Of a stretch of DNA of 64,000 nt, positions 1 to 64,000 are shown piece after piece. Source of the DNA: [Clostridium] symbiosum (GTDB lineage Bacteria > Bacillota > Clostridia > Lachnospirales > Lachnospiraceae); NCBI GenBank assembly GCA_021769625.1, contig JAETSN010000009.1, positions 3,052 through 67,051 on the forward strand. Reading direction: 5' to 3'. The stretch's first letter is position 1. Each line of letters begins with the position of its first letter. The translations under genes and the position numbers were made by a program. Under the pieces are notes generated by a model. The model saw only the letters and a program-made list of their open reading frames with translations, was not told the origin of the DNA and did no database searches.

Positions 1-302
1 TTCAGTTCGGGGATCAACTGAAAAGACTGGAACACAAAACCGATATTTCTTCTGCGGAAGATCGTGCGCTGCTGTTCCTTCATCACCAGGAAATTTTCGC
101 CGTTCAGCCAGATGCTGCCGCCGGTCGGGGAATCCAGCCCGCCGATACAGTTCAGCAGCGTACTTTTACCGGAACCGGAAGCTCCCACCACCGCCGCGAA
201 CTCTCCTTTCTCCATGGAAAAAGAGACATCTCTCAATGCTCTCACCGCATTTTCCCCGGTGCCATAGGTCTTACATAAGTTTTGTACCCTTAAAATCTCC
301 AT
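1..302 (-). CDS. ABC transporter ATP-binding protein (LolD/MacB-like), 5' part; runs off the window edge
   Basis: Manual translation from ATG at 302 (RBS GAAAGGA): MEILRVQNLCKTYGTGENAVRALRDVSFSMEKGEFAAVVGASGSGKSTLLNCIGGLDSPTGG...RRRNIGFVFQSFQLIPEL, with Walker A GASGSGKS. Not in the ORF track. Confidence 0.9.
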   Translation of the reverse strand, partial: MEILRVQNLCKTYGTGENAVRALRDVSFSMEKGEFAAVVGASGSGKSTLLNCIGGLDSPTGGSIWLNGENFLVMKEQQRTIFRRRNIGFVFQSFQLIPEL

Positions 303-466
303 ATACCATCCTTTCTTTCCATGCGCGGTTCTATCATATATGTCCGGCACGGAACTTTACATCGAGGTCTTACTTCCCCTTCTTCCACATAGAATACAAA
401 ACTCAGCTTACGACCAGATGAATTTCACCTTACAATTTTGTAAGCTCTCTAACACAACATCCCTTA

Positions 467-676
467 GTTAGCACCTCAGCCAGCAGCGAGAATCATAAAA
501 TCCTCAAGGAGCCCTTTGAAAAACGCCGGCACAATTAGCAAATGTGAAATTTAAAAGGCAAAATTTCACATGGTATCTCACGAGCTTAGTGTCCGCTGCG
601 TTATTTCACAGGCTCTTGCAAAACAGAGCCGGCGAGAGCGTGGCGACGGAGGATTTTATGATTCTCGCTGCGTCCG
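467..676 (-). repeat. Structured intergenic repeat, copy 1 of 4 (with two extra internal hairpins)
   Basis: Perfect 23-bp inverted repeat 483-505/649-671 enclosing the core AAGGAGCCCTTTGAAAAACG...GCGAGAGCGTGGCGACG shared with 7011-7167, 23521-23667 and 50451-50626. Confidence 0.92.
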
Positions 677-690
677 GTTCCAACACCCCC

Positions 691-1917
691 TTATCCTCCC
701 CCCGGAAAAGAAATCAAAAATGTGCTTCCGCTCCCCTCCTCACTCTCCGCACTGATCGTTCCCCCCTGTCCTTCCACAATAGATCTGGCAAGGGAAAGCC
801 CCAGCCCTATGCCCTGACTGCTCTGGCTGCCCTTACTTCTGTAAAACCGCTTGAAAATATGGTGGATATCCTCTTCCGATATCCCCTCCCCCGTGTCCTT
901 TACCATAAAGCGCGTCATAAGAGGCGTCTGTTCCCATGATATGGTGATCCTATCCCCTTCTTCTGTATGGTCCAATGCGTTTTTCACGATATTCCCGAGA
1001 GCTTCCCTGCTCCACTCCATATCGCACCGCACCTTCGCCTTCTCTTCCCCGGACAGGATTATTTTCTTGTTTTCCTTCTTCGCCCTTTCCTCCAGTTCTT
1101 CCAGCGCCTGCATGACAAGCTCGGACGCGTCAAAAAGCTTCCTGGAGAAAGAAATATTTCCCGCATCCAGCCTGGTGATCTTCAAAAGAGAGCTGATCAG
1201 CCCCTCCATCCTCAGCAATGCCGTCTCGGATTTTTTCGCAAAGGTGATGACCGTTTCAGCCCTGTCCGCCTCGTTTATCATGATCTCCTGATACATGGAC
1301 AGCGCCGCCAGCGGTGTTTTCAGCTGATGGGAAATATCCGAGACCGTGCTTTTCAAAAATTCTTTCACCTGATTTTCCGTCTCATGCTTTGTTTTCAGCA
1401 TAGCCGCCATAAAATTGATGCCGGAAAACAGTTGGTACAATGTACCCTCGTAAAGTTCCGGAAGCCTTGCGGAAAAATCATTGTCCGTGTAGCTTTCCAC
1501 TATCCCGATCGCCGTCCTGTATATATCGTCCCTTTTTTTCAGATATCGGAAAACACTCGCAAAGATCAGTATAAAAAACAATGCGCCGCACAAAGAGACG
1601 ATCGTTCTTTCTGCAGCGCAAAACCGATAAACCTCCGGCATAAAACGGATATCCGTATTTTCCGACATACCGGCCTGATATAAAAGCATCTCCCCGGATG
1701 CAAGGGGCTCTTCGGACAGCACCGCTTTCGCCACAACCTCCTTCTCGATCCCCTGTTCCAGCAGAAAAGAGGCGATCGCCGCATCATGCCGAAACAGCAT
1801 ATTCCGCATCCTGCTCTCCCTGTATCCTGTCAGCACCAGTCCTGTCACTGCCGCCAGAACGAAAATGCAGCACATCTGTGCCAGAAAAATCCCGGTATGC
1901 TTTTCTTTCCAAAACAT
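691..1917 (-). CDS. Sensor histidine kinase (HisKA/HATPase_c)
   Basis: H-box ISHQLKTPL, N-box NIVKNALDH, G boxes DTGEGI and GIGLGLS; two N-terminal hydrophobic segments. Confidence 0.95.
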   Translation of the reverse strand: MFWKEKHTGIFLAQMCCIFVLAAVTGLVLTGYRESRMRNMLFRHDAAIASFLLEQGIEKEVVAKAVLSEEPLASGEMLLYQAGMSENTDIRFMPEVYRFCAAERTIVSLCGALFFILIFASVFRYLKKRDDIYRTAIGIVESYTDNDFSARLPELYEGTLYQLFSGINFMAAMLKTKHETENQVKEFLKSTVSDISHQLKTPLAALSMYQEIMINEADRAETVITFAKKSETALLRMEGLISSLLKITRLDAGNISFSRKLFDASELVMQALEELEERAKKENKKIILSGEEKAKVRCDMEWSREALGNIVKNALDHTEEGDRITISWEQTPLMTRFMVKDTGEGISEEDIHHIFKRFYRSKGSQSSQGIGLGLSLARSIVEGQGGTISAESEEGSGSTFLISFPGGG

Positions 1918-2606
1918 TATATCTCCACCTCATTCCATCGGTATCCGAGGCCTCTCACCGTTGTCAGGCGTCTTGGGCTGGACGGATCTTCCTCTATTTT
2001 TTCCCGCAGCCGCCTGATATAGACGGAAAGCGTATTGTCATCCACAAAATTGCCGCCGCTGTCCCAGAGTTCCTCCAGGATCATATTTCTTGTCACGACA
2101 ATGCCCTCATTTCGGACCAGCAGACAGAGCAGGCGGTATTCCGCCCCTGTCAGCTCCAGTATACTGCCGCCGCGCAGCACCCGTCCCTTATCCAGTTCTA
2201 TCGTGATCTCTCCCGACTGCAGCAGGTTTCTCTCCTTACCGGAAAGCCCGGCCCGGCGCAGGAGCGCATGGATCCTGGAGCAAAGTTCCCCCAACCTGAA
2301 AGGCTTTGTCACATAATCGTCCCCGCCGCCGTCGAGTCCCCTGACAACGCTCATCTCGTCGTCCGCCGCCGTCAAAAAAAGGATCGGCACCCGGCTGCCC
2401 TCCCCGCGCACGGCTTCGCATATTTCGAAGCCCGTCCCGTCGGGAAGCGCCACATCCAGCAGCAACAGGTCAAATTTCTGTTTCAGGCATTCCCTCGCCT
2501 CCCTGACGCTGCCGGCGACCTCTATCTCATATCCGTTTTTTGTGAGGGCATACTGCAGCCCGTCCACCAGGGCGGCGTCGTCCTCCAATAATAAGATCCT
2601 GCTCAT
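1917..2606 (-). CDS. OmpR-family response regulator
   Basis: ILLLEDD, LLLLDVALPDG, DDYVTKPF, C-terminal TVRGLGYRW winged helix; abuts the kinase gene. Confidence 0.95.
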   Translation of the reverse strand: MSRILLLEDDAALVDGLQYALTKNGYEIEVAGSVREARECLKQKFDLLLLDVALPDGTGFEICEAVRGEGSRVPILFLTAADDEMSVVRGLDGGGDDYVTKPFRLGELCSRIHALLRRAGLSGKERNLLQSGEITIELDKGRVLRGGSILELTGAEYRLLCLLVRNEGIVVTRNMILEELWDSGGNFVDDNTLSVYIRRLREKIEEDPSSPRRLTTVRGLGYRWNEVEI

Positions 2607-3091
2607 AAAAATATTCCTATGATCCGCTGTATAAAGTTATAGAGCATATTGTGCCGGTATAAAAAATCAAGAAATCTGTTTGCGGTGATCAGCGTGACAA
2701 GCGGCTCCCCGTTTATCGGGATATTCAGACAGGATATCACGGCAAAGCCCACCCAGATCACCACTGTCGCCTCGATCACGCCAGCCAGTGTTCCCAGAAA
2801 TTTATTCAACCAGTTTAAGAGCGGCAGTTTGGCGATCAGCCCCAGAGAGCAGAACACCATCCTGATCACCTTTCTTGCGATCAGGATGACAAGCAGGATG
2901 ATCCCTGACACCAGAAAGCCAATCAGGTTTTTCCCCAGCACGGACTCGATCACGATGATCCCCGACACCACCATGGCGGAAACGATGACCGTATCCGCCA
3001 GCGCTCCCACCTCATCGATCAGCCCGTTGCGAGAACCATTGAAGATCCTCCATATGTAGATCAATATCACAATTCCCAAAACAATATACAT
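2603..3091 (-). CDS. CvpA-family membrane protein
   Basis: Multi-TM protein with NGxRNGLIDE and LNKFLGTLAG motifs typical of CvpA. Confidence 0.7.
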   Translation of the reverse strand: MYIVLGIVILIYIWRIFNGSRNGLIDEVGALADTVIVSAMVVSGIIVIESVLGKNLIGFLVSGIILLVILIARKVIRMVFCSLGLIAKLPLLNWLNKFLGTLAGVIEATVVIWVGFAVISCLNIPINGEPLVTLITANRFLDFLYRHNMLYNFIQRIIGIFL

Positions 3092-3108
3092 GTTACTCTG
3101 TTCTTCCT

Positions 3109-4287
3109 TTAATTCAGTTCTATCTCGTCAATGGAATCCTGGCTCACCAGCGTAAATTTCCTGACGGAATCCCCGGGCAGCAGAAGGCTGATGCTCTTAT
3201 CCATCGTCCCGTTAAATTTCTCCACGCCGGAAAAGCTGTAGATACAGCATTCCGCCTCTCCGTAAATATAAATATTCTCCCCTTTCAGGACCACATTCCG
3301 GTACTCCGTGTCAAAGCCCTGGCTGAGACAGTTCTTCCCGGTACTGTCATAGACATTTATCATATATTTACTGCTTCCCGTCGTATCATATGACACCAAT
3401 GCCACATATGTTTCATTATGATAGATCGAGCGTACCTCTCCTTCCAGCATCACTTCCGATTTGCTCACAGGCTTCTGGGCTCCCTCGTAAAACGCCAGTC
3501 TGTCGTCCGCCACCGCAAACGCCAGCTCGGAAGTCATAAAGCACACATAGGGGACCACCGACGGATAATTATAGCCGCTCATGTAATTGTCCACCTCGTT
3601 TTGCCCGACTTCCCCGAAATTATAGAAAGCCACGCTGGATTTCACCGCCCCCTCCTCCTCGGAGATATAAGATACCATGGCAAGATTGCTGTTCGGCGAG
3701 AGGGATATATTGATCGGATAGCCAAACTGGCTCATAGTCGTCTTAAAGCGGATCGCGATCTCTCCCTTGCTGTTATAGAGGTAGATCCATGTGATGTCCG
3801 AGTCGTCCAGCACCGCCGCGACCACACCGTTCTCCGCCACCGAGAGCGCCCTGATCGGCATATTGGTCGCGATCTCTCCCAAAATGCCCTGCATGTTCAT
3901 CACATAGATATTTCTTCCGTTGTAATCCCCGAAAGCGATCGTTGTATTGCTGACCGCAACGATCGGGTCCTGCATCTCATAAGTTTCATTCCAGATCGCC
4001 TTTCCCCTCGCATCAAAACAGCTCGCGCCGTCATTGCTGTATGTCAGGATATAGTCCCCGAGAGCAATAGTCTTCGCGTTGGAAGATACATTCCTCTCAT
4101 AGCTGTCCGTTGTCGTATATTCTGTATAAACCCTGTTTTTCTGGGTGATCCAGACTGCTGCCGCCACCGCTGTCATGAGCACTATGATAAGCGCACCCTG
4201 ATATAACCTGTGAAGCCGATGTTTGACGATCTTGTCCGAGTAGTGTTCTCTTTTCGAACCTTCCGGCTTTTCCTTTCTTTTAAACAT
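3109..4287 (-). CDS. Membrane-anchored beta-propeller-like protein (DUF5711-like)
   Basis: One N-terminal TM helix followed by repeated beta-strand units. Start set at ATG 4287 (RBS AAAGGTGG) rather than 4356. Confidence 0.7.
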   Translation of the reverse strand: MFKRKEKPEGSKREHYSDKIVKHRLHRLYQGALIIVLMTAVAAAVWITQKNRVYTEYTTTDSYERNVSSNAKTIALGDYILTYSNDGASCFDARGKAIWNETYEMQDPIVAVSNTTIAFGDYNGRNIYVMNMQGILGEIATNMPIRALSVAENGVVAAVLDDSDITWIYLYNSKGEIAIRFKTTMSQFGYPINISLSPNSNLAMVSYISEEEGAVKSSVAFYNFGEVGQNEVDNYMSGYNYPSVVPYVCFMTSELAFAVADDRLAFYEGAQKPVSKSEVMLEGEVRSIYHNETYVALVSYDTTGSSKYMINVYDSTGKNCLSQGFDTEYRNVVLKGENIYIYGEAECCIYSFSGVEKFNGTMDKSISLLLPGDSVRKFTLVSQDSIDEIELN

Positions 4288-4482
4288 AGTTCCACCTTTT
4301 TTCATCTGCAGCCATGCCGCGGGAAAAACGCCCGGGCTGATAACTTTTCTAATCATAGCACATCACCATGCCTTATTCAAATTTTTTCTGCAAAGCCATC
4401 TATGACAGAGCCGGACACCGCGAAAATAATAAGATCCTCCGGTGCCAACTTAATGACATTGCGACTGATCTGTTAACCGAAA

Positions 4483-4511
4483 AAAGGATATGGCGATCTG
4501 CCATATCCTTT
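4483..4511 (-). terminator. Intrinsic terminator after galM
   Basis: 12-bp stem AAAGGATATGGC/GCCATATCCTTT followed by a U-run on the minus strand. Confidence 0.8.
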
Positions 4512-4555
4512 GTAATGTTTTCACTCTCTATCTTTTGTTTTTCAGCCGCCTGCTC

Positions 4556-5605
4556 TCAGACATTGCAGAACCTGTATACCGTGCTGGATGTGTACTGTCT
4601 GTCCGGTCCGAATACTGTATCCGGAAAGTTTTCCCTGTTCACGGAATCCGGGAAGAACTGTGTCTCCAGAGCCAGTCCGCATCTGTCGTGGTATTTTACG
4701 CCCGATTTGCCGTCCTGTTCCCCGATAAAGTTTCCGGCGTAGAACTGGATGCCCGGCAGAGTTGTATAAACTCTCATCACCCTGCTCGTCCCCGGCGCCG
4801 TGACTTTTGCCACAAGCTGAAGCTGTCCGTCCACATCATCCAGCACCCAGTTGTGGTCATAGCCGCCTCCGATCCGAAGCTGTTCAAAATCTGTGCCGAT
4901 CTCCTCCCCGATCGTCTTTGCCTTCGTAAAATCCATGGGTGTTCCCGCCACGGGAGCAATCTCCCCGGTGGGAATGGAACCCGCCGCCGTAGGGGTGTAA
5001 CACGAAGCCTTCAGCCAGAGCACATGGTCCTCTATGCTGCCGCCGTCCTGTCCCCTCAAGTTGAAATAGCTGTGGTTCGTGGGATTTAAAACAGTCCGCT
5101 TATCACTGGCAAAATGATAATCCAGCCTCAACTCATTTTCATCCGTCAGTGTATAGGTCATTTCCAGCCTTCTGTTTCCCGGGAACCCCATAGAACCGTC
5201 CTCATCCTGCAAGGACAGTTTTATGCTGTTTCCGCCCTCCTCCACGCTGAAAACCCTTACATGATATCCTTTTTCCCTGTCGCTGTGCAGATTATTTCCA
5301 TTTTCATTTGCCGGAACCTGATACTGCGTGCCGTCGATCGTAAACTTTGCCCCGCCGATACGGTTTGCGTTCGGTCCCACGGCAGCGCCCAAAAACCCCG
5401 GATTCTCAAAATATGGCTCCAGCGTATCGTGCCCCAATACCACATCCGCCGCTTTCCCGTCCTTATCAGGCACCCACAGCTCCCGTATGATCCCGCCGTA
5501 ATTCAGGATCTTGGCGCACATGCCGTTTTTATTTTCAATGCGGTATTCATAGACCGCTTTGCCGCTCTTTTTATCCGTTCCGAATACTTTTTTTGTAAGG
5601 CTCAT
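4556..5605 (-). CDS. galM: Aldose 1-epimerase (galactose mutarotase)
   Basis: GPNANRIG, NNLHS, LNPTNHSYFNL, GYDHNW and LETQFFPD motifs. Confidence 0.95.
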   Translation of the reverse strand: MSLTKKVFGTDKKSGKAVYEYRIENKNGMCAKILNYGGIIRELWVPDKDGKAADVVLGHDTLEPYFENPGFLGAAVGPNANRIGGAKFTIDGTQYQVPANENGNNLHSDREKGYHVRVFSVEEGGNSIKLSLQDEDGSMGFPGNRRLEMTYTLTDENELRLDYHFASDKRTVLNPTNHSYFNLRGQDGGSIEDHVLWLKASCYTPTAAGSIPTGEIAPVAGTPMDFTKAKTIGEEIGTDFEQLRIGGGYDHNWVLDDVDGQLQLVAKVTAPGTSRVMRVYTTLPGIQFYAGNFIGEQDGKSGVKYHDRCGLALETQFFPDSVNRENFPDTVFGPDRQYTSSTVYRFCNV

Positions 5606-5748
5606 TTCATTCTCCTGTTATTCCGGTGCCGCACAGGCTCTTCCGGCGCGCCCTGTCCACGGCGCTTCCAGCCGGGCTTATGCCGTCTTAGCTGATCGTT
5701 GTTTCGTTTTTGTATACCGCTTACTTCATTTTGTGCCGTAACTGCCGC

Positions 5749-6345
5749 TCACAGTTCCACTCTGCCCTCCAGGGCACGCAGCAGCGTCACTTCATCAATA
5801 TTCTCCAGATCGCCGCCCACCGGCACGCCGCTGGCGATCCTCGTCACTTTGATCCCTGTGGGCTTCACGAGTTTGCTGATATACATCGCCGTGGTCTCCC
5901 CCTCCAGAGAGGAATTCGTCGCAATGATCACTTCCTCTATATCGCCCTCCAGCCGTACCATCAGTTCCTTCAGCCTGATATCCCCCGGCCCGATCCCGAG
6001 CATCGGGGAGATACAGCCGTGGAGCACATGGTAGACGCCCTCGTATTTTCCGGTTTTCTCGTATGCCGCCAGGTCTCTGGGGTTCTCCACCACCATAATG
6101 AGCCTGTGATTCCTGTGCGGGTTCTCACAGACCGGACATTTCTCCCGGTCCGTCAACGTATAGCACTCCTCACAGTAGCGGACATTGTCCCTCGCCTCCA
6201 CGAGCGTTTTTGCCATCCGGTCCACACGGTCCTTCGGCATATTGATGATATAAAACGCCAGCCGCTGTGCCGACTTTTCCCCGATGCCCGGAAGAGACGC
6301 CAGTTCATCGATCAGTTTATTGATATGGCCACTGTACAGTTCCAT
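5749..6345 (-). CDS. recR: Recombination mediator RecR
   Basis: LPGIGEKSAQRLA HhH motif, C4 zinc finger (CEEC...CPVC), TOPRIM region EVIIATNSSLEGETTA. Confidence 0.98.
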   Translation of the reverse strand: MELYSGHINKLIDELASLPGIGEKSAQRLAFYIINMPKDRVDRMAKTLVEARDNVRYCEECYTLTDREKCPVCENPHRNHRLIMVVENPRDLAAYEKTGKYEGVYHVLHGCISPMLGIGPGDIRLKELMVRLEGDIEEVIIATNSSLEGETTAMYISKLVKPTGIKVTRIASGVPVGGDLENIDEVTLLRALEGRVEL

Positions 6346-6686
6346 CAGAAAGGCAGGCCTCCTGTCATCTTGCCCATCAGTTCACTGTTCGCCGCCTCCG
6401 CCTGTTTCAGCGCTTCGTTTGCCGCCGCCATGATCATATCTTCCAATGTCTCGATGTCCTCCGGGTCCACCGCCTCTTCCGAAAGTTTGATCTTCGTGAT
6501 CTCCTTCTTGCCGGTAACGGTCACTTCCACGGCGCCGCCGCCCGCTTTCGCCGTAAATTCCTTTGTCTCCAGCTCTTTCTGGTTCTCCTCCAACTGGCGC
6601 TGCATCCTCTGCGCCTGCTTCATCAGATTGTTCATATTTCCGGGCATACCCATCATGCCGCCCGGAAAGCCGCCTCTCTTTGCCAT
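6345..6686 (-). CDS. ybaB: YbaB/EbfC nucleoid-associated protein
   Basis: MNNLMKQAQRMQ, AGGGAVEV, DPEDIETLED; canonical position between dnaX and recR. Confidence 0.95.
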   Translation of the reverse strand: MAKRGGFPGGMMGMPGNMNNLMKQAQRMQRQLEENQKELETKEFTAKAGGGAVEVTVTGKKEITKIKLSEEAVDPEDIETLEDMIMAAANEALKQAEAANSELMGKMTGGLPF

Positions 6687-6733
6687 ATCTGCTCCTCCAT
6701 CTGACCGCCTTTACAATTTCTTATGATACACTG

Positions 6734-6880
6734 TCAATCTTCCAGTGTCTGCTGCAGATTATCTGCCACTTTTTGCAGCTTTTCTTTTTCTTTACCATCC
6801 GCCATGTTTTCAAGTACTTCCCTGATATCATCCAATACAAATCTTACAAAACCTTTGAATTGACCGTCTGTCATCCCCAT
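6734..6880 (-). CDS. Small hypothetical protein, 48 aa (below the ORF-track cutoff)
   Basis: RBS GCAGGTG then ATG at 6880: MGMTDGQFKGFVRFVLDDIREVLENMADGKEKEKLQKVADNLQQTLED; amphipathic helical pattern. Confidence 0.65.
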   Translation of the reverse strand: MGMTDGQFKGFVRFVLDDIREVLENMADGKEKEKLQKVADNLQQTLED

Positions 6881-7010
6881 ACGATCACCTGCTTTCTATA
6901 TTCAGACTTATCTGCCACACCATAACTATATCACAGCTTTTGCGGAAAGTCTATTCTAACGGCAGATTATCTCCATCGGAGAATAACAGTTCAGCTTTCT
7001 ATATTATTTA

Positions 7011-7167
7011 GTTAACACCTCAGCCAGCTGGTAAGAACATAAAATACTTAAGGAGCCCTTTGAAAAACGCCGGCACTTAGCGAGGTATTTTCGAGCTTAG
7101 TGTCCGCTGCGTTTTTCACAGAGCGAGAGCGTGGCGACGAAGTATTTTATGTTCTTACCAGCGTCCG
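7011..7167 (-). repeat. Structured intergenic repeat, copy 2 of 4 (minimal form)
   Basis: Perfect 23-bp IR 7027-7049/7140-7162; inner IR TGAAAAACGC/GCGTTTTTCA. Confidence 0.92.
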
Positions 7168-7208
7168 GCACCATTGTCTAAATAACATTGTAAGCCGAAC
7201 TGTTACAT

Positions 7209-8789
7209 CTACTCCTCCTCGATCTCCATATGGATAACCTCCCCCAGATCCGGATAATTCATATCCATCCTGCTCTCATCCGCCTCCAGTTCCAGCCGCA
7301 CCTCTATCTGTTTTCCGATCATGCCGGAAATGCTTTCCTCCAGCTCCGTTTTGTGTTCCTGCGTGGAAAGCCAGTCATAGTGCGTGCTGTCCGAAACGAC
7401 CAACATCAGCCGGTTCTCGTCGTCCATACTCAGCCTTGCGCTGCGCAGATAGGTTTTCATCGGTTGTCCGATATGATTTAACAGGCTTCCCCACCTCTCC
7501 ACGACCTGCCTGATATCTTCAGGGATCGCTGCCGGGAGCGGCGCCTTCCTGACATTTGTGTCACTTCCGGCTGTGCATGTCTGCGCCGTGTTTCCGGATG
7601 CCGGAGCCTGCACGCTCTGCAGCGGAATCCCGTTTTCCATTTTTCGCTCCAGCGTCCTGATCCTGTCGGATAAGGATGCCGTGTCGGTCTCCATCTGAGG
7701 GCGGCAGAGTTTGATCAGCGTCATCTCGATCATGATCCGTTTCTGCACTGAGAGGCGGAGCTGCCCGGAAAGCTCGGAAAGCACCCGGATATAGCGCATG
7801 ATCGTCTCCATGTCCGCCATCTGTGCTTCTTCCTTCAACTTTTTCAGATTGTCGGAAGAAACGTCTATCACATCCTCCATATCTCCCGCATCCGAGGTTT
7901 TCAGCAGCAGGAGGTTCCGCAAATACCATGTGAAATCCGCCACAAACTGTACAAGTTCCCGCCCCTGCATGATCACTTCCTCCAGCAGGGCGATGCAGCC
8001 CGGCACATCCTGTGCCAGAACCTTGCGGAGCAGTCCGCTGAACACATCCGTATCTACGGCCCCCAGCACCTCAAGCGCCCTGTCATAGGTCAGTTCCTGT
8101 CCGTAATAAAACGCAATGCACCGCTCCAAAAGGCTCAGCGCATCACGCATGGAACCGTCGGCGGTTTTGGCGATATACCTGAGCGCCCGCTCCTGCACCT
8201 GCACCTCTTCCTTTTCCATCAGTTCCCTGAGCCTGTCCGCGATCGTCTCAATGGAGATCCTCTTAAAGTCGTACCGCTGGCAGCGGGACAGTATCGTGAT
8301 CGGTATCTTATGCACTTCCGTCGTCGCCAGAATAAAGATCACATAGGACGGGGGCTCCTCCAGCGTCTTGAGGAGGGCATTGAACGCCGCCGTGGAGAGC
8401 ATATGCACTTCATCTATGATATAAACTTTATATTTTCCCTCCGCCGGAGAATAGGAAATATCCTCCACGATCTCCCGCACATCATCCACACCGTTGTTGG
8501 ATGCCGCATCCATCTCGATCACATTCATGCCGGTCCCCGCCAGAATATTTTGGCAGGCGGCACATTCCCCGCAGGGACTGCCGTCCACGGGATTTTCACA
8601 GTTCACCGCCCTGGCCAGGATCTTTGCGATCGTCGTCTTTCCGGTTCCCCTCGTCCCCGTAAACAGATAGGCGTGACCGATCCGGTCCGCCCTGATCTGG
8701 TTTTTCAGCGTTGTGACAATATGTTCCTGCCCCTTTACGTCCTCGAAACATAAGGGGCGGAATTTACGGTAGAGCGCTGTATATGACAT
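7209..8789 (-). CDS. dnaX: DNA polymerase III subunit gamma/tau
   Basis: Starts MSYTALYRKFRP (ATG 8789, RBS GGAG); GTRGTGKTT, Zn-binding CENP...CGEC..C, IIDEVHML, SRCQRYDF. The ORF-track extension to 9095 is not supported. Confidence 0.98.
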   Translation of the reverse strand: MSYTALYRKFRPLCFEDVKGQEHIVTTLKNQIRADRIGHAYLFTGTRGTGKTTIAKILARAVNCENPVDGSPCGECAACQNILAGTGMNVIEMDAASNNGVDDVREIVEDISYSPAEGKYKVYIIDEVHMLSTAAFNALLKTLEEPPSYVIFILATTEVHKIPITILSRCQRYDFKRISIETIADRLRELMEKEEVQVQERALRYIAKTADGSMRDALSLLERCIAFYYGQELTYDRALEVLGAVDTDVFSGLLRKVLAQDVPGCIALLEEVIMQGRELVQFVADFTWYLRNLLLLKTSDAGDMEDVIDVSSDNLKKLKEEAQMADMETIMRYIRVLSELSGQLRLSVQKRIMIEMTLIKLCRPQMETDTASLSDRIRTLERKMENGIPLQSVQAPASGNTAQTCTAGSDTNVRKAPLPAAIPEDIRQVVERWGSLLNHIGQPMKTYLRSARLSMDDENRLMLVVSDSTHYDWLSTQEHKTELEESISGMIGKQIEVRLELEADESRMDMNYPDLGEVIHMEIEEE

Positions 8790-8892
8790 CTGTCTTTTCT
8801 CCATTCCAGTTCCGCAAAAATCCTCCCAGCACACTTGAGCGGAAGACAATTTCCAGCCGCCGTGCGTCTGTAAATCGTCTTGTGCGCTGTCC

Positions 8893-8957
8893 GGATTTCT
8901 GCTGTTTCCAGTTCCGCAGATATTTTGGATTTCTGCTGTTTCCAGTTCCGCAGATAT
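8893..8957. repeat. 31-bp tandem direct repeat (two exact copies, 34-bp period) in the dnaX leader
   Basis: GGATTTCTGCTGTTTCCAGTTCCGCAGATAT at 8893-8923 and 8927-8957. Confidence 0.9.
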
Positions 8958-8980
8958 CCCAATACCTGCTGTCTTGAAAA

Positions 8981-9009
8981 TCCCGCAGCCACCCTCTGCG
9001 GCTGCGGGA
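8981..9009 (-). terminator. Probable intrinsic terminator after pfkA
   Basis: Stem TCCCGCAGCC/GGCTGCGGGA followed by a short U-run on the minus strand. Confidence 0.6.
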
Positions 9010-9112
9010 CTCTTCCTGCAATTTCTATCCTCAACAAACACCATTAAGCCACTATCCCAACCAGCCGTGAGAATCAACCTAATGGCATTTATCATAAACT
9101 TATTTTCAGATC

Positions 9113-10186
9113 TTAATCACCGAAGCTGATGCCCAACAGTTTTGCCTCCTGAATGATATCGGAATCCGGCTCAACCATCTTCAGCTTGCCCGCAACATCT
9201 TCCAGAGGAACTTTTACGATCTCACGGTTCTTGTAGCCCACCATGAAGCCATATTCGCCGTTTAAGATCATGCGGCCTGCCTGCGCGCCGAGACGGCTTG
9301 CAAATACACGGTCGTAAGGGCAGGGGCTTCCGCCTCTCTGCGTGTGGCCGGGTACCGTGACACGCACATCCAGGCCGGTCTTTTTCTGAATCTTCTCAGC
9401 GATCTCATAGGAAACAGAGGGATAAGGATACTCTGCCATTTTCTTTTTATATTCTTTCTTGGAGAGTGCCGCATCCTCCTTGGAGATAGCGCCCTCCGCC
9501 ACTGCCAGGATCGTAAACTTGCTTCCTCTCTCGGAACGTTTGTTAATCGCCTCCACAACCTTCTTAATATCATAAGGAATCTCAGGGATCAGGATGATAT
9601 CCGCTCCGCCCGCCATACCTGCGTTCAGCGTCAGATAACCAACCTTATGGCCCATAACCTCCACGATGAACACACGTCCGTGGGAAGCCGCCGTAGTATG
9701 TATGCAGTCGATGCAGTCCGTCGCGATGTTCACTGCGCTCTGGAAACCAAACGTCATATCCGTGCCCCAGAGGTCATTGTCGATGGTCTTCGGCAGCGTC
9801 ACGATATTCAGCCCTTCTTCACGCAGCATATTCGCTGTCTTGTGGGTTCCGTTGCCGCCCAGGATCACAAGGCAGTCCAGACGAAGCTTATAGTAATTCT
9901 GTTTCATGGCCTCCACCTTGTCAAGCCCGTTCTCATCCGGCTCTCTCATCAGTTTAAAGGGAGTTCTGGAGCTGCCAAGGATTGTGCCGCCCTTTGTCAG
10001 GATACCGGAGAAGTCCGCCCCTGTGAGCATTCTGAAATTGCCGTAGATCAGTCCCTTGTAGCCCTCTAAAAAGCCATAGATCTCCACAGGTTCTCCGCTG
10101 TAGGATAAACTTTTTACCACGCCTCTCATTGCCGCGTTCAGTGCCTGACAATCTCCACCGCTGGTAAGCATACCGATTCGTTTCAT
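9113..10186 (-). CDS. pfkA: 6-phosphofructokinase (PfkA family)
   Basis: TSGGDCQALN, GGTILGSSR, ILGGNGT, PKTIDND, VEVMGH, GHTQRGG motifs. Confidence 0.95.
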   Translation of the reverse strand: MKRIGMLTSGGDCQALNAAMRGVVKSLSYSGEPVEIYGFLEGYKGLIYGNFRMLTGADFSGILTKGGTILGSSRTPFKLMREPDENGLDKVEAMKQNYYKLRLDCLVILGGNGTHKTANMLREEGLNIVTLPKTIDNDLWGTDMTFGFQSAVNIATDCIDCIHTTAASHGRVFIVEVMGHKVGYLTLNAGMAGGADIILIPEIPYDIKKVVEAINKRSERGSKFTILAVAEGAISKEDAALSKKEYKKKMAEYPYPSVSYEIAEKIQKKTGLDVRVTVPGHTQRGGSPCPYDRVFASRLGAQAGRMILNGEYGFMVGYKNREIVKVPLEDVAGKLKMVEPDSDIIQEAKLLGISFGD

Positions 10187-10311
10187 TTGATTTCCTCCTT
10201 CATACTGTTCATTTTTGCCATTTCCCGATCACCCGCAAAGTCCATTTGCCGTCAGCTTACGGCTGCTTATGCACCCTTAAGCCACATGATACTCGCAGTA
10301 AAGCTGCTCGT

Positions 10312-10359
10312 TAGCTTACGAAGTTCGCCCTTGCAAGCAAGCGAACTTCTTGTAAGCTA
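10312..10359. repeat. Imperfect long inverted repeat in the pfkA promoter/leader region
   Basis: TAGCTTACGAAGTTCGC (10312-10328) pairs with GCGAACTTCTTGTAAGCTA (10341-10359) with a small bulge. Confidence 0.8.
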
Positions 10360-10477
10360 CATTATAGTATATTTTTCCTGTCATCACAAGATTTTATTCT
10401 GCCGAAAAATCATGGAATTTTTCATGCAATATTTTGGAAATATCATTTAACCACCCGACCTGAAACTATTTAGGAAG

Positions 10478-11806
10478 TCATCTTTTTACCAAGATATTTT
10501 TTGTCATCCAGACCAGATAAAGCGGAATACTGTATGTCTCTGTTTTCTCCACCATATTTCTCCCAATATTTTTCATCGAAAATTTAAATCCTGCCTCCGG
10601 CTCATATTTTTTGCAGAATTGCCGGTAGCTTTTCGCCCTCGTGTGAAGTTCCGTCTTCGCCTCCACCGGAATGATCTTATCTTCATACTCAAACAGGAAA
10701 TCCAGTTCGGCCACATTCCCTGATCTCCAGAAATAAGGCCTTATATCCAGCGCTGTCAGTTCAGTCAGCACAAAGTTTTCTGTAAATGCCCCTTTAAAAT
10801 TCTTATACAACTCCGAATCTTCCAAAATCGTTCTGGCAGAGACTCCGGATTTTCTTCGAAGCAGCCCCACATCCGCCATATAGACTTTAAAAAAAGCCGC
10901 ATCCGCATAGAATGACAGCGGAAGTTCCGGATTTTTCGCCAGCTCCAGACGATAGACCAGCCCCGCATCCGTGAGCCATTCCAGCGCATCCTCCAATTCA
11001 CCTGACCGTTTTCCTTCTTTTACATGGGAAAATACAAATTTATTGTTGTCTTTCGCCAATTGTTTCGGAACGGAGTCCCATATCCATCCCAGTTTTGGAA
11101 TATCCGTTTTGGGCGCATGCTTCGCGAAGTCGTTTGTGTAATCAAGCAGAATATTGTCCTGCAGTCTTTCCACTTCCTCAACGATATGCGTCTGCGTCCA
11201 TTTTGCGACAGCCTCCGGCATCCCTCCGACAATATAATAATATTTCAGCTTTTTCTCCAATGCAGACGTATACAATTCCGGCAGTTCCCTCTCCGCCCCA
11301 TATCTCTGAACGCCTTCATAGAGAGCCTCCCCGCCGTCCGCCCTCAGAAATTCCGAAAATGTCATCGGATACATCCTGAGCCTGTCAACTTTTCCGACAG
11401 GGAATGATATATTGTCCCTTTTTACTGCCACACCCAACAGAGAACCCGCACAGATCACATGCAGCTCCCGCCTGTTCTCGCAAAAATATTTCAGGGAAGT
11501 GACCGCATTGGGACACGCCTGGATCTCATCGAAGATCACCAGAGTTTTTCCCGGTATGATCTCCTTCCCCCTGACAATATTGCCCAGTTCATCCAAAATT
11601 CTGTCAATATTATAATCATAGTCAAATACCGAAGAGAGCCCTTTATTCCCCTCAAAACTGAAATAAGCGGTGTCCTCAAAGTATCTCTCCCCGAACTCTT
11701 TGCAGACATAAGTCTTCCCGCACTGCCTCACACCGATGAGCAGCAACGGTTTCCTGTCCGTCCTGTCTTTCCACTCCACAAGTTTTTGCATGATATCTCT
11801 CTTCAA
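10478..11806 (-). CDS. AAA+ ATPase with DUF4143 and C-terminal PD-(D/E)XK-like domain (paralogue 1)
   Basis: GVRQCGKT, IFDEIQ, CAGSLLG, MYPMTFSEFL, YYIVGGMPE, ELDF...IPVEAK; TTG start at 11806 with RBS AAGGAGG. Confidence 0.88.
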   Translation of the reverse strand: MKRDIMQKLVEWKDRTDRKPLLLIGVRQCGKTYVCKEFGERYFEDTAYFSFEGNKGLSSVFDYDYNIDRILDELGNIVRGKEIIPGKTLVIFDEIQACPNAVTSLKYFCENRRELHVICAGSLLGVAVKRDNISFPVGKVDRLRMYPMTFSEFLRADGGEALYEGVQRYGAERELPELYTSALEKKLKYYYIVGGMPEAVAKWTQTHIVEEVERLQDNILLDYTNDFAKHAPKTDIPKLGWIWDSVPKQLAKDNNKFVFSHVKEGKRSGELEDALEWLTDAGLVYRLELAKNPELPLSFYADAAFFKVYMADVGLLRRKSGVSARTILEDSELYKNFKGAFTENFVLTELTALDIRPYFWRSGNVAELDFLFEYEDKIIPVEAKTELHTRAKSYRQFCKKYEPEAGFKFSMKNIGRNMVEKTETYSIPLYLVWMTKNILVKR

Positions 11807-11990
11807 ATCCGTCCTCCTTACGCCGCTTTGCCATTCCCTGCACATCCGGTTTCTGTAATATACAGTTTACCACATTTCTCCCCGAATTGCAGAAAAATGC
11901 AATAATTCATATGAATTTTTACATTTATTTTGTATTTTTCATATGAACAAACGCATTCTCGATAAAATATTTGATGCCTCAAAATATTAT

Positions 11991-12019
11991 TTGACTGTTT
12001 CGCCTTAAGCCGTTATAAT
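11991..12019 (+). promoter_or_regulatory. Sigma-A promoter of tRNA-Ser
   Basis: TTGACT (11991-11996), 17-nt spacer, TATAAT (12014-12019). Confidence 0.85.
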
Positions 12020-12032
12020 AGTTACAGCTTTT

Positions 12033-12120
12033 GGAGATGTACCCAAGTGGCTGAAGGGTCCGCACTCGAAATGCGGTAGGTCGGGCAACCGGCGCGAGAG
12101 TTCAAATCTCTCCATCTCCG
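12033..12120 (+). tRNA. tRNA-Ser (anticodon CGA)
   Basis: Acceptor stem GGAGATG/CATCTCC, anticodon arm CCGCA-CT-CGA-AA-TGCGG, long variable arm, T-loop GTTCAAATC; CCA not encoded. Confidence 0.97.
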
Positions 12121-12122
12121 TC

Positions 12123-12161
12123 AAAAGATCCGCTAAGGAGTATTGCCCCTGCGGATCTTTT
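12123..12161 (+). terminator. Bidirectional intrinsic terminator between tRNA-Ser and treC
   Basis: AAAAGATCCGC...GCGGATCTTTT stem between convergent genes. Confidence 0.85.
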
Positions 12162-12224
12162 CTCGTTTACTTTATATTTTACATGCTTACTTTATCGCCG
12201 GGTATTTTTCACCCTCCGCCCGGA

Positions 12225-13871
12225 TCACATATCCTTCTCCAGAACAATGCTCTCATAGGGCCTTAACCGGATCACATCCGTCCTGATCTCATCGTCTTCA
12301 TAGTTGCCGAGGATCTTCCGGTATCCTGCCCATGTGCCGCCTGCCGCAGCCTCCGTTTCTTCGGCGGTCAGATTGTTAAATACCGCAATGCTGCTGCCTT
12401 CACAGTCCCTCCGGTATGCAAGGATTCCTTCATTTTCCTTCTCCAAAAATGTGATTTTGCCTTCAGATATAACCTTACTGTCCTTTCTCAGGGCAATCAG
12501 TTTTTTATAGTAGGATAAAACGGAAGCCTCATCCCCTTCCTCTGCTTTTGCATTGATCGTTCCATAGTTTTCTGCAGGTTCTATCCATGGATTCCCCTCC
12601 GTGAACCCGGCGTTTTTTTCACCGGTCCACTGCATCGGCGTCCTCGCATTATCCCTCGACCTTGCCGCCAGTATTTCAAGCGCCTCTTTTTCGGTTTTTC
12701 CCTGCTTTAAGAGGATCTCATAGTAGTTCAGGCTTTCCACATCCCGGTACTGCGATATCTCCCGATAGTGCGGATTGGTCATTCCGAGCTCCTCCCCCTG
12801 ATAAATGTAGGGTGTTCCCCGCATCAGATGGATACATGTCGCAAGCATCTTTGCCGACTCTTTCCAGTATTTTCCCTCATCCCCGAGCCTCGATACGATC
12901 CTCGGCTGATCGTGGTTACACCAGAACAGGGCATTCCATCCGTTCTCGTCCTGCATCCGCACCTGCCACTTTTCAAACAGATTCTTCAGCGCCCGTCTGT
13001 CCGGCTCCATGAGCTCCCACTTGTTTCCGTCCCTGTAATCGACTTTCAGATGATGAAAACTGAAACACATGGACAGCTCCTTTTCCTGCGGATTGGAATA
13101 GCGGATGCAATCCTGCAGCGATGTCGACGACATCTCCCCCACCGTCACCATATCCCCGATTCCCGTATCCCTCACAAGCTCCTTCAGGTATTCATGGATA
13201 TGGGGACCGTCCGTATAGAACTTCCTGCCGTCGCCTTCAGGATCATCCTCAAACACTTCCGGTTTGGAGATCAGGTTCACCACATCAAACCGGAACCCCT
13301 TTACACCCTTCTTTTTCCAGAATCGAATCACTTTTTTCAGCTCTTCCCGCACTTCGGGATTATCCCAGTTTAAATCCGCCTGCGTCACATCGTACAGATG
13401 GAGATACCATTTGCCGAGCGACGGCACATATTCCCATGCGGGACCGCCGAATTTCGACTCCCAGTTTGTCGGGGCCTTACCCGCATCCCCTTCTCTAAAG
13501 ATATAGTAATCCTGATATCTTTTCTCACCTTTTAAGGCTTTCTGAAACCACTCATGGTTTGTGGAAGTATGATTGAACACCATATCCAGCATCACGCCGA
13601 TCCCTCTTTTTTCCCCTTCCGCGATCACATCCTCCAGATCCTGCATTGTCCCAAACCTCGGATCTATATTGCAGTAATCCGCAACATCATAACCGTTGTC
13701 ATTCTGCGGCGAACAAAACACCGGTGTAAGCCAAAGATAATCAATCCCCATTTCTTCCAGGTAATCCAATCTTTCTATGATCCCCCGCAGATCTCCCAGG
13801 CCATCCCCGTCTGAATCCTGAAAAGATTTCGGATAAATCTGATATACCACTTTATTTTTAAAATCCGCCAT
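12225..13871 (-). CDS. treC: Alpha,alpha-phosphotrehalase (GH13)
   Basis: VVYQIYPKSFQD, DMVFNH, GFRFDVVNLI, VGEM, WCNHDQPR; tre context. Confidence 0.92.
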   Translation of the reverse strand: MADFKNKVVYQIYPKSFQDSDGDGLGDLRGIIERLDYLEEMGIDYLWLTPVFCSPQNDNGYDVADYCNIDPRFGTMQDLEDVIAEGEKRGIGVMLDMVFNHTSTNHEWFQKALKGEKRYQDYYIFREGDAGKAPTNWESKFGGPAWEYVPSLGKWYLHLYDVTQADLNWDNPEVREELKKVIRFWKKKGVKGFRFDVVNLISKPEVFEDDPEGDGRKFYTDGPHIHEYLKELVRDTGIGDMVTVGEMSSTSLQDCIRYSNPQEKELSMCFSFHHLKVDYRDGNKWELMEPDRRALKNLFEKWQVRMQDENGWNALFWCNHDQPRIVSRLGDEGKYWKESAKMLATCIHLMRGTPYIYQGEELGMTNPHYREISQYRDVESLNYYEILLKQGKTEKEALEILAARSRDNARTPMQWTGEKNAGFTEGNPWIEPAENYGTINAKAEEGDEASVLSYYKKLIALRKDSKVISEGKITFLEKENEGILAYRRDCEGSSIAVFNNLTAEETEAAAGGTWAGYRKILGNYEDDEIRTDVIRLRPYESIVLEKDM

Positions 13872-14886
13872 AATAAAACTCCCGTCCCGATCTAACGTTC
13901 AGCACATCGCTTGCCATGCTGCCCGGCTGGATGGAAAGAATACCTGGCAGGCCGCCCACGCCGATCGCATTCGCCGTCGTGGAAGTCGCTACGCAGATGA
14001 CCGCTGCGATACCCGAGCCGATCATGCCGCTGACAAAAGGAAATCCATGCTTTAAATTTACACCGAAGATCGTCGGTTCCGTCACGCCGAGGTAGCAGGA
14101 GATACCCGCCGGAATATTTACTTCCTGTGCCTGCGCGTTCTTTTTCTGCAAAGCTGCCATACCCATCACCGCGGAGCCCTGTGCGATATTGGAGAGCGCG
14201 ATCATCGGCCACAGCATGGTTCCGCCGTAGTCCGCGATAAGCTGCAGATCGATGGCGTTGGACATATGGTGCAGTCCCGTGATGACAAGGGGCGCATAGA
14301 CCGTTCCGAATACCGCACCGAATATCACCTTAACCGGTCCAGTAATTCCTGCATATACAACCGCCGAAATGACGGAGCCGATCTTCCAGCCGATCGGTCC
14401 TAACACAAAGTGTGACGCCATTACCGCCAGCACAAGGCTGCAGAACGGGACAACGATCATGGAGACCACCTGCGGCGTTATCTTTCTGAAAAACTTCTCC
14501 AGATAGACAAGCGTAAATGCCGCCAGGATCGCCGGAATCACCTGCGCGAAAATCTCCGCAAGCGCCGTCACGATCCTCTGCAGCACATTCTGGTTTTTCT
14601 TTGCCGCCTGCTTCACCGCATCCTTGGAAACCCCTTCTATCCCTGCCGCCGCCACAAAGTCATTGTAAAAATCGGCTACCGTGTTGCCGATGATGACCTG
14701 AAACTGTCCCGACTGGGTAAAGCTTCCCTTCACCACTTTCATCTTTTCAATGGCAGCGACATCCGCCTTTCCCGGCTCCGCCAGCGCAAAACGCATCCTT
14801 GTCATACAGTGGGAAGCCGCCGCAATATTCTCTTTTCCGCCGACGAGTTTCAACAGTTCCCTCGCATCTGCTTCATACTTACCCAT
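13858..14886 (-). pseudogene. treB: Trehalose PTS EIIBC with an apparent in-frame internal deletion and aberrant C-terminus
   Basis: EIIB HCMTRMRF and GQFQVIIG present. The early EIIC motif (ALAEIF) is joined directly to a later one (AQVIPAILAAFTLVYLEK). 342 aa versus roughly 470 aa for characterised TreB/TreP; ends in a polar tail overlapping treC. Confidence 0.65.
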
Positions 14887-14949
14887 CTTTCTACCTCCAT
14901 CCTTGTCTTATTCTCTGACCACTTTGTTCTGACACATTTTGCCGGCAAA

Positions 14950-15032
14950 ACTTGTTTAAACATGTTACGATTCTTTTATATCATACTTGTTTGAACATGT
15001 CAACAACTTTTCCGAAATTTGTTTGAACAAGT
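14950..15032. promoter_or_regulatory. Three putative TreR operator palindromes
   Basis: ACTTGTTTAAACATGT (14950-14965), ACTTGTTTGAACATGT (14985-15000) and ATTTGTTTGAACAAGT (15017-15032) between divergent treB and treR; matches the TGT-N-ACA style of HutC/GntR boxes. Confidence 0.8.
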
Positions 15033-15179
15033 TGTTGATTTTTTGCAAAACGGGATTTATACTGGTATGGTAAGACAGTTTATTCCTTAAAATCATAACA
15101 CAGAAAAGACGCAAAAGTTCATATAGCATATATAAAAGGAAAGGACTTCCGGGCAGATGCTCCCGGACGCAGCGACAAC

Positions 15180-15911
15180 ATGCCTAAGAGTATTTATGAA
15201 GAAATTTATAAAGATTTAAAACAGAAGATCGAACAGGATATATTTCCTTATCAGGAACTGCTGCCCTCGGAAAATTCCCTGATCCGGACTTACAACTGTT
15301 CCAGAAATACTGTCCGCCGGGCCATCAGCCGTCTCGTCGCCGACGGATACGTGCAGACCATGCAGGGCAAGGGCGTGCGCAATATATACCGCCCCATCGG
15401 ACAGGCTGCCTTTACGCTGGGCGAGATTGAGACCTTCCGTGAATCCGCTATCCGAAACGGCCGGACCCCCCGCACGGAAGTCCTTCTGTTTACCGAGATC
15501 ACGGCGGATGAAAAGCTCTCGCAGCGGACAGGCTTCCCTGCCGGTTCTGTGATATACTACATCCAGCGCCTGCACTATCTGGATGGAATGCCGCTGATCC
15601 TCAACCACAACTATTTTTTAAAGGAATGTACGCCCGGGCTTTCAAAAGAGATCGCTGAAAACTCCATCTATCAATATCTGGAGAACGAACTCCATATGAC
15701 GATCGTAAACAGCCGCAGGATCATGACGGTTGAGAAGATGACCGAGATCGATGAGAAATATCTTGAACTGAACGCGGAAGATTACAACTGCATGGCGGTG
15801 GTCAGCAGCTATACCTACAACAGCGACGGCATCATGTTTGAATATACGCAGTCACGGCACCGCCCTGATTATTTTCATTTTCAGGACAATGCCGTGCGAA
15901 AATCCGGTTGA
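15180..15911 (+). CDS. treR: Trehalose operon repressor (GntR/HutC family, UTRA domain)
   Basis: LLPSENSL...SRNTVRRAI...QGKG HTH; C-terminal FEYTQSRHRPD; divergent from treBC. Confidence 0.92.
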   Translation: MPKSIYEEIYKDLKQKIEQDIFPYQELLPSENSLIRTYNCSRNTVRRAISRLVADGYVQTMQGKGVRNIYRPIGQAAFTLGEIETFRESAIRNGRTPRTEVLLFTEITADEKLSQRTGFPAGSVIYYIQRLHYLDGMPLILNHNYFLKECTPGLSKEIAENSIYQYLENELHMTIVNSRRIMTVEKMTEIDEKYLELNAEDYNCMAVVSSYTYNSDGIMFEYTQSRHRPDYFHFQDNAVRKSG

Positions 15912-15922
15912 GGATCTTTACT

Positions 15923-17509
15923 CTATTTCTGTATTTTTTCAATACTGCATGTATGCTTTTTTGTTTTTCTGTCGTAATTTATCCCGACAAGAAGGAGATT
16001 GCCCTGATAATCCTTCAATGCATCCATATAATGTCTTTCTCTGATCTGTGAGATTGCCCCGCATGCCGTCTTATCCCATTTCAGTTCAATGATGGCAGCC
16101 GGCTTGTCAAGATGCAGTTTTCTCGGAATATAGCAGATATCTGCAAACCCCTTGCCTCCCGGCATCTCACGGATGATCGTATAATACTCTCTCGCAAAGT
16201 AGAAAGCAAGATTTATGGTACAGCTCAATGCGTTTTCATCGTTATATTGAAGGATCGAAATCTCTTTATGCACCTGCTCAACACCTTCTGCTACCGCCTC
16301 TTCGTCCATTTCCCACAGCGCCTGAAGCAGCTTTCTGGAAGATTCCACGGAGCGCATCACCTCATGCCAGTCCATCGTGCTGATCGCGTTTACATATTCC
16401 TGTGAGACTTCCTTATTCGGAATGGCAACGGTTTCCCGAATGCTGTCATAGGTCAGATATCCGAGATGTGCCAAAAGTGTCAGCACATCATCCTTTGTCG
16501 CGAACGTGGTCATATCATTCTCAAAAGTCCCTGTGTTGATGCGGATCTCCTCGCCCGCCAGCATCCTGATGACCGCATCCTTCAAGCCGTCCATATTCAT
16601 CTGAATATACACCTTCAGCGCCTCATATGTTTCCGTCTGGTTCCAGTATGTCCCGTATTTATGCCGGAGCATCGCTTCCACAACAGACTTGGGGCTGTAC
16701 ATGGAATAGCATACATCTCCCTCTTTTTTATGGGAAACCAGCTGATAGCCGTCATACCACGCCTGCGCTTCCTCAAAGCTCATCTGATATTCCCCGCAGA
16801 GCGCTTTCACTTCCTCCTCCGTAAATCCGAAATATTCCGCAAGATTTCCCGGGTCTGTCATGGAGTATTCCGTGAACATGTTGAGCGCGGAGTGCGTACC
16901 GTATTTCTTGATCGGCAAGATCCCTGTCATATACGCCAATGCCACATAGTCTTTATCTTTCAGCCATGCGCGCAGGAAATCCAGATATTTTTTCTGGGCA
17001 TCTTTGTCCTGTCCGTATTCACGAAAAAGACAGTCCCACTCATCGATCAGGATAACAAAGGGGCACCGGGTGTGCGCGTAAATGTCCTGCATCACAAACA
17101 TTAAATTGTCATCATTCACATACTCAGGATATCCCCGTTTTAAGTCCGCGCTGATCCTCGACTGCAGCACCTGAAGCATCTCCTCCACGCTGTGCGTCAT
17201 GCTCAGAAAATCCTGCATATTGATCTTAAGGATATCATATTGATTCAGATGTGTCCGATACCCCTCCGTCTCAGCGACTGCCAGTTTATCAAACAGCCCT
17301 GAAGTATCCTCACTTCTCCCGTAATATGCCGACAGCATATCCGCCGCCATCGACTTTCCAAAACGCCTTGGCCTGCTGACACACATAAATTTCTGTCTGG
17401 TATTCAAAACAGCATTTGTCTTTTCGATCAGCAGAGTCTTATCCACGTATATCTCGGAATTCAGGCTCTCCGCAAATCCTTTGCTCCCCGGATTGAGATA
17501 GCTCCCCAT
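15923..17509 (-). CDS. AAA-family ATPase fused to a PD-(D/E)XK nuclease domain (AAA-ATPase_like + PDDEXK_9 type)
   Basis: YVDKT, SRPRRFGKS, ILIDEWD, YMTGILPI; C-terminal GKGFADICY...IIELKWD...LLVGINYD. Confidence 0.88.
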   Translation of the reverse strand: MGSYLNPGSKGFAESLNSEIYVDKTLLIEKTNAVLNTRQKFMCVSRPRRFGKSMAADMLSAYYGRSEDTSGLFDKLAVAETEGYRTHLNQYDILKINMQDFLSMTHSVEEMLQVLQSRISADLKRGYPEYVNDDNLMFVMQDIYAHTRCPFVILIDEWDCLFREYGQDKDAQKKYLDFLRAWLKDKDYVALAYMTGILPIKKYGTHSALNMFTEYSMTDPGNLAEYFGFTEEEVKALCGEYQMSFEEAQAWYDGYQLVSHKKEGDVCYSMYSPKSVVEAMLRHKYGTYWNQTETYEALKVYIQMNMDGLKDAVIRMLAGEEIRINTGTFENDMTTFATKDDVLTLLAHLGYLTYDSIRETVAIPNKEVSQEYVNAISTMDWHEVMRSVESSRKLLQALWEMDEEAVAEGVEQVHKEISILQYNDENALSCTINLAFYFAREYYTIIREMPGGKGFADICYIPRKLHLDKPAAIIELKWDKTACGAISQIRERHYMDALKDYQGNLLLVGINYDRKTKKHTCSIEKIQK

Positions 17510-17576
17510 ATATTTACCTCCTGTTGTTTTGCCCCTGCATTTACCGCAACGGTCTTATGCTGTTTTTATCAACCGT

Positions 17577-18458
17577 TTACTCCACTTCCACCAGTTCATA
17601 CTCCCTGCTGCCATATCCCAGCTCCGCGGCGGCTTCGATCGTGTGCACGCCGTGTCTCGATTCCACCCGCTCTATGAAATGATCCCTGCCCGGATCATCC
17701 GAAGCATAGATCAGATCGAGACACGCCTGATCCAGCGCCACAGGGTCGAGGGAAGACAAGATACCGATATCCTTCATGCAGGGATCCTCCGCCACTGCAC
17801 AGCAGTCGCAGTCCACCGAAAGGTTGCACATACAGTTGATATAGACAAGGTTTCCCTTAAAATAATCCACCACGGAACCCGCCGCGTCCGCCATCGCCTC
17901 ACAGAACGTATCCTGCGGCGCCACATGGCTCCAGAATCCCTCCTGTGTATCGGATTCCCCCGCGGAGTGGATCAGACATTTTCCGGCGGTGGAAGCACAG
18001 CCGATCGAGAGCTGTTTCAACGCTCCGCCGTAACCGCCCATCGGATGTCCTTTGAAATGCGCCAGCACCAGCATGGAATCATAGTCCGCAATATTTTTCC
18101 CGAGACGGTTCTCTTTCAGCGCCTTTCCGTTCGGGATCTCTACCGTCAGATCCGGTCCCTCCGCATCCAGAATATCTACGTGAAAGCATCCTGACCAACC
18201 GTGTTTTCTCATCAGCTGCCTGTGTTTTTCCGTCGTATTTCTCGCCCCGTCATAGGCGGTATTGCACTCCACGACGGTAGCTCCCACTCCCTCGATAACG
18301 GGCCGCCAGAATTCCGGGCGCAGGAAGTTCTGATTTCCGTCCTCCCCGGAATGCACCTTCGCCGCCACCTTTCCCGTCAAAGGCTTCCCCAGCATTCTGT
18401 ACATCTCCATCACTTTTTCCGGTGTGATCGTTTTTGTAAAATAAACTTTAGGTTTCAT
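17577..18458 (-). CDS. DUF362-family Fe-S protein
   Basis: KVHSGE, AHFKGHPMGGYGGALKQLSIG, CDCC cluster, SSLDPVALDQAC; start at ATG 18458 (RBS GGAGG). Confidence 0.85.
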   Translation of the reverse strand: MKPKVYFTKTITPEKVMEMYRMLGKPLTGKVAAKVHSGEDGNQNFLRPEFWRPVIEGVGATVVECNTAYDGARNTTEKHRQLMRKHGWSGCFHVDILDAEGPDLTVEIPNGKALKENRLGKNIADYDSMLVLAHFKGHPMGGYGGALKQLSIGCASTAGKCLIHSAGESDTQEGFWSHVAPQDTFCEAMADAAGSVVDYFKGNLVYINCMCNLSVDCDCCAVAEDPCMKDIGILSSLDPVALDQACLDLIYASDDPGRDHFIERVESRHGVHTIEAAAELGYGSREYELVEVE

Positions 18459-18561
18459 TATACCCTCCATATCCGTATACAATATAATATATTTATCTGG
18501 CTAATTTATATTCTATCCCAATATACGGAAATTGTCATCTGTTTTTTACGGCCGACTTCTC

Positions 18562-20304
18562 TTATCGTAACAGTTCATCCAGTTCGCTTTCCAGCTCCCC
18601 CACCGGCTTATCCGAGACGATCAGATGCACAAGTATGACACAGCTGTCACTTTGCAGAACGTCCCCCGTCCTCTCCATATACTTATCCGCCTCAAAAACA
18701 TGCCCCGGGGGCACGGAAAGCCTGCCGTCCCCGTAATAATCTGCAAAAAAGATAATATCCTCATTCATCCGGAAGCGATGCTTTATCCACTCTGCCGATG
18801 CCATACTGAAAGAATTCCCGACAGCAGTCGTCTCCGACAGATCCAGCGTAAATGCCTTAAACAGGGAATCGGCACCATCCGATACCGTATCATCCGGTAT
18901 ACTGTAAGAGGCTGTCAACTTTATAAACGCACCTGTCTCCGGGTCCGCCTCCAAAGCCCTTGAAAAAACCGCTTTCCCCTTTTTCCTTCTCCCTTCCTGT
19001 TTCCCCTCCGGATACAGGGACACACAGTCCAGAACTTCTGCCGAGACAAGCTCGCCATATTCGTACTGTTCCATATATAATCCGTAGCTTGCGGTGTCCT
19101 CACTCAGCCGGTAATCTATCTCATAGCTCTCCTGAAGCACCGGTATGCTCCCCTCCTGCCGTCGGACCCGGATCTCCTGCCACTGTCTATCAAGGCTTAC
19201 AAAACCGCTCGTGACACAGGCGCAGATCCCCGCAATGCCCAATACCGCAGCGCCTGCCCCGAGAATGATCCGGCGCTTCCTCCGGGGATCCTCCTCCGTG
19301 ATCCGGCAGAGCCTCTCCTTCAGGCTTCCTGCATTCCCCGACATTGCCGTTGTCATGGCAAGACAGGAGGCCGGCGATCCCTTTATCGGCACAAGCGAAA
19401 GAAGCAGTTCCCCATAGCGTTTCCTGTCTTCCCGCCCCAGATGCCGCACCACCGATTCATCACAGGCCAGTTCACAATCCTGTCTGGAGAGATACGCCGC
19501 CAGCCACACCAGCGGGTGATACCAGTACAGACAGACACAGGCCATCCGCACCAGCCCCCAGATATGATCTCCGTGCCTGTAGTGGCATCTCTCATGCTCC
19601 AGTGCAAAACGCAGGAGTTCCCCATCCTCCGCCAGCCCTGCCGGTATATATATACACCTTCCAAGCAGGCAGGGCGTGGGCAGTCCTTCCACACTGTAGA
19701 CCGCGAAGGAGTCCATGCCTTCCATACGCCGGCTTCTTTCCCCCTCCGACAGCATGATACGTTTTTTCCTCAGAAAACTCTCCAGCCTGAAGTGATATAC
19801 TACCATCAGGAGAGCGCATACGGCGCTTCCGGCTCCCCATATCAGAACGAGCCATACTGGCATCTTTAATACATTTTCTATATACCGCTGCAGATAATAC
19901 CCTGCAATCTGCAGCCAATGCCCCGGGTTCGAGATCCCCCTCTCTCCGATCTCCAGATATTCCGGCGCTGTTCCCGTATCTGTCCCGACCAGCGTCGTTC
20001 CCTCGCCTGCCCCCAGCGGATTCCCGTCTGCATCCTTCTCATCCGCCAGTCCGCTTATCTCTGCTTCTCTCAGTTCCTCCTCGGATAGTTCTTCCATCAG
20101 CAGGCTTTTGTCCTTGCCGTCGGACACAATCCCCAGCACCGAAAACCTGCCCTCGATTGCCGGCACCGGAAAAACGAGAAGCTTTAGCGCCACAAGAAGC
20201 CAGAGGGCATACCGCAATCCGGCGCTGATATATTTTTTGCAGACACACTGCAGAAGTATCATAAAACCCGTAAAAAAAGTAACCGTAAAAAGCAGCTCAA
20301 ACAT
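18562..20304 (-). CDS. BlaR1/MecR1-type M56 metallopeptidase signal transducer
   Basis: HERCH zinc motif, WYHPLVW, QDCELACDE; adjacent to a BlaI-type repressor. Confidence 0.9.
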   Translation of the reverse strand: MFELLFTVTFFTGFMILLQCVCKKYISAGLRYALWLLVALKLLVFPVPAIEGRFSVLGIVSDGKDKSLLMEELSEEELREAEISGLADEKDADGNPLGAGEGTTLVGTDTGTAPEYLEIGERGISNPGHWLQIAGYYLQRYIENVLKMPVWLVLIWGAGSAVCALLMVVYHFRLESFLRKKRIMLSEGERSRRMEGMDSFAVYSVEGLPTPCLLGRCIYIPAGLAEDGELLRFALEHERCHYRHGDHIWGLVRMACVCLYWYHPLVWLAAYLSRQDCELACDESVVRHLGREDRKRYGELLLSLVPIKGSPASCLAMTTAMSGNAGSLKERLCRITEEDPRRKRRIILGAGAAVLGIAGICACVTSGFVSLDRQWQEIRVRRQEGSIPVLQESYEIDYRLSEDTASYGLYMEQYEYGELVSAEVLDCVSLYPEGKQEGRRKKGKAVFSRALEADPETGAFIKLTASYSIPDDTVSDGADSLFKAFTLDLSETTAVGNSFSMASAEWIKHRFRMNEDIIFFADYYGDGRLSVPPGHVFEADKYMERTGDVLQSDSCVILVHLIVSDKPVGELESELDELLR

Positions 20305-20327
20305 AACCCATCCTCCCTGGCTTCGCC

Positions 20328-20711
20328 TTAATCCGCAAGGTCCGTCTCCACCCGCTCCAGAATCTTATGCAGCTCCTCCAGATCCTCTCTGGACAACGCC
20401 CTCTGCTGCACCATCGTATTCAGCATCATGCCCATTTTTCCCTGAAAGACCCTGTCCAGAAAATCTTCCGTTTCCCGCAGAGCCGCCTCCTCTCTTTTCA
20501 GATCAGGATAATACAATCTCGCCTTTTCACCTTCCGCATAATGCAGCGCACCCTTTTCTTCCATCCGCTTCAGAAACGACATCACCGTATGCTTTGTCCA
20601 GCCCGTCTCCGCCTTCAACGCATTGGTGATCTGCATCATCGTCCGGGGCGCCTCCTCCCACAATAAGTTCATGACCTTCCATTCCGCATCCGATAAATTT
20701 ACTTTTTTCAT
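20328..20711 (-). CDS. BlaI/MecI/CopY-family repressor
   Basis: LSDAEWKVMNLLW, WTKHTVMSFLKRMEEKG, FLDRVFQG; start at ATG 20711 (RBS AAAGGAAG). Confidence 0.92.
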   Translation of the reverse strand: MKKVNLSDAEWKVMNLLWEEAPRTMMQITNALKAETGWTKHTVMSFLKRMEEKGALHYAEGEKARLYYPDLKREEAALRETEDFLDRVFQGKMGMMLNTMVQQRALSREDLEELHKILERVETDLAD

Positions 20712-20806
20712 CTTCCTTTTCAGCCTCCCGCCCCACCTGCCATGTACGTACATCCCGTACCCTTTGGCGACAGCTATCTTCATCTGTCTATATGTCATGA
20801 AAACCA

Positions 20807-20868
20807 AAAAGGTTGACAGATGCTTACCTTCTTATTCTACCTCAAAGGTAAGCAACTGTCAACCTTTT
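20807..20868 (-). promoter_or_regulatory. 24-bp inverted repeat containing a consensus sigma-A promoter for blaI-blaR
   Basis: Arms 20807-20830 and 20845-20868 (one mismatch); the minus strand reads TTGACA-17 nt-TAGAAT inside it. Confidence 0.8.
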
Positions 20869-20875
20869 ATCCCCT

Positions 20876-23434
20876 CTACTGCGCCACTCTCATATACGTG
20901 ATAAACCGGTTCCCGTTCTCCTCCAGCATCGCGGTGGCATCATTCATGCCTATTTTATATACCGTCCCGTCCTTCGGATCCATCACGACGATGTTCAGCT
21001 CATTAAACCCGGTGATCAGGAACGCGCTTCCGTCTTCCAGCGTCGTCAGCACCGGAATGTCCTGATTGGTGTAATATAGTATGGCATCCAGCGTACAGCC
21101 CGTCAGATCCAGCACCCGGATATCGGGGATGTTCTGCTGCAGGATCTCCACCGTCGTCATACCGCTGTCCAGCATATACTGCGTACTCCGGTTTACCCCC
21201 TCAAACTCCAGTATGGTGTTCAGACAGACTGCAAGCTGGCTGGTGGTGTCATCCTCCGTCTCGCCGCCCGTGATCTTCATGATCTGGTTTCTTGCCACGC
21301 GATTTCCCCGATACCAGACATAACTCCCCGTATCATCCGTGACTACGCCCGCCGCTTCATACGCCGCGTTGACCGCCATCGCTTCCTCCGTATATACTCC
21401 TGTCAGGCCATGGATCGTGTAGACAAAAAATCTTTTCACGCTTTCTGTCTGCTCCGGCATTTCGATCCGGTTCTCCCCCTCAAACAATACTTCCCTCGGC
21501 GTGAGCAGCTGCAGCGCGTCCGTATTGATATCGCTCTTGACCGCGATCTGCGTCAAAGTCTCCATCACATCCACGACCACTCTCTCCACCAGATTTTTGC
21601 CCACTTCCTCCTTCTTGCTGTACATAATCTGATCGTTCGTCTCTTCCACATAAACAAGTTCTCCGCTTGTCTCATCGACTTCCTTCCCCACCCGGTACAG
21701 CATGATCTGGTTTTCTTCCACACTGCAGGAAGTGACATATATGTCAGGTACTGCATACTCTTTCAGTATATTCTCCCTTTCATCCTGTATCCGAACCGTG
21801 TGCATCGGAAAGAAGATCCTGCCCGAACTGTCCACTGCAACATCCTTCCGGTCCGCGATCCCGTAAATAAGGTCATCGCCCATAAATCCCAGAGGCTGGA
21901 CATATTCACCATTCCCCGCTTCTATCGTTGTGCGTCTTCCGCTCATCAGATTCATAAACTGCATGGACTGTGCCTCATACTGATCTCCCCCCTCTATCCA
22001 CGCCAGCATCTTTCCGTCCTCGGAAACCCGGAAACTGTCCCCATCCAGATTCGCCGCGATCACACGGCATTGTCTTGAAGAGAGATTCATCTCATAGATC
22101 GTGCTGTCCATCATCATATAAAATCTGCTGTTATTCCCCGCAAAAGACAGCTTATTCATATCCTGCTCGAGCAGTCTGGCCGATTTTGTATAAGGGATAA
22201 AAACAAGCTCCTCAATCGTATTCTGGCTGCTGTTGTAGTAACTCACCTGTACGCCGTTTTCCCCCTCATGATGTCCCCTGTTCATATAGCCGTACACAAC
22301 AAACTGCACATTTCCCGCCTCGTCCACATTCAGCACCTTGATCGTGTGCTCATCATAGACCGTTCTCCTGTCATGATTGTCCTCGTCCTGGAAACTGAAT
22401 AAAAGCGCCAGCTTATTGTCCGCCACATTATAGGAAAACAGCCTGTTCCCCACCACAAAAGCAAAAATATTGCCGCCGTCGCACTCCGTCAGCTTTACCT
22501 GATCCGTCCCCTGAATCCCCAGAGATATCTTATTTCCATTATAAATATTTTTCCTCTCGTCAAAAAGCTGGGACATCTCCCGCTCAAAATTAAGCAGGTA
22601 GATCCTGTCGCTCGTGTAACGAATCCTGTAATACTCCGTGACAAGATAGTTCTCCTTCCTGCCCTCGTAAGGGATCTCCACCTCATAGTGCACCTGAAAA
22701 GAAGCCGTCTGGGGCATCATCTCCTTGATATCGACCACCGCCTCCGACACTTCTTCCACGGAAAGATCCCCCCATGTTACCTGATCCCAGCTGCTGTGGA
22801 TATCCACCCTGCCAAAAGAACTATTGTCCCCCTCTTTGTTGGACTCCAGATACATGGCAAGATTTTCCTCCACGTTCGCCTTATCAAACGTATCCCTGTG
22901 GAACTTCCTGACAAACTCCACCTTCTCCCACACATGATACTCTTCCCCCAGCAAAATCCGTGTATAATAACGGACGTCCCGCCCTGAATCAAGGCGCAGG
23001 CAGATGATCAGATTGTACTCTTTCCCCTGTTCCAGCAGATCCTTCACCGCAAAATCCGCATTCAGCAGGCTCTCTGTCTCCTCATAATCCGAAATCTCCG
23101 TCTCCTCGATCAGCCTGCTCCCGTCGCCGCTCCTGACCTGATACGAAACCGAAGCAATGCCTGTCCCAAACTTTTCCACGGTGATCCCAAGCTTCCTGCT
23201 GTTCTCCAACGGTGTGATCGTATCCCGCATATAGGCCGGCTCCATCTCCCCCCTGTACCCGTGCAGACAATTCACCATCTCTCCCGACACATTCATATAG
23301 ACAAGCGGATATGACGCGGCCGGCATCTCCGCCGTCATATCCGTATTCCCCAGATTCATCACCGTCTCAAACAAAAACAGCGCTGCAAACAGCACAACTC
23401 CAAAAAATATCCCCTTTAAAACAGATTTCTTCAT
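20876..23434 (-). CDS. Large membrane-anchored hypothetical protein (852 aa)
   Basis: Long ORF with one N-terminal TM segment and a beta-rich body; no confident family. Confidence 0.85.
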   Translation of the reverse strand: MKKSVLKGIFFGVVLFAALFLFETVMNLGNTDMTAEMPAASYPLVYMNVSGEMVNCLHGYRGEMEPAYMRDTITPLENSRKLGITVEKFGTGIASVSYQVRSGDGSRLIEETEISDYEETESLLNADFAVKDLLEQGKEYNLIICLRLDSGRDVRYYTRILLGEEYHVWEKVEFVRKFHRDTFDKANVEENLAMYLESNKEGDNSSFGRVDIHSSWDQVTWGDLSVEEVSEAVVDIKEMMPQTASFQVHYEVEIPYEGRKENYLVTEYYRIRYTSDRIYLLNFEREMSQLFDERKNIYNGNKISLGIQGTDQVKLTECDGGNIFAFVVGNRLFSYNVADNKLALLFSFQDEDNHDRRTVYDEHTIKVLNVDEAGNVQFVVYGYMNRGHHEGENGVQVSYYNSSQNTIEELVFIPYTKSARLLEQDMNKLSFAGNNSRFYMMMDSTIYEMNLSSRQCRVIAANLDGDSFRVSEDGKMLAWIEGGDQYEAQSMQFMNLMSGRRTTIEAGNGEYVQPLGFMGDDLIYGIADRKDVAVDSSGRIFFPMHTVRIQDERENILKEYAVPDIYVTSCSVEENQIMLYRVGKEVDETSGELVYVEETNDQIMYSKKEEVGKNLVERVVVDVMETLTQIAVKSDINTDALQLLTPREVLFEGENRIEMPEQTESVKRFFVYTIHGLTGVYTEEAMAVNAAYEAAGVVTDDTGSYVWYRGNRVARNQIMKITGGETEDDTTSQLAVCLNTILEFEGVNRSTQYMLDSGMTTVEILQQNIPDIRVLDLTGCTLDAILYYTNQDIPVLTTLEDGSAFLITGFNELNIVVMDPKDGTVYKIGMNDATAMLEENGNRFITYMRVAQ

Positions 23435-23520
23435 CTATACTCCTGACTCTCTATACCTAAACCGCACATTTTCATCTAAAATCTCAACAACATGTCCACC
23501 ACTCAAATAATAGCCACTGC

Positions 23521-23667
23521 CAACCACCAGCCCGGTTCCATAATATTCCTGAAGGAGCCCTTTGAAAAACGTCGGCACTTGGCGAGGTATTTTCGAGCCT
23601 AGTACCGCTACGTTTTTCACAGAGCGCAAGCGTGGCGACGCAGGAATATTATGGAACCGGGCGTCCG
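23521..23667 (-). repeat. Structured intergenic repeat, copy 3 of 4 (most diverged)
   Basis: Perfect 22-bp IR 23530-23551/23641-23662 with a different arm sequence; compensatory change in the inner stem (TGAAAAACGT/ACGTTTTTCA). Confidence 0.9.
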
Positions 23668-23685
23668 AATTTTTCACTATCCATT

Positions 23686-24090
23686 CTACCTGTATTCCCG
23701 CAAAACCTCAACCGGTTTTAACCTCTTTTTGCATGTATGCCGTCTCTTATACACTTCATAATACAACAAAATCTGCACCATCTCCTCTATCCAGGCCCAT
23801 TTTTCCTTTGAAATCTCTTCCTTCTCGTCCGCCGCTTCCCTCTTTAAGATTGCCATAACGCTCTGGCAGAGCTTAAACATCTGCCATCTGCAGGGATACT
23901 CGTCATAGATCAGGCTGCCGTCATAATCTATCTTATCCAATACCGCCGCAATTCTCTTCTGGTATTTTTTTGCATCAGCCGGATAGAGCTGCTGCATATA
24001 TTCCAGATCCTGTATCATGGCTTCCTCCTCCTGCCCGCATAGAGGAAGCGGATAGATCATATAAAAGGGTAAAACATTATCTCTTGACAT
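23686..24090 (-). CDS. Hypothetical protein, possibly sporulation-associated
   Basis: 134-aa ORF with RBS GAGGTG; preceded by an ACA-16 nt-CATATGCT sigma-K-like promoter. Confidence 0.75.
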   Translation of the reverse strand: MSRDNVLPFYMIYPLPLCGQEEEAMIQDLEYMQQLYPADAKKYQKRIAAVLDKIDYDGSLIYDEYPCRWQMFKLCQSVMAILKREAADEKEEISKEKWAWIEEMVQILLYYEVYKRRHTCKKRLKPVEVLREYR

Positions 24091-24148
24091 AACAAAACAC
24101 CTCTGCTGCTTTATTTTAGCATATGCAGCAAAGGTGGCTTTTGTTCTT

Positions 24149-24553
24149 TTACTTTAATACTTCTATTCTTGTAAGCGCACGCCTTAATGCGATCTCCGCT
24201 CTTGCAGTATCCGTTTCAGGCGCCTTTGTACGCAGCCGCTCTTCCGCTCTTTCCTTCGCTTCCTGCGCCCGGGCTTCATCTATCTCTTCCGGCCACTCGA
24301 TGATCTCCGCCAGGATCGTCACCCGATCCTGCAGGATCTCTGCAAAACCTGCGTGGAGCGCGGCTTCCTTCTCCCCGTCTTCCTCCGTGATTGTGAGCAC
24401 TCCCGGTTTGATGATGACTGTCATCGGGATATGGCCCGGCAGTACGCCGATTTCTCCCTCAACAGTATTAAATTCCACCATCTTTACAGGATTCTCATAA
24501 AACATCCTGTCCGGGGTTATAATTTTCAGTGTAAAATCGTTCGTCTCTGCCAT
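24149..24553 (-). CDS. atpC: F1Fo ATP synthase epsilon subunit
   Basis: IITPDRMFY, GEIGVLPGHIP, LHAGFAEI; operon position. Confidence 0.97.
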   Translation of the reverse strand: MAETNDFTLKIITPDRMFYENPVKMVEFNTVEGEIGVLPGHIPMTVIIKPGVLTITEEDGEKEAALHAGFAEILQDRVTILAEIIEWPEEIDEARAQEAKERAEERLRTKAPETDTARAEIALRRALTRIEVLK

Positions 24554-24564
24554 ACGCTCACCCC

Positions 24565-25986
<1,422 letters not shown>

Positions 25987-26874
25987 TTATGAGATCGCTT
26001 CCGCACCGGCAATTATTTCTGTTAATTCCTGTGTAATGGAACCCTGACGGGCCCTGTTATACAGTAACGTCAGGTTACTGATCATTTCCTCAGCATTGCT
26101 TGTTGCCGAATCCATAGCCTGCATTCTGGCACCGTTTTCACTTGCCACAGCTTCCACCAGCGCTCCGTAGATCAGGCTGGTGATATATTTCGGGATCAGA
26201 AGATTCAGCGCTTCCTCATCCTTCGGCTCAAAGTTCATCGGGATGTAAAGTTTTTTCTCCTCATCCTGCACTCCCTTCTCCGCGGACATATCCGGCCCGT
26301 CCGCCCCCGCCTCCACCGGCAGAAGCTTGATCAGCTTCGGAACATGGACCACCGTATTCTTAAAATAGGTATATGCAAGATAGATCTCCCCGATATTGCC
26401 TGCCGCAAACTCGTCCAGAAGTTTGCGGGAAAGCTGCATCGCATCGGCATAGGCGGGTTCCTCGATAATATCCGAGCCGTCCCAGGCGATATGATACCCG
26501 TATCTGCTCAGGGAATCCTTGCCCTTTTTGCCGATGCTGTAGATCTCCAGCTCTTCTTTTTTCAGCTCGCCCCTTGTGATCAGCTTAACGACATTGGAGT
26601 TATAGCCGCCCGCAAGCCCTCTGTTGGAGGTAATGACGATGACTGCTTTTTTCGCCGAATCGCCGGGCTGCAGATAGCGATGCTGCATACCGCTCGTCTT
26701 TTTCAGAATACTGTTCACTGTCTCATACATACAGTCAAAGTAAGTCTTGGACTGCTCGGCACGCTGCTTGGCACGCTGCAGCTTTACAGTGGAAACAAGC
26801 TTCATGGCTTTGGTTATCTGCTGGGTACTCTGGATACTGCCCTTACGTCTTTTTATGTCTCTCATAGAGGCCAT
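25987..26874 (-). CDS. atpG: F1Fo ATP synthase gamma subunit
   Basis: ITKAMKLVS, SNRGLAGGYN, RARQGSITQELTEII; start ATG 26874. Confidence 0.98.
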   Translation of the reverse strand: MASMRDIKRRKGSIQSTQQITKAMKLVSTVKLQRAKQRAEQSKTYFDCMYETVNSILKKTSGMQHRYLQPGDSAKKAVIVITSNRGLAGGYNSNVVKLITRGELKKEELEIYSIGKKGKDSLSRYGYHIAWDGSDIIEEPAYADAMQLSRKLLDEFAAGNIGEIYLAYTYFKNTVVHVPKLIKLLPVEAGADGPDMSAEKGVQDEEKKLYIPMNFEPKDEEALNLLIPKYITSLIYGALVEAVASENGARMQAMDSATSNAEEMISNLTLLYNRARQGSITQELTEIIAGAEAIS

Positions 26875-26903
26875 AACCGTCACCTTTTCCCTCTCTAAGC
26901 CAT

Positions 26904-28409
26904 TTATGCAAATGTTTTCTTAAACTCTTCGATTGCATTTTTCAGCTTCTGTTCCACTTCCTCGGAAATCACCTTTTCATCCGCAATGCTTCCCGGAATC
27001 TCAGGATATTTTGTATCTAAAAATTCAAACAGTTCTTTCTCGAATCTTGTAACGTCGGCAACCGGAATATCCAGCAGGTACTTGTTTGTCACCACATAGA
27101 TGATGATAACCTGGTACTGTACCGGCATCGGCTGGTACTGGGGCTGTTTCAGCACTTCTTTGATTCTTTCACCCTGCGCCAGCTTCTCCTTCGTATCCGC
27201 ATCAAGTTCGGAACCGAACTGGGAGAATGCCGCCAGTTCCCTGTACTGCGCCAGCTCCACACGGATCGGCGCCGCGATCTTCTTCATCGCCTTGATCTGT
27301 GCCGCACCGCCCACACGGGATACGGAAAGGCCGGCGTTTACTGCCGGACGGAAACCGGAATTGAACATCTCCGTTTCCAGGTAGATCTGTCCGTCTGTGA
27401 TGGAGATCACGTTGGTCGGGATATAAGCCGAAACGTCGCCCGCCTGTGTCTCGATGATCGGGAGCGCGGTCAGAGACCCTCCGCCGTACTCGTCGCTCAT
27501 ATGAGCTGCCCTCTCAAGCAGTCTGGAATGCAGGTAGAAAACGTCGCCGGGGTACGCTTCACGCCCGGGGGGCCTTCTCAGCAGCAGAGAGAGTGTACGG
27601 TAAGCCGTCGCATGCTTACTTAAGTCATCATAGATGACAAGTACATCCTCGCCGTTCTCCATCCATTCTTCACCGATCGTACACCCTGCGTAGGGTGCGA
27701 TATACTGCAGGGGCGCCTGCTCGCTGGCCGTGGAAGCCACGACCGTCGTATATGCCATAGCGCCGTACTCCTCCAATGTCTTCACGATGGAAGCCACTGT
27801 GGACGCCTTCTGGCCGATGGCAACGTAAATGCATTTTACGCCCTGCCCTTTCTGATTAATAATCGTATCTACTGCCAGTGCCGTCTTACCTGTCTGACGG
27901 TCACCGATGATCAGCTCACGCTGTCCCCGTCCGATGGGCACCATGGAATCGATCGCCTTGATACCTGTCTGCAGCGGTGTATCAACGGATTTTCTTGTGA
28001 TAACGCCGGATGCCACTCTTTCAATCTGACGGTATTTATCTGTCCGGATAGGTCCCTTTTCATCAATCGGCTGACCAAGAGCATTCACAACACGTCCCAG
28101 CATACAGTCGCCTACCGGCACTTCCACAACCCTGCCGGTGGTCTTAACGGTGTCGCCCTCTTTGATATTCTGGGTGTTTCCGAGAAGCACCGCACCCACA
28201 TTATCCTCTTCCAGGTTCATCACCATGCCGTACACTTCACCGGGGAACTCAAGAAGCTCGCCCTGCATCGCTTTTTCCAGGCCGTGAATACGGGCAATTC
28301 CGTCAGCTACCTGTATCACTGTTCCCACTTCGGATACTTCCAGCTCTGCCGCATATCTCTTAATCTGATCCTTGATGACCGAACTTATCTCTTCTGGTCT
28401 TAAATTCAT
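26904..28409 (-). CDS. atpA: F1Fo ATP synthase alpha subunit
   Basis: [30 protein letters not shown]. Confidence 0.99.
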
Positions 28410-28441
28410 GAATCATACGCACCTTTCTTTAAAATTTGAAG

Positions 28442-28993
28442 CTAATTTTGAAGCTGTATTTTCAAAAGCTGCTGCTCTAAATGACTCAGCTTTGTCCGAA
28501 TACTGCTGTCCGCCACCCTGTCGCCTATCCGGATGACCATGCCGCCGATCAGCGACTCATCCTCCTGATAGTGCATTTCCATCTCTTTGAACGCGGTGGT
28601 CTCAAGCAGTTTTGCTTCAACCTGCTTTTTCTGCTCTTCCCGAAGGGGCAGGGCAGATGTCACATACGCGACTCCGATCCCTTTCAGTTTCTTTCCCTCA
28701 TCCAGAAAATACTGCATGATCTCCCGGATCTGGCCGTATCTGTCTTTTTCCACGATCAGCCGCATAAAACCTGTCAGTTCATCGGATACTCTTCCTTTAA
28801 AAACAGTCTCTATCACCTGAAGCTTTTCTTCCTTCATGATCTTCGGATGCTTCATGATATCCGAAAATTTCGGATTTTCCTCCAGCACCTTCAGCACAGC
28901 CTGAATCTCTTCAGTCAGCGCATCCACCCTGTTCTCAGAAACAGCCAGCTCGAAAATCGCTTCACCATAGGTTTTTGAAATCAACTTAGCCAT
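28442..28993 (-). CDS. atpH: F1Fo ATP synthase delta subunit
   Basis: YGEAIFELA, DESLIGGMVIRIGDRV; operon position. Confidence 0.96.
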   Translation of the reverse strand: MAKLISKTYGEAIFELAVSENRVDALTEEIQAVLKVLEENPKFSDIMKHPKIMKEEKLQVIETVFKGRVSDELTGFMRLIVEKDRYGQIREIMQYFLDEGKKLKGIGVAYVTSALPLREEQKKQVEAKLLETTAFKEMEMHYQEDESLIGGMVIRIGDRVADSSIRTKLSHLEQQLLKIQLQN

Positions 28994-29547
28994 GTATTTT
29001 CACCTATTTCTTTCAGAGTTTCTTCCACAAGACTGTCCTGAATGGAAACATCCACCGCGCTTTTTGTGACTTTACCAGCCATCATTGCCGCAATGGAAAT
29101 CATTTCTTTCTTCACATCGTCCGCTGCTTTCCGCTTCTCCAGTTCGGCTTCGTTTCTGGCCTGCCTGATAATGGATGCCGCTTCCTGCTTCGCTTCCGCA
29201 ATAATCCTGTTTTCATTGTCCAGAGCTTTCTTTCTGGCCTGTGTCAGAATGTCTTCCGCTTCTTTATCAATGTTTTTCAGCTTATCTTCATACTCCGCCT
29301 TTAACGCGTCGGCGGATTCCATGCTCTCTTTGGCGTCCTCCAGCTCGCCCTTTATCTTTTCCTGTCTCTTTCTCAGCATATCCCTTGCCGGATTGAACAG
29401 AAAATGGGATGCGATCAAAAACAGCGTAAACACTGCTATGATCATCAAAGCGGCATCCTGCAGGAGCTGGCCTGTCAGATCAAACAGATAGTCAAACCCT
29501 TCCGCGCCCGAAAGCAGTACGAGATTAGCATTCAGTAATGCGTTCAA
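28981..29547 (-). CDS. atpF: F1Fo ATP synthase b subunit
   Basis: TM helix followed by a charged coiled coil (RQEKIKGELEDA); TTG start with RBS GGAGG. Confidence 0.95.
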   Translation of the reverse strand: MNALLNANLVLLSGAEGFDYLFDLTGQLLQDAALMIIAVFTLFLIASHFLFNPARDMLRKRQEKIKGELEDAKESMESADALKAEYEDKLKNIDKEAEDILTQARKKALDNENRIIAEAKQEAASIIRQARNEAELEKRKAADDVKKEMISIAAMMAGKVTKSAVDVSIQDSLVEETLKEIGENTWLS

Positions 29548-29593
29548 CCTGTAAACCTCCTTTCTCTGAATTTACCAATACAGTTTTTGAGGC

Positions 29594-29866
<273 letters not shown>

Positions 29867-29905
29867 TTATTATGGTAATTAATATAAATTAGCATCAGTC
29901 ACCGT

Positions 29906-30625
29906 TTAATCCGTATTGCAGGCATCCGCAATGTATGTCATTGTGAGCATACAGAATACATATGTCTGAATGCAGCCTGAAAACAGATCGAAATATACGT
30001 GCAGCGCTGCCGGCCATATGAGCGCGAACTTTCCGATCAGTCCGTAGATCAGCGCCATCATGACCACGCCCGAGAGCACGTTTGCGAACAGACGCAGAGA
30101 CAAAGAGATAGGCACCGCCACGTCGCCTATGATATTGATAGGCGCCCAGATCGGCCACGGATCGCATAAGCCCTTGATAACGCCTTTTACCTTCTGATGT
30201 TTAAACTTGTTAAACGTTATCAGGGTAAAGGTCATCAGCCCCAGCGCCAGCGTCGTTCCATAATCCGCCGTGGGGGGCCTAAGGCCAAACAGGCCGGAAA
30301 TATTGCTGACAAGAATGAAAATGAAAATCGTACCGATATAATTGCGGAATCCCGGTGCGCTTTTTCCCATGGTAGTATCGATCATGCCATCCAGTTTTTC
30401 CACGATCAGTTCCACCACGTTTTGAAAACCGGTCGGTATTTCTCCGCCCTTTTTTATGGCGCGGTTTGCCGCAAAAATAAACAGCAATATAACCAGAAAC
30501 ACAATGGCTATGCATACATGGGACGTTGTGATCCATAAGGTCTGCCCGAACAGCTCATAGGAAAACACGCCATGTATCATAAAATCAATGTCATCTGCGC
30601 CGGATAATAAAATACCCTGTCCCAT
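29906..30625 (-). CDS. atpB: F1Fo ATP synthase a subunit
   Basis: FQNVVELIVE, LRPPTAD, SLSLRLFANV, FSGCIQTYVF. Confidence 0.97.
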   Translation of the reverse strand: MGQGILLSGADDIDFMIHGVFSYELFGQTLWITTSHVCIAIVFLVILLFIFAANRAIKKGGEIPTGFQNVVELIVEKLDGMIDTTMGKSAPGFRNYIGTIFIFILVSNISGLFGLRPPTADYGTTLALGLMTFTLITFNKFKHQKVKGVIKGLCDPWPIWAPINIIGDVAVPISLSLRLFANVLSGVVMMALIYGLIGKFALIWPAALHVYFDLFSGCIQTYVFCMLTMTYIADACNTD

Positions 30626-30629
30626 ACTT

Positions 30630-31016
30630 TCACCTCCTCCTTTCTAAAGCTTTATGCAAAAGTGGCTGCAGATACGCCGCCGCTTTCAGACCCATTACAC
30701 CCAGGAAACCACAGAGCGGATTTCCCGCCTCCGTTATCATCAGCACCAGCAGGACCAGTATGATCAGCCCGTAGCGCATCATGCTGCGGCTCATCATATA
30801 TTTCTGCGCGTCCTTCTCGGAAAGGTCCAACGCCAGATCCAGCGACCTGTACATATGCACCGCACAGATCCCCGCCGTCAGAATACCCAGCCACAGTCCC
30901 AGACTGCAGGCCGCCTTATCCGGCACGAACCAGACCCCCGCCGCCTGCCAGATAACGCCCCAGAGAAAGATTCCCAAAAGCAGCTCCGCCAATGTCCTAT
31001 TTATCTTTTTCCTCAT
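30630..31016 (-). CDS. atpI: ATP synthase subunit I-like membrane protein
   Basis: Four hydrophobic segments; directly upstream of atpB; start set at ATG 31016. Confidence 0.8.
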   Translation of the reverse strand: MRKKINRTLAELLLGIFLWGVIWQAAGVWFVPDKAACSLGLWLGILTAGICAVHMYRSLDLALDLSEKDAQKYMMSRSMMRYGLIILVLLVLMITEAGNPLCGFLGVMGLKAAAYLQPLLHKALERRR

Positions 31017-31245
31017 ACCTGTCTTTTTCACTCTTCTTTTCATAGATGGTTTTCGCCATGCGGTAAATATTCCTGAACCCGGCGGCCGCCCCTGCAAAGA
31101 ACAGCAGTATCATCCAAAACTGCGTACCGAATCTTCTGTCTAAAAAAATACCTAAAAAAGAGCAAAGAAAAATCGGAACCAGCATGGAAATACCGAACTG
31201 CGTGATCAAAACCAGGCAGCGGTATACATTTCTGTGATATTTCAC
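30997..31245 (-). CDS. AtpZ/AtpI-family protein
   Basis: QFGISMLVPIF...GIFLDRRFGT...GAAAGFRNIYR; GTG start at 31245. Confidence 0.8.
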   Translation of the reverse strand: MKYHRNVYRCLVLITQFGISMLVPIFLCSFLGIFLDRRFGTQFWMILLFFAGAAAGFRNIYRMAKTIYEKKSEKDRYEEKDK

Positions 31246-31495
31246 TTTCCTTCCCCCTTTATTATCTTCAGACATATAACTGAATTATACCCCATTTAAG
31301 GGAATCTGTCCATTCAAAAGGGAAAATTTTTCTTTGGCAATCTGTCTATTTAAATTCTCCATCAGAAAAAAATTTTGTTAAAAACAGTCAAAAAATCCGT
31401 TGACTTTCATGTATCTACGGCGTAGTATCTATTTAAGACATTATTACAACATATTACATAAATTACCGCTTTTCCTACCCTGACAGGAGACTTCC

Positions 31496-32005
31496 ATGAA
31501 AACTCTCTCACTCTACCGCAAACGCCTGATCCCTGATGAATGCATTCTGTTAAAAGACGATATCATTCTGTACGCCGATGACGACCACATCCTGACGAAA
31601 TGGAACACCTTAAAGCCCAAAAAGATCCTGCATCACGGCGATTCCTGCTACTATCTGGATAAAGGCGTCAAAGTCAGCCGGTTCTTCACGGAAGATGATC
31701 TGCTGATCTGCTGGTACTGTGATATCGTGTCCTACGAGTGGAAAGAAGAAAAAACCGTTCTCCTGTCTACCGATCTGCTTTTGGATGTTCTTGTCTATCC
31801 CGACGGTTCCTTTAAACTGCTTGATATGGATGAGCTGGCGGAGGCAAACTCAAGACATCTGATCTCCGATACGCTCCTGCAAAGCTCTCTTTTGACCGCC
31901 AACCGCCTGCTGAATGAAATCTATGATAATAAATTCCATAAAATCTATACATCGGTTTTCAACAATATGAACATGGCATACGATCAAACCTTAAGCGTCA
32001 TCTGA
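31496..32005 (+). CDS. DUF402-family protein
   Basis: WYCDIV...TDLLLDVLVYPDG...LLDMDEL acidic motif. Confidence 0.85.
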   Translation: MKTLSLYRKRLIPDECILLKDDIILYADDDHILTKWNTLKPKKILHHGDSCYYLDKGVKVSRFFTEDDLLICWYCDIVSYEWKEEKTVLLSTDLLLDVLVYPDGSFKLLDMDELAEANSRHLISDTLLQSSLLTANRLLNEIYDNKFHKIYTSVFNNMNMAYDQTLSVI

Positions 32006-32087
32006 GTTTTCCGGTTCTCCCGGATTTTCGGATGCTTCGCGGATTTCACTTCATTCAGGCATTGGGAACCTATATACGGAGAAATAA

Positions 32088-32624
32088 ATGGAAACGGAAA
32101 TTCTCGAAAAAATGCAGAAAAAATATATGCGCGCCGCCCTGCAGCAGGCTAAAAAAGCACTTCTTTTAGGAGAAGTGCCCATCGGCTGCGTCATCGTGTT
32201 TGAAGATAAGATCATCGCCCGCGGCTATAACCGCCGGAATACCGACAAAAATACGCTTGCCCATGCGGAGATCACCGCTATCAGGCGTGCCAGCAAAAAG
32301 ATCGGCGACTGGCGGCTGGAAGATTGTACCCTCTATGTCACCCTGGAACCCTGCCAGATGTGTTCCGGCGCCATCGTGCAGGCACGGATCCCGCAGGTGG
32401 TGATCGGCTGCATGAACCCCAAGGCAGGCTGTGCGGGTTCCATCTTAAACCTTCTCCAGATGCCGGAGTTTAACCATCAGGTTCAGGTCACACGGGGGGT
32501 TCTGGAAGAAGAATGCAGCATGATCTTAAAACAGTTTTTTAAGGACTTAAGAATCCGCAATAAGCTGGAAAAGAAACCCCCTACTCCTTCCGAAACACCC
32601 ACTCCCTCTGGATCTGATAGCTGA
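32088..32624 (+). CDS. tadA: tRNA adenosine(34) deaminase
   Basis: GEVPIGCVIV, HAE, TLEPCQMC; C-terminal tail overlaps the convergent GT2 gene. Confidence 0.95.
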   Translation: METEILEKMQKKYMRAALQQAKKALLLGEVPIGCVIVFEDKIIARGYNRRNTDKNTLAHAEITAIRRASKKIGDWRLEDCTLYVTLEPCQMCSGAIVQARIPQVVIGCMNPKAGCAGSILNLLQMPEFNHQVQVTRGVLEEECSMILKQFFKDLRIRNKLEKKPPTPSETPTPSGSDS

Positions 32625-33651
32625 TCAGAAACAGCAGGATATCTATCACTGCCTTTATCAATGTTTTCCCAAGGCTTCCCGCCGGGAGCAGACAGGACAC
32701 AAGCGACACAAGTCCGGCGGATGCCGCAAATTGCAGCACACAGAGAACATAATATTTTATGATGGACTTCCTGCCGCCGGAACGAAATACCTTCTGGCGG
32801 TTCATATTGTAATTAAACAGGGAAGAACATACTCTCGCCGCCGCAGTCGCTATCGCAATATTCCATGCTCCCTCCGGCATCATGTGCGCCAGAAAGCTGA
32901 TGCACAGATAAAACAGCACAAGGTCGATCAGCGAGGAGGCAAGTGAGCTGGCCGCAAACGCAAAGATCGTCCTGTAAATCCGTATGGAATCCCGCAGCGG
33001 ATTAAAATGGGAGGAATCATTCTCGTCCAGATAGATCGTCCGGATCGTCACTTCCTCAAAAGGGATGCAGCGCGCCTTCAGCTCCAGCAGCATATTCGTC
33101 TCATACTCGTAACGGCTGCCCTCTATCTCTGTCATGACCGGCAGAAAGCTTGCAGGGATCGCCCGCAGTCCGGTCTGGGTATCCGTTATCTTGATGCCGC
33201 ACACAAAACGAAACACTCCTTTTGTCAGGACATTTCCGAAACGGCTCCGGAAAGGCACTTCCTTCGCTGAAAAATCCCTCGCACCCAGGATCACATGGTC
33301 CGGTTTTTCCTTCATTTTTTCACAGCACGCATAAATATCGTCCACATGATGCTGGTTATCGCCGTCCACAGTGACTACGCCGCTGCAGTTTGGGCGTTCC
33401 TTTATACAGCAGTCAAATGCTGTCTTCAGAGCGCAGCCTTTTCCGCGATTCTCGGGATGCGTCAACAGCGTGACCTCCTTAAAAAGCGCCGCCTCTCCAA
33501 AAATCGGCGCGTAGCTTTCCCCGCTTCCGTCATCCACAAGAATAATATCCTCAAACCCTTTTTCAACCAACCCTTTTACCACTTCCAGCAGTTTTCCATC
33601 CGGCTGGTAAGAAGGAATGATCACTGTTATTTTTCTGATAAATTCATTCAT
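32581..33651 (-). CDS. Bifunctional GT2 glycosyltransferase/GtrA-family protein
   Basis: IIPSYQP, VDDGS, NRGKGCALK, TVDGDNQH, DTQTGLR; C-terminal four-TM GtrA-like region. Confidence 0.9.
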   Translation of the reverse strand: MNEFIRKITVIIPSYQPDGKLLEVVKGLVEKGFEDIILVDDGSGESYAPIFGEAALFKEVTLLTHPENRGKGCALKTAFDCCIKERPNCSGVVTVDGDNQHHVDDIYACCEKMKEKPDHVILGARDFSAKEVPFRSRFGNVLTKGVFRFVCGIKITDTQTGLRAIPASFLPVMTEIEGSRYEYETNMLLELKARCIPFEEVTIRTIYLDENDSSHFNPLRDSIRIYRTIFAFAASSLASSLIDLVLFYLCISFLAHMMPEGAWNIAIATAAARVCSSLFNYNMNRQKVFRSGGRKSIIKYYVLCVLQFAASAGLVSLVSCLLPAGSLGKTLIKAVIDILLFLISYQIQREWVFRKE

Positions 33652-33842
33652 ATCCCGTCTTTATTTTAAATGTCCCTTCTTTTTGCTCGTATCGCCGCCT
33701 GTGATACAGCGGCTCTATAAATGATTTGAAATACTGCCAGCATTATTCTATAATAAAACGGTAATAACTACAACTATAATTTATGAAAGGCATCTGCTTC
33801 GGCATATCACATTTATGTATACCGCAGCATCAGGAACAGCCC

Positions 33843-35510
33843 ATGAGAAAACAGGTACTTTCCCATCTGAAAGGAATCCTTTTTATCGCTTTCTTTTTTT
33901 CTTTATTTATTATGCTGCTCGGTATGAGGCAGTATTCGCAAAAGCGCCTTTTTGTCCTTTCCTTTTCCGGATTCCTTGCCGCCGGTATTTTCTTTGACAT
34001 TTTGGCAGGCAGGCTTTCTCCCAAAATGCACCGCCTTCTTTCCGGGGAAAAGCTTTCCGAAAAAATAGACGCTTCCTTTTCCGACAAAATGCAAAAATGG
34101 TTTTTATGGCTGTTCATCACCCTTTCCTTTGCGCCCGCTTATCTGGCACTGTTTCCCGGCACCTTCGGGTACGATGCGCCGGTTCAGGCGGCGCAGTATT
34201 TCGGAGAGATGGAACTTTCCAGCGCCAATCCGTTACTGCATACCTCCCTGCTGGGCCTTTTTCTCTCTTTCGGGGAAAAGATTCTGAAAAATGCTTCTCT
34301 GGGCGTTGCCCTGTTCAGCCTGCTGCAGGGACTTCTTGTCACCCATGTACTGGCTAAGTCCTTCTTATTTCTGAAAAAGATCCATACTCCCTTCAGCGTT
34401 ATCGTGATCGGGCTTCTCTGGATCTTATGTAACACGCCCCTCCATGTGCTGACCTTCAATGTGACAAAGGATATCCTGTTTGGCGTATGCCTTCTGCACT
34501 TTTTACTGAATTTTTTGGGTGTGCTGCAGTCTGACAGCGGACTCTCCTGCCCGTCACGCCGGACACACGCCGCAAGATGGGCGGGTTTTCTCCCGTCCCT
34601 GTGTACATCAGAAAAAAAAGGCTTTCTGCGCCTGCTTTTGTCCGGTATCGTGATGTGCCTTATGAGAAACGCCGCTGTATATCTGGTTGCCGTACTGATC
34701 ATTGCGCTGCTTTTTTCTTTTCGGAAATACAAAAAAGCTTTTCTTTCTTTATGTATGATCTTTCTCATCTCCTGGCTGTTTTCCCGTTTTTCCACTTACG
34801 CGCTGCATATCATGCCGGGGGACGCTCGGGAAAATATGAGCCTCCCGATCCAGCAGCTTGCGGCAGTTGCCCATTCCGCCCACTACGGCACGGAACCTGT
34901 CGATATCACGCAGGAACAACTGACAGCTATCCATGAGCTTATCCCCGTGGAATCTTTAGAGGTATTTATGCGCGACACTGTGGATCTGGTGAAAGCCGAT
35001 TTCGACACCAAAACCTTTGCCGAAAATCCCCGAAAATACATCTCCCTCTACCTTGCCGTCGGCAGGCAGAATCCCGGCATTTACATCCGCGCTTTCCGCG
35101 ATATGACAGTGCCCTATTTCGACATGACCAAAAGCCTCCGCAGGGACTTATGCCTTACGGCAACTTTCCCCGAGGTCTCGCATCTGCGCATTTCCAGATA
35201 CGGACTTCTTCCCTCATACTATAACTTTCTGGAAGAACAGATCGAGACAGACCACTATTTCCTGCTGATGCAGCCCGGTATTTCCATCTGGCTGATGGTC
35301 ATCGGCATCGGCGTCTCCATCAACCGCAAAAACAAAGAAATCTTTCTGTGTATCCTGCCGATTGCCATCTATTTCATCGGCCTGCTTCTCGGGCCTATGG
35401 CGCTGCTGCGTTATCTTTATCCCATGATGCTCACAACGCCGCTGTTGTTTGGAATTCTTTTCTCTGCTCCAACGCCATTCCGATCAGTTGATCTGTCTGA
35501 TCAGCCATGA
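33843..35510 (+). CDS. Polytopic membrane protein (DUF6020-like, probable GT-C)
   Basis: Many TM segments; FPGTFGYD, TKDILF, MRN, LRYLYP; start ATG 33843. Confidence 0.75.
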   Translation: MRKQVLSHLKGILFIAFFFSLFIMLLGMRQYSQKRLFVLSFSGFLAAGIFFDILAGRLSPKMHRLLSGEKLSEKIDASFSDKMQKWFLWLFITLSFAPAYLALFPGTFGYDAPVQAAQYFGEMELSSANPLLHTSLLGLFLSFGEKILKNASLGVALFSLLQGLLVTHVLAKSFLFLKKIHTPFSVIVIGLLWILCNTPLHVLTFNVTKDILFGVCLLHFLLNFLGVLQSDSGLSCPSRRTHAARWAGFLPSLCTSEKKGFLRLLLSGIVMCLMRNAAVYLVAVLIIALLFSFRKYKKAFLSLCMIFLISWLFSRFSTYALHIMPGDARENMSLPIQQLAAVAHSAHYGTEPVDITQEQLTAIHELIPVESLEVFMRDTVDLVKADFDTKTFAENPRKYISLYLAVGRQNPGIYIRAFRDMTVPYFDMTKSLRRDLCLTATFPEVSHLRISRYGLLPSYYNFLEEQIETDHYFLLMQPGISIWLMVIGIGVSINRKNKEIFLCILPIAIYFIGLLLGPMALLRYLYPMMLTTPLLFGILFSAPTPFRSVDLSDQP

Positions 35511-36792
35511 ACAGCGGGATGTTCAGTACATCTTCATCCAATTTCAGGTTATTCAAAGAGAAACGTACACGGAGCTTTACCTTATCCGGAAACAGTTCCT
35601 TGAACTTTCTGAGGCTCTTGCTGGATGTATTGGCCTCAGATTTAACCTCGACAGGGAAAATATCATTTTCACGCTGTATCAGGAAGTCCACCTCATACGG
35701 AGGATTGATCTGTGTCCAATAGCGGGGAGTTACTTCGAACTGGGTGATCAGGGTTTGCAGCACAAAGTTCTCAGTCAATGCACCTCTGAACTCGGTGAAC
35801 AGGCGATTTCCCTCACCGAAAGCAGTAGGGGCTAACTGTGCCAGACGACGGAGCAGGCCCACATCTGCCAGATAAATCTTAAAGGCCGACAGATCATCAT
35901 AAGCCGATACAGGAAGGCCAGGGGCAGAGCTGCGATAGATTTTGTGCACCAGTCGGGCATCTACCAGCCACTGCAGTGCGTCCTCATATTCACGGGCTCT
36001 TGCACCTTCTTTGACAACTTTGTAAATGAATTTCTTGTTTTCTCTTGCAAGCTGGGAAGGAATGGACTTCCAGACCATAGATATCTTTGGAAACTCACTG
36101 ATATTGGGATGCTTTGCAAAGTCACGCTCATAAGCACCAATAATGCCGGACAAGGCTTCCTGCATAGCAGAAACATCACGGGCATGTGTCCACATCAGAA
36201 CGGGTTCAGGCATGCCGCCAGTGACATAGTACATCTTCAGTTTTTCATACAAAGGATTGAAGAACGCATCCGGGATCGGCTCAATGGTATCCACACTTTC
36301 CAGATATGCAGCAAGATTTTCATCACCATTGGCAAGCAGGAATTCCGAGAAGGTCATAGGATCGATCTGCATGAAATTAACCTTGCCAACAGGGAAAGAA
36401 GAAGGCTTTGCCAGAGCAATGCCCAACAGGGAACCGGCGCAGGCGATATGATACTGCGGAGCGTTCTCACAAAAATACTTCATGGAGTTGATGACCTTGG
36501 AACAGTCCTGCACCTCGTCAAAGATAATGAGAGTCTTTTCCGGCAAGATTCTCTGACCACTGGCCAGCATCAGATTTTGCAGAATGCGGTCAACATCTTT
36601 GGTAGTCTCGAAAAACTGTTTGTATTCTTCGTTTTCGTCGAAGTTAAAGTAAGCGGTATTTTCGTAGTAACATTTACCGAACTCTTTCAGGATCCATGTC
36701 TTACCTACCTGACGTACTCCCTTCAGGACCAAAGGCTTGCGATAGGGGGAATTCTTCCAGTCCAGTAACTTTTTCAATATGAAGCGTTCCAT
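35431..36792 (-). CDS. AAA+ ATPase with DUF4143 and PD-(D/E)XK-like C-terminus (paralogue 2)
   Basis: GVRQVGKT, IFDEVQ, CAGSLLG, YYVTGGMPE, EVDF...FPVEVKS; ATG 36792 with RBS GAGGAG. Confidence 0.88.
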   Translation of the reverse strand: MERFILKKLLDWKNSPYRKPLVLKGVRQVGKTWILKEFGKCYYENTAYFNFDENEEYKQFFETTKDVDRILQNLMLASGQRILPEKTLIIFDEVQDCSKVINSMKYFCENAPQYHIACAGSLLGIALAKPSSFPVGKVNFMQIDPMTFSEFLLANGDENLAAYLESVDTIEPIPDAFFNPLYEKLKMYYVTGGMPEPVLMWTHARDVSAMQEALSGIIGAYERDFAKHPNISEFPKISMVWKSIPSQLARENKKFIYKVVKEGARAREYEDALQWLVDARLVHKIYRSSAPGLPVSAYDDLSAFKIYLADVGLLRRLAQLAPTAFGEGNRLFTEFRGALTENFVLQTLITQFEVTPRYWTQINPPYEVDFLIQRENDIFPVEVKSEANTSSKSLRKFKELFPDKVKLRVRFSLNNLKLDEDVLNIPLFMADQTDQLIGMALEQRKEFQTTAAL

Positions 36793-36887
36793 AGGTGCAC
36801 TCCTCACACTTTTATTAAGGTTTTTGTGTTTCAAAATCACATTTTCATTATATGCTAAAGTCTGTGGAAATACAACCCATCACTCTA

Positions 36888-37688
36888 TTAGATTTCACCC
36901 ACAAACTCCAGAATTCCTCTCGTTATCACATCAATTTTCTCATCACTCCACCGCTTATCAGATGTATCAAGTCTTCTGATATAGCCTTTATCACTGAAAG
37001 TAATTTTCAATCTTTTTTTTATATCGTTTCCAGTGTTCTCTTTCATTGTGACATCACTAAATATGTATATATCCAATGCTAACATCAATTTCTCTCTGTT
37101 GACAACATCCTTTAAATAATACATATCATATACATCCTTATATCTTGTAGAAAATGGGCCAAATTTAAGAAGTGAACGTAGTTTCTCTGCCAGCATCTGT
37201 TCATTAGAATTAATCAGCAGACTGGCTCCTTCATCATCATACGCAATATCAAAACAATACTCTTCCTGCTCCAATTCAAATCGATTATTCACACCTAAAT
37301 CAATCTTGCTTCTAAACTGATTTCCTTCTATATCTTCAATCAAAATAAATACTTGCTTTCCACTATAGTCCTGCTGCTTCAGTTCTTCAATCTTGCCCCA
37401 TCTGCGGATCTTAATTCCTTCCAAACAGTTTAGCTTGCATATGAAGGAATCGATAGCTTCGTCTGCCAACGAGTACTTAATAAAATCAATATCCAAATCC
37501 TGAGTAGCTCTCCGAACATTATTAGTCTTACTGCGCATAACCACACCGCCCTTGATCGTGACATTTCTGCTCAGAGGCCCAATTGATAATGCTTTTAATA
37601 CAATGTCCTGACACACTTTCGCTGATGCCTTATCACCTTGATAGCCATTTTCATTTGCCTCTTCGATCATCTTCTGTATATTGATCAT
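36888..37688 (-). CDS. AbiEii/AbiGii-family nucleotidyltransferase toxin (type IV TA)
   Basis: IKGGVVM, RATQDLDID, KIDLG, LAEKL, TRYKDVYDMY. Confidence 0.9.
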   Translation of the reverse strand: MINIQKMIEEANENGYQGDKASAKVCQDIVLKALSIGPLSRNVTIKGGVVMRSKTNNVRRATQDLDIDFIKYSLADEAIDSFICKLNCLEGIKIRRWGKIEELKQQDYSGKQVFILIEDIEGNQFRSKIDLGVNNRFELEQEEYCFDIAYDDEGASLLINSNEQMLAEKLRSLLKFGPFSTRYKDVYDMYYLKDVVNREKLMLALDIYIFSDVTMKENTGNDIKKRLKITFSDKGYIRRLDTSDKRWSDEKIDVITRGILEFVGEI

Positions 37689-38231
37689 CTATAAAACCTC
37701 CAGTCTAAGTGTCTCCATTACCATGTTTGATTTTGGCAATTCATACGCATATTCTGCAACTAAAGCCATATCCAATTCATAAACAATTTTTCTATAATTT
37801 TTTATTATTTCTTTATATAGATCAAAAGAGAATTTTCTTTTATTCCGTACCAGTTCCACGAGAAGGCGTTCTTTATCATAAATCACAATATCTACACCAT
37901 CATAATTCATCGTAGTTTTGCCCCTATCAAAAGCTTTACTGTTTTCATAAAATTGCTTCACCCTTTCATCACTGATTTTTCTTGTATTTTTCGGTGTTGC
38001 AACATAGTAAAAATCCGGTATGGTATCCGTTAAACCATAATAATAAAATGCACTATTCAGCGTAATGATAGCATTAGGATATTTCTTAGAAATAATCTCC
38101 AGTTCCGGTACATATCTCTTATCCGAATAGATTCCTTTTTCCTTTACATATAGTTCACCATCCTGAATACTTTTTTTAATTTTATAATCCGTTCCATATT
38201 TTTCCAAACATTCCTGATATGATAACAACAT
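37689..38231 (-). CDS. AbiEi-family antitoxin/transcriptional regulator
   Basis: N-terminal wHTH (..KEKGIYS), ITLNSAFYYYGLTDTIP, IYDKERLLVELVR; abuts AbiEii; start set at ATG 38231. Confidence 0.85.
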   Translation of the reverse strand: MLLSYQECLEKYGTDYKIKKSIQDGELYVKEKGIYSDKRYVPELEIISKKYPNAIITLNSAFYYYGLTDTIPDFYYVATPKNTRKISDERVKQFYENSKAFDRGKTTMNYDGVDIVIYDKERLLVELVRNKRKFSFDLYKEIIKNYRKIVYELDMALVAEYAYELPKSNMVMETLRLEVL

Positions 38232-38400
38232 TCTAAACCTCTCCACCTTTCAACAAAATGTAGGTATTAATTTTATTTTTACCTGTTTTTTATTAAATTG
38301 TATCATAAAGACGAACACAGTCAAGATATTTTTATCTATCCTATGCAAAATTCATATTTCCATTTATATTTTTTTAAATGATATTCGTTTTACAAAAAAA

Positions 38401-38434
38401 GAAATTCGTTTTAAATGTTTTTAAAACGAATTTC
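38401..38434. promoter_or_regulatory. Perfect 15-bp inverted repeat upstream of abiEi (putative operator)
   Basis: GAAATTCGTTTTAAA-TGTT-TTTAAAACGAATTTC; a partial extra half-site ATTCGTTTTA lies near 38383. Confidence 0.7.
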
Positions 38435-38523
38435 CCCATATCCATATCGCCAGAGACAACAGTCATTTCAAATATGCCGGAAATAATGCAATATTATGTA
38501 TTCATGACGTCGCTCCTTTTTTC

Positions 38524-38552
38524 TTGACTTTTCGCAAAAAAACCTCTATACT
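38524..38552 (+). promoter_or_regulatory. Sigma-A promoter of the SRP RNA gene
   Basis: TTGACT (38524-38529), 17 nt, TATACT (38547-38552). Confidence 0.85.
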
Positions 38553-38561
38553 TGAATCCAT

Positions 38562-38751
38562 AACTGTACCGGGCAGCCTGTTGCAGCCGCCCTCCGTAAG
38601 CGGCGATGAAGCCGGGTCTTACGCAATGGAAATCTGTGAACCGTGTCAGGTTGGGAACAAAGCAGCACTAAACAGAACCTTTCATGTGACGTAAGGAAGC
38701 CTGGCGGAGCAGGCTGCGGGGGTAACGTGCAGCGGGCTGCCGGGTACAGTT
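38562..38751 (+). ncRNA. ffs: Signal recognition particle RNA
   Basis: Domain IV motif GTCAGG-TTG-GGAA-CAA-AGCAGC within a Firmicutes-like S domain; the ends AACTGTACC and GGTACAGTT pair. Confidence 0.93.
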
Positions 38752-38988
38752 CTCTTTTATCTTAAAGCATTTCATAATGACTGTCACTCTTATTTTTCAC
38801 ACAGCTTTCAACCATATTAAAACTTCTGGCTTCTATGGGAAAAACGCTCGCGATCGTCCCGTTAAGATCTAACCCAGATTAAACCACGGTATCAGTATTA
38901 TAATTATACTTTTGACAAAAATATTGCATGGCGGTTTCTCAGATCCGCCATGCAACATATCAATCCCTCTTTAGTTTACGCTTCCCAT

Positions 38989-41811
38989 CTACTCTACTTC
39001 CCGCAAAAGCCGGTCGAGTTTCTCCCTCAGCTCATTGTCAACACCGTACCCGGTAAACGGTCCCCAGGTCATTTCTTCCAGAGTACACAACTCTTTCTCA
39101 AAGGTACCGCCGTCCAGCATATATTCCCTTTCCAGAATCTCACGGGTCTTCGGATTTGCTTTCAGCTCCTCAAAAGGAGAGTCCAGACTGTATGTCTTCC
39201 GGTAGGGCGTAGTCGGCTCATAGCTAAATTCGTAACTTCCCGCCGCTGCGTAAAGCACCACATCCTTCCCGCTCTGACAGATATCTCTGCAGCCGTTTTC
39301 CTGCTCGTCCGCCATCTTGCGGATCACTTCAGCATCCGCATCCGGGAGCACGATCTTCGCCTCCGTATCGAAAGGAACCGTAAAGCGGAATCTCAGCAGT
39401 TTTCCGTCGATCTCCCATGCAGACTCTATCGTCCCGGAAGCGGCGCGCAGCTTCGCCTCTGCTTTTCCTATCTGATAATCCGGTGTCGGCGCGATCCGGA
39501 ATTTCTTAAAGCCCGCTCCCTCCTCACAGGGATTGATGCCCGCCATATTGCGGAACATCCACTCCACGATCGATCCGTAGGAATAATGGTTCAGGGAATT
39601 CATCGCCGTTCCGCTCATCTTTCCGTCCGGTTCCACGGAATTCCAGCGCTCCCAGATCGTAGTCGCGCCCATCAACACTTCATACAGCCATCCCGGGTAT
39701 CCCTTTTCCAGCAGCAGATGATACGCCAGATCATTCATTCCGTTCTCGGAAAGCACGCGGCACAGATAAGGCGTTCCCACAAACCCAGTATCCAGATGAT
39801 AGAAATTCTTTTTCAGCCTGTTCAGAAGCCCTCTGCACACTTTCTCATAGGCAAAGTCCGGCGTCAGCCCCATATACAGGACCACCACATAGGCTGTCGT
39901 GGTATCCACCGCCAGCTTTCCTGCCGGTGTGAAATACTCCCTCACAAAAGCATCATATATCTCCCCCGCCAGCTTTCCATATACCGCCGCGTCCTCTTTT
40001 TTGTCCAGAACCGCCGCCGCTTTTGCAACGATGTTGGCAGAATAATAATAGTAGGCCGATGCGATCAGGTTCGGATCTGTCGCGCCATATACGCCGCCGG
40101 GATAATTTCCGTCCAATGCAAGCCAGTCCGCATAATGCGTCCCTGTCAGCCACAGGCGTTTCGATCCGTCCTTATCATCCTCCCTCTTCATGTAATCCAC
40201 CCAGCCCTTCATGCTGTCATACTGGCGGCGCAGGATATTTTTATCGCCGTAGTGCAGATACACATTCCATGGAATGATCGTAGCCGCATCCGCCCAGGCA
40301 GTGGAGGCGTCCCCCGGGAAATTAGCCACAGGCACAACATCCGGCACACTGCCGCCCAGCTTCACCTGCTCCGCGTGAAGATCCCGCCCGAACTTTGTGT
40401 AAAACGCACAGGTGTCCATAAAATAGCAGGCTGTCCCCGAAAAGATCTGCGCATCGCCGGTCCAGCCGTAGCGCTCGTCACGCTGCGGACAGTCCGTCGG
40501 CACATCCACAAAATTTCCTTTCATGCCCCATTTTGCATTTAAAACCAGCCGGTTCACCAACGGATCCGAAGTTGTGATCTCTCCCAGTTCCTCCATGTCC
40601 GAATGGATCACCAGCCCGCGGAAGTCCTCCGGATCGATCTCTCCCTCCCATCCTTCCACTTTCACAAACCGGAATCCGTAGAATGTAAAGTGCTGACGCA
40701 CATCCCGTTCTTTCCCGTCCGAAATATAGGTAAACTCCGCTTCCGCCGTGCGAAGGTTCTCATTATAAAAATTGCCGTCCTGCAGGATCTCTCCAAACTG
40801 AAAATGCAGTTTCGTACCGGCAGACGCCGTACAGTGAAACTGCAGCCAGCCCACCATATTCTGCCCCATGTCGAGGACAGTTTCCCCCACAGGCGTATGG
40901 ATCACTTCCACCGGCTTTAACTGTTCATGTACCGTGATCGCAGGGGACAGCCTCGGCGAAAGACGGCTATACCCCAGCTCGACCGGTTCCGTCCCGAATG
41001 TCTCACTGACGTCCAGTGTCACATCGTACGTCTCACCCGAATAAATACCGCTGGACACAACCCTGCTCTTTCGCGCTTTCCATGTTTCGTCCGTGCCGAT
41101 GACTTCCTCCGTACCGTCCTCATACCATACGTGGATCTCCGCCAGCGCCGCCAGACGGTCTCCGTAATTTTCATACTTCTTGCGCATACCGTAACGACCT
41201 TTGTACCAGCCATCCCCCAGCAGCAGTTCCACGCGGTTATCCCCTTCCCTCAGGTCCAGTTCATAGGTCTGGTACTGAAGCCAGCTGTCATAAACGCAGA
41301 ATCCCGGAAGGAGGCATTCATTCCCCTGTTTTTCTCCGTTCAGGTAAAACTCATAGACGCCCAGTCCGATCATATAGCCCCTTGCTTTTGCCACGGGCTT
41401 CGCTATGCGGATCTCCTGCCATACCGCCGCCTGAACGCTCTTATCCGCTGCAGGCGTGATCCATTTCGCCTGCCATGCGCAGCCGTTTCCCGTCACTGTC
41501 TTCGCGGTCTCAAACCACTGCACGTCGCTGACAGCACTGTCGCCTGTCTCATCCGTCACCTTGACTCTCCAGTAATACCTTGTCATAGGATTTAACATGA
41601 CAGGCAGTTCAAACCCTGTACTGACAATATTGTCACATTCTCCGCTGTCATAGAAGATTTCCGAAAAATCCTCCCTCAGCGAGACCTGTATCTGCGCCGA
41701 AACCTGGCGCTTTCCTGCCGCCTGTGTCACAACATAGGAGACAGTCGGATTAGCCAGATCAAATCCGAGCGGATTTGTCAGATGGTTTGTTTTCAAATGT
41801 TCAATCTTCAT
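38989..41811 (-). CDS. Alpha-L-rhamnosidase-like glycoside hydrolase (GH78)
   Basis: LDMGQNMVG, FYGFRFV, PTDCPQRDERYGWTGDA, TTIWERWN, SLNHYSYG; start ATG 41811. Confidence 0.93.
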   Translation of the reverse strand: MKIEHLKTNHLTNPLGFDLANPTVSYVVTQAAGKRQVSAQIQVSLREDFSEIFYDSGECDNIVSTGFELPVMLNPMTRYYWRVKVTDETGDSAVSDVQWFETAKTVTGNGCAWQAKWITPAADKSVQAAVWQEIRIAKPVAKARGYMIGLGVYEFYLNGEKQGNECLLPGFCVYDSWLQYQTYELDLREGDNRVELLLGDGWYKGRYGMRKKYENYGDRLAALAEIHVWYEDGTEEVIGTDETWKARKSRVVSSGIYSGETYDVTLDVSETFGTEPVELGYSRLSPRLSPAITVHEQLKPVEVIHTPVGETVLDMGQNMVGWLQFHCTASAGTKLHFQFGEILQDGNFYNENLRTAEAEFTYISDGKERDVRQHFTFYGFRFVKVEGWEGEIDPEDFRGLVIHSDMEELGEITTSDPLVNRLVLNAKWGMKGNFVDVPTDCPQRDERYGWTGDAQIFSGTACYFMDTCAFYTKFGRDLHAEQVKLGGSVPDVVPVANFPGDASTAWADAATIIPWNVYLHYGDKNILRRQYDSMKGWVDYMKREDDKDGSKRLWLTGTHYADWLALDGNYPGGVYGATDPNLIASAYYYYSANIVAKAAAVLDKKEDAAVYGKLAGEIYDAFVREYFTPAGKLAVDTTTAYVVVLYMGLTPDFAYEKVCRGLLNRLKKNFYHLDTGFVGTPYLCRVLSENGMNDLAYHLLLEKGYPGWLYEVLMGATTIWERWNSVEPDGKMSGTAMNSLNHYSYGSIVEWMFRNMAGINPCEEGAGFKKFRIAPTPDYQIGKAEAKLRAASGTIESAWEIDGKLLRFRFTVPFDTEAKIVLPDADAEVIRKMADEQENGCRDICQSGKDVVLYAAAGSYEFSYEPTTPYRKTYSLDSPFEELKANPKTREILEREYMLDGGTFEKELCTLEEMTWGPFTGYGVDNELREKLDRLLREVE

Positions 41812-41943
41812 GATTTTGTCGATCCTTTCTCCGTATCCTCTTTTATCCTTTATATTTTTTCTCATACTCACTTTATATTTGGTATTTCCGCCGGCGAATT
41901 AAAAATCCCTTTCCGCCATGCGGCGCCGTTTATTACTGTGCTC

Positions 41944-43752
41944 TCAATCTTCTTTATCTGCGCTTTCCTTCTGCCCTACCGTGACGACAAAACCCTGCCC
42001 CCCCGGCACGTTCTCCATCTCAAAGATCAGATTTTCCGCGTACAGCAGCAGACATCTGGTGTAAGTATTCGCGATACCCATCCCGCCGATCTCCATTTCC
42101 GCAGTCATGGCTTTCTCCAGAATGTCTATCCGCACTTCCGCAAGTTTTTCCTGCAGCTCCCGCAGGGTCTGTTCCGAAATGCCGGAACCGTTATCCTGCA
42201 CCTGAATGATCCACCGATCTTTCAGCACTTTTCCCGTCACAGAAATGTGCATGCGGGAATCCTTATTCCGAAAGCCGTGTTTTACACAGTTTTCCACCAG
42301 CTGCTGCAGCGTCATTTTCGGAATGATCTGCTTTTCGATCTCCTCATCCACATCTATGCTCACATCCAGCTTATTGTTATGCCGCGCTTTTAAGAGATAA
42401 AAAAAATCCTCCAGATATTCCAGCTCTTTTCTCACCGACGCATACCGCTCTTTATTGTTCGTGGAATAGCGCAGCATATTACCCAGACAACCGCACATCT
42501 CACAGATCGCCTCGTCATTATCAAGCACCGCACGGGACGAGATCGTGTTGAGGACATTATAGATAAAATGCGGGTTTACCTGCGCCTGAAGCGTGTCAAA
42601 CTGTGCCTGAAGCTGGAGCAGTGCCGCCTGCTTCTCATTTCTCAGCGCCTTATCCAGCCGCGCAGTCATCGCCTGATATGCCTGTATCAGTTCCTGAAGT
42701 TCATCTGAAGCCCCTACTTTTTCCAGATGCTTCGTATCCTGCAGGTTCTCAATATTGGTATTTTCCACTGTCTCCTGAAGGCGTTTGATCGGTTTTGTCA
42801 GGACTCCCGACCAGAAGATCACCATGATCAGGCTGACACCGAATGTTGCCAGCGTTGCGAAAAAGGAGATGGAAAAAAGTTCACGCCGTTCCTTTTTCAA
42901 CAGAAAATTCTTTTTATAGGCCAGCACCGTCAGATCAAAGTCAGAAGATGTTGCCTTTGTATAAATCGTGCCATCCTCTGTCAATATCTCCTCTTCCTGC
43001 AGTTTTTTTACCCGCTCCATGTCACTTTCTGTTACTTCTGTTCCATATTCACTGTCACTGGCATAGAGAAGTTCCCCTCCGTTCACCATGATCAGAAAAT
43101 CAATATCAGGATCCGACAGCTGCAGGGAATCAAGGCTGTTTATCTCACTCTCCACTTCCAGAAAGCCCATTCCTTCTCCCCTCAGCGCCTTCATCAGGGA
43201 ATAAACCTGAACGCTGTCATTCAATCCCCAATAATCCGTGTGAGGCGCAACGATCACAGAGCCTCCATTCGCCTCTATCGCTCTTCCAAGATATGGGACA
43301 TCCTCCACATTGAAGTCTGAGATGAGCCTCTGTGTCGGTATATTGCCCGTACCTGTCAGCCAGAGAGCACTGCTGGCAAGAAATGAATTCTGGTTAAAAA
43401 AAACTGTCCTGTAACAGTTTTTCATGATATATTCTGTGCTGAGTCCGATACCCAGCTCCGATTTTGCGTTCAATACATATCTGTTCTGAACATCACCCTC
43501 CTGATCTTTTGCCAGCCAGGTAATGCTTTCCAGCAGATTGGCATTGGACAGGATATACTGCATGATCGCATCCATCCTCCTCAGATTCTCGTCCATCTGC
43601 GTCACACAGGACCTCGCTGAGACCCGGAGGTTATTTTTCTGGCTGGTAGTCTCATATTGGAGACTGATTCTGGCCACCACAATGCCCAGAACCAGACTCA
43701 CCAAAAATGCAACCGTCGTATATGCAAGTATCATCTTGCTGCGAAACTTCAT
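41944..43752 (-). CDS. YesM/LytS-type sensor histidine kinase
   Basis: LQAQVNPHFIYNVL, LQQLVENCVKHG, QDNGSG, HAMP region. Confidence 0.92.
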   Translation of the reverse strand: MKFRSKMILAYTTVAFLVSLVLGIVVARISLQYETTSQKNNLRVSARSCVTQMDENLRRMDAIMQYILSNANLLESITWLAKDQEGDVQNRYVLNAKSELGIGLSTEYIMKNCYRTVFFNQNSFLASSALWLTGTGNIPTQRLISDFNVEDVPYLGRAIEANGGSVIVAPHTDYWGLNDSVQVYSLMKALRGEGMGFLEVESEINSLDSLQLSDPDIDFLIMVNGGELLYASDSEYGTEVTESDMERVKKLQEEEILTEDGTIYTKATSSDFDLTVLAYKKNFLLKKERRELFSISFFATLATFGVSLIMVIFWSGVLTKPIKRLQETVENTNIENLQDTKHLEKVGASDELQELIQAYQAMTARLDKALRNEKQAALLQLQAQFDTLQAQVNPHFIYNVLNTISSRAVLDNDEAICEMCGCLGNMLRYSTNNKERYASVRKELEYLEDFFYLLKARHNNKLDVSIDVDEEIEKQIIPKMTLQQLVENCVKHGFRNKDSRMHISVTGKVLKDRWIIQVQDNGSGISEQTLRELQEKLAEVRIDILEKAMTAEMEIGGMGIANTYTRCLLLYAENLIFEMENVPGGQGFVVTVGQKESADKED

Positions 43753-43763
43753 AATAATTACCT

Positions 43764-44594
43764 TTATCCTTTAACAGAACCGGCAACCATACCATCCACA
43801 ATCTTTTTATTGAATATGATAAACAGGATCAGCATCGGAATCGTGATGATAATAATATCTGCAAACAGCAGATTATAATTGCTGCCAAGCATTCCCTGAT
43901 AATTGTACAGTGTCAGCTGCACTGTCGTATTCTTCGCCCCTGGCAGAAAGTACAGCGGATTTGTAAAATCGTTGAATGTCTGCACGCCGACAAGGATAAT
44001 AAGTGTTGCCTGAATCGGCTTTAGCAGCGGGAATATTACCTTGGTAAATATCTGCCACTTGCTGCATCCGTCTATCCTCGCCGCCTCCTCCAGTTCCCGC
44101 GGGATCGACGCCATATAGCCCCGGTAAAGCATGATGGCAAACGGCGTCTGCAGCGCTATCTCGATCATAACCATCGAAAACATCGTCTTATAGATATGCA
44201 GGCTCTGCAGCAGATGGATGGTGGGCATAATTGCCGCCGGTATCATCAGACCCAGCATAATGACTGACTGGATACCTGTCATAAGCTTATCCTGTCTTCG
44301 CTGGATGACATAAGCTGCCATCGCCGCTGTGATCAGCAGCCCGATCACCGTAAAAAATGCCAGAAGGCCGCTGTTCTTAAACGCCCTTACCAGCTGGTAG
44401 TTCGAATGCTGGAACACTTCAATATAATTCTCAAAATGTAATTCACTGGGCCAGCTGATCGACAATTTGTTTGCTTCCGCCCTGGATTTCAGAGACTGCA
44501 CAAGCATAAAGTAAAACGGGATCAGAAAAATAATACACGTTACGATCACCCCGAGGATATCTCCAAGGAGAAGAATTCTCTTTTGCTTTTTCAT
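43764..44594 (-). CDS. Carbohydrate ABC transporter permease
   Basis: EAA motif ELEEAARIDG, FNDFTNPL. Confidence 0.95.
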   Translation of the reverse strand: MKKQKRILLLGDILGVIVTCIIFLIPFYFMLVQSLKSRAEANKLSISWPSELHFENYIEVFQHSNYQLVRAFKNSGLLAFFTVIGLLITAAMAAYVIQRRQDKLMTGIQSVIMLGLMIPAAIMPTIHLLQSLHIYKTMFSMVMIEIALQTPFAIMLYRGYMASIPRELEEAARIDGCSKWQIFTKVIFPLLKPIQATLIILVGVQTFNDFTNPLYFLPGAKNTTVQLTLYNYQGMLGSNYNLLFADIIIITIPMLILFIIFNKKIVDGMVAGSVKG

Positions 44595-45466
44595 TACTGC
44601 ATAGCCTCCTCTCTCTTATTCAGGAAATGCTGCAGCGGGAATGCGATCACAGAGATCAGAATAAGCATCACTACATTGCCTGCCGTCGAAAGCCCATAAA
44701 AGCCAGCCGCATACTGCTTATAAATGACAGATGCCAGAACGTCCGTCGAGAATCCGGGGCCGCCGCCCGTCATCGCCCAGATCAGGTCGAAAGAACGCAA
44801 GCCGCCGATCAGGGACAAAATGATGATGGAATTCTGGGACGGAGCCACAAGCGGAAGCGTGATATTTTTTAACTGCTGCCACCATGTCGCCCCATCGATG
44901 GATGCAGCCTCATAATATGTCTTGTCAATGGACTGAATACCCGCAATATAAATTACCACCGATATCGAAAGGCCCTTCCAGACATCTGTCAGGATAATAC
45001 TTGCGAGCGCCGTACTCGGGTTCCCCAGAAAGTCGATGGGCGTCCCGCCGAGTGCCTGAATCGCCACATTAAAAAGCCCCTTGGTCGGATGCATCATGTA
45101 GGAAAAAGCAAGGCCGACCGCCATCATGGAAACCAGGTTCGGGAAAAACACAGCGGAACGGATAAATCCTTTTGTCTTGATCTTGCTGGTCAGAAAAATA
45201 GCAATGAAAAATGCAATGACCACTTTCAGGGCGCTGGTTCCGAACGCGTAGATCAGAGTATGTACCACGGAAGAGCTCATAGAGTGTTCGGAAAAGAAAA
45301 GTTTATAGTTGTCAAGTCCGCAAAATTTTGCCGTATCAAAATTCCATACGGTCAGACTGTAATACAGGGATGTCACAATCGGCCACAGGAAAAAAATACC
45401 GAAAATAATCAGGGACGGGAGAGCAAACCAAACGGGATATATACCGCGTTCCTTTTTGGTCTTCAT
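44594..45466 (-). CDS. Carbohydrate ABC transporter permease
   Basis: YYEAASIDGA, FDLIWAMTGGGPG; start ATG 45466 (RBS AGGAGG). Confidence 0.95.
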   Translation of the reverse strand: MKTKKERGIYPVWFALPSLIIFGIFFLWPIVTSLYYSLTVWNFDTAKFCGLDNYKLFFSEHSMSSSVVHTLIYAFGTSALKVVIAFFIAIFLTSKIKTKGFIRSAVFFPNLVSMMAVGLAFSYMMHPTKGLFNVAIQALGGTPIDFLGNPSTALASIILTDVWKGLSISVVIYIAGIQSIDKTYYEAASIDGATWWQQLKNITLPLVAPSQNSIIILSLIGGLRSFDLIWAMTGGGPGFSTDVLASVIYKQYAAGFYGLSTAGNVVMLILISVIAFPLQHFLNKREEAMQ

Positions 45467-45543
45467 TATAAAACCTCCTATCAATGAGTGGCCGCCCGAT
45501 ACTGTCAGACGGCCACATTATCATGTTCTCTTATATCGGAATG

Positions 45544-46917
45544 TTATTCCCAATCATAACCAAGCTGTATTGCAGATTTCTTGCAGTCATCATCATACAT
45601 AGCCGCTGCCTCCGCACCTTTCATCTGGCCAAGGCCGACCGCTGTAGTCATCTGTTCACAGGTGGTTCCTTTGATCGGAGACTGGTACTCAAGTGCCGGC
45701 ATGGTCTTTCCATCATCGAAATACTGCTGCATATCCACACGTACTGCATTACATACGGATTCCGGTAATTCGTAACCTTTCACGCAGGAAGGCCCGTTTG
45801 CGCCGTAAGTCTCAAAGTAAAGATCCAGTGCTTCCTCAGAATAATAGAATTCAAAGAACGCCTTGATCGCATCGATATGTTCGCTGTCTTTGTTGACATA
45901 CCAGCTCATCGGCTCCCATACGGTAAGACCATGGTTGTTCGGGTCATCGCCCGGAACGCCGAACACGCCGATATCATCCGGATTTTCCGCATTTTCAAGG
46001 ATCAGCGGAAGCTGCTGTGTCAGAATAAACCAATGTGTAGCCTCACCTGTCGCAATTGCAAAGTTGCCGTCTGTAACGGTCGCTGCAGATTTGTCCGCAT
46101 TCAGGAAATCCACAAGATCCTCATACTTTGTCCAGCTTCTGGTCGCTTCGGGAACATCTGCATATTTCGCTGTTCCGTTTGTGTAATCCTCAGCAAATGT
46201 AGGATTTGCCACTGCAACATTGTAATAGTCACCGAGGAACAGAACCTGTGTTGCCCATGTCTCACCGCCTGTAAAGTAAACAGGTGTCTTGCCCGCATCT
46301 TTCAGTGCCTGGCAGTTTGCCACAAAGTCATCCCATGTATGCGGAACTTCCAGACCCAACTCCTCATAGTCGGGCTTATAATAGATAACCGCACCGGCCT
46401 GTGTGGAAGACTGGGGCATTCCATAGATCGCTCCATCGATCGTAACCGAACTCAGAAAAGCATCGTCAAATTTCTGAATAACTTCCCAGTCAGAGATATC
46501 AAGAAGTCCGCGGGAAGGGTTTACATCATACAGCTTGGAACCGGAATTATGTACATAAAAGTCCCAGAGCTCCCCTGATGCCATTCTTGTCTTCAGAATA
46601 TTATCGCCGTCAGAACCGCCGGGATTCACTTCCACTTCGAATTCCATTCCCAGTTTTTCTGTGGCTGCCGCCATAACCGCCTGTGTTCCTGCGTTGTTCT
46701 CGGCATTTCCGCCCCACCATGTCAACGTAACTCCCTCAAACGGTTTTTCTCCTGTCGCCTCTGCTGCCGCTGCCGGCGCCTCCTCAGAGCCTCCGTCCTC
46801 CGCAGGTGTCTCAGCCGCTGCCGGTGCCTCCTCAGAATCCGCTCCTGAGCTGCCGCATCCAAACAGGCTGAACGCCATCGTGCCGGCAAGAATCAATGCC
46901 AATACTTTTTTGCTCAT
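45544..46917 (-). CDS. Carbohydrate ABC transporter substrate-binding lipoprotein
   Basis: Lipobox-like LFGC, acidic Ala/Glu linker, IYGMP...YYKPD, ALKDAGKTP. Confidence 0.92.
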   Translation of the reverse strand: MSKKVLALILAGTMAFSLFGCGSSGADSEEAPAAAETPAEDGGSEEAPAAAAEATGEKPFEGVTLTWWGGNAENNAGTQAVMAAATEKLGMEFEVEVNPGGSDGDNILKTRMASGELWDFYVHNSGSKLYDVNPSRGLLDISDWEVIQKFDDAFLSSVTIDGAIYGMPQSSTQAGAVIYYKPDYEELGLEVPHTWDDFVANCQALKDAGKTPVYFTGGETWATQVLFLGDYYNVAVANPTFAEDYTNGTAKYADVPEATRSWTKYEDLVDFLNADKSAATVTDGNFAIATGEATHWFILTQQLPLILENAENPDDIGVFGVPGDDPNNHGLTVWEPMSWYVNKDSEHIDAIKAFFEFYYSEEALDLYFETYGANGPSCVKGYELPESVCNAVRVDMQQYFDDGKTMPALEYQSPIKGTTCEQMTTAVGLGQMKGAEAAAMYDDDCKKSAIQLGYDWE

Positions 46918-47024
46918 AATTTTAAATCCTCCTTATTTTTTGTTTTTCAACATGGTTTTATTTTATCTGCCGAAAAATAAAAAGTACATGGAGGATACAA
47001 CACAAAACAATTGAAAATCTGAAA

Positions 47025-48527
47025 CTATTTATTATAATCCGCAGGACTTCTGCCCGTATAGGAGTGAAATATCCTGCTGAAATAGAACTGGTCATGGTAG
47101 CCGACCAGTTCCGCCACATCCTTGACATAAACCTCACTGTTTTCTTCAAGCAGCTGTTTAGCCCGTTCCATGCGGATGCCGGTGAGGTATTGGTTATAAG
47201 ACTGCCCGGTATATTTGCGGAACAGCTTACTCATATAGGTCTGTGAGATGGCAAATAAACCCGATATCCTCTGCAGGGACATCTGTTCCGAAATGTGGTC
47301 CCTCAGATATGTTTTGATATTTTCAAAAAACTCCGGTGAATCCACCTTATGGTTTTCCTGCTCCTTCTCCGGGAAATGGAATACAGACGTATACAGATTC
47401 TGCCTCAGCATTTCCATATTAGTAGAGTAGTAAAAAGCATCCTCAAACTGATACTCGCTCTCGATCAGGGATTCCTCGTCACCGCCCTGCATCTGAATTA
47501 CATTCCGTATCCTTCTGACTGCCTGCTCCAGCCAGAGCTGCGGACGTTTTTCCTTCTCCCAACGCTCAAACGCTTTTGCGGTACATTTTTGCAGCTGATC
47601 GTATTTTCCGGTCTTTGCATACCACTCTACCTCCTGCAAAAGTCCGGATACCTCTGTCATATCCGAAAAGGAAAGCCTCCCCATAAGCGTCTGTTTTTTA
47701 TCGAGGTCCACCACCTGTGAAAATCCCACTGTACTCAGGGTATTTAACCAATAATACAGATCCCGTATTTTCTCGGATATCTCCAGAGCGGCAAACGCCT
47801 CCCCATAGTAGAGGAGCGTTGTATAGGATCCTTCCGTTTTCTGGCGCCGTTCCACCCTTGTCATATAATCGATCAGCGTCTGTTCCCCCAGCACTTCCTC
47901 GGGGATCAAAAACAGCTCCTCCATATTGTCCCGGCCGTAAACCAGATATTCTTCATCGATCGTACCATACAGTTCCGGCTCCTTTACCGGTGCATACCTT
48001 CTCGGCAGTCCATTTTCCCGCAGAAGCGCTGCATAGAATTTTTTATAGGGAAAGAATTTCTGGATCTCTTCCAACGCCATTGTCTCCCCTATGCAGAGTT
48101 TCCGGAAAATCTCCATTCTTCTGTCATAATATATCTTTCTGAGCTTTTCCTCCACATTTTTCATCGTAACAAGCATGCGGGACGGAACCATCGGTTTCGT
48201 CAGATAATCCAGCACACCATTTCGAAAAGCATCTCTCGCATATTCAAAATCCTCATATCCGCTGATGATCACAAAGCACAGATCCGGCATGATCTTACTG
48301 GCATGGCGCAGCAGTTCCAATCCGTTCATCACAGGCATCTCAACATCCGTCAGGACCAGGTCGGGAGATGTCTCCCTGATCACTTCCAGCGCCTTGCTCC
48401 CGTTCTCCGCGGTCCCAATGATCTCAAGCTGCGGAAAATGTTTCTCAATGACAAGGCATATCGCTTTCACCGCCATCGCCTCATCGTCAACTACAACCAC
48501 TTTGTATCTGTTTCCGTTCGGTCCCAT
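47025..48527 (-). CDS. YesN-type response regulator (receiver + AraC HTH)
   Basis: VVVDDE, LTDVEMPVMNG, DYLTKP; C-terminal SQTYMSKLFRK...YFSRIF; ATG 48527 with RBS AGGAGG. Confidence 0.92.
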   Translation of the reverse strand: MGPNGNRYKVVVVDDEAMAVKAICLVIEKHFPQLEIIGTAENGSKALEVIRETSPDLVLTDVEMPVMNGLELLRHASKIMPDLCFVIISGYEDFEYARDAFRNGVLDYLTKPMVPSRMLVTMKNVEEKLRKIYYDRRMEIFRKLCIGETMALEEIQKFFPYKKFYAALLRENGLPRRYAPVKEPELYGTIDEEYLVYGRDNMEELFLIPEEVLGEQTLIDYMTRVERRQKTEGSYTTLLYYGEAFAALEISEKIRDLYYWLNTLSTVGFSQVVDLDKKQTLMGRLSFSDMTEVSGLLQEVEWYAKTGKYDQLQKCTAKAFERWEKEKRPQLWLEQAVRRIRNVIQMQGGDEESLIESEYQFEDAFYYSTNMEMLRQNLYTSVFHFPEKEQENHKVDSPEFFENIKTYLRDHISEQMSLQRISGLFAISQTYMSKLFRKYTGQSYNQYLTGIRMERAKQLLEENSEVYVKDVAELVGYHDQFYFSRIFHSYTGRSPADYNK

Positions 48528-48671
48528 CGTTCCGCCTCCTTTTTTCCGTCTCTCTCTTATATTTATCATATCAGCTGTATCCTGACAATCCTTACTTTTA
48601 TAAGTGAAATACTTGTGCAAGCACGGCACTTGCCTATTGCCAAGCTTGCCTGGCATTTTGCTCGCGGAAAT

Positions 48672-48726
48672 AAAACCGGGAGAGATGTAAAGCCGGTTCA
48701 AATAACTTTACACCTCTCCCGGTTTT
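48672..48726. terminator. Long hairpin (21-bp arms) downstream of the DUF6128 gene, probable terminator
   Basis: AAAACCGGGAGAGATGTAAAG / CTTTACACCTCTCCCGGTTTT, one mismatch. Confidence 0.75.
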
Positions 48727-48769
48727 CTGCTGCCGTTTCCCGGGCCAAAAAACCATGCCCAAAAAGCAG

Positions 48770-50302
48770 TTATATCTCCACCCTCCTAAGATAATACCCG
48801 AAATCTCCGTTCTCCGCCGGTTCCCGTTTCCCGTCAAAGGCCTCGAACCCGAACATCACCGCCACAGTCTTCTCTCTCTCGTGGAAAGTGCCCGGCACGC
48901 CCAGATAGTAGACTGCCTCGCCGTCCTTTTCCCTCCTTCCCAGAATCAGATGTTTATAATTGTAATAGCCGTGCAGCAGGAAGCTGTTATGTACCAGCTC
49001 CTGATACTTTTCCGTGAAGATCACAAAATCTTTCGGCGCAATCTTCAGGTACTCCTCCTCCTCCCGGATCGGATGCACCACAGGATAGGTCTTTCTCAAC
49101 TGTTCCCATTTATCGGGCCGCAGTTCCCGTTCGGCGGGCCGTATCTCCTCCATAGCCTCCGGCGCATCTTCTCTTTCTCCCTCTTCCATTCCCTGCAGGA
49201 TTTCCTCCTCCAACGTCTGTTCCGGCTGCCCCGGCTGTTTTATCTCGGCTGATCCTCCTGCCCGCAACGGCTGTACCACTTCCGCCTCTTCTCTCAAAAT
49301 TTTTCTCTCCAGCATCTCCTGCATGGATTCCTCTTCATCTGACGGCTTCTCTGATATCGCTCCTACCACTTCCGTTACCGGTTTTTCTTTTCTCCTGCCT
49401 GCCGGGACCGCCTGATTCTCTGCCGATTCTGCCCGATTTTCTGTTGTTTCCGTAGAATTCTCTTCCGGAATCGCTGTGGTTTTCTCTGTATTTCCCCCTC
49501 TCCCATCCATTATGATAAAACCATCCTCTGTCTCAAATTCTTCCATCTCGTCGATGTCGATCACCGGTATTTCCCTCGCCACCTTCTCAACCCGGGATTT
49601 TTCTGACACGGGTGTCACTATCAGGCTGACTTCCACAGGCGCATCATCCGCCGCTTCACCCATGCTGTTCTGACGGCCACCCGCCAACGCGCTGCCATAT
49701 CTGCCTTCTGGTGCCGCGCCGTCTTTGCCGTCCCATCTGCTTCTTGCCGCCGCATCATCTTTGCCGTCCCATCTGTTTTTTATCGCCGCATTGCCGTTAT
49801 TCCCCTCCCGGCGCTGCATATGGCCTGCATCTCCTCCATCCTGCCGCTGTATACGGCCCGCATCTCCTCCATCCTGCCGCTTCCTCTCTCCCGGCATAAA
49901 ATTCACCACCGTCCACTGCGATTCCAGATACTGATACTCATGCAGTTCGATCTTAATGCCGCAGACCTCGTCATAGCGCAGCCCGGAATCCGCCATATTT
50001 TCCGCATGCAGCCGCACCGCACAATAGCCCTGTCCATTTCGGATAGCAAGAGTCCCCAACAGATGTTTCTCCTGATCATTTTTCCGGCTCTCCTGATAAA
50101 GATCCGCCCCCTTCTTCTTCCCCGGCATTTCCGAGAGCAGATATACCCTCGCCTCTCCGCTTCCCATCAGCCTCGGCCCTTTCACATAAACGATCATCTG
50201 GCAAAGGCTGTCCCTCACCTGAAATTTCACATAGCCGGCATTCTGCAGTTTTATGCCGCTTTCATAATAACTCAGATATCTGATCCTTTTATCATAATAC
50301 AA
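48770..50302 (-). CDS. DUF6128-like protein with a low-complexity central region
   Basis: N-terminal YLSYYESGIKLQNAGYVK; C-terminal NSFLLHGYYNYKHLILG...YYLGVPG...FGY; acidic, repetitive middle. Confidence 0.75.
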   Translation of the reverse strand: MYYDKRIRYLSYYESGIKLQNAGYVKFQVRDSLCQMIVYVKGPRLMGSGEARVYLLSEMPGKKKGADLYQESRKNDQEKHLLGTLAIRNGQGYCAVRLHAENMADSGLRYDEVCGIKIELHEYQYLESQWTVVNFMPGERKRQDGGDAGRIQRQDGGDAGHMQRREGNNGNAAIKNRWDGKDDAAARSRWDGKDGAAPEGRYGSALAGGRQNSMGEAADDAPVEVSLIVTPVSEKSRVEKVAREIPVIDIDEMEEFETEDGFIIMDGRGGNTEKTTAIPEENSTETTENRAESAENQAVPAGRRKEKPVTEVVGAISEKPSDEEESMQEMLERKILREEAEVVQPLRAGGSAEIKQPGQPEQTLEEEILQGMEEGEREDAPEAMEEIRPAERELRPDKWEQLRKTYPVVHPIREEEEYLKIAPKDFVIFTEKYQELVHNSFLLHGYYNYKHLILGRREKDGEAVYYLGVPGTFHEREKTVAVMFGFEAFDGKREPAENGDFGYYLRRVEI

Positions 50303-50450
50303 AACCCCGTTTCCTCCTTTAGACAGTCATTTTTTAACATGCTTCCTATTGACCATCTTATGAGAAAACGGGGCTCCGTATTCCTGTTTATTTTATTTGT
50401 TCTTTCTTCATTGCACCGTATCGAACCAACTTCGCCTCGCCATATTATTT

Positions 50451-50626
50451 GTTAGCACCACAGTCAGCAGATAAGAACATAAAATGCTTAAGGAGCCCTT
50501 TGAAAAACGCCGGCACTTAGGCAAATGTGAAAATTTCACATGTACTTTAGCGCCTTATGTGTCCGCTGCGCTTTTCACAGAGCGAGAGCGTGGCGACGTA
50601 GTATTTTATGTTCTTACCTGCGTCCG
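50451..50626 (-). repeat. Structured intergenic repeat, copy 4 of 4
   Basis: 22-bp IR 50467-50488/50600-50621 (two non-Watson-Crick positions); same core; mini hairpin ATGTGAA-AAT-TTCACAT at 50525-50541. Confidence 0.92.
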
Positions 50627-50670
50627 CCGCCATTAACTTAATGATATTGGAGTGAGCTGTTACTGACGGT

Positions 50671-51759
50671 TCAATTGGTCCTCTCTTCCAGATAATTCAT
50701 ATAGCTGACCACCATCAGGGCGATCTTCAATGTCAGCGCATCATCAAATACCCGGATATCCAGCCCTGTCGCCTTCTGAAGTTTCTCGATCCTGTAAACA
50801 AGCGTGTTCCTGTGAATGAACAGCTGCCTCGAAGTCTCCGAAACATTCAGATTATTCTCAAAGAACTTCTCAACCGTCACCAACGTCTCATCATCGATCT
50901 CATCCGGCATGCTCTCCCCGAATATCTCATGGATATACATCCTGCAGAGATTGATCGGGAGCTGATAGATCAGCCTGCCAATGCCCAGAAGCCTGTAGGA
51001 AATGATCTGCTTTTCCTGATAAAAGATACGGCCCACATCGGAAGCCATTTTTGCCTCTTTGTAAGATTTGGACACATCCTTTAACTCATGCACTACCGTT
51101 CCGAAAGCAACACGGACGTTGATCATTGCCTCCGCGTTGATCATATCCATAATAGTCTTTGCAATGCGTTCAAGCCCTTCCTCTTCCACCTCCTGATCCA
51201 GCGCCTTGATCAGTATCACGCTGTCCTCATCCACGGTCGTCACATAATCTCCGTTCTGAGGCGAGAACATTCCCTTCATCAGCTCGCTCACGGAAAGTTC
51301 ATCCCTGTCGCCCGATTCCACGATATAGACCACCCTGTCCTGCTGGTCTGTGATATGGAGACGCTTTGCCCTGTTGTAAATATCCACGAGAAGCAGATTA
51401 TCCAGGATCAGGTTCTGGAAAAAGTTATTTCTGTCAAACCGCTCTTTATAAGCGACCATCAGATTCTGAAGCTGGCATACCGCCACCTTTCCGATCATAT
51501 AGGCATCGTCGCCAAGCCCCCTTGCATCCAGAATATAGCTTACTTCCTCTTCGTCCATCACCTTCAAAAGATGGTGGGCGCCGATCACCTGGGAATCCGC
51601 AGGCGAAGCCACAAAATTCACTACCAGTCCTTTCTCCTCTTCCGATGTGTCAAAAGTTGACGCCACACAGTTTCCGTTTAAGTCAAATACGCCAAAATCA
51701 ATTTTCGTGATAGTCTTTAGTTCTTCAATGCTGGTTTGAATGATCTGGTTTGAAATCAT
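50671..51759 (-). CDS. PucR/CdaR-family transcriptional regulator
   Basis: C-terminal NLNVSETSRQLFIHRNTLVYRIEK HTH. Confidence 0.9.
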   Translation of the reverse strand: MISNQIIQTSIEELKTITKIDFGVFDLNGNCVASTFDTSEEEKGLVVNFVASPADSQVIGAHHLLKVMDEEEVSYILDARGLGDDAYMIGKVAVCQLQNLMVAYKERFDRNNFFQNLILDNLLLVDIYNRAKRLHITDQQDRVVYIVESGDRDELSVSELMKGMFSPQNGDYVTTVDEDSVILIKALDQEVEEEGLERIAKTIMDMINAEAMINVRVAFGTVVHELKDVSKSYKEAKMASDVGRIFYQEKQIISYRLLGIGRLIYQLPINLCRMYIHEIFGESMPDEIDDETLVTVEKFFENNLNVSETSRQLFIHRNTLVYRIEKLQKATGLDIRVFDDALTLKIALMVVSYMNYLEERTN

Positions 51760-51850
51760 GCGCTTCCCTTCCTTTTCGTGGTTTTCTTTACATAAAGGCT
51801 AAAAGAGGGATGTTCATCACATCCCCCTCTATTTTTAATTAATTACAACG

Positions 51851-51960
51851 GCTCGACTCGCAAACGCTTTGCTCATGCCTGCCGCGCAGGCATTGTGCTC
51901 TTGTAGCGCTGCCTGAAAACGGTGCTCGACTCGCAAACGCTCCGCTTTTTGCTCGTAGCG
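51851..51960. repeat. Two-unit REP-like cluster downstream of msmX
   Basis: GCTCGACTCGCAAACGCT at 51851-51868 and 51924-51941, each unit ending in GCTC(TT)GTAGCG. Confidence 0.75.
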
Positions 51961-51979
51961 TCGCTTGAAAAACAGCGAC

Positions 51980-53089
51980 TTAGTTGCAGATTGTCTCCTC
52001 TGTCTCTTTGTCGAATACGTGGATCTTTTCAATGTCAAATGCAAACTTGATAGCATCGCCGGGTCTTGCATTTGTTCTGGAGTCAACCCTTGCTGTGATC
52101 GGGAACTGCTCCAGATCAAAGTACAGATATACTTCTGCGCCGAGCAGCTCGTATACTTTTACTTTGGAATCGAAGGTTGTCGGTGCATTTGCAAGGAACT
52201 CTTCGGAATCATATACATCCTCAGGACGGATACCGAATGTTACAGTCTTTCCGTCATAACCGCCGTCAATCAGGGCTTTGGACTTCGCTGCCGGCAGAGG
52301 AATGCTCTTGCCTGCTACCACCAGATTAGCCACATTACCTTCCACCTTAACCGTTGCGTCAAGGAAGTTCATCTGAGGAGATCCCATGAAGCCTGCCACG
52401 AACAGGTTAGCGGGCTTCTCATACAGATTCTGAGGTGTATCAACCTGCTGTACAACACCGGCCTTCATAACAACGATCCTTGTACCAAGGGTCATAGCCT
52501 CTGTCTGGTCATGTGTAACGTAGATGATGGTCGTGCCCAGATTCTGATGCAGTTTAGCGATCTCGATACGCATCTGTACACGAAGCTTTGCATCCAGGTT
52601 GGATAACGGCTCATCCATCAGGAATACTTTCGGTTTACGAACGATAGCACGTCCCATAGCCACACGCTGTCTCTGACCGCCGGAAAGAGCTTTCGGCTTA
52701 CGGTCAAGAAGTGCGGACAGGTCAAGGATCTCTGCTGCTTCACGAACCTTCTTATCAATTTCATCTTTCGGTACTTTTCTCAATTTCAGACCGAAAGCCA
52801 TGTTGTCATATACTGTCATATGAGGATACAGAGCATAGTTCTGGAATACCATCGCGATATCTCTGTCCTTCGGTTCCACATCGTTTACCAGCTTGCCGTC
52901 GATATACAGCTCACCGGAAGAAATATCTTCCAGGCCGGCTACCATACGGAGAGTCGTAGATTTACCGCAGCCTGAAGGTCCTACGAAGATGATAAACTCT
53001 TTGTCTGCGATCTCCAGATTGAAGTCTTTCACGGCTTCAAAACCATTGGGATACTTTTTGCAGATATGCTTTAATGATAAACTTGACAT
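51980..53089 (-). CDS. msmX: Multiple-sugar ABC transporter ATP-binding protein (MsmX/MalK/UgpC type)
   Basis: GPSGCGKST, VFQNYALYPHM, LSGGQRQR, MDEPLSNLD, YVTHDQ, TOBE C-terminus. Confidence 0.93.
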   Translation of the reverse strand: MSSLSLKHICKKYPNGFEAVKDFNLEIADKEFIIFVGPSGCGKSTTLRMVAGLEDISSGELYIDGKLVNDVEPKDRDIAMVFQNYALYPHMTVYDNMAFGLKLRKVPKDEIDKKVREAAEILDLSALLDRKPKALSGGQRQRVAMGRAIVRKPKVFLMDEPLSNLDAKLRVQMRIEIAKLHQNLGTTIIYVTHDQTEAMTLGTRIVVMKAGVVQQVDTPQNLYEKPANLFVAGFMGSPQMNFLDATVKVEGNVANLVVAGKSIPLPAAKSKALIDGGYDGKTVTFGIRPEDVYDSEEFLANAPTTFDSKVKVYELLGAEVYLYFDLEQFPITARVDSRTNARPGDAIKFAFDIEKIHVFDKETEETICN

Positions 53090-53321
53090 TTTTCTTTTCC
53101 TCCTGAATTTTGTTTGGATTACTGACAGTCTCTTTTCTGCCTCTATTTAGGAAGTATACAGAACCCAAACCATTTTTGCCATACCACTATTACATAAACT
53201 TTTTCCCATCTACTTAGGCAACTTGTTTATGAAATCCTCCCTGAAAATTTTCGTCCGGCAGATTGCATAAAAGAATTCTCTGTTTTTGTACATTTTCCAC
53301 AAAGCCGGTTTCCTTACCATC

Positions 53322-53801
53322 TTAATAGATTCTTTTTTCCATCGGTGTATAGATGATGCCATCTTTGGAAAGCTGCGGCGCCACATCCTCAAATCCGATC
53401 TGGTGATAAAATCCGACCGCATAGGGCGCGGCATTTACCGTGATCCTTCTCTCCTGATATTCTTTCTGGATAAATTTTTCCATGCTCTCTATGAGCCTTC
53501 TTCCGATTCCCCGGTGTTGATGCCCCTCTTCCACAAACAGCAGTGAGATATGCTTTTTGTTCCGCAGGGAGATCATGCCCGCCTGCTCGCTTCCGTCAAG
53601 CGCGATAAATACCGGATAATCTCCCATCAGAAACATGCGCCGCAACAGAGAATCCGACAGAAAATCCCGGAAACTGTCCACCCCTTCCTGTCCGTAATCC
53701 TTTGCCTCAAACTTCAGAAACGTTCTCCAGGCAAGCGCCATCGCCTCATCCCAGTCATATATATTCGCCTGTCTGATCTCAATATTGTTTTCTGCCGCCA
53801 T
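53322..53801 (-). CDS. GNAT-family N-acetyltransferase
   Basis: LFVEEGHQHRGIGRRL acetyl-CoA motif, NAAPYAVGFYHQIGF; start set at ATG 53801. Confidence 0.9.
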   Translation of the reverse strand: MAAENNIEIRQANIYDWDEAMALAWRTFLKFEAKDYGQEGVDSFRDFLSDSLLRRMFLMGDYPVFIALDGSEQAGMISLRNKKHISLLFVEEGHQHRGIGRRLIESMEKFIQKEYQERRITVNAAPYAVGFYHQIGFEDVAPQLSKDGIIYTPMEKRIY

Positions 53802-53926
53802 CTTCAGTCTGTACCCCCATTTGCCGCCTGCGGCCGATACCATGTTGCTTCCCCGTTTCACATGTACCGGTTTATCAGACCCTCAGCCGTTTTCCGCTTC
53901 TTCATACACGTTCCAAAGCAACATGA

Positions 53927-55966
53927 TCAACAGATTTCCGCACCCGCCGGCATCGCCTTTTCCGGCGTCATGAGCGCCAGATTTCCGTCCGCATCCTCCG
54001 CGCAGAGCAGCATGCCCTGCGATTCAAGCCCCGCCATCTTTCTCGGCGCAAGATTCACAAGCACCATAACCTTTTTGCCGACCATCTCCTCCGGAGAATA
54101 ATACTGCTTGATGCCGGATAATATCTGCCGTACCTCGGACCCCACCTTTACCTGGGAACAGAGCAGCTTTTTCGACTTCGGCACTTCCTTACAGTCAATG
54201 ATCTCCCCTACCTGAAACTGGCATTTTGCGAAATCATCGTAAGTGATCTCCGGCTTTGCCTCTATATCCATACAGCCGGCATCCGCATCTTCTTTATCCT
54301 GTCCGTCGTCCTTCTTCTCCGGATCTTCCCCGGAGCCTTCCGCTACTCCCGCGCCTGCTTTCCTCTCCGCAAACATAGTGTCCACCTTTTCCATCACTTC
54401 TTCCGGCTTTAACCTTGCAAACAGGATCTCCGGCGTTTCCACGACCTGATTTCCGGAAGGATAAAGGCTTCCGATCTCTTCCGCACTTCCCTGTTCCAGT
54501 TTGTCGAACCCGCACAGCGGCGCCTTGATCTGGCCCGCTATCTTCTGTGCCGTTTCCGGCATAAAGGGCTCAAGCAGGCTCGCTCCGACCAGTATTCCGT
54601 TCAGTAGGTTATAAAGCACTGTGCTGAGGCGGTCTTTCTGCGCTTCATCCTTCGCCAATGCCCAGGGCATGGTCTCGTCAATATATTTATTACACCTCTT
54701 GAACAGTGCAAAGATCTCACTGATCGCGTCCGCCACCCGCAGGCTTTCCATCTTCGCGGCAACTTTTTTATAGGTGTCCGCTGTCACCGCCTTTAAGTCA
54801 GCATCGATATCCGCCTGTTCTCCCACTGCCTTCTTATCGGTGGCCACACCCCCGAAATATTTATTGCTCATGGAAACCGTGCGGTTCACCAGATTTCCCA
54901 TCGTATTGGCGAGATCGGAATTGAAGCGCTCGATCATCAGCTCCCATGTGATCACACCGTCATTTTCAAAAGGCATCTCATGCAGGACAAAATAGCGTAC
55001 CGCATCCACGCCGAAGAAGGAGATCAGATCTTCCGCATAGATCACATTCCCTTTGGACTTGCTCATCTTGCCGTCGCCCTGCAGCAGCCAGGGATGCCCA
55101 AATACCTGCTTCGGCAGTTCCTCGTCCAGCGCCATCAGGAAGATCGGCCAGTAGATCGTATGGAAACGGATAATGTCCTTTCCGATCAGGTGAAGGTCTG
55201 CCGGCCACAGCTTTTTGTACTGGTCTGTAGAATCTCCGTCCGCATCGTAACCGATACCCGTGATATAATTGGTGAGCGCATCCAGCCACACATAGACCAC
55301 ATGCTTATCGTCGAAGTCCACAGGGATGCCCCATTTAAAGGAAGTTCTCGAAACACACAGATCCTGCAGCCCCGGCAGCAGGAAATTGTTCATCATCTCA
55401 TTTTTTCTCGATACCGGCTGGATAAACTCCGGATGATCGTTGATATGTCTGATCAGCCTGTCCGCATATTTGCTCATCTTAAAGAAATATGCTTCTTCCT
55501 TGGCCGGCTTTACCTCCCTGCCGCAGTCCGGACATTTCCCGTCCACCAGCTGGGACTCGGTCCAGAAGGACTCACAGGGCGTACAGTACAGTCCCTCATA
55601 AGCGCCTTTATAGATGTCTCCCTTATCATAGAGACGTTTAAATATTTTCTGCACCTGTCTCTCATGATAATCATCGGTGGTTCTGATAAATTTATCATAA
55701 GAAGTATTCAGGGAATCACAGATCTCCCTGATCGTATTCGCAACGCCGTCCACATACGCCTTCGGCGTAACGCCGGCCTCCTGTGCCTTCAGCTCGATCT
55801 TCTGGCCGTGCTCATCCGTTCCGGTCTGGAAAAACACATCGTAACCGTCTTTTCGTTTGAATCTCGCGATACTGTCCGCCAACACGATCTCATAGCTGTT
55901 TCCGATATGCGGCTTGCCCGATGTGTAGGCGATCGCCGTCGTAATATAATATTTTCCCTTGTTCAT
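53927..55966 (-). CDS. metG: Methionine--tRNA ligase with C-terminal tRNA-binding domain
   Basis: PHIGN (HIGH-like), GTDEHGQK, Zn knuckle, KMSKS, OB-fold tail; ATG 55966. Confidence 0.98.
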   Translation of the reverse strand: MNKGKYYITTAIAYTSGKPHIGNSYEIVLADSIARFKRKDGYDVFFQTGTDEHGQKIELKAQEAGVTPKAYVDGVANTIREICDSLNTSYDKFIRTTDDYHERQVQKIFKRLYDKGDIYKGAYEGLYCTPCESFWTESQLVDGKCPDCGREVKPAKEEAYFFKMSKYADRLIRHINDHPEFIQPVSRKNEMMNNFLLPGLQDLCVSRTSFKWGIPVDFDDKHVVYVWLDALTNYITGIGYDADGDSTDQYKKLWPADLHLIGKDIIRFHTIYWPIFLMALDEELPKQVFGHPWLLQGDGKMSKSKGNVIYAEDLISFFGVDAVRYFVLHEMPFENDGVITWELMIERFNSDLANTMGNLVNRTVSMSNKYFGGVATDKKAVGEQADIDADLKAVTADTYKKVAAKMESLRVADAISEIFALFKRCNKYIDETMPWALAKDEAQKDRLSTVLYNLLNGILVGASLLEPFMPETAQKIAGQIKAPLCGFDKLEQGSAEEIGSLYPSGNQVVETPEILFARLKPEEVMEKVDTMFAERKAGAGVAEGSGEDPEKKDDGQDKEDADAGCMDIEAKPEITYDDFAKCQFQVGEIIDCKEVPKSKKLLCSQVKVGSEVRQILSGIKQYYSPEEMVGKKVMVLVNLAPRKMAGLESQGMLLCAEDADGNLALMTPEKAMPAGAEIC

Positions 55967-56089
55967 TTTTAGCCTTCCCTCTCTGTCCAACACTCAAAAT
56001 AATCTTTTTTTAGCCTAACACAGAAGTCCCTCGATTGTCAATTATGCCCCAAAAAACATTCCGGTTTTTTGCGACGATTCAGCCTCCGG

Positions 56090-56542
56090 TCACCGCTCCT
56101 CTATCATACTCTCCAGATACCCTCTGTCCCAGAGCAGTATCTTCAGCTTTTTCGCCGCCTCCACCGCGGGCTGCGTAAAATACTGGTTCGTCAGCACCGC
56201 GCCCACCATGCAATCATAGTAGTCCCTGCCGGCATAGGCCTCCTGCACCGCCTTTACGCCGACGCTGTCCCTGTAGCACTTGCACTGGATCGCATAGGTA
56301 ACGCCGTCCCGCTCCGCCAGAATATCGATCCCGTAGTCGCCGCTGCCCCTTGTCACCTCTACCTCCTGAAAGCCGCGCTTTCTCAATAAGTCTGCGCAGT
56401 AATACTCAAAATCATGGCCGTCCAGCAGATCAAAGTCCCTCCCGTATGCGCGCCTCTTTCTCACCTGCATCAGGATGAGACATAATATCAGGAAAACGGC
56501 TGCAGATGCTATTATTATGATCATGTATGCTTTTGTATCCAT
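56090..56542 (-). CDS. Membrane-anchored Mrr-type restriction endonuclease domain protein
   Basis: N-terminal TM helix; FEYYCADLL, GSGDYGIDI, AIQCK, TNQYFT (Mrr_cat pattern); ATG 56542. Confidence 0.85.
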   Translation of the reverse strand: MDTKAYMIIIIASAAVFLILCLILMQVRKRRAYGRDFDLLDGHDFEYYCADLLRKRGFQEVEVTRGSGDYGIDILAERDGVTYAIQCKCYRDSVGVKAVQEAYAGRDYYDCMVGAVLTNQYFTQPAVEAAKKLKILLWDRGYLESMIEER

Positions 56543-56567
56543 AATTCTATTGTGCTCCTTCTCTGTC

Positions 56568-57896
56568 TTACAGGAACTGTGCCATATAAACAGGAAAACA
56601 GAATATGTCTCTGTCTTTTTTTGCATCTTTCGTGTAAAGCAAGTATTTTTCCAGTATCCTGTCAGAATATTTTTCAGAAAACGCATCTAAAGAAGCATGT
56701 GTCTTATAGCCTGACGACTTAACTTCAATCGGACATATTTTATTCTTTTTTGCAAATAAAAAATCTATCTCGTAATTATGCCGTGATGTCACATTTAAAA
56801 AAGTATGATAGAACAACTCTTTTCCTTTTGCTGCTAAAGTCTGTGCCACAATATTTTCATATAAATACCCTAAATTTGTTCCCAACTTATCACTCAGCAA
56901 TTTTTCATATATGATATTTTCTGTAAAATCTCTGTTCTTAAATATAAGAGTCGTAAACAACCCCGTATCTGACAGAAAAAGCTTAAATTTTTCCAGATCT
57001 ATGCTGTTCGACATTCCCGCATCAGGATCATTCACATGGTATGCCACCAGCACTGTTTTTGACTCTTTCATTTCAGCTATCAGATCAAGAATGCTGTCTG
57101 CTCTCTCATTTGCCAGAACGCTGGACACCTGATATCTGGATGCATTTTTGTTAAGCTGGGCAGGAATCGAATCAAATAAAAGGGAAATCTTTCCTGTCGA
57201 ATCTATTTTGTGGAAATCATCCTCGTATAAATGAAGAATATCCCTTTTTACCATATCTACCTTTTTAAAATTGTTAGTGCGAAGATATTCATCCACCGCC
57301 TGCGGCATCCCACCCACCAACATATATAGCCTGAACTTCCTCATAAGCTTTCGATGAGCCGCATCGCCAACCCCTTTTTCCTTTTTAAATACCTGTTCAA
57401 GCAACGGCACAGTCACAGTATCTCCTATTGCCCAGAGAAACTCCTCATAATCCATGGGATACATATTGATTTTTCTCTCTTCACTGGGAATCAGAATATC
57501 CTTTACATTACGTTTTATACTGATCAAAGATCCTGTTTCTATATAATCATAACGATGGTCTTTTACCAGTATTTTTATTGCCTGTCTCGCCTGCGGGCAG
57601 AACTGCACCTCATCAAATATGATCAAAGAATTCCTGTCATATAATTCCGCGTTATATTGCAATTGCAATTGTAAAAAAATATAATTCAAATCTGACATAT
57701 CCGAAAACAGTTCCCGGATTTCTTTAGATGCAATAGAAAAATCAATTAAAATATAGCTCCTGTATTCCTTTTGGGCAAACTTTTCCACTATTGTGGATTT
57801 ACCGATTCGGCGGGCACCCTCTATCAATAATGCGGTCTTTCCTTCTGACTCCTGTTTCCACTCCAACAATTTATCATATATTTTCCTTTTAAACAT
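56568..57896 (-). CDS. AAA+ ATPase with DUF4143 and PD-(D/E)XK-like C-terminus (paralogue 3, AT-rich)
   Basis: GARRIGKS, IFDEVQ, ETGSLIS, YMLVGGMPQ, EIDF...PIEVKS. Confidence 0.88.
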   Translation of the reverse strand: MFKRKIYDKLLEWKQESEGKTALLIEGARRIGKSTIVEKFAQKEYRSYILIDFSIASKEIRELFSDMSDLNYIFLQLQLQYNAELYDRNSLIIFDEVQFCPQARQAIKILVKDHRYDYIETGSLISIKRNVKDILIPSEERKINMYPMDYEEFLWAIGDTVTVPLLEQVFKKEKGVGDAAHRKLMRKFRLYMLVGGMPQAVDEYLRTNNFKKVDMVKRDILHLYEDDFHKIDSTGKISLLFDSIPAQLNKNASRYQVSSVLANERADSILDLIAEMKESKTVLVAYHVNDPDAGMSNSIDLEKFKLFLSDTGLFTTLIFKNRDFTENIIYEKLLSDKLGTNLGYLYENIVAQTLAAKGKELFYHTFLNVTSRHNYEIDFLFAKKNKICPIEVKSSGYKTHASLDAFSEKYSDRILEKYLLYTKDAKKDRDIFCFPVYMAQFL

Positions 57897-57924
57897 AAAT
57901 TTCCCCTTTATTTTACAGTTTTTA

Positions 57925-58006
57925 CAAAATCGCGATTTTTATTCCGTCGTTTTCCCTCAAAATCGTTATTTTTATATTCTCATTATACCCCAAAATCGTT
58001 ATTTTT
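57925..58006. repeat. Three 16-bp boxes at exact 33-bp period upstream of ATPase paralogue 3
   Basis: CAAAATCGCGATTTTT (57925), CAAAATCGTTATTTTT (57958), CAAAATCGTTATTTTT (57991). Confidence 0.88.
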
Positions 58007-58128
58007 CAACCCTGTTACACGATACGAACTTTCTGATATTCACCCCGGCGGCGATCCTGACCGTCTTTGGTGCTAATACATGCCCTCCCGCGCATATATT
58101 GTAAGGACTTACCCTATCAGGAGTTCCT

Positions 58129-60045
58129 ATGCACATCCGATCCAAAATCCGCAACCTTTCCACCGGCCAAAAAATATTTGCAGCTCTGCTTCTCGGCATC
58201 CTGCTTTTTCTCGCCGGTTTTTTACCCGCTTTCTTCTCGCCAAACGCCGCGTCCCTTTTTGCGGACGCCTCCTACAATAAACTCTGCCGCGAAATATTCC
58301 GCAGCGAACTTTCCGGCAACACCCTGACGCTCCATTATACCCTGCTGAATCCCGCGGACTACGGGATCTACGAGAATGAAGCGCATCTTCCCGTCTACTC
58401 CGCGGACAGCCGCGCCCTCTCCGCAGCCGCCGTCACCGACTGGTCGGAGCGCCTTGCCTCCATTGATCCGGAAAAGCTCTCTGAAAAAAACAGGTACGGC
58501 TACACGTTGCTTGCCCGCTATCTGGCGCTGCTGCAGTCCCTTTCCGCCTACTCCTGTTATGAGGAACCCCTTTCCCCCAACAGCGGCATGCAGCAGACCC
58601 TCCCTGTCCTTTTTTCTGAATACAGGTTTACGAAGCGCAAGGACATCGATGATTACCTCTCCCTGCTCTCCCAGACCGGAGATTATTTTCAGGGACTTCT
58701 TATCTTTGAACAGGAAAAAGCAGACGCCGGGCTTTTTATGTCTAAGGCCAGCGCGGATATGCTGATCAGCGGATGCGAGTCCTTCCTCACGGAAGACTCC
58801 ATCAACAACGGTTCCCACTTTTTGGTGGATTCCTTTGCCGAACGTCTTATGGAATTTCAAAAAAACTATCCTGAACTGCTCAGTGATGAAGCCTTTGAAA
58901 CCTACTATCAGGAAAATATCCGCATTCTGAAAGAAGATGTGATGCCCGCCTATCAGATGCTGGCAGAAGAAATGACACGATTGTCAGAAAATGCCGTCCG
59001 CAGCAATACAACGGATGATCCCGGCCTTTTGGCAGGTTCCGATGACCCCCAAATCTCCGGCAATTCCGACAAGGATGCCCAAAAGCAGAACTATTATGCC
59101 CTGCTGGTACAAAAATCCACCGGTTCCTACCGCCCTTTAGAGGAAGTGCAGGAAATGCTCTATGTCCAGTTTGACACGCTGCGCGCAGAACTGATGGATC
59201 TCAAAAAACAGGAAGCGGATCCCCGGATCGCAGGCCGGCATACCCATCCCCTGTCCGTGGAAGATATCCTCACATTTTTGCAGGAGGATATGAGGGAAGA
59301 TTTTCCCCCTCTCCTTTCGGGTGCTCCCGATCAGTCCGGAAGTCCCTTAAAGAGGCAGCTTCCCGCCGTCTCCTGCGATATCAAATATATATCGAAAACC
59401 CTGTCCGCATCCAGCGCGCCGGCTTTTTACCTGACGCCGCCGATGGACGCCTTCGACAAAAATGTGATCTACATCAACCCGGATTCATCACTGGAAGGCG
59501 CCGCCCTCTTTACCACCCTCGCCCACGAGGGTTTCCCGGGCCATCTATACCAGACCGTCTACGCGCGGGAAAGCGGTATTGCGGACCGTAAGAATCCTCT
59601 GCGCGGCATTCTCGACTATCCTGGCTACTGCGAGGGCTGGGCGCTCTACGTGGAACTTGCTTCCTACGACTATGCCGCAAACTATTATGCCATCGACACT
59701 GACGCCCTGAAGAGCGCCCGCTCTCTGGAACTTTGCCTGTGTGCCCTGCTGGATCTTCACATTCATTATTATGGCTTCACCCTGCCCCAGACGCAATCGC
59801 TCCTCGCCGCCTTCGGGGTCCCTGCAGACGCCGCGGAAAACATCTATTCCTATATCAAACAGGAACCGGCAAACTACTTAAAGTATTATCTCAGCTACCT
59901 TGAGATCCTCTCTTTAAAGCAGGATGCCGAAGCGCTCTGGAAAGATGCGTATTCCGACTACCGTTTTCATCAGTTTTATCTCGATGCCGGTCCTTCGGAT
60001 TTTTCCTCCCTGAGAGAGCGTCTTGAAGAGGCCGGGATCAGGTAG
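58129..60045 (+). CDS. DUF885-family protein
   Basis: N-terminal signal/TM; APAFYL, TLAHEGFPGHLYQ, YCEGWALYVE, PANYLKYY. Confidence 0.88.
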   Translation: MHIRSKIRNLSTGQKIFAALLLGILLFLAGFLPAFFSPNAASLFADASYNKLCREIFRSELSGNTLTLHYTLLNPADYGIYENEAHLPVYSADSRALSAAAVTDWSERLASIDPEKLSEKNRYGYTLLARYLALLQSLSAYSCYEEPLSPNSGMQQTLPVLFSEYRFTKRKDIDDYLSLLSQTGDYFQGLLIFEQEKADAGLFMSKASADMLISGCESFLTEDSINNGSHFLVDSFAERLMEFQKNYPELLSDEAFETYYQENIRILKEDVMPAYQMLAEEMTRLSENAVRSNTTDDPGLLAGSDDPQISGNSDKDAQKQNYYALLVQKSTGSYRPLEEVQEMLYVQFDTLRAELMDLKKQEADPRIAGRHTHPLSVEDILTFLQEDMREDFPPLLSGAPDQSGSPLKRQLPAVSCDIKYISKTLSASSAPAFYLTPPMDAFDKNVIYINPDSSLEGAALFTTLAHEGFPGHLYQTVYARESGIADRKNPLRGILDYPGYCEGWALYVELASYDYAANYYAIDTDALKSARSLELCLCALLDLHIHYYGFTLPQTQSLLAAFGVPADAAENIYSYIKQEPANYLKYYLSYLEILSLKQDAEALWKDAYSDYRFHQFYLDAGPSDFSSLRERLEEAGIR

Positions 60046-60172
60046 GAAAAATACACCTTCTCCTGCCCGCCGCACGCCCTGTATGCCGTTTTCGCAACAT
60101 ACCTCCTTCTCTGCATGGGCTTTGCACGAAACGGCAGGCAGGCGCAGCCCTGCACTCTGCATTTTCTGCCGC

Positions 60173-60691
60173 CTACAGATACCACACCATCAGCACGCTT
60201 GCCGCGATCCCCACTCCCGTGGCAAGCAGCGCCCCCGGCAGCGTCCACCTCGTCTTTTTCACCTTCGCCGCCATATAATATACGCTCATCGTATAAAAGC
60301 AGGTCTCCGTACAGCTCATCATGATCGAAGTCAGAAGTCCCGTGCGGGAATCCGGCCCGTACTGTTCGAAGATATCCAACACCAACCCGGTGGCTGCCGA
60401 GGAGGAAAACATCTTGATGAACACAAGAGGAACAAACTCCGCGCCGATCCCGGCCTTCTCGGTCAATCCGCCGAAAAGATCCCCCAGCATGGATAAAAAG
60501 CCGGAGGCGCGAAGCACTCCCACCGCCACCATCAGCCCCACCAGTGTCGGCAGCACCGTCACGACTGTTTTCAGCCCGTCCATCGCCCCCTTCACAAAAG
60601 CGTCATACACATCGGTCTTGTTCAGGACACCGTTCAGCACGATATAAAAAATAAGCGCCGGGATTATGATCACCGAAAGCCGCATCAACAT
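60173..60691 (-). CDS. spmB: Spore maturation protein B
   Basis: VYDAFVKGA, PTLVGLMVAV, SCTETCFYT; tandem with spmA. Confidence 0.9.
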   Translation of the reverse strand: MLMRLSVIIIPALIFYIVLNGVLNKTDVYDAFVKGAMDGLKTVVTVLPTLVGLMVAVGVLRASGFLSMLGDLFGGLTEKAGIGAEFVPLVFIKMFSSSAATGLVLDIFEQYGPDSRTGLLTSIMMSCTETCFYTMSVYYMAAKVKKTRWTLPGALLATGVGIAASVLMVWYL

Positions 60692-61389
60692 CCGCTTTTC
60701 CTCCCGTATCTCATCTTAATATAGACAATGCCCGCCAATGTGGAACAGCAGGTGGCAAGGATTGCCGGAAGGATGATCCCGGACGGATTTAAAGAGCCAT
60801 ATTTTGTTCGATAAACGATCATATTCACCGGAATAAGCTGCAGGGAAGAGATATTTAAGATCAGGAAACCGCACATGGCGTCGCTGGCGGCTCGCTCTCC
60901 CTTTTTAAGCCTTCCCTTCCTTTTATCTCCCTCTGCTCCGCCCAGACCGTCTGATATGCCAGATCCATATTTCTCTTTTCTTCCTCTGTCTGCCGCTTCA
61001 TATCCCGGTGTCCCCCTCTCCTCCTCCAGCTTTGCCAGTTCCTCCATCGCCTTCAATCCTGCCGGCGTGCACGCCCAGCCAAGCCCCAGAATATTTGCCA
61101 CAAGATTTGTCGCAATATAGCCTCTCGCCGGATGATCCTTCGGCACATCCGGGAAAAGAAACGTGATAAAAGGCTGCAGCTTATTCGTAAATTTCTCTAT
61201 AAGCCCCGCCTGCCCCGCTATTTCCATCAGCCCCACCCAGAGCGCCATCGCCCCGGCCATGGTGATGCACAGCGTCACCGCCGATTCCGCGTACTCCAGA
61301 CAGGCGTTGGAGACAGCCTCCATATTGCCGGTAAAAAGCGCATAAAGAATTCCAACAAGCAGCATGCCCGCCCAAATATAATTCAGCAT
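60685..61389 (-). CDS. spmA: Spore maturation protein A
   Basis: MLNYIW, NILGLGWACTPAGLKAM, LNISSLQLIP. Confidence 0.92.
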   Translation of the reverse strand: MLNYIWAGMLLVGILYALFTGNMEAVSNACLEYAESAVTLCITMAGAMALWVGLMEIAGQAGLIEKFTNKLQPFITFLFPDVPKDHPARGYIATNLVANILGLGWACTPAGLKAMEELAKLEEERGTPGYEAADRGRKEKYGSGISDGLGGAEGDKRKGRLKKGERAASDAMCGFLILNISSLQLIPVNMIVYRTKYGSLNPSGIILPAILATCCSTLAGIVYIKMRYGRKSGC

Positions 61390-61524
61390 AGCATCCTCCT
61401 AACTTCCTGTTTTTATATCTTTATGCGCCTGTCCGGGAAAACTTGACCATCCGGCTTATATTATTTAATGAAAATAGCTGTTATACCATTTTTATCAGCA
61501 TTAAAATTATTGATATCCCAATTT

Positions 61525-62400
61525 TTACAGTCCAAATACATGCTTCACAAACTGAAGCGCTCCTTTTGCATCCGCATCCAGTGCCGCCTCTGAGGTATCT
61601 TCCACCAGATTCCTCCACACTTTCACTTCCGAACCGATCGTGCCGCCCGGCATAACAAAGGGCTCCATAACAGCCGCATGCTGATAATTGATGTCGCGGA
61701 GCGCCTGGCCGATCTCATCCCAGGGCATAGTTCCCTTGCCCGGCACCTTGCGGTTTCTCTCTCCCAGATGTAAGTGGCAGAGCCTGTCGCCCGCTTTTCG
61801 GATTGCCGCCGCAATGTTGTCTTCTTCAATGTTCATATGGAACGTATCCAACATGATCTGAACATTCCTGCTGCCGACTGCATCCACATATTTGATCGCT
61901 TCATCGCAGGTATTCAAAAGATAGCCTTCAAATCTGTTCAGCACTTCCATGCCGAGCACAATGTCGCACTCCTCCGCTACTTTCGCGATCTTCTTCATAT
62001 TGGTGACGGATCTCTCAAAATCCCCTTCCTTGTCTATAGGTTTTGAATAATCCACCGGCCAGTAGGAATAAAGACCGCCGCCAAATGACTTGATATCCAT
62101 CTTTTTCAGCTTATGCAATGTCTCCGTGAAAAACTGTATTGCATTCTCCTGGATCTGCGGGTCCGCAGAACTCAGATTCTCGGCTGCCTGCGGCCCGTAC
62201 CCTGCAGTCAGGATAACATTTTTCTCCTTCGCATAATCGCGCAGTTCATACAACTGCTCGTCCGTCGTGTATGTACCCTTGAATGCCCCGCAGGAAATCT
62301 CCAGAATATCAAATCCCAGACTTGCGACCTTATCAATATACTTTTTATAGTCCGCAAACCATTCCTTCTCCCAATACGCAAAATAAATTCCGTACTTCAT
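61525..62400 (-). CDS. dpe: D-psicose (D-allulose)/D-tagatose 3-epimerase family protein
   Basis: N-terminus MKYGIYFAYWEKEW; YSYWPVDY, MEVLNRFE, LDTFHMNIEE, HLHLGE.NRK.PG, VMEPF; 291 aa, closely resembling clostridial/Ruminococcus DPEases as recalled. Confidence 0.88.
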   Translation of the reverse strand: MKYGIYFAYWEKEWFADYKKYIDKVASLGFDILEISCGAFKGTYTTDEQLYELRDYAKEKNVILTAGYGPQAAENLSSADPQIQENAIQFFTETLHKLKKMDIKSFGGGLYSYWPVDYSKPIDKEGDFERSVTNMKKIAKVAEECDIVLGMEVLNRFEGYLLNTCDEAIKYVDAVGSRNVQIMLDTFHMNIEEDNIAAAIRKAGDRLCHLHLGERNRKVPGKGTMPWDEIGQALRDINYQHAAVMEPFVMPGGTIGSEVKVWRNLVEDTSEAALDADAKGALQFVKHVFGL

Positions 62401-62438
62401 ACCCCTTGCTGCCTCCTTTTATATTTAAAATTCTTTAA

Positions 62439-63413
62439 TTAAAGTTTCCTGTTCTGCAAATCTATCCCTTCCATACGCTTTAGAATAGCTCCTCTAATTT
62501 TCTCATGCAAATATACCGGATTCAGTTTTGACTTTCCATACTTTAAATAGGAGCCCTCCGTATTTTTTGCCAACAGGCTCGCAAAATATCTCTCCCAACT
62601 GAAATATTCTCTACTGTCAATATACCTTTCCGGTTCTTCAAGAATTTCCCTGATTTCCTTACCATCGATCAAACCGGTTTTCAATATGATCCATTCAAAA
62701 GACTCCGGAAGATACAACTTTATATTTCCACGTTCCTTTGCCAGTTCATATAATCCGTTCATTTCAGGCCCGATCGCAGCCCCATCAGCAATAACACAGG
62801 TTTCCTCCAGTCCGCTGTCTTTCACGGTTGTAAAGATATTGGATTTCCCCCCTGCGCTTTCACAGGCTATGCCTTTTTCTCCACACACTGTTTTAAAAAA
62901 CTCATAACCGGAGTTTGAATCTTCCACAATGATCTTTTCAGGTTTTATCGGAATCTGCCGAAGATCAGAATATATACGATATATCTGCTGATACACCTTT
63001 TTGGTATTTTGATATTTCCCTGATGCATACAATCCATAAATTTCCTCTACACTATATGGAAGATTATAAAGATTTTCTCTTGTGATCAGCACAAAGTAAT
63101 TATCCGAGCCGCGCACCGCCGATGCAAATTCTTCCGTACTAATGAATGCATTTTCTTCGTCAATAAAAAAAATACTGTCGGAAGAATTCTGCAGGATCAA
63201 TTTCCAGCTTTTCCCTTCCAATATCCTGCAGGAAACATCTGAGATCACATCTACGCCGCTCGACTCCCCCAGATTTTCAGCCTGCCTCAACATGTTGATA
63301 AGCGTTGTCTTTCCGGTGGCACTGTCTCCCTGGATCACAGTGATATTCCTTTTTATTTCGAATTCATAATGCAATTTATTATTTTGTACGATTATCCTGT
63401 GCTTTCCTTTCAT
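62439..63413 (-). CDS. Hypothetical P-loop ATPase fused to a TOPRIM-like domain
   Basis: Walker A GDSATGKT, Walker B IFFIDEE; C-terminal half IIVEDS...AGGK...VIADG...ESFE. Confidence 0.7.
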   Translation of the reverse strand: MKGKHRIIVQNNKLHYEFEIKRNITVIQGDSATGKTTLINMLRQAENLGESSGVDVISDVSCRILEGKSWKLILQNSSDSIFFIDEENAFISTEEFASAVRGSDNYFVLITRENLYNLPYSVEEIYGLYASGKYQNTKKVYQQIYRIYSDLRQIPIKPEKIIVEDSNSGYEFFKTVCGEKGIACESAGGKSNIFTTVKDSGLEETCVIADGAAIGPEMNGLYELAKERGNIKLYLPESFEWIILKTGLIDGKEIREILEEPERYIDSREYFSWERYFASLLAKNTEGSYLKYGKSKLNPVYLHEKIRGAILKRMEGIDLQNRKL

Positions 63414-63424
63414 CCTCTCCCCAC

Positions 63425-63862
63425 CTAAACATATGAGACTGCAATATCCACAAACTCCGCCATATTATGAACGATCTCTCCTGTATTCAGAATTCTGATC
63501 TCAAAATCCCCGGAGCCAAAATCCATAATATGACGAAGATTAATCGTCCTGTCTTTCATCTCCCCAAGTCTTAAAATCCATTTTGCACAATTATTGCCGC
63601 ATACAGATGCATTAAAAATCCTGTCGCCATCAAATGCTATCAGGATCAGCGTCTTTACTCCTCCGGACAATTCCTTTGTAGAGATCGGTCCCAGAACGGG
63701 GCTTTCTATCAGCCTTGCGCTTACCACTTCAGACTGATCTATATCTTTTATCATTTCCACTGACAATGGATCCGTAATCCATTCTTCTTCATATCTGTTG
63801 TCAAAATAAGTCGGCGGATGATAGATAGCCCCATCCATATTTCCCAAAAAAACACTCAGCAT
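63425..63862 (-). CDS. DUF4869-like protein
   Basis: PTYFDNRYEEEW...MIKDID...SPVLGPI..ELSGGVKTLIL...CGNNCAKWIL; 11 nt upstream of the ATPase gene. Confidence 0.75.
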   Translation of the reverse strand: MLSVFLGNMDGAIYHPPTYFDNRYEEEWITDPLSVEMIKDIDQSEVVSARLIESPVLGPISTKELSGGVKTLILIAFDGDRIFNASVCGNNCAKWILRLGEMKDRTINLRHIMDFGSGDFEIRILNTGEIVHNMAEFVDIAVSYV

Positions 63863-63947
63863 AGTGAACCTCTCTCTTTATAAAAAGAACTTCCAAAACC
63901 ATCTACTGTTTCAGAAGTTCTCGCATAATCTTCTATTCTAATTCTTC

Positions 63948-64000
63948 TTAAGCGTCAATACCCTGCTCTTTAATGAACCGCATCACATCCCCCACGGTCT
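63948..64000 (-). CDS. Acyl carrier protein, 3' end (partial)
   Basis: Reads ...TVGDVMRFIKEQGIDA-stop, matching the ACP C-terminal helix TVGD(V/A)xxY/FI. Only 16 codons visible. Confidence 0.6.
   Translation of the reverse strand, partial: TVGDVMRFIKEQGIDA

Follow-up and report, generated by a model that had tools for sequence, protein, structure and literature searches.

A dispersed hairpin element of Lachnospiraceae with a conserved three-way-junction core, probably a family of nested MITEs

An ordinary MITE is conserved at its ends. Among the Firmicutes, the bcr1 and related repeats of the Bacillus cereus group are MITE-like, measure about 155 bp, have a predicted conserved RNA structure and are flanked by a target duplication (TTTAT). 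The bcr1 repeat is not known to contain a three-way junction carrying a GNRA mini-hairpin. MITEs that form hairpins and occupy transcribed intergenic regions include ERIC/IRU in Enterobacteriaceae and Correia/NEMIS in Neisseria, while the BOX elements of Streptococcus pneumoniae are modular, with a boxA-boxB(n)-boxC organisation (PMC3049150). REPINs are mobilised by RAYTs (PMC3116915). REPs carry GTAG or CGTC tags; those of the CGTC type have a CGTC head and a CCA tail, lack a dedicated transposase and have not been reported in Firmicutes (PMC3733652).

The four copies of a repeated element found in the window (the whole 64-kb stretch of [Clostridium] symbiosum DNA analysed here) probably represent a family of nested, hairpin-shaped MITEs of Lachnospiraceae, moved in trans and with a fold kept in cis. 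Members share with ERIC/IRU and Correia/NEMIS their nature of short non-coding imperfect palindromes with terminal inverted repeats (TIRs), inserted beside stop codons and inside operons and, as predicted here, forming long hairpins when transcribed; the orientation-dependent effects known for those families (PMC3049150) are a further likeness. However, what defines ERIC/IRU and Correia/NEMIS is a simple rod with conserved ends. In the present family conservation lies in an internal three-way junction that includes a GNRA mini-hairpin, the long stem is free to vary, and the TIR shells, of which there are at most two, one nested in the other, differ in the length of their target duplications. 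Like BOX, it is a high-copy, intergenic Firmicutes element with extensive secondary structure, internal hairpin modules that vary in number and no convincing transposase partner. There is no sequence similarity with BOX, which has no covarying closing stem or GNRA junction and is limited to a few streptococci, whereas covariance-model matches to the core, mostly full-length, occur in 55 of 151 sampled Lachnospiraceae genera (about one third). REPs and REPINs also form populations of hundreds of hairpin repeats behind genes, with the hairpin maintained as a population and conserved tetranucleotide-type tags at its foot, but REPs are 20-40 bp long and REPINs are REP doublets, compared with 150-260 bp and a branched core here. 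The sequence is unrelated to bcr1, and the target duplications differ. Finally, the conserved part is the interior and not the ends as in ordinary MITEs, which counts against a MITE reading.

The host genome (G000, a draft MAG of 4.08 Mb from an uncultured gut Lachnospiraceae bacterium) contains about 203 loci of this dispersed, non-coding element, as the four copies in 64 kb had led the first-pass annotation to expect. Of these, 143 are near full length (134 between called genes, 3 inside a called ORF and 6 at contig edges). Size classes of 158, 178, 190, 196 and 209 nt can be distinguished in the family, and of the 12 other species in the genus, 11 carry the element. It matches no known Rfam family: nothing reaches the gathering score in the window, copy 2 searched together with its flanks yields nothing at E <= 10, and Clostridiales-1 (RF01699) is among the families without a covariance-model match.

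Table 1. Positions of the four copies and their parts, counted from the first nucleotide of the window
Feature	Position	Strand	Remarks
Copy 1 core module, long form	467-676	+	covariance model 114.6 bits
Copy 1 P1 arms	483-505 / 649-671	+	
Copy 1 5' junction	506-516	+	AAGGAGCCCTT
Copy 1 extra hairpin, apex	542-571	+	
Copy 1 further extra hairpin	611-630	+	
Copy 1 3' tag	672-676		GTCCG
Copy 1 possible full insertion	467-685	.	459-693 with duplications; boundaries uncertain
Copy 1 possible 8-bp target duplication	459-466 and 686-693		ATCCCTTA and CCCCCTTA; 6/8 match
Copy 2 complete nested element	6983-7206	+	224 bp; its core scores 181.8 bits with the covariance model
Copy 2 outer TIR	6983-6996 and 7193-7206		
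Copy 2 middle TIR	~7000-7016 and 7177-7190		
Copy 2 core module	7011-7167	+	
Copy 2 P1 left arm	7027-7049	+	GCTGGTAAGAACATAAAATACTT; pairs with 7140-7162
Copy 2 inner hairpin (P3/P4)	7061-7118	+	TGAAAAACGCCGGCACTTAGCG...GCTTAGTGTCCGCTGCGTTTTTCA, conserved; conserved CU bulge, T.T mismatch
Copy 2 mini-hairpin	7123-7130	+	GC[GAGA]GC; GNRA loop; its closing pairs show covariation between genera
Copy 2 P1 right arm	7140-7162	+	AAGTATTTTATGTTCTTACCAGC
Copy 2 3' tag	7163-7167		GTCCG
Copy 3 core module	23513-23667	+	covariance model 152.5 bits; no recognisable shell
Copy 3 P1 arms	23530-23551 / 23641-23662	+	
Copy 4 insertion	50437-50663	+	227 bp, relative to G007, G012 and G005
Copy 4 core module	50451-50626	+	covariance model 137.1 bits
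Copy 4 P1 arms	50467-50489 / 50599-50621	+	three mismatches
Copy 4 right outer TIR	ends 50663		GAGCTGTTAC

The four copies are co-oriented on the + strand, as first described, and a covariance model built from other copies recovers the four core intervals of Table 1 in a search of the window. These core limits hold, but the first description had missed the outer inverted-repeat shells that extend beyond them. The P1 arms are perfectly complementary in copies 1, 2 and 3 (23, 23 and 22 bp) and nearly so in copy 4, which has an A.C, a G.T and a T.T mismatch. The C>T/G>A change noticed in copy 3's inner stem is confirmed, and it is met again across the genome (column pair 64-106: CG 17, UA 17). 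The stop codon of the right-hand gene lies 14, 41, 18 and 44 nt from copies 1 to 4, respectively. Copy 2 is located between dnaX (7209-9095, minus), whose stop codon is 2 nt away from the complete element, and ybaB (6345-6686, minus). The right-hand possible duplication of copy 1 includes the TAA stop codon (691-693, minus) of a histidine-kinase gene. No clear target duplication was seen for copies 2 and 4.

The core is a three-way junction composed of a 23-bp stem of free sequence (P1), a short closing helix (P1b), a conserved irregular hairpin and a two-pair mini-hairpin whose + strand loop is GNRA in 127 of 128 copies; a tandem G.A motif also lies on the + strand. The covarying stem of 22-23 bp seen in the window would correspond to helix P1, closing the junction of P1b, the irregular hairpin and GC[GNRA]GC. 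Genome-wide, the arms form 21.5 Watson-Crick pairs out of 23, compared with 15.8 +/- 0.28 after random exchange of partners between copies, and the unpaired junction strands are 86-89% identical between copies against 68% for the arms. Pairing reaches 98.1% within the genome (84.3% shuffled; 32 of 49 pairs compensated) and 97.4% across 17 genera (63.0% shuffled; 45 of 49 compensated), with the caveat that alignment A3 had been fitted to the model. The compensatory changes exceed both relatedness and shuffling controls, short non-palindromic helices included: the isolated 3-bp P1b and the 2-bp mini-helix covary within the genome as well as across genera. In about half of the genera the hairpin foot carries conserved, unpaired tags, with CCA 5' and (G)CGTCC 3'. 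The conserved unpaired and irregular parts constitute a putative protein-recognition site, in agreement with the initial proposal.

The element DNA is mobile. The core is enclosed by one or two TIR shells: an outer one, GTAACAGTTCAGCC...GGCTGAACTGTTAC, with 8-bp target-site duplications (AACCGTTG, TTTTTCAG, CTGCTCCG; perfect in three cases in the host genome and two in G001), and a middle one, CAATGTCATTTAG...CTAAATGACATTG, with duplications of 9-10 bp, five of them perfect (TTCCGCCCG, ATTCAGCCT, GTTCAGCCC, ACTATTTCTG, GTTCATCCGC). Orthologous sites in sister species lack copy 1 (empty in G007, G008 and G001), copy 2 (absent in the same three genomes) and copy 4 (empty in G008, G001, G003 and G010), and the copy 2 site exhibits three different alleles among near-identical strains. 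Copy 3 is an old insertion. At its orthologous site the arms are kept and the core is deleted in G007, while G005 and G008 retain shorter hairpins; in conspecific strains the core is gone from all six aligned contigs, five of which keep a 7-bp hairpin remnant while L143 has lost the element altogether. Old copies erode by central deletion, and the deletion derivatives retain junction fragments. These features together (TIRs, target duplications, presence/absence between species and strains, central-deletion decay) mean that the element behaves as a MITE. Single loci are lost or reduced between species and strains, and convergent, tandem and divergent regions hold the element in background proportions, so that host-level constraint on individual loci is absent. 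Some observations count against a MITE reading. TIRs are recognisable in a minority of copies, most having no recognisable outer shell; clear target duplications occur in only about a dozen; and arm integrity does not drop with shell decay (rho 0.125, p 0.22). A simple scheme of insertion followed by decay does not predict the latter, which points to maintenance in place, exchange between copies or a separately mobile core.

Orientation is non-random genome-wide (77:16 in co-directional intergenic regions, p ~1e-10), with the + strand antisense to the flanking genes at 83% of these sites and the upstream stop codon at a median distance of 18 nt from the GCGTCCG side. A cut-and-paste element whose ends are symmetrical would not usually show such a bias, which is counted against the MITE reading. 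The first-pass annotation proposed selection on the fold of the sense transcript or of ssDNA. As a cis-acting 3'-UTR RNA, the element would be co-transcribed with the gene upstream, its minus-strand sense fold being a host-selected terminator or mRNA stabiliser. The predominant orientation and the proximity to stop codons agree with this, as do the A-run and T-run flanking the inner hairpin in the host genome, which resemble a bidirectional terminator, and the possible extension of this inner stem through GCCCT/AGAGC, where a conserved C.A of the + strand becomes G.U on the minus strand. It nevertheless appears improbable. The GNRA loop and tandem G.A sit on the + strand, and the covarying P1b and mini-hairpin pairings displace the GCCCT/AGAGC pairing. 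The two runs form one covarying stem, which is replaced by other, ordinary covarying pairs in G082, G046, G174, G094 and G041 (e.g. GCAAC/GTTGC, CACGCC/GGCGTG); in other genera the U-tract is not conserved. A simple terminator scan of positions 1-12000 did not flag copies 1 and 2, the sole copies there. Moreover, 13% of the copies lie in divergent promoter regions, which is the background share of such regions, and loci are lost between strains. The excess of minus-strand G-U mismatches perceived in the window fails genome-wide, the arms showing 35 G.T on the + strand against 20 A.C and the totals over all helices being strand-symmetric. Selection on a single-strand fold is supported, but a sense transcript as its carrier is not. 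Placing the function in a + strand transcript, as an independent structured RNA family (e.g. a new ribozyme or protein-binding RNA) spread secondarily by transposon shells, would account for the GNRA-capped mini-helix, tandem G.A and conserved bulges of the junction, its compensated pairs across genera, a core that stays constant while shells change, and the failure to match Rfam. We consider this quite unlikely: the + strand is antisense to its neighbours in most copies, no promoter-like conserved flank was seen, many conserved bases lie inside helices and not in a single-stranded, catalytic-type core, and some 200 copies per genome are subject to fast loss at each locus. In DNA, too, mini-hairpins of the d(GCGNRAGC) type are reportedly stable, as is tandem G.A (work by Hirao et al. 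in the 1990s).

The foot tags CCA...GCGTCC would serve as cleavage signals if the hairpin were moved as single-stranded DNA by a trans-acting Y1 HUH transposase (RAYT or IS200/IS605 TnpA), as for REPINs or PATEs. The long hairpin with its unpaired tags, an orientation bias that could be replication-linked, arm integrity independent of the shells, the presence of one Y1 gene in the host genome and a likeness to CGTC-tagged REPs, with CCA tails and no known transposase (PMC3733652), are compatible with such a process. It is, however, very unlikely here, and the RAYT/IS200 mobiliser suggested at first is not borne out. Target duplications are present, and Y1 genes do not co-occur with the element in the 151 genomes (30 of 55 with it, 62 of 96 without; none in the high-copy, near-complete G033, G105, G108 and G156). 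The sole Y1 gene of the host genome (C105:445-801) is an ordinary IS200 flanked by unrelated small hairpins and not by a copy of the element. The tag arrangement is reversed relative to CGTC REPs: a REP has its GTAG or CGTC head on the 5' side of a short palindrome (20-40 bp) and no target duplication, whereas here CCA is 5' and (G)CGTCC 3'. Small CA-hairpin-GTCC hairpins are not enriched, and the strand with the GNRA motif would mostly be part of the leading-strand template, the reverse of IS608-type elements. That the fold has no function at all, complementarity being a by-product of DNA-level processes in palindromes, with templates switched from arm to arm and gene conversion among copies, is the least credible explanation and seems highly improbable. 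It would agree with the strand symmetry of the mismatch spectra with one site whose alleles belong to different subfamilies or have recombinant halves, and with a site where G000 and G012 differ in arm family. However, it leaves unexplained the covariation of the isolated P1b and mini-helix, the restriction of the loop to GNRA and an asymmetric junction conserved above the arms across an entire bacterial family.

In the nested MITE reading, a DDE-type transposase encoded elsewhere, and not in these draft genomes, would cut and paste the element. That any mobiliser would act in trans had already been proposed and is supported here. We found no mobilising transposase, no autonomous element with matching TIRs in the host genome or its relatives, and no transposase gene lying between paired TIRs. 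The host genome lacks PF03050 and PF13751. Where these families occur in relatives, their termini are different from the element TIRs, and so are those of the IS66 and IS1182-like copies of the genus. The missing autonomous IS is weak evidence because draft MAGs often lose IS copies. The element itself would require the fold, in cis, to propagate or persist, and the fold would survive because lineages that lose it stop multiplying; the working form of the fold would most likely be a single-stranded + strand recognised by a protein. DNA-level exchange between copies may help the arms to stay matched. The orientation bias would arise after insertion, copies that put the structured + strand in mRNA or on the lagging-strand template being purged more often.

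Somewhat doubtful, although conceivable, is that the conserved three-way-junction core is itself the functional unit, either as a recognition module for a machinery other than Y1/RAYT or TIR transposases, or as a new structured-RNA class carried in several shells. In the former case it would be a structure-specific module for mobilisation or maintenance; in the latter, an RNA class would have colonised several transposon shells across Lachnospiraceae. In either form the shells would be vehicles and the core the replicator. The outer TIR also bounds other families in the host genome, one copy in another genus and, in G001, a 141-bp MITE (AATCCGGC) and a 32-bp minimal element.

The repeated element is real and well supported, and it is a variant of hairpin MITE, new, uncatalogued in Rfam and widespread in Lachnospiraceae. 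The four copies noticed in the window by the first-pass annotation were confirmed in position and layout, and were also recovered by a direct-repeat scan. In each, a leader and an arm are followed by AAGGAGCCCTT, the inner stem TGAAAAACG, a variable apex, CGTTTTTCA, GAGCG-NNA-GCGTGGCGACG, arm' and GCGTCCG. All four are also retrieved, in the same orientation as first described, by a covariance model trained on copies elsewhere in the genome. The arms are perfectly complementary in copies 1 to 3, with three mismatches in copy 4. As claimed, the stop codon of a minus-strand gene lies 14-44 nt to the right of each copy; these genes encode, from copy 1 to copy 4, a histidine kinase, DnaX, a protein without Pfam match and a PucR-type regulator. 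Copy 2 separates dnaX from ybaB; in conspecific contigs, recR comes after ybaB.

Features of the element and of its surroundings (G000, host genome; other G-numbers, comparison genomes; C-numbers, their contigs; L-numbers, other contigs or loci)
Feature	Position	Sequence	Remarks
Copy 1, core	window 467-676		+ strand
Copy 2, core	window 7011-7167		+ strand
Copy 2, complete nested element	window 6983-7206		2 nt from dnaX stop
Copy 3, core	window 23513-23667		+ strand
Copy 4, core	window 50451-50626		+ strand
Copy 4, insertion	window 50437-50663		227 bp
Middle shell		CAATGTCATTTAGTTAAC...TTAACTAAATGACATTG	9-10-bp flanking direct repeats TTCCGCCCG, ATTCAGCCT, GTTCAGCCC, ACTATTTCTG, GTTCATCCGC
Outer shell		GTAACAGTTCAGCC...GGCTGAACTGTTAC	complete elements 224-226 bp
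Minimal element	G001 (L061), C56:54142-54173		32 bp; two outer TIRs and TTTC loop only; 8-bp flanking repeat
Shell-only element	G000 C22, ~22034-22105	AACAGTTCAGCC-CCATTTAGTTAACACCTCAGC/GTCCGCCGCCATTAACCAAATGC-GGCTGAACTGTTAC	without arms and core
Tandem array of ~66-nt unit	G007 (L040), C14:28878-29854	GTAAACCGCACCGTATCGAACCAGCTTCACCTGACGGTTCAGCTGCGGGAAACGCTGCTATTTACTTTC	site orthologous to copy 4; partly in G005 and G012
Single ~66-nt unit	window ~50400-50670		hosts the copy 4 insertion
dnaX-ybaB spacer	window 6687-7208		522 nt
Called ORF, 48 aa	L123 1306-1452		conspecific contigs; conserved spacer region, ~50 nt before ybaB
IS200-type element	G000 C105:270-960		Y1 transposase, 161-aa frame, own small hairpins; single
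IS200 end	G000 C24 start (~80-115)	CCCCAGCTCTGCTGGGGGATTTATA	abuts a repeat copy, after similar ATGAAACAG target
Large bacterial SRP RNA	window 38564-38749		107.6 bits; ordinary
Long-variable-arm tRNA	window 12033-12120		ordinary
Direct repeat inside dnaX	window 8893-8957		exact, 31 nt, 34 nt spacing
DUF6128 ORF	window 48770-50302		degenerate 33-36-nt tandem repeats at 49699-49868
134-aa protein	window 23686-24090		no Pfam match; directly downstream of ATP synthase epsilon gene

The branched fold is under selection. The structure scored comprises P1 (23 bp), P1b (GC.C with GGC), the P2'-P4 inner hairpin and a GC[NNNN]GC mini-hairpin. Among 34 copies from the host genome, 98.1% of cells are paired (84.3% when shuffled; 40-53% in slid controls), both-sided changes occur in 32 of the 49 pairs and each P1 position shows up to four Watson-Crick types. 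The arms of 98 copies form 21.5 of 23 pairs against 15.8 +/- 0.28 when shuffled. The junction strands are indeed more conserved than these arms (86-89% versus 68% identity between copies). Across 17 genera, in an alignment fitted to the model, 97.4% of cells are paired (63.0% when shuffled) and 45 of 49 pairs are compensated. The covarying stem initially proposed is confirmed by compensatory changes both within the host genome and, with the reservation that the alignment is model-fitted, between genera.

The isolated P1b helix changes from G-C to A-U (three sequences), from C-G to U-A and from C-G to G-C within the host genome, and is a Watson-Crick helix of 4-6 bp in other genera (CAGAC/GTCTG, CAGTC/GACTG and GAGAAC/GTTCTC, for example). 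The closing pairs of the mini-hairpin also covary there (GC to AU three times, CG to UA once). Its loop is GNRA in 127 of 128 copies of the host genome (GAGA 59, GCAA 29, GCGA 25, GAAA 12) and in all genera inspected, while a tandem G.A (GGAG/CGAC) lengthens P1b in the main host family. Both the GNRA loop and the tandem G.A are meaningful on the + strand only.

Inverted repeats continue outside the arms as additional shells, so that the initial description holds for the position of the core but not for the extent of the element. Element ends are GTAACAGTTCAGCC and CAATGTCATTTAG, and 8-bp direct repeats (AACCGTTG, TTTTTCAG, CTGCTCCG) flank outer-shell elements; the putative duplication at copy 1 includes the stop codon. 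A third boundary, GTTAACACC...ATTAAC, was rejected because no target duplication occurs there. The outer TIR also bounds a second family of the host genome, whose arms abut it, a 141-bp element in G001 (duplication AATCCGGC) and an element copy in another genus. To judge from the 32-bp minimal element, the outer TIR pair by itself appears to be enough for insertion. The shell-only element of the host genome is either an unoccupied shell or one from which the hairpin between CAGC and GTCC was precisely lost.

Comparison of orthologous sites in 12 genomes of the genus revealed empty sites for three copies, in agreement with a mobile element. The sites of copies 1 and 2 are empty in the same three genomes (G001, G007 and G008), and copy 4 is missing in 7 of 7 relatives aligned at its site. 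The ~66-nt unit found there includes outer-TIR-like sequences. Copy 3 is an old insertion. At its site, the 22-bp arms persist in G007 but the core does not; what remains in G005 and G008 is a hairpin of 10 and 7 bp, respectively, formed from the outer section of these arms. Half an element is left in G006, and G012 shows a remnant belonging to a different arm subfamily. Individual loci are also lost fast, as observed in strains compared through contigs encoding identical flanking proteins. The core of copy 3 is missing in 6 of 6 aligned contigs, five of which keep a 7-bp remnant hairpin, whereas even this is lost in L143; by gene calls, nine of ten contigs examined (L141-L150) have a spacer of 60 nt and the tenth one of 8 nt. 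Deletion derivatives in the host genome still contain junction pieces. Small CA/CCA-hairpin-GTCC hairpins, considered as a primary element or target, are not enriched (8 versus 0-10 in controls); the short alleles are therefore interpreted as deletion remnants rather than target sites. The dnaX-ybaB site shows three alleles among strains, with different arm subfamilies and shells. The presence of different subfamilies at one site, here and across species at the copy 3 site, suggests inter-copy exchange or re-insertion. In contigs with identical YbaB (L123-L132) the spacer measures 364 or 333-336 nt, and its 48-aa ORF has no Pfam match.

The high copy number predicted from the window was borne out by BLAST and nhmmer, which identified ~203 loci in the host genome (4.08 Mb, 145 contigs, the window being C97:3052-67051), 143 of them near full length. 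The element occupies ~1% of this genome. Size classes of ~158, 178, 190, 196 and 209 nt differ by apex hairpin modules, and several contigs start or finish within a copy. The close relatives are MAGs of uncultured Lachnospiraceae from animal guts. Of the 12 other species of the genus, 11 gave BLAST hits to the element, and the covariance model R1 has matches in 55 of 151 Lachnospiraceae genera sampled, mostly full-length (80-150 bits), per-genome copy numbers being lower bounds since no more than 19 matches were scored in each genome. No Rfam family matched at the gathering score or at E <= 10. Similar DNA was not found in plasmid and phage collections, nor a description of the element in the literature searched.

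According to a crude ORF-based gene call, 93 of the near-full copies lie between co-directional genes, 23 between convergent and 18 between divergent ones, and the other 9 are at contig edges or within called ORFs. The shares are the same as for intergenic regions as a whole. Orientation is non-random genome-wide, the minus strand being sense in 77 co-directional regions and the + strand in 16 (p ~1e-10). GC skew does not tell a replication effect on this bias from a transcription effect: the ratio is 71:11 among leading-strand genes and 6:5 among lagging-strand genes (only 11 copies); it is 26:15 at convergent and divergent sites. The median distance between the GCGTCCG side and the upstream stop is 18 nt, often within the shell, whose motif TTAACTAAAT contains stop codons. 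The bias would arise after insertion.

TIRs and target duplications in mobile non-coding DNA indicate MITE behaviour. They support, together with the empty sites, the mobile-element part of the first interpretation. Its sense-RNA part is not supported: G.U versus A.C counts are symmetric and show none of the minus-strand preference claimed for the wobbles, and the GCCCT/AGAGC pairing, from which a conserved minus-strand G.U would follow, gives way to covarying pairings in P1b and the mini-hairpin. A terminator was rejected, since neither a terminator scan nor the A-run/T-run stem, replaced by other pairs in other genera, supports it. CGTC-tagged REPs resemble the element in their CCA and CGTC tags and in the absence of a transposase, but their tag order is reversed and they are 10 times smaller. 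The RAYT or Y1 mobiliser suggested earlier is unlikely given local context and co-occurrence; the copy number of the IS200-type element in the host genome may be under-assembled.

A DDE transposase would instead move this MITE in trans. TIR pairs 0.3-6 kb apart in the host genome enclose ordinary genes and no autonomous partner was found among them; scans of the genus plus G012 and G041 returned MITE-sized pairs only. IS66 (PF03050) is absent from the host genome, and a G007 copy ends in GTAAGCGTCAAATCC, unlike the MITE TIR. IS1182-like loci lack both TIRs. Three features set the element apart from a plain MITE: the conserved part is the interior and not the ends, shell decay and arm integrity are unrelated, and different subfamilies occupy the same sites. 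The fold would benefit the element and not the host.

The conserved interior reverses the ordinary MITE logic of conserved ends and free interior, and compensation in 45 of 49 base pairs without an Rfam family constitutes a natural experiment in structure conservation. Knowing whether a transposase domain or a host protein reads the core, or nothing does, would tell whether bacterial MITEs can carry self-serving structured modules. Few gut bacteria are more abundant than Lachnospiraceae, and a strain-variable element directly behind stop codons and within operons (dnaX-ybaB-recR, for instance) has practical consequences: it interrupts MAG assemblies, blurs gene ends and may alter gene 3' ends and operon expression. 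It could also be used to type strains of uncultured gut Clostridia. Beside copy 3, the 134-aa protein is encoded in identical form by 23 or more public metagenome contigs (40 blocks according to the index).

Follow-up and report, generated by a model that had tools for sequence, protein, structure and literature searches.

The three boxes found between positions 57925 and 58006 of the window, by which we mean the whole 64-kb stretch of [Clostridium] symbiosum DNA (64,000 nucleotides) that was analysed, are best explained as an iteron-like array of operators to which the product of the gene directly downstream, an AAA_14-DUF4143 protein, would bind. We assign a probability of roughly 0.68 to this reading, in which binding of the protein to the boxes is inferred and has not been shown.

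The pattern CAAAATCG(CG/TT)ATTTTT started at positions 57925, 57958, and 57991 on the plus strand, with no further match within the 64-kb window. On the gene strand (minus), the boxes read AAAAAT(AA/CG)CGATTTTG. Start-to-start spacings were 33 and 33 bp, and the repeat finder grouped the three boxes as one family. When up to two mismatches were allowed, none of 100 dinucleotide shuffles equaled the observed box count (shuffle mean, 0.24). No second exact copy of the 12-mer core AATAACGATTTT was present in the whole 4.08-Mb assembly, and the 14-mer core was likewise without a second exact copy there. The 82-bp array lies within the 232-bp gap that separates two divergent genes, the AAA_14+DUF4143 gene on the minus strand and a DUF885 gene on the plus strand. 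The features of the locus are as follows:

57925 to 57940, minus strand: box 1, proximal; CAAAATCGCGATTTTT on the plus strand and AAAAATCGCGATTTTG on the gene strand, at about +36 to +51 of the predicted start.
57958 to 57973, minus strand: box 2, middle; CAAAATCGTTATTTTT on the plus strand and AAAAATAACGATTTTG on the gene strand, at about +3 to +18 of the predicted transcription start.
57991 to 58006, minus strand: box 3, distal; CAAAATCGTTATTTTT on the plus strand and AAAAATAACGATTTTG on the gene strand, filling the spacer between the predicted -35 and -10 hexamers.
58004 to 58009, minus strand: predicted -35 hexamer TTGAAA (consensus match only, no transcript data).
57982 to 57987, minus strand: predicted -10 hexamer TATAAT (consensus match only, no transcript data).
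56568 to 57896, minus strand: gene of 442 amino acids with AAA_14, winged-helix-like, and DUF4143 (PD-(D/E)xK) parts, ATG at 57896; presumed reader of the boxes.
58129 to 60045, plus strand: DUF885 gene, the divergent neighbor.
56090 to 56686, minus strand: Mrr_cat restriction-endonuclease-like ORF, sharing 119 nt, in a different frame, with the 3' end of the DUF4143 gene.

The Mrr_cat ORF was not conserved beside homologues of the DUF4143 gene elsewhere.

A preliminary description of this DNA had placed three boxes, in an exact 33-bp phase, 29-110 nt upstream of the ATG at 57896. The phase was confirmed by the sequence itself, the repeat finder, and the shuffles, and the distances were confirmed for the 442-aa AAA_14+DUF4143 ORF on the minus strand. 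The same description had called the boxes palindromic, which is correct for the proximal box only, since AAAATCGCGATTTT, lying inside it, is a perfect palindrome. Box 1 is mismatched to boxes 2 and 3 at box positions 7-8; the latter two are not palindromic, and their pairing is limited to the A4/T4 arms. Across the family (see below), 2 of 182 box consensuses were near-palindromic, and palindromy as a family feature was rejected; the boxes are asymmetric direct repeats. The further statement that the boxes lie on one face of the DNA can be kept only as an approximation, 33 bp being about 3.14 turns of B-DNA.

The predicted promoter, TTGAAA-16-TATAAT, matched 11 of the 12 consensus positions, with the distal box as its spacer, and boxes 1 and 2 lie within the predicted leader of the AAA_14+DUF4143 gene. 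That two boxes are predicted to be transcribed at the window locus would be compatible with repeats that act as RNA, in a leader structure or a small-RNA-like array. This possibility, together with that of a neutral relic of tandem duplication, is disfavored and considered scarcely tenable. The leader had no stable RNA fold (z = +0.29) and the array region had no Rfam match, on which grounds an RNA element was rejected; moreover, the array lies upstream of the promoter in most clades.

The layout was compared across homologues in sets of increasing breadth. A search with the protein as query in 201 genomes of the window's bacterial family (window genome included) yielded the upstream DNA of 29 homologues with 49-78% identity, nearly all of which had two to four direct repeats with a period of exactly 33 bp and a word that varied from clade to clade. 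A cross-phylum scan, using one genome per species, gave 80 more loci (58-80% identity) from Lachnospiraceae, Oscillospiraceae, Peptostreptococcaceae, Treponema and other Spirochaetota, Bacteroidales, Bifidobacterium, Eggerthellaceae, Fibrobacter, Dehalococcoidales, and others, and the same picture of phased repeats was found in them. For a formal count, 106 upstream regions of 220 nt were used and a repeat was defined by at least 12 identical positions out of 14. A repeat at a spacing (d) of 33 bp was present in 97 regions and one at d = 66 in 59, against 0.2 and 0.0 regions, respectively, in dinucleotide shuffles, and no other spacing exceeded 7 regions. As a control, 956 other upstream regions of the same genome showed a flat spacing histogram, with d = 33 in five of them; two of these five matches were the window array itself, seen from its two flanking genes. 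The periodicity check that the preliminary description had proposed for DUF4143 genes was therefore met by a single sharp peak, with d = 33 in 97/106 regions versus 0.2 after shuffling and 5/956 in the genome controls.

Enlarging the set by 80 metagenome loci and 20 more distant homologues gave 194 distinct proteins with 34-80% identity from at least six phyla. An array was identified for 182 of them, consisting of two to six copies and most often of three; the remaining 12 were without a clear array. Among 381 successive spacings, 341 were 33 bp, and the others were 34 bp (18), 32 bp (16), 30 bp (5), and 31 bp (1).

The boxes of all loci were put in a common register by expectation-maximization, which gave the consensus AAAATTTGCGATTTTGGG, with G8 and G10 as the most conserved positions. 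The word is about 16-18 bp long, specific to the lineage, and kept identical within an array. Position 9 was the most variable between lineages (about 1.7 bits), and 71 core words were counted among the 182 arrays. In 173 of these arrays, the boxes were asymmetric and ran in the direction of the gene. Within arrays, pairwise identity was 0.98 at positions 9-10 and 0.85 over positions 3-16, whereas identity at spacer positions 26-29 was 0.23-0.34, compared with a random expectation of 0.32, from which it follows that the copies are old and that maintenance has been confined to the box. In some relatives, whole 33-nt units were still similar, which indicates an origin by duplication and is the observation that speaks for a neutral relic. 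Neutrality is ruled out by the contrast between spacers that have decayed to random and boxes that are still 85-98% identical. Judged from these sequence comparisons, the array is a conserved, selected cis-element belonging to the DUF4143 gene family.

The position of the boxes relative to the promoter was also conserved, and in two promoter types. A sigma-70-type promoter matching at least 10/12 positions was present in 42 homologous loci; its -35 hexamer began 3-5 nt before box position 1 in 30 of them, as at the window locus, and one period further upstream in four more. The copy that fills the promoter spacer was the distal one in the window's clade and the proximal one in other clades. 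In 75 loci with the Bacteroidota-type -7 motif TAnnTTTG, the distance from position 1 of the last called copy forward to the start of this motif was 26-28 nt at 54 loci, 43 of them with exactly 27 nt, and 59-61 nt at seven more, a total of 61/75. In this register, the box's own TTTG lies 19-22 nt upstream of TAnnTTTG, where a -33 element is expected. The array is thus, as far as promoter motifs can tell, re-fitted to two different promoter architectures, as an operator needs. At Bacteroidota-type loci (among L078-L127 and L164-L207), it was also observed that the promoter-proximal copy was often a half box, in which the 5' part ATTTTGAGG was kept and the 3' part was lost.

The register bears on another explanation, in which the array serves the ATPase-nuclease primarily as a working substrate or assembly platform, with autoregulation as a by-product. 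An ATP-dependent oligomer might nucleate on it, the nuclease might dock there and stay inactive until it is triggered, or the array might be a site of cleavage or nicking. The strict 33-bp period and the head-to-tail orientation would suit a polar AAA+ assembly, but a fixed register with two promoter types is needed by an operator and not by a platform, and it argues for an operator rather than a mere platform. Further sites were missing from the genome, and no arrays of the window word were found in viral contigs, which also weighs against a platform. In IMG/VR, the 15-mer occurred only once per stretch among the matches listed, and never as an array; these single copies in viral stretches were taken to be at chance level, without an expected number to compare them with. 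We regard the platform as unlikely to be the primary role of the array, and it does not exclude the self-operator reading.

The genome of the window harbors 17 DUF4143 paralogues, at ordinary chromosomal loci beside housekeeping genes. A 31-34-bp repeat was found upstream of 5 of the 16 analyzable paralogues and in 14 of 954 controls (Fisher, 6e-6). The five array-bearing paralogues include both of the other paralogues in the window, whose arrays are as follows:

11906 to 11947, minus strand: array of paralogue A (gene 10478-11845); TTCATATGAA twice, copies at 11906 and 11938, spacing 32.
36804 to 36850, minus strand: array of paralogue B (gene 35431-36792); TAATGAAAATGTGA and TAATAAAAGTGTGA, copies at 36837 and 36804, spacing 33, 12/14 identical.

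These spacings of 32 bp (A) and 33 bp (B) bear out the earlier claim that the two paralogues carry 32-33-bp-spaced repeats of different sequence. The distal copy of paralogue B overlaps a TATAAT. Just beyond the TTCATATGAA pair, at 11950-12040, a sequence resembling a tRNA gene (GGAGAGATTTGAACTCTCG...) was noticed on the opposite strand, by look only. Repeats were also seen at DUF4143 paralogues on other contigs: four copies of GAAAGTGCGACTAAAAAATGT at 32/31/32 bp (contig C38), ATTCCCTCATTTTT three times at 32 bp (C105), CGGAATAAAATCCG with a period of 39-40 bp (C141), and a long palindrome, ATTATCAATAGTTTTTG...CAAAAACTATTGATAAT (C113). The differing spacings on C38, C105, and C141 indicate that the period varies between subfamilies. 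For a second paralogue clade of the same genome, with the Walker-A context VITGxRRxGKS, no array was detected at the threshold used.

Other repeats in this genome were recorded separately. A CRISPR-like array with a period of 67-69 and the repeat GTCTCTGCCTGTATTGGCAGAGTGGATTTAAAT was located at a contig end (C1:1-290), and tandem 37-bp units resembling REP elements (TTAGCATAAGCCTGCTCGCGGAGCGTGCAGGTGTTGG) were among the sites of note on contigs C2, C67, C82, C111, and C125, at several intergenic sites. In the window, three near-palindromes (ACTTGTTTAAACATGT, ACTTGTTTGAACATGT, and TTGTTTGAACAAGT), 35 and 32 bp apart, were observed at 14950-15035, between a PTS EIIBC gene (13858-14886, minus strand) and a divergent gene for a GntR/HutC-UTRA regulator (15180-15911, plus strand). 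They look like ordinary GntR-type operators.

Such phased operator pairs of ordinary regulators, the GntR/HutC-type palindromes at 14950-15035 being an example from the same window, make it conceivable that another, host-encoded transcription factor binds the boxes, all the more as the evidence for binding by the cognate protein is only indirect. We give this explanation very little credence. The cassette was found in at least six phyla amid unrelated neighbors, each paralogue of one genome has a different word, and between close relatives a shift in the word is accompanied by substitutions that cluster in the protein; no host factor could keep pace with all of this. Further, no partner gene was co-inherited, the largest cluster of flanking proteins being present in 4 of 80 loci. 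Given a lineage-specific word, a paralogue-specific word, and a cassette of one gene, we infer that the reader is hardly other than the gene's own product.

The breadth of the distribution also raises the question of mobility. Proteins with 58-80% identity occurred in Firmicutes, Bacteroidota, Spirochaetota, Actinobacteriota, Fibrobacterota, and Chloroflexota, which points to strong horizontal transfer, and the array could accordingly be the end, or a recombination or recognition site, of a small mobile cassette made up of array and gene, with the protein as a homing or transposition nuclease. The similarity to relatives that starts at the -35 hexamer, the many paralogues in the genome, and the intact nuclease motifs would fit such a cassette. 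It nevertheless appears highly improbable, because neither the DNA downstream of the gene nor the rest of the genome contained a second copy of the word, inverted or direct, the cassette is not accompanied by an integrase or transposase, and the promoter register points to regulation. Plasmids and phages rarely carry the family (58 records out of 72,556 and 14 out of 50,697, respectively), which is therefore mainly chromosomal.

The self-operator reading was examined further at the level of the protein. The 442-aa product matched Pfam PF13173 (AAA_14; 1.7e-22, residues 21-154) and PF13635 (DUF4143; 1.2e-17, residues 228-395), and the PADLOC model PDLC04786 for PDC-S01 covered residues 1-441 of 442 (5.9e-102), which makes it a full-length member. 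Walker A (G27-x4-G32-K33) and Walker B (D95-E96), as well as D378 and E391-x-K393 of the PD-(D/E)xK motif, were invariant among 27 homologues; this invariance of catalytic residues and Walker motifs is a point in favor of a working platform for the enzyme. An AlphaFold model (pLDDT 88, pTM 0.87) consisted of an AAA+ base and lid, a helical/beta segment at 236-308 resembling a winged helix, and a C-terminal alpha/beta domain. No matching chain was found by sequence search of the PDB, and a Foldseek search against the PDB gave weak whole-chain matches only (E about 1e-5 to 1e-4, TM about 0.3), to MalT, DNA-bound Orc1/Cdc6 (2v1u and 2qby), RuvB, ClpA, and MuB. The match to 2v1u_A had an E-value of 3.8e-5 and TM scores of 0.28/0.31; 2qby_B was matched too, and MalT, RuvB, ClpA, and MuB scored alike. 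In the model, the architecture of AAA+ base, lid, winged-helix-like, and PD-(D/E)xK domains would be of a DNA-binding type, which was counted as supporting, in the absence of binding data. The helix after residue 266 is acidic in the window protein, so that the exact DNA-contacting surface is uncertain.

To relate the protein to its word, APC-corrected mutual information (MI) was computed between all protein columns and all box positions in sets of 89 and 182 loci. Residue 368 and base 9 formed the top pair in both sets, with an MI of 1.25 of 1.77 bits for 89 loci and 1.12 for 182 loci; in the latter set, the corrected MI was 0.52 for this pair, compared with 0.29 for the next. The residue-base pairings were N-C in 59/59, D-C in 12/12, T-A in 38/45, S-G in 15/21, and Y/F/I-T in 10/11 loci, and K was mixed. 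High ranks were also reached by residues 366, 367, 372, 373, and 374, which share the hairpin of residue 368 and immediately precede the D378 strand, and by residues 239-274 of the winged-helix-like segment. That the top covariation falls in a hairpin adjoining the catalytic aspartate, and not in a classical recognition helix, is a further point that the platform explanation can claim.

Shared descent confounds covariation of this kind, and a residue-level code is for this reason only suggestive. Contrasts of independent pairs gave 2-3 concordant versus 0-1 discordant cases for the residue-base code (p at least 0.25); the contrasts were few and the test was underpowered. About 17 contrasts between close pairs were available for the residue-base comparison. 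Raw counts over independent pairs were dominated by fast-evolving columns. In matched pairs, residue 368 changed in 10 of 16 pairs that differed at base 9 and in 11 of 53 that did not (p = 0.0026), but it ranked 6th of 442 columns and was not significant after correction. A rule linking R372 to A11 failed the independent-pair test and was left unsupported. Of the protein/site code and co-evolution suggested in the preliminary description, the lineage-specific words and the leading rank of residue 368 and base 9 in MI could be upheld, whereas significance under phylogenetic control could not.

Two natural swaps between close relatives were informative in this respect:

Loci L088, L184, and L190 versus L185, L188, L191, and L202: switch at core position 9 (T versus C); differences cluster at residues 368-387.
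Loci L166 and L170 versus L172: switch in the 3' half of the box; differences cluster at residues 257-266.

In the first, with GGTGG versus GGCGG, the proteins were 5-7% apart and differed at 368, 369, 377, 382, 384, and 387, plus 258, 259, and 271. In the second, where only the 3' half of the box changed, the proteins were 5.7% apart and 7 of the 25 differences fell at residues 257-266. These sequence swaps are suggestive of a two-part recognition and do not prove it.

On this basis, the following mechanism can be proposed for the self-operator reading. The AAA_14-DUF4143 protein would bind each box, probably in two parts. The 3' half would be recognized by a helix-turn segment at about residues 257-266, within the winged-helix-like domain, and the core by a beta-hairpin at about residues 366-373 of the nuclease-like domain, adjoining its catalytic aspartate. 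With the boxes about three helical turns from one another, protomers bound side by side may touch via the AAA+ module. An occupied promoter box would keep RNA polymerase out and, at the window locus, the two downstream boxes may act as an added roadblock, so that the gene would repress itself. Repression rather than activation is inferred only from the position of the boxes, without expression or transcript data. The earlier proposal of an array bound by the gene's own product is accordingly supported computationally, by the d = 33 peak, the words identical within arrays, the promoter register, and the absence of a partner, with binding remaining an inference.

A more far-reaching reading is possible, although we hold it to be speculative and rather improbable: DUF4143/PDC-S01 proteins may be a very large family of sequence-programmable AAA+ nucleases, each recognizing a long asymmetric two-part word, with residues at about 257-266 of the window protein reading the 3' half, those at about 366-373 the core, and residue 368 specifying position 9, such that N or D would select C, T would select A, S would select G, and an aromatic residue would select T, and with the promoter array as the native DNA partner of a polar, ATP-dependent oligomer. 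If this were true, specificity would be predictable from sequence and possibly re-designable.

PDC-S01 is reported to rank fourth among the most common candidate defense systems of prokaryotes, to number tens of thousands of copies across bacteria and archaea, and to be unvalidated (PMC12988326); DUF4143 has been placed among the PD-(D/E)xK families without known function (PMC3424549). No mechanism, ligand, or validated phenotype is known for PDC-S01. One PDC-S01 representative, which may have been expressed from a heterologous promoter, did not protect E. coli B against T7, T5, or T4 and was outside the four protective candidates (10.1101/2024.09.26.614923). As a full-length member, the window protein can be set beside the PDC-S01/COG1373 genes of this literature, which, to the extent that it was accessible, presents a single gene of unknown mechanism and no cognate repeats. 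No description of upstream repeats was found in the portion of the published literature on DUF4143, PDC-S01, and COG1373 that was available.

With a presumed cognate site that the genome sequence itself reveals for nearly all members, this very common family gains a first experimental handle. The natural diversity of words (71 core words in 182 arrays, and close protein pairs with different words) offers ready-made specificity swaps. The arrays also call for caution: PDC-S01 genes should not be counted as defense systems until it is clear how they relate to their own promoters.

Several known systems resemble the array in part. The iterons of theta plasmids (P1 RepA, F RepE, R6K pi, and pSC101 RepA) are co-oriented, helically phased repeats beside or over the promoter of the binder's gene; they serve autorepression, have a word specific to each replicon and a period of about 22 bp (two turns), and mark an origin. 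Their Rep initiators are tandem winged-helix proteins, not AAA+ nucleases. The window array is alike in its co-oriented phased repeats at the promoter of the presumed binder's gene, with a word of its own, and unlike in its period of 33 instead of about 22 bp, in its AAA_14 + DUF4143 protein, and in the 17 scattered chromosomal paralogues in place of an origin. Membership in an iteron plasmid replicon was considered and not met, the protein being AAA_14 + DUF4143 without a match to any Rep family of plasmid initiators.

Archaeal Orc1/Cdc6 with its origin recognition boxes (ORBs), and DnaA with DnaA boxes at its own promoter, are proteins with an AAA+ module followed by a DNA-binding domain. 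ORBs stand in inverted orientation and flank an unwinding element, and Orc1 and DnaA proteins lack a nuclease domain. The apparent likeness to the window system lies in AAA+ followed by a winged-helix-like segment and in arrayed sites by the own gene, and 2v1u and 2qby were among the best structural matches. Against this, the fold match to Orc1/Cdc6 is weak (TM about 0.3, E about 4e-5), no nuclease domain is present there, and to our knowledge the strict 33-bp head-to-tail period has no counterpart in Orc1/DnaA systems. An Orc1-type origin arrangement was not met either, since the copies are head-to-tail direct repeats and the 17 paralogues are at ordinary chromosomal loci.

Lrp/AsnC-type operators such as those of Ss-LrpB have several sites about three turns apart in their own control region, to which the regulator binds cooperatively. 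The likeness is confined to this spacing of about three turns in the own control region; the fold is unrelated, the sites are palindromic, and there is no ATPase or nuclease. McrBC combines an AAA+ motor and a PD-(D/E)xK nuclease as separate subunits and requires more than one recognition element, in the form of short modified sites at variable distance. The window system shares the combination of AAA+ with PD-(D/E)xK and differs by a long unmodified word at the enzyme's own promoter.

By analogy, then, the array would work like iteron-type autoregulation with an Orc1/DnaA-like flavor, as a member of neither class. The self-operator principle is known from these systems; relative to what has been published, the novelty would lie in its link with a highly abundant family without known function and in an unusually strict period.

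Follow-up and report, generated by a model that had tools for sequence, protein, structure and literature searches.

Modules that combine an ABC ATPase with a TOPRIM domain, such as OLD, Gabija, PARIS, AbiL and retron Eco8, are a major theme of anti-phage immunity, and the way in which ATP gates their nuclease is still being worked out. The OLD family comprises Class 1 (P2 Old and the T. scotoductus OLD protein, TsOLD), Class 2 (Gabija GajA) and Class 3 (retron Eco8), and displays an AAA_15/AAA_21-type ABC ATPase with a dimerisation insert (PMC10568477). The TOPRIM metal sites of OLD proteins consist of a Glu with the DxD motif for metal A, and of an Asp/Glu with S/D-x-E for metal B, the latter motif being S478-x-E480 in TsOLD; in ABC dimers, moreover, the signature motif acts in trans (PMC7049728). 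Two-gene versions are also known: the genes of PARIS are occasionally fused (PMC11464382), and rloA/rloB occupy a position between hsdS and hsdR (PMC2928727). The two-gene cassette described here is best read as a variant of these ABC plus TOPRIM conflict systems that is built differently from OLD, PARIS and AbiL.

In the 64,000-nt stretch of [Clostridium] symbiosum DNA that we analysed (the window), the cassette sits between an ACP gene, whose stop codon lies at 63948-63950, and a TIM-barrel epimerase gene (61525-62400). The initial annotation had placed here two tightly linked open reading frames, 11 nt apart, in an AT-richer islet. Both are present exactly as given in Table 1, and the GC content is 0.385-0.415 in the cassette region as against 0.46-0.58 in the flanks; the motifs quoted in that annotation were likewise all found, most of them being conserved in the family alignments. 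A promoter scan between the hairpin of the ACP gene and the DUF4869 start predicted none. As judged from the sequence, the DUF4869 gene and the 324-aa gene are likely to be translationally coupled via the spacer with its ribosome-binding site, and in most related loci the intergenic gap is -4 to 15 nt.

Table 1. Features of the cassette and its upstream edge (positions in the window; AF2, AlphaFold2 model)
Feature	Position	Strand	Remarks and basis
Cassette insert, ~1.45 kb, low GC	62430..63883	-	Comparison with the empty ACP/epimerase site of a same-genus genome
DUF4869 gene, 145 aa	63425..63862	-	Putative ABC-derived subunit without P-loop, signature kept; PF16163, AF2, Foldseek, hhalign
Signature-like motif L65-S66-G67-G68-V-K70-T71-L72 of DUF4869	63647..63670	-	Aligns to the ABC signature
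Degenerate Walker-B-like strand F83-N84-A85-S86 of DUF4869, without Asp-Glu	63605..63616	-	FNAS nearly invariant
H-loop-like strand I107-N-L-R-H111 of DUF4869	63530..63544	-	H111 at least 90% conserved; aligns to the TH of the ABC H-loop
Intergenic spacer, 11 nt	63414..63424	-	Ribosome-binding site GGGGAGAGG, overlapping the DUF4869 stop region; sequence read
324-aa gene: ABC-type P-loop core, TOPRIM-like domain, helical tail	62439..63413	-	ORF, AF2, Foldseek
N-domain, aa 1-150: beta-hairpin, Walker A, Walker B, switch strand; no helical/signature lobe	62964..63413	-	hhalign, AF2 secondary structure
Walker A G29-D-S-A-T-G34-K35-T36	63306..63329	-	G34 and K35 invariant (104 sequences)
Walker B I81-F-F-I-D85-E86, putative catalytic Glu	63156..63173	-	E86 invariant, D85 at least 90% conserved (104 sequences)
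T111-R112 at the H-loop position, Arg replacing His	63078..63083	-	R112 invariant; end of the strand after a D-loop-like helix
C-domain core, aa 155-245, beta-alpha-beta-alpha-beta-alpha-beta, TOPRIM-like	62679..62951	-	In AF2, four beta-strands with helices between them
Motif 1 I-I-V-E164-D165-S-N-S-G169, end of strand 1, putative metal ligands	62907..62933	-	Aligns to RloB 'EG..TE..Yf' and DUF4435 'VE..dD'
Motif 2 V-I-A-D210-G211-A212-A-I-G215, end of strand 3, DxD reduced to D-G-A	62769..62795	-	Aligns to 'DrD' of RloB/DUF4435
Motif 3 P236-E237-S238-F239-E240-W241, after strand 4	62691..62708	-	Aligns to RloB 'FElW' and DUF4435 'Y.iEN'
C-terminal helical extension, aa 246-324	62442..62678	-	AF2 helices; E274 (SWE) and Y292 invariant, K294 also noted
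Terminator-like hairpin of the upstream ACP gene	63882..63921	-	~20 nt ahead of the DUF4869 start; inverted repeat I4, 14-nt arms, then a T-run

The N-domain of the 324-aa protein shows the beta-hairpin, the Walker A and B motifs and the profile homology of the ABC superfamily: hhalign aligned it with 15 ABC transporter NBDs (ABC_tran) at a probability of 96.1% (E 3e-9), and with OLD proteins at 75%. What it lacks is the signature and helical lobe in the same chain, neither of which occurs between Walker A and B (50 residues separate the Walker A Lys from the Walker B Asp), and the H-loop His. This bears out the original reading of a protein that begins like an ABC ATPase without a signature. 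The Pfam matches of the 324-aa family all fell below the cut-off and form a mixture of ABC-type and AAA+/STAND-type families, and PDB sequence and profile searches with the ATPase returned generic P-loop matches only. In the databases, members of the pair are labelled 'hypothetical', 'DUF4869' or, wrongly, 'translation initiation factor 2'; we rejected the last name, as no IF-2 family matched at E <= 1 and the sole GTPase match was a weak one to the P-loop of RsgA.

The partner belongs to the DUF4869 family (PF16163), which it matches over profile positions 1-128 of 128 with 198 bits and an E-value of 5.6e-59 (gathering score 28.9 bits). Across 71 sequences S66, G67 and G68 are invariant, and K70, T71 and L72 are at least 90% conserved; in the fused AF2 model described below, the helix bearing this motif is followed by a beta-strand. 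An AF2 model of DUF4869 alone (pLDDT 95.7, pTM 0.89) recovered in Foldseek a top 50 made up nearly wholly of ABC ATPases (ABCF1, PtuA, ABCE1, AriA 8v47_H, SMC and Rad50) together with Csn2, with marginal scores throughout (best E 3e-3, TMq <= 0.45). Likewise, the hhalign probability against ABC NBDs is just 24%, but the signature, the H-loop and the C-terminal hairpin come out in the correct register. No Pfam ABC family matched DUF4869 members scanned at E <= 1, Walker A is also missing, and PDB sequence and profile searches returned nothing. The initial annotation had cast DUF4869 as a signature subdomain supplied in trans. Its ABC derivation and the signature that it carries are supported by Foldseek and the colinear motif register, but in the models it looks like a nearly whole NBD without a P-loop, retaining a Walker-B-like strand, the H-loop His and the C-terminal hairpin, rather than just the missing piece. 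Csn2, of the type II-A CRISPR systems, has been reported to have an ABC-like fold but no ATPase function; it belongs to another sequence family with other partners, whereas the signature of DUF4869 is invariant.

The two chains were also modelled as one (pLDDT 92.3, pTM 0.72), and joint alignments of the pair were drawn from naturally occurring read-throughs in which Gly was put for the in-frame stop codon. This fused model most closely resembles twin-NBD proteins of the ABCE/ABCF type (prob 0.98-1.0) and, besides them, OLD-type endonucleases. In the PDB it matched GajA (8x5i_A, E 2.3e-4, prob 0.96) and TsOLD (6p74, E 1.6e-3, prob 0.96) at a TM of ~0.2, the fused query not being colinear with them, and further top matches were GajA 8tk0, ABCF1 and MutS; all these scores are marginal (best E 2e-4). 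Because the signature lobe is lost in one subunit and the P-loop in the other, the most fitting reading of the pair is an NBD heterodimer of asymmetric build, in which both chains together make up a single ATP site. ABCE1, ABCF and EcfA-A' similarly have two ABC modules, head-to-tail as we propose here, with a single consensus site; in those proteins, however, the degenerate site is mutated, whereas in the cassette it would be deleted on both partners, which are separate small proteins linked to a nuclease-like effector.

For the C-terminal half of the 324-aa protein a TOPRIM order of motifs had been proposed. The beta-alpha topology, the motif order and the presence of OLD and GajA among the top PDB fold matches sustain this, but membership failed at the Pfam level: no TOPRIM family is among the 25 listed for 104 members at E <= 1. 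Among the 104 sequences, D165 of motif 1, D210 of motif 2 and E240 of motif 3 are invariant, and E164 and G169, G211, A212, A213 and G215, and P236, E237, S238 and F239 are each at least 90% conserved. The conserved E164/D165, D210 and S238-x-E240 occupy the topological positions expected of a TOPRIM domain, but the second Asp of DxD is Ala (A212) in at least 90% of members. In hhalign, the C-domain scored 15-27% against DUF4435 and 10-19% against RloB with the three motifs in register, in a comparison in which recognised TOPRIM families score 0.1-30% against each other as controls; against 19 OLD C-termini it scored <1%, in a test that is low-powered even between recognised TOPRIM families. 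From the model and these registers we infer a small RloB/DUF4435-like domain of TOPRIM type. Alternatively, this half might be some other Rossmann-like alpha/beta domain, serving for example in nucleotide or second-messenger hydrolysis or in protein-protein signalling, with the pair acting as an NTP-dependent switch. The Pfam result and the OLD comparison favour such a domain, and the OLD/GajA Foldseek matches, being marginal, could stem from the ABC part. Nevertheless, we hold it to be quite improbable in light of the three-motif colinear register with RloB and DUF4435, the equally weak scores of recognised TOPRIM families against one another, the TOPRIM-like placement of the acids, which close strands 1 and 3 at their C-terminal ends and follow strand 4, and the PDB ranking for the fused model, where OLD-family proteins come ahead of most ordinary ABC proteins.

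The proposal that the two genes form a co-conserved, obligate pair is well supported. In 76 of 80 related loci they stand side by side in the same orientation, a recurrence that places the pairing far above chance; their order is swapped in two loci, and no third conserved gene accompanies them in the 80. Among 301 genomes of the family Lachnospiraceae, DUF4869 occurs in 42 and the ATPase in 42, with both in 37, and the singletons are mostly remnants; three intact orphan DUF4869 genes were found, as against no intact orphan ATPase. Further, the distance matrices of the two proteins correlate (r = 0.82, Mantel p <= 0.001), three natural end-to-end DUF4869-ATPase fusions have linkers of 0-6 residues, and one locus carries a tandem additional copy of DUF4869. 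The 324-aa ATPase family comprises 2,615 representative clusters at 50% identity; the pair is present in ~14% of the genera sampled in the family and is found very frequently among the Bacillota of gut and rumen.

As a module, the cassette is accessory and spreads horizontally: it moves between phyla and often decays. Sequences from different phyla are nested together in the tree, some genomes are multi-copy, and the genomes of the family hold ~30 intact as against ~17 decayed loci. In a blastn comparison of an occupied site (L002) with the empty one (G008, L099), homology ends at position 5481 of L002 and resumes near 6983, past a diverged terminator hairpin; a hairpin equivalent to that of the ACP gene is also present in the empty site. 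Within the genus, the pair is absent except from G008, where this site is empty and a copy of 57% identity lies elsewhere, and G007, which has a remnant at the same site. No flanking repeats, integrase or transposase accounting for the insertion were found at the site. Carriage by phages was considered and rejected: five matches labelled 'Bacteriophage sp.' come from faecal contigs of unverified nature, and a closer look at one of them showed a piece of bacterial chromosome, with the pair between hprK, murB, rapZ on one side and whiA, dnaE on the other. Plasmid carriage is limited to three large replicons, the cassette being essentially absent from phages and plasmids.

Several of these features would also suit an addiction module, with the 324-aa protein as a toxin and DUF4869 as its antidote, a decoy NBD capping the P-loop; such a module would act by post-segregational killing, with or without an anti-phage benefit. 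A small upstream gene translationally coupled to a larger downstream one, a solitary 1.45-kb insert that carries no mobility genes and has housekeeping surroundings, the frequent decay, the intact orphans found for DUF4869 alone and its tandem copy are all in keeping with this. However, the orphan counts are small (3 versus 0), natural fusions are unusual for toxin-antitoxin pairs, and the invariant SGG, together with K70/T71 and H111, fits a catalytic partner better than a simple cap, and we consider an addiction module unlikely as the primary account. Another candidate is a non-nucleolytic DNA-transaction factor similar to the ABC protein RecF with RecR, the latter of which is not known to cleave DNA: the TOPRIM-like domain would bind metal or DNA, and the ATP switch would load or clamp the complex for repair or recombination. 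The nearly invariant D-G-A in place of a complete DxD, the insertion beside housekeeping genes and the MutS and SMC-type ABC proteins among the fold matches point in this direction, and RecR is itself a TOPRIM protein (PMC10568477). Yet a sporadic distribution, transfer across phyla, multi-copy genomes and many pseudogenes are not what one expects of repair factors; five further acidic positions show little or no variation, and one lineage is placed in a type I restriction-modification operon. A role of this kind is, to our mind, distinctly unlikely.

The preferred reading, a variant of the ABC plus TOPRIM conflict systems, can be set against the genomic context and the described systems. In one lineage the cassette is nested in a type I restriction-modification operon, with hsdS on one side and hsdR on the other, but most loci are not in defence islands: the 280 neighbours (within three genes on either side, ~54 loci) are mostly housekeeping genes, with scattered AbiL, AbiE, type IV REase, HsdS, BrxP and RT genes and three integrases. 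HsdS read-throughs account for 5 of 39 long DUF4869 ORFs. With PADLOC v2.0.0, DUF4869 matched no model at E <= 1, the AriA/AriB and AbiL models also gave no match, and the ATPase showed N-terminal P-loop similarity only, to LmuB, PbeC and PtuA (best E 6e-5), with nothing above noise. A literature search found no paper mentioning DUF4869 or such a split architecture; the initial view that this is not a described system therefore stands, as neither a PADLOC model nor a paper covers the pair.

The OLD family likewise has an ABC ATPase N-terminal to a TOPRIM-type domain in one chain; its beta-hairpin and P-loop block is the part that aligns with ours, the S-x-E motif is as in the metal-B site of TsOLD, and both are accessory, horizontally moving genes. 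The OLD proteins are, in contrast, 520-750 aa long as against ~324 aa here, and the cassette ATPase lacks their helical lobe and dimerisation insert, AAA_15/AAA_21 above the cut-off and PF20469, and its DxD is D-G-A; AAA_15 gave weak sub-threshold matches in 15 of 104 members. A six-frame search of the genome found no PF20469 (E <= 1e-8), PF14491 or PF13707 (E <= 1e-10); in the comparison for PF20469, 19 of 151 genomes of the order carry a match. PARIS resembles the cassette in combining ABC and TOPRIM components in two genes, in its occasional fusions, in the AriA match to the DUF4869 fold and in the shared motif register of DUF4435 and the C-domain. However, PARIS is split between ATPase and nuclease, whereas the cassette keeps its nuclease-like domain on the P-loop half and has the ABC domain split into two complementary modules; it also lacks PF14491 and AAA_15 matches and is not on phage satellites, and falls outside PARIS. 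AbiL and RloA-RloB share the layout of two overlapping genes, and RloB 'EG..TE..Yf', 'DxD' and 'FE.W' are colinear with 'EDSNSG..FF', 'DGA' and 'ESFEW' of the C-domain; the hsdS-hsdR slot taken by one cassette lineage is the same as that of RloA-RloB. They differ in that the cassette has neither PF13707 nor AAA_21, its TOPRIM-like domain is fused to the ATPase, and its small partner appears to be an ABC remnant, not a nuclease.

On balance, we lean toward a mobile cassette in which an ATP switch of ABC type, made of two subunits, is coupled to a metal-dependent phosphodiesterase of TOPRIM-like type, as read from the sequences and models. The large subunit would have kept K35, D85/E86 and the switch R112 but lost the helical/signature lobe, and is fused to the predicted TOPRIM-type domain and tail; DUF4869 would have lost the P-loop and the Walker B acids but kept S66-G67-G68, the H-loop His and the C-terminal hairpin. 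The subunits would associate head-to-tail, as the NBDs of ABC dimers do, to form a single composite ATP site, to which the large subunit would contribute Walker A/B and DUF4869 the signature; the other site would have been lost from both partners. ATP binding and hydrolysis at the remaining site may then gate the TOPRIM-like effector, which would cut nucleic acid, either tRNA or DNA, in the manner of OLD, Gabija, PARIS and AbiL. The most likely role is in inter-genome conflict: the pair could defend against phages or plasmids, cause abortive infection or act in the way of an addiction module. It is possible, if still short of probable, that the cassette represents a new class of ABC plus TOPRIM conflict system, in which an ABC dimer is pared down to what one ATP sandwich requires: the nuclease is joined to a half-NBD that has the P-loop only, and a separate half-NBD with the signature only serves as the obligatory second jaw, and possibly as the trigger sensor or antidote.

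With ~470 residues in two chains and apparently one ATP site, the cassette may be the smallest natural version of such a module; its small size and apparent single site would therefore make it a tractable model for the coupling of ATP to nuclease action and for the evolution of ABC dimers by reciprocal loss. Since the family spans more than 2,600 clusters with uninformative or wrong labels, an assigned function would annotate thousands of genes. If the cassette does represent such a new class, no earlier natural ABC pair would have had its second site physically deleted in reciprocal fashion, and the human gut microbiota would harbour in it an immune or addiction module that is abundant yet unstudied.

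The initial annotation had described two tightly linked genes in an AT-richer islet, and this is confirmed: all of its quoted motifs are found in the two open reading frames, the GC content is 0.385-0.415 across the pair and rises to 0.46-0.58 on either side, and the 11-nt spacer carries a strong ribosome-binding site, as read from the sequence. The 145-aa product is a full-length DUF4869 protein (PF16163, 198 bits in a Pfam scan). The 324-aa product, the ATPase, falls below threshold for every Pfam, NCBIfam and PADLOC family, these scans giving weak P-loop matches at residues about 10-47, and sequence search found no PDB relative. Its family bears the public name 'translation initiation factor 2' (P0035, P0062, P0099; NC_014825.1); there is no IF-2 family match, so the name looks like a propagated mis-annotation.

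Features of the DUF4869-ATPase cassette and its insertion site (window positions unless given as aa)
Feature	Position	Strand	Details
DUF4869 ORF	63862-63425	minus	145 aa
ATPase ORF	63413-62439	minus	324 aa
ATPase N-domain	aa 1-150		predicted (AlphaFold2) element order: beta-hairpin and strand into P-loop; P-loop and helix; two short strands; Walker B strand (IFFIDE); D-loop-like helix; strand ending T111-R112; C-terminal beta-hairpin
Insert	about 62430-63883		from alignment of occupied and empty sites
Terminator-like hairpin of ACP gene	63882-63921		about 20 nt or less before DUF4869 start

AlphaFold2 was run on a paired alignment in which the in-frame DUF4869 stop was read through in 29 loci and which included three natural fusions (P0398, P0400, P0401), giving a confident prediction with a pLDDT of 92.3 and a pTM of 0.72. 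By this model the ATPase N-domain is an ABC core from which the helical/signature lobe is missing. Its hhalign probability is 96% with ABC-transporter NBDs (E 3e-9) and 75% with 19 proteins of the OLD family, the N-terminal block driving the latter score; the earlier recognition of an ABC-class ATPase lacking the signature is thus borne out. DUF4869 modeled alone (pLDDT 95.7, pTM 0.89) finds almost only ABC ATPases among its best 50 PDB fold matches, such as ABCF1, the P-gp NBDs, PtuA, ABCE1, AriA, SMC1A, Rad50, MukB, UvrA and EcfA, plus Csn2, each with a weak individual score (best E 3e-3, TMq at most 0.45). Its hhalign match to ABC NBDs is also weak (24%, E 8e-4), is colinear over template columns 89-235, and places LSGG at the signature, NLRH at the H-loop and EIRILNTGEIV at the 'D.v.li..G.i' hairpin; S66, G67 and G68 of the signature are invariant in the family alignment. 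Based on these fold matches, the register and the conserved motifs, DUF4869 looks like an NBD without strands 1-3, the P-loop and the Walker B acids (FNAS), which retains the signature, the H-loop His and the C-terminal elements.

A D-loop-like helix, a switch strand and a terminal hairpin occur in each of the two proteins, so the better description is of complementary NBDs that are reciprocally reduced, rather than of a single domain split in two. The best BFVD matches of the fused model (DUF4869 and ATPase joined end to end) are twin-NBD ABCE1-like/ABCF-like proteins (prob 0.98-1.0 over 360-410 columns), and ABCF1 ranks fourth against the PDB, both consistent, for a predicted structure, with this description. 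The signature register supports the initial proposal of DUF4869 as a signature donor, but not as a mere missing subdomain, as it appears to be a nearly whole reduced NBD. DUF4869 also displays an invariant C-G-x-N-C cysteine pair, C88-G-N-N-C92 (window 63587-63601), where its D-loop-like helix begins; with no counterpart in ordinary ABC domains, it could be a redox site, a metal site or purely structural.

For the C-terminal half of the ATPase, initially read as TOPRIM, topology and motif order favor that reading, whereas the Pfam and hhalign family tests do not. Strand-helix repeats lie at fused-model residues 310-313, 333-336, 355-358 and 381-384, and conserved acidic positions end strand 1 (E164, D165) and strand 3 (D210) and follow strand 4 (E237, S238, E240). 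Searched against PDB folds, the fused model matches Gabija GajA (E 2.3e-4, prob 0.96) and TsOLD (E 1.6e-3, prob 0.96) best, with retron Eco8 effectors, MutS and ABCF further among them. As a sequence-level claim TOPRIM fails, in that every family test was negative: no TOPRIM model is among the 25 Pfam families listed for 104 members, six-frame genome searches gave no PF20469 at E <= 1e-8 and no PF14491 or PF13707 at E <= 1e-10, and hhalign of the C-domain with OLD C-termini gave <1%. A less probable rival is that the C-domain is not TOPRIM; the hhalign test is of low power, because recognized TOPRIM families compared among themselves in this way reach just 0.1-30%, and the C-domain reaches 15-27% with DUF4435 and 10-19% with RloB. 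Three motifs are colinear, namely EDSNSG..FF with EG..TE..Yf (RloB) and VE..dD (DUF4435), ADGA with DrD in both, and PESFEW with FE.W (RloB) and Y.iEN (DUF4435). We consider a TOPRIM-type fold likely. Its S238-x-E240 resembles the TsOLD metal-B ligands S478/E480 (PMC7049728), while the second Asp of the DxD, already flagged as missing, is replaced by a nearly invariant Ala across the family; a RecF/RecR-like, non-nucleolytic factor is a further, less probable rival reading.

The initial annotation had let its proposal hinge on co-conservation, and the genes are indeed co-conserved. Each forms thousands of 90% clusters, with 2,615 ATPase clusters at 50% identity. Across GTDB species genomes, DUF4869 adjoins the ATPase on the same strand in 76 of 80 loci; at three of the four exceptions (L019, L043, L074) the contig ends on the DUF4869 side, and at the fourth (L056) the ATPase match is without its first 79 residues. 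Two of the 80 loci have the genes in reverse order, and clustering all flanking ORFs revealed no third conserved gene. A family census of 301 genomes, one for each of 300 genera and the window's own, counts 42 with DUF4869, 42 with the ATPase and 37 with both; where one gene stands alone it is mostly a fragment or pseudogene remnant. The pairwise distances of the two proteins are correlated (r = 0.82, Mantel p <= 0.001). Intact orphan DUF4869 occurs in three genomes, once after hsdM-hsdS, and an intact orphan ATPase in none of the 301; this small asymmetry (3 vs 0) fits a potentially harmful large subunit and bears on a rival, TA-like reading with DUF4869 as decoy or antidote, to be set beside the invariant signature.

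In the ATPase tree, an Actinomycetota clade is nested within Bacillota, a Bacteroidota copy groups as sister to one from Ruminococcaceae (100/100 support), and copies from Negativicutes lie within Lachnospiraceae clades. Of the ATPase loci, about 30 are intact and about 17 are truncated or interrupted by stops; several genomes hold 2-4 diverged copies each. The same protein occupies one fixed site in 10 Blautia wexlerae contigs; hence, the cassette is stable within species, and it is placed differently between species. At one locus (L008:2031-2920) a single ATPase gene is preceded by two diverged DUF4869 genes in tandem, which share 73% and 54% identity with the window's copy. A divergent pair of unchanged architecture (G031:C21, L156; ATPase about 29% identical in a 361-aa frame, DUF4869 103 bits) indicates a family broader than the analyzed 45-75% identity set.

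An ATPase match is present in 2 of 12 other species of the genus, whose genomes were compared by anchoring on rsmI and the acyl carrier (ACP) gene upstream of DUF4869. On that side, past the window end, lie the ACP gene, rsmI, a YfiC-like methyltransferase, yaaT/PSP1, holB and other housekeeping genes; downstream are a TIM-barrel sugar epimerase and spmA/spmB. One genome (G008) is an empty site, with the epimerase about 85 nt after ACP; spmA comes next in G012, G010, G003 and G005, other DNA in G006 and G001, and in G007 a 70-residue ATPase remnant (residues 110-182, 70% identity) directly follows ACP. Within the genus, the epimerase is confined to the window's genome and G008. The insert contains DUF4869 and the ATPase and nothing else, and no integrase, transposase or flanking repeats were found at it. 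The junction downstream of ACP (window about 61525-63950; loci L098-L105) is a variable hot spot in the genus. Given the ACP hairpin close to the DUF4869 start, with no promoter predicted between them, and about 38 nt without a terminator from the ATPase stop to the epimerase start, the pair may need read-through out of the ACP gene for its expression. A second low-GC islet (window 56400-58000; 1-948 of the window's locus L002, minus; GC 0.31-0.41) may be another accessory insert; its gene (>316 aa, starting MFKRKIYDKLLEWK..., P-loop GARRIGKST) presumably resembles an AAA ATPase of the AAA_14/DUF4143 type.

Most neighborhoods do not look like defence islands, the setting that the initial annotation had named as a check: among 280 neighbors (+/-3 genes, Pfam and PADLOC), housekeeping and transport genes predominate, and defence or mobile matches occur here and there (3 integrases, AbiL, one AbiE pair, a type IV REase, HsdS, BrxP, an RT). 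Copies are nearly absent from phage and plasmid databases. The INPHARED 'Bacteriophage sp.' entry MT835885.1 (L151, UNVERIFIED) is rejected as phage carriage, as its order of hprK, PHP, ROK, murB, rapZ, pair, whiA, dnaE, pfk, ECF-S, proC is that of a bacterial chromosome fragment; four further MT83xxxx matches are unannotated faecal contigs. One lineage (metagenome contigs L157, L158) lies inside a type I R-M operon that runs hsdM, hsdS, a DUF3990/81-aa/DUF3791 trio, a half-HsdS, DUF4869, ATPase and hsdR. This second, half-HsdS ORF continues stop-free into DUF4869 and may represent either a remnant of a shufflon-like hsdS or a genuine HsdS-DUF4869 fusion. The lineage thus shares with the restriction-linked rloA/rloB the slot between hsdS and hsdR (PMC2928727). 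Three single-contig metagenomic ORFs are chimeric: P0407 joins an AAA_15/AAA_21 ABC ATPase to the C-terminal 100 residues of DUF4869, and P0247 and P0248 join the first 200 ATPase residues to unrelated sequence, one tail having, by eye, an R-M/BREX-type methyltransferase look. They are probably assembly or recombination artefacts, and hint at defence-gene neighbors.

The arrangement still appears undescribed, as the initial annotation held: our literature search found no mention of DUF4869 or such a split architecture, and PADLOC v2 has no model for the pair. By their respective Pfam domains, the cassette falls outside OLD, PARIS and AbiL, but its mode of action is probably similar to theirs. 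As each signature in an ABC dimer works in trans, on ATP bound at the partner's Walker A (PMC7049728), the simplest reading is a 1:1 head-to-tail DUF4869-ATPase heterodimer with one composite ATP site, to which the large subunit would contribute K35, D85/E86 and R112, and DUF4869 its SGG and perhaps H111. What we infer for the biology of the pair is such a complex with a nuclease activity on DNA or tRNA, whose ATP site, by closing and opening, would control the TOPRIM-like effector in the way proposed for OLD, Gabija and PARIS.
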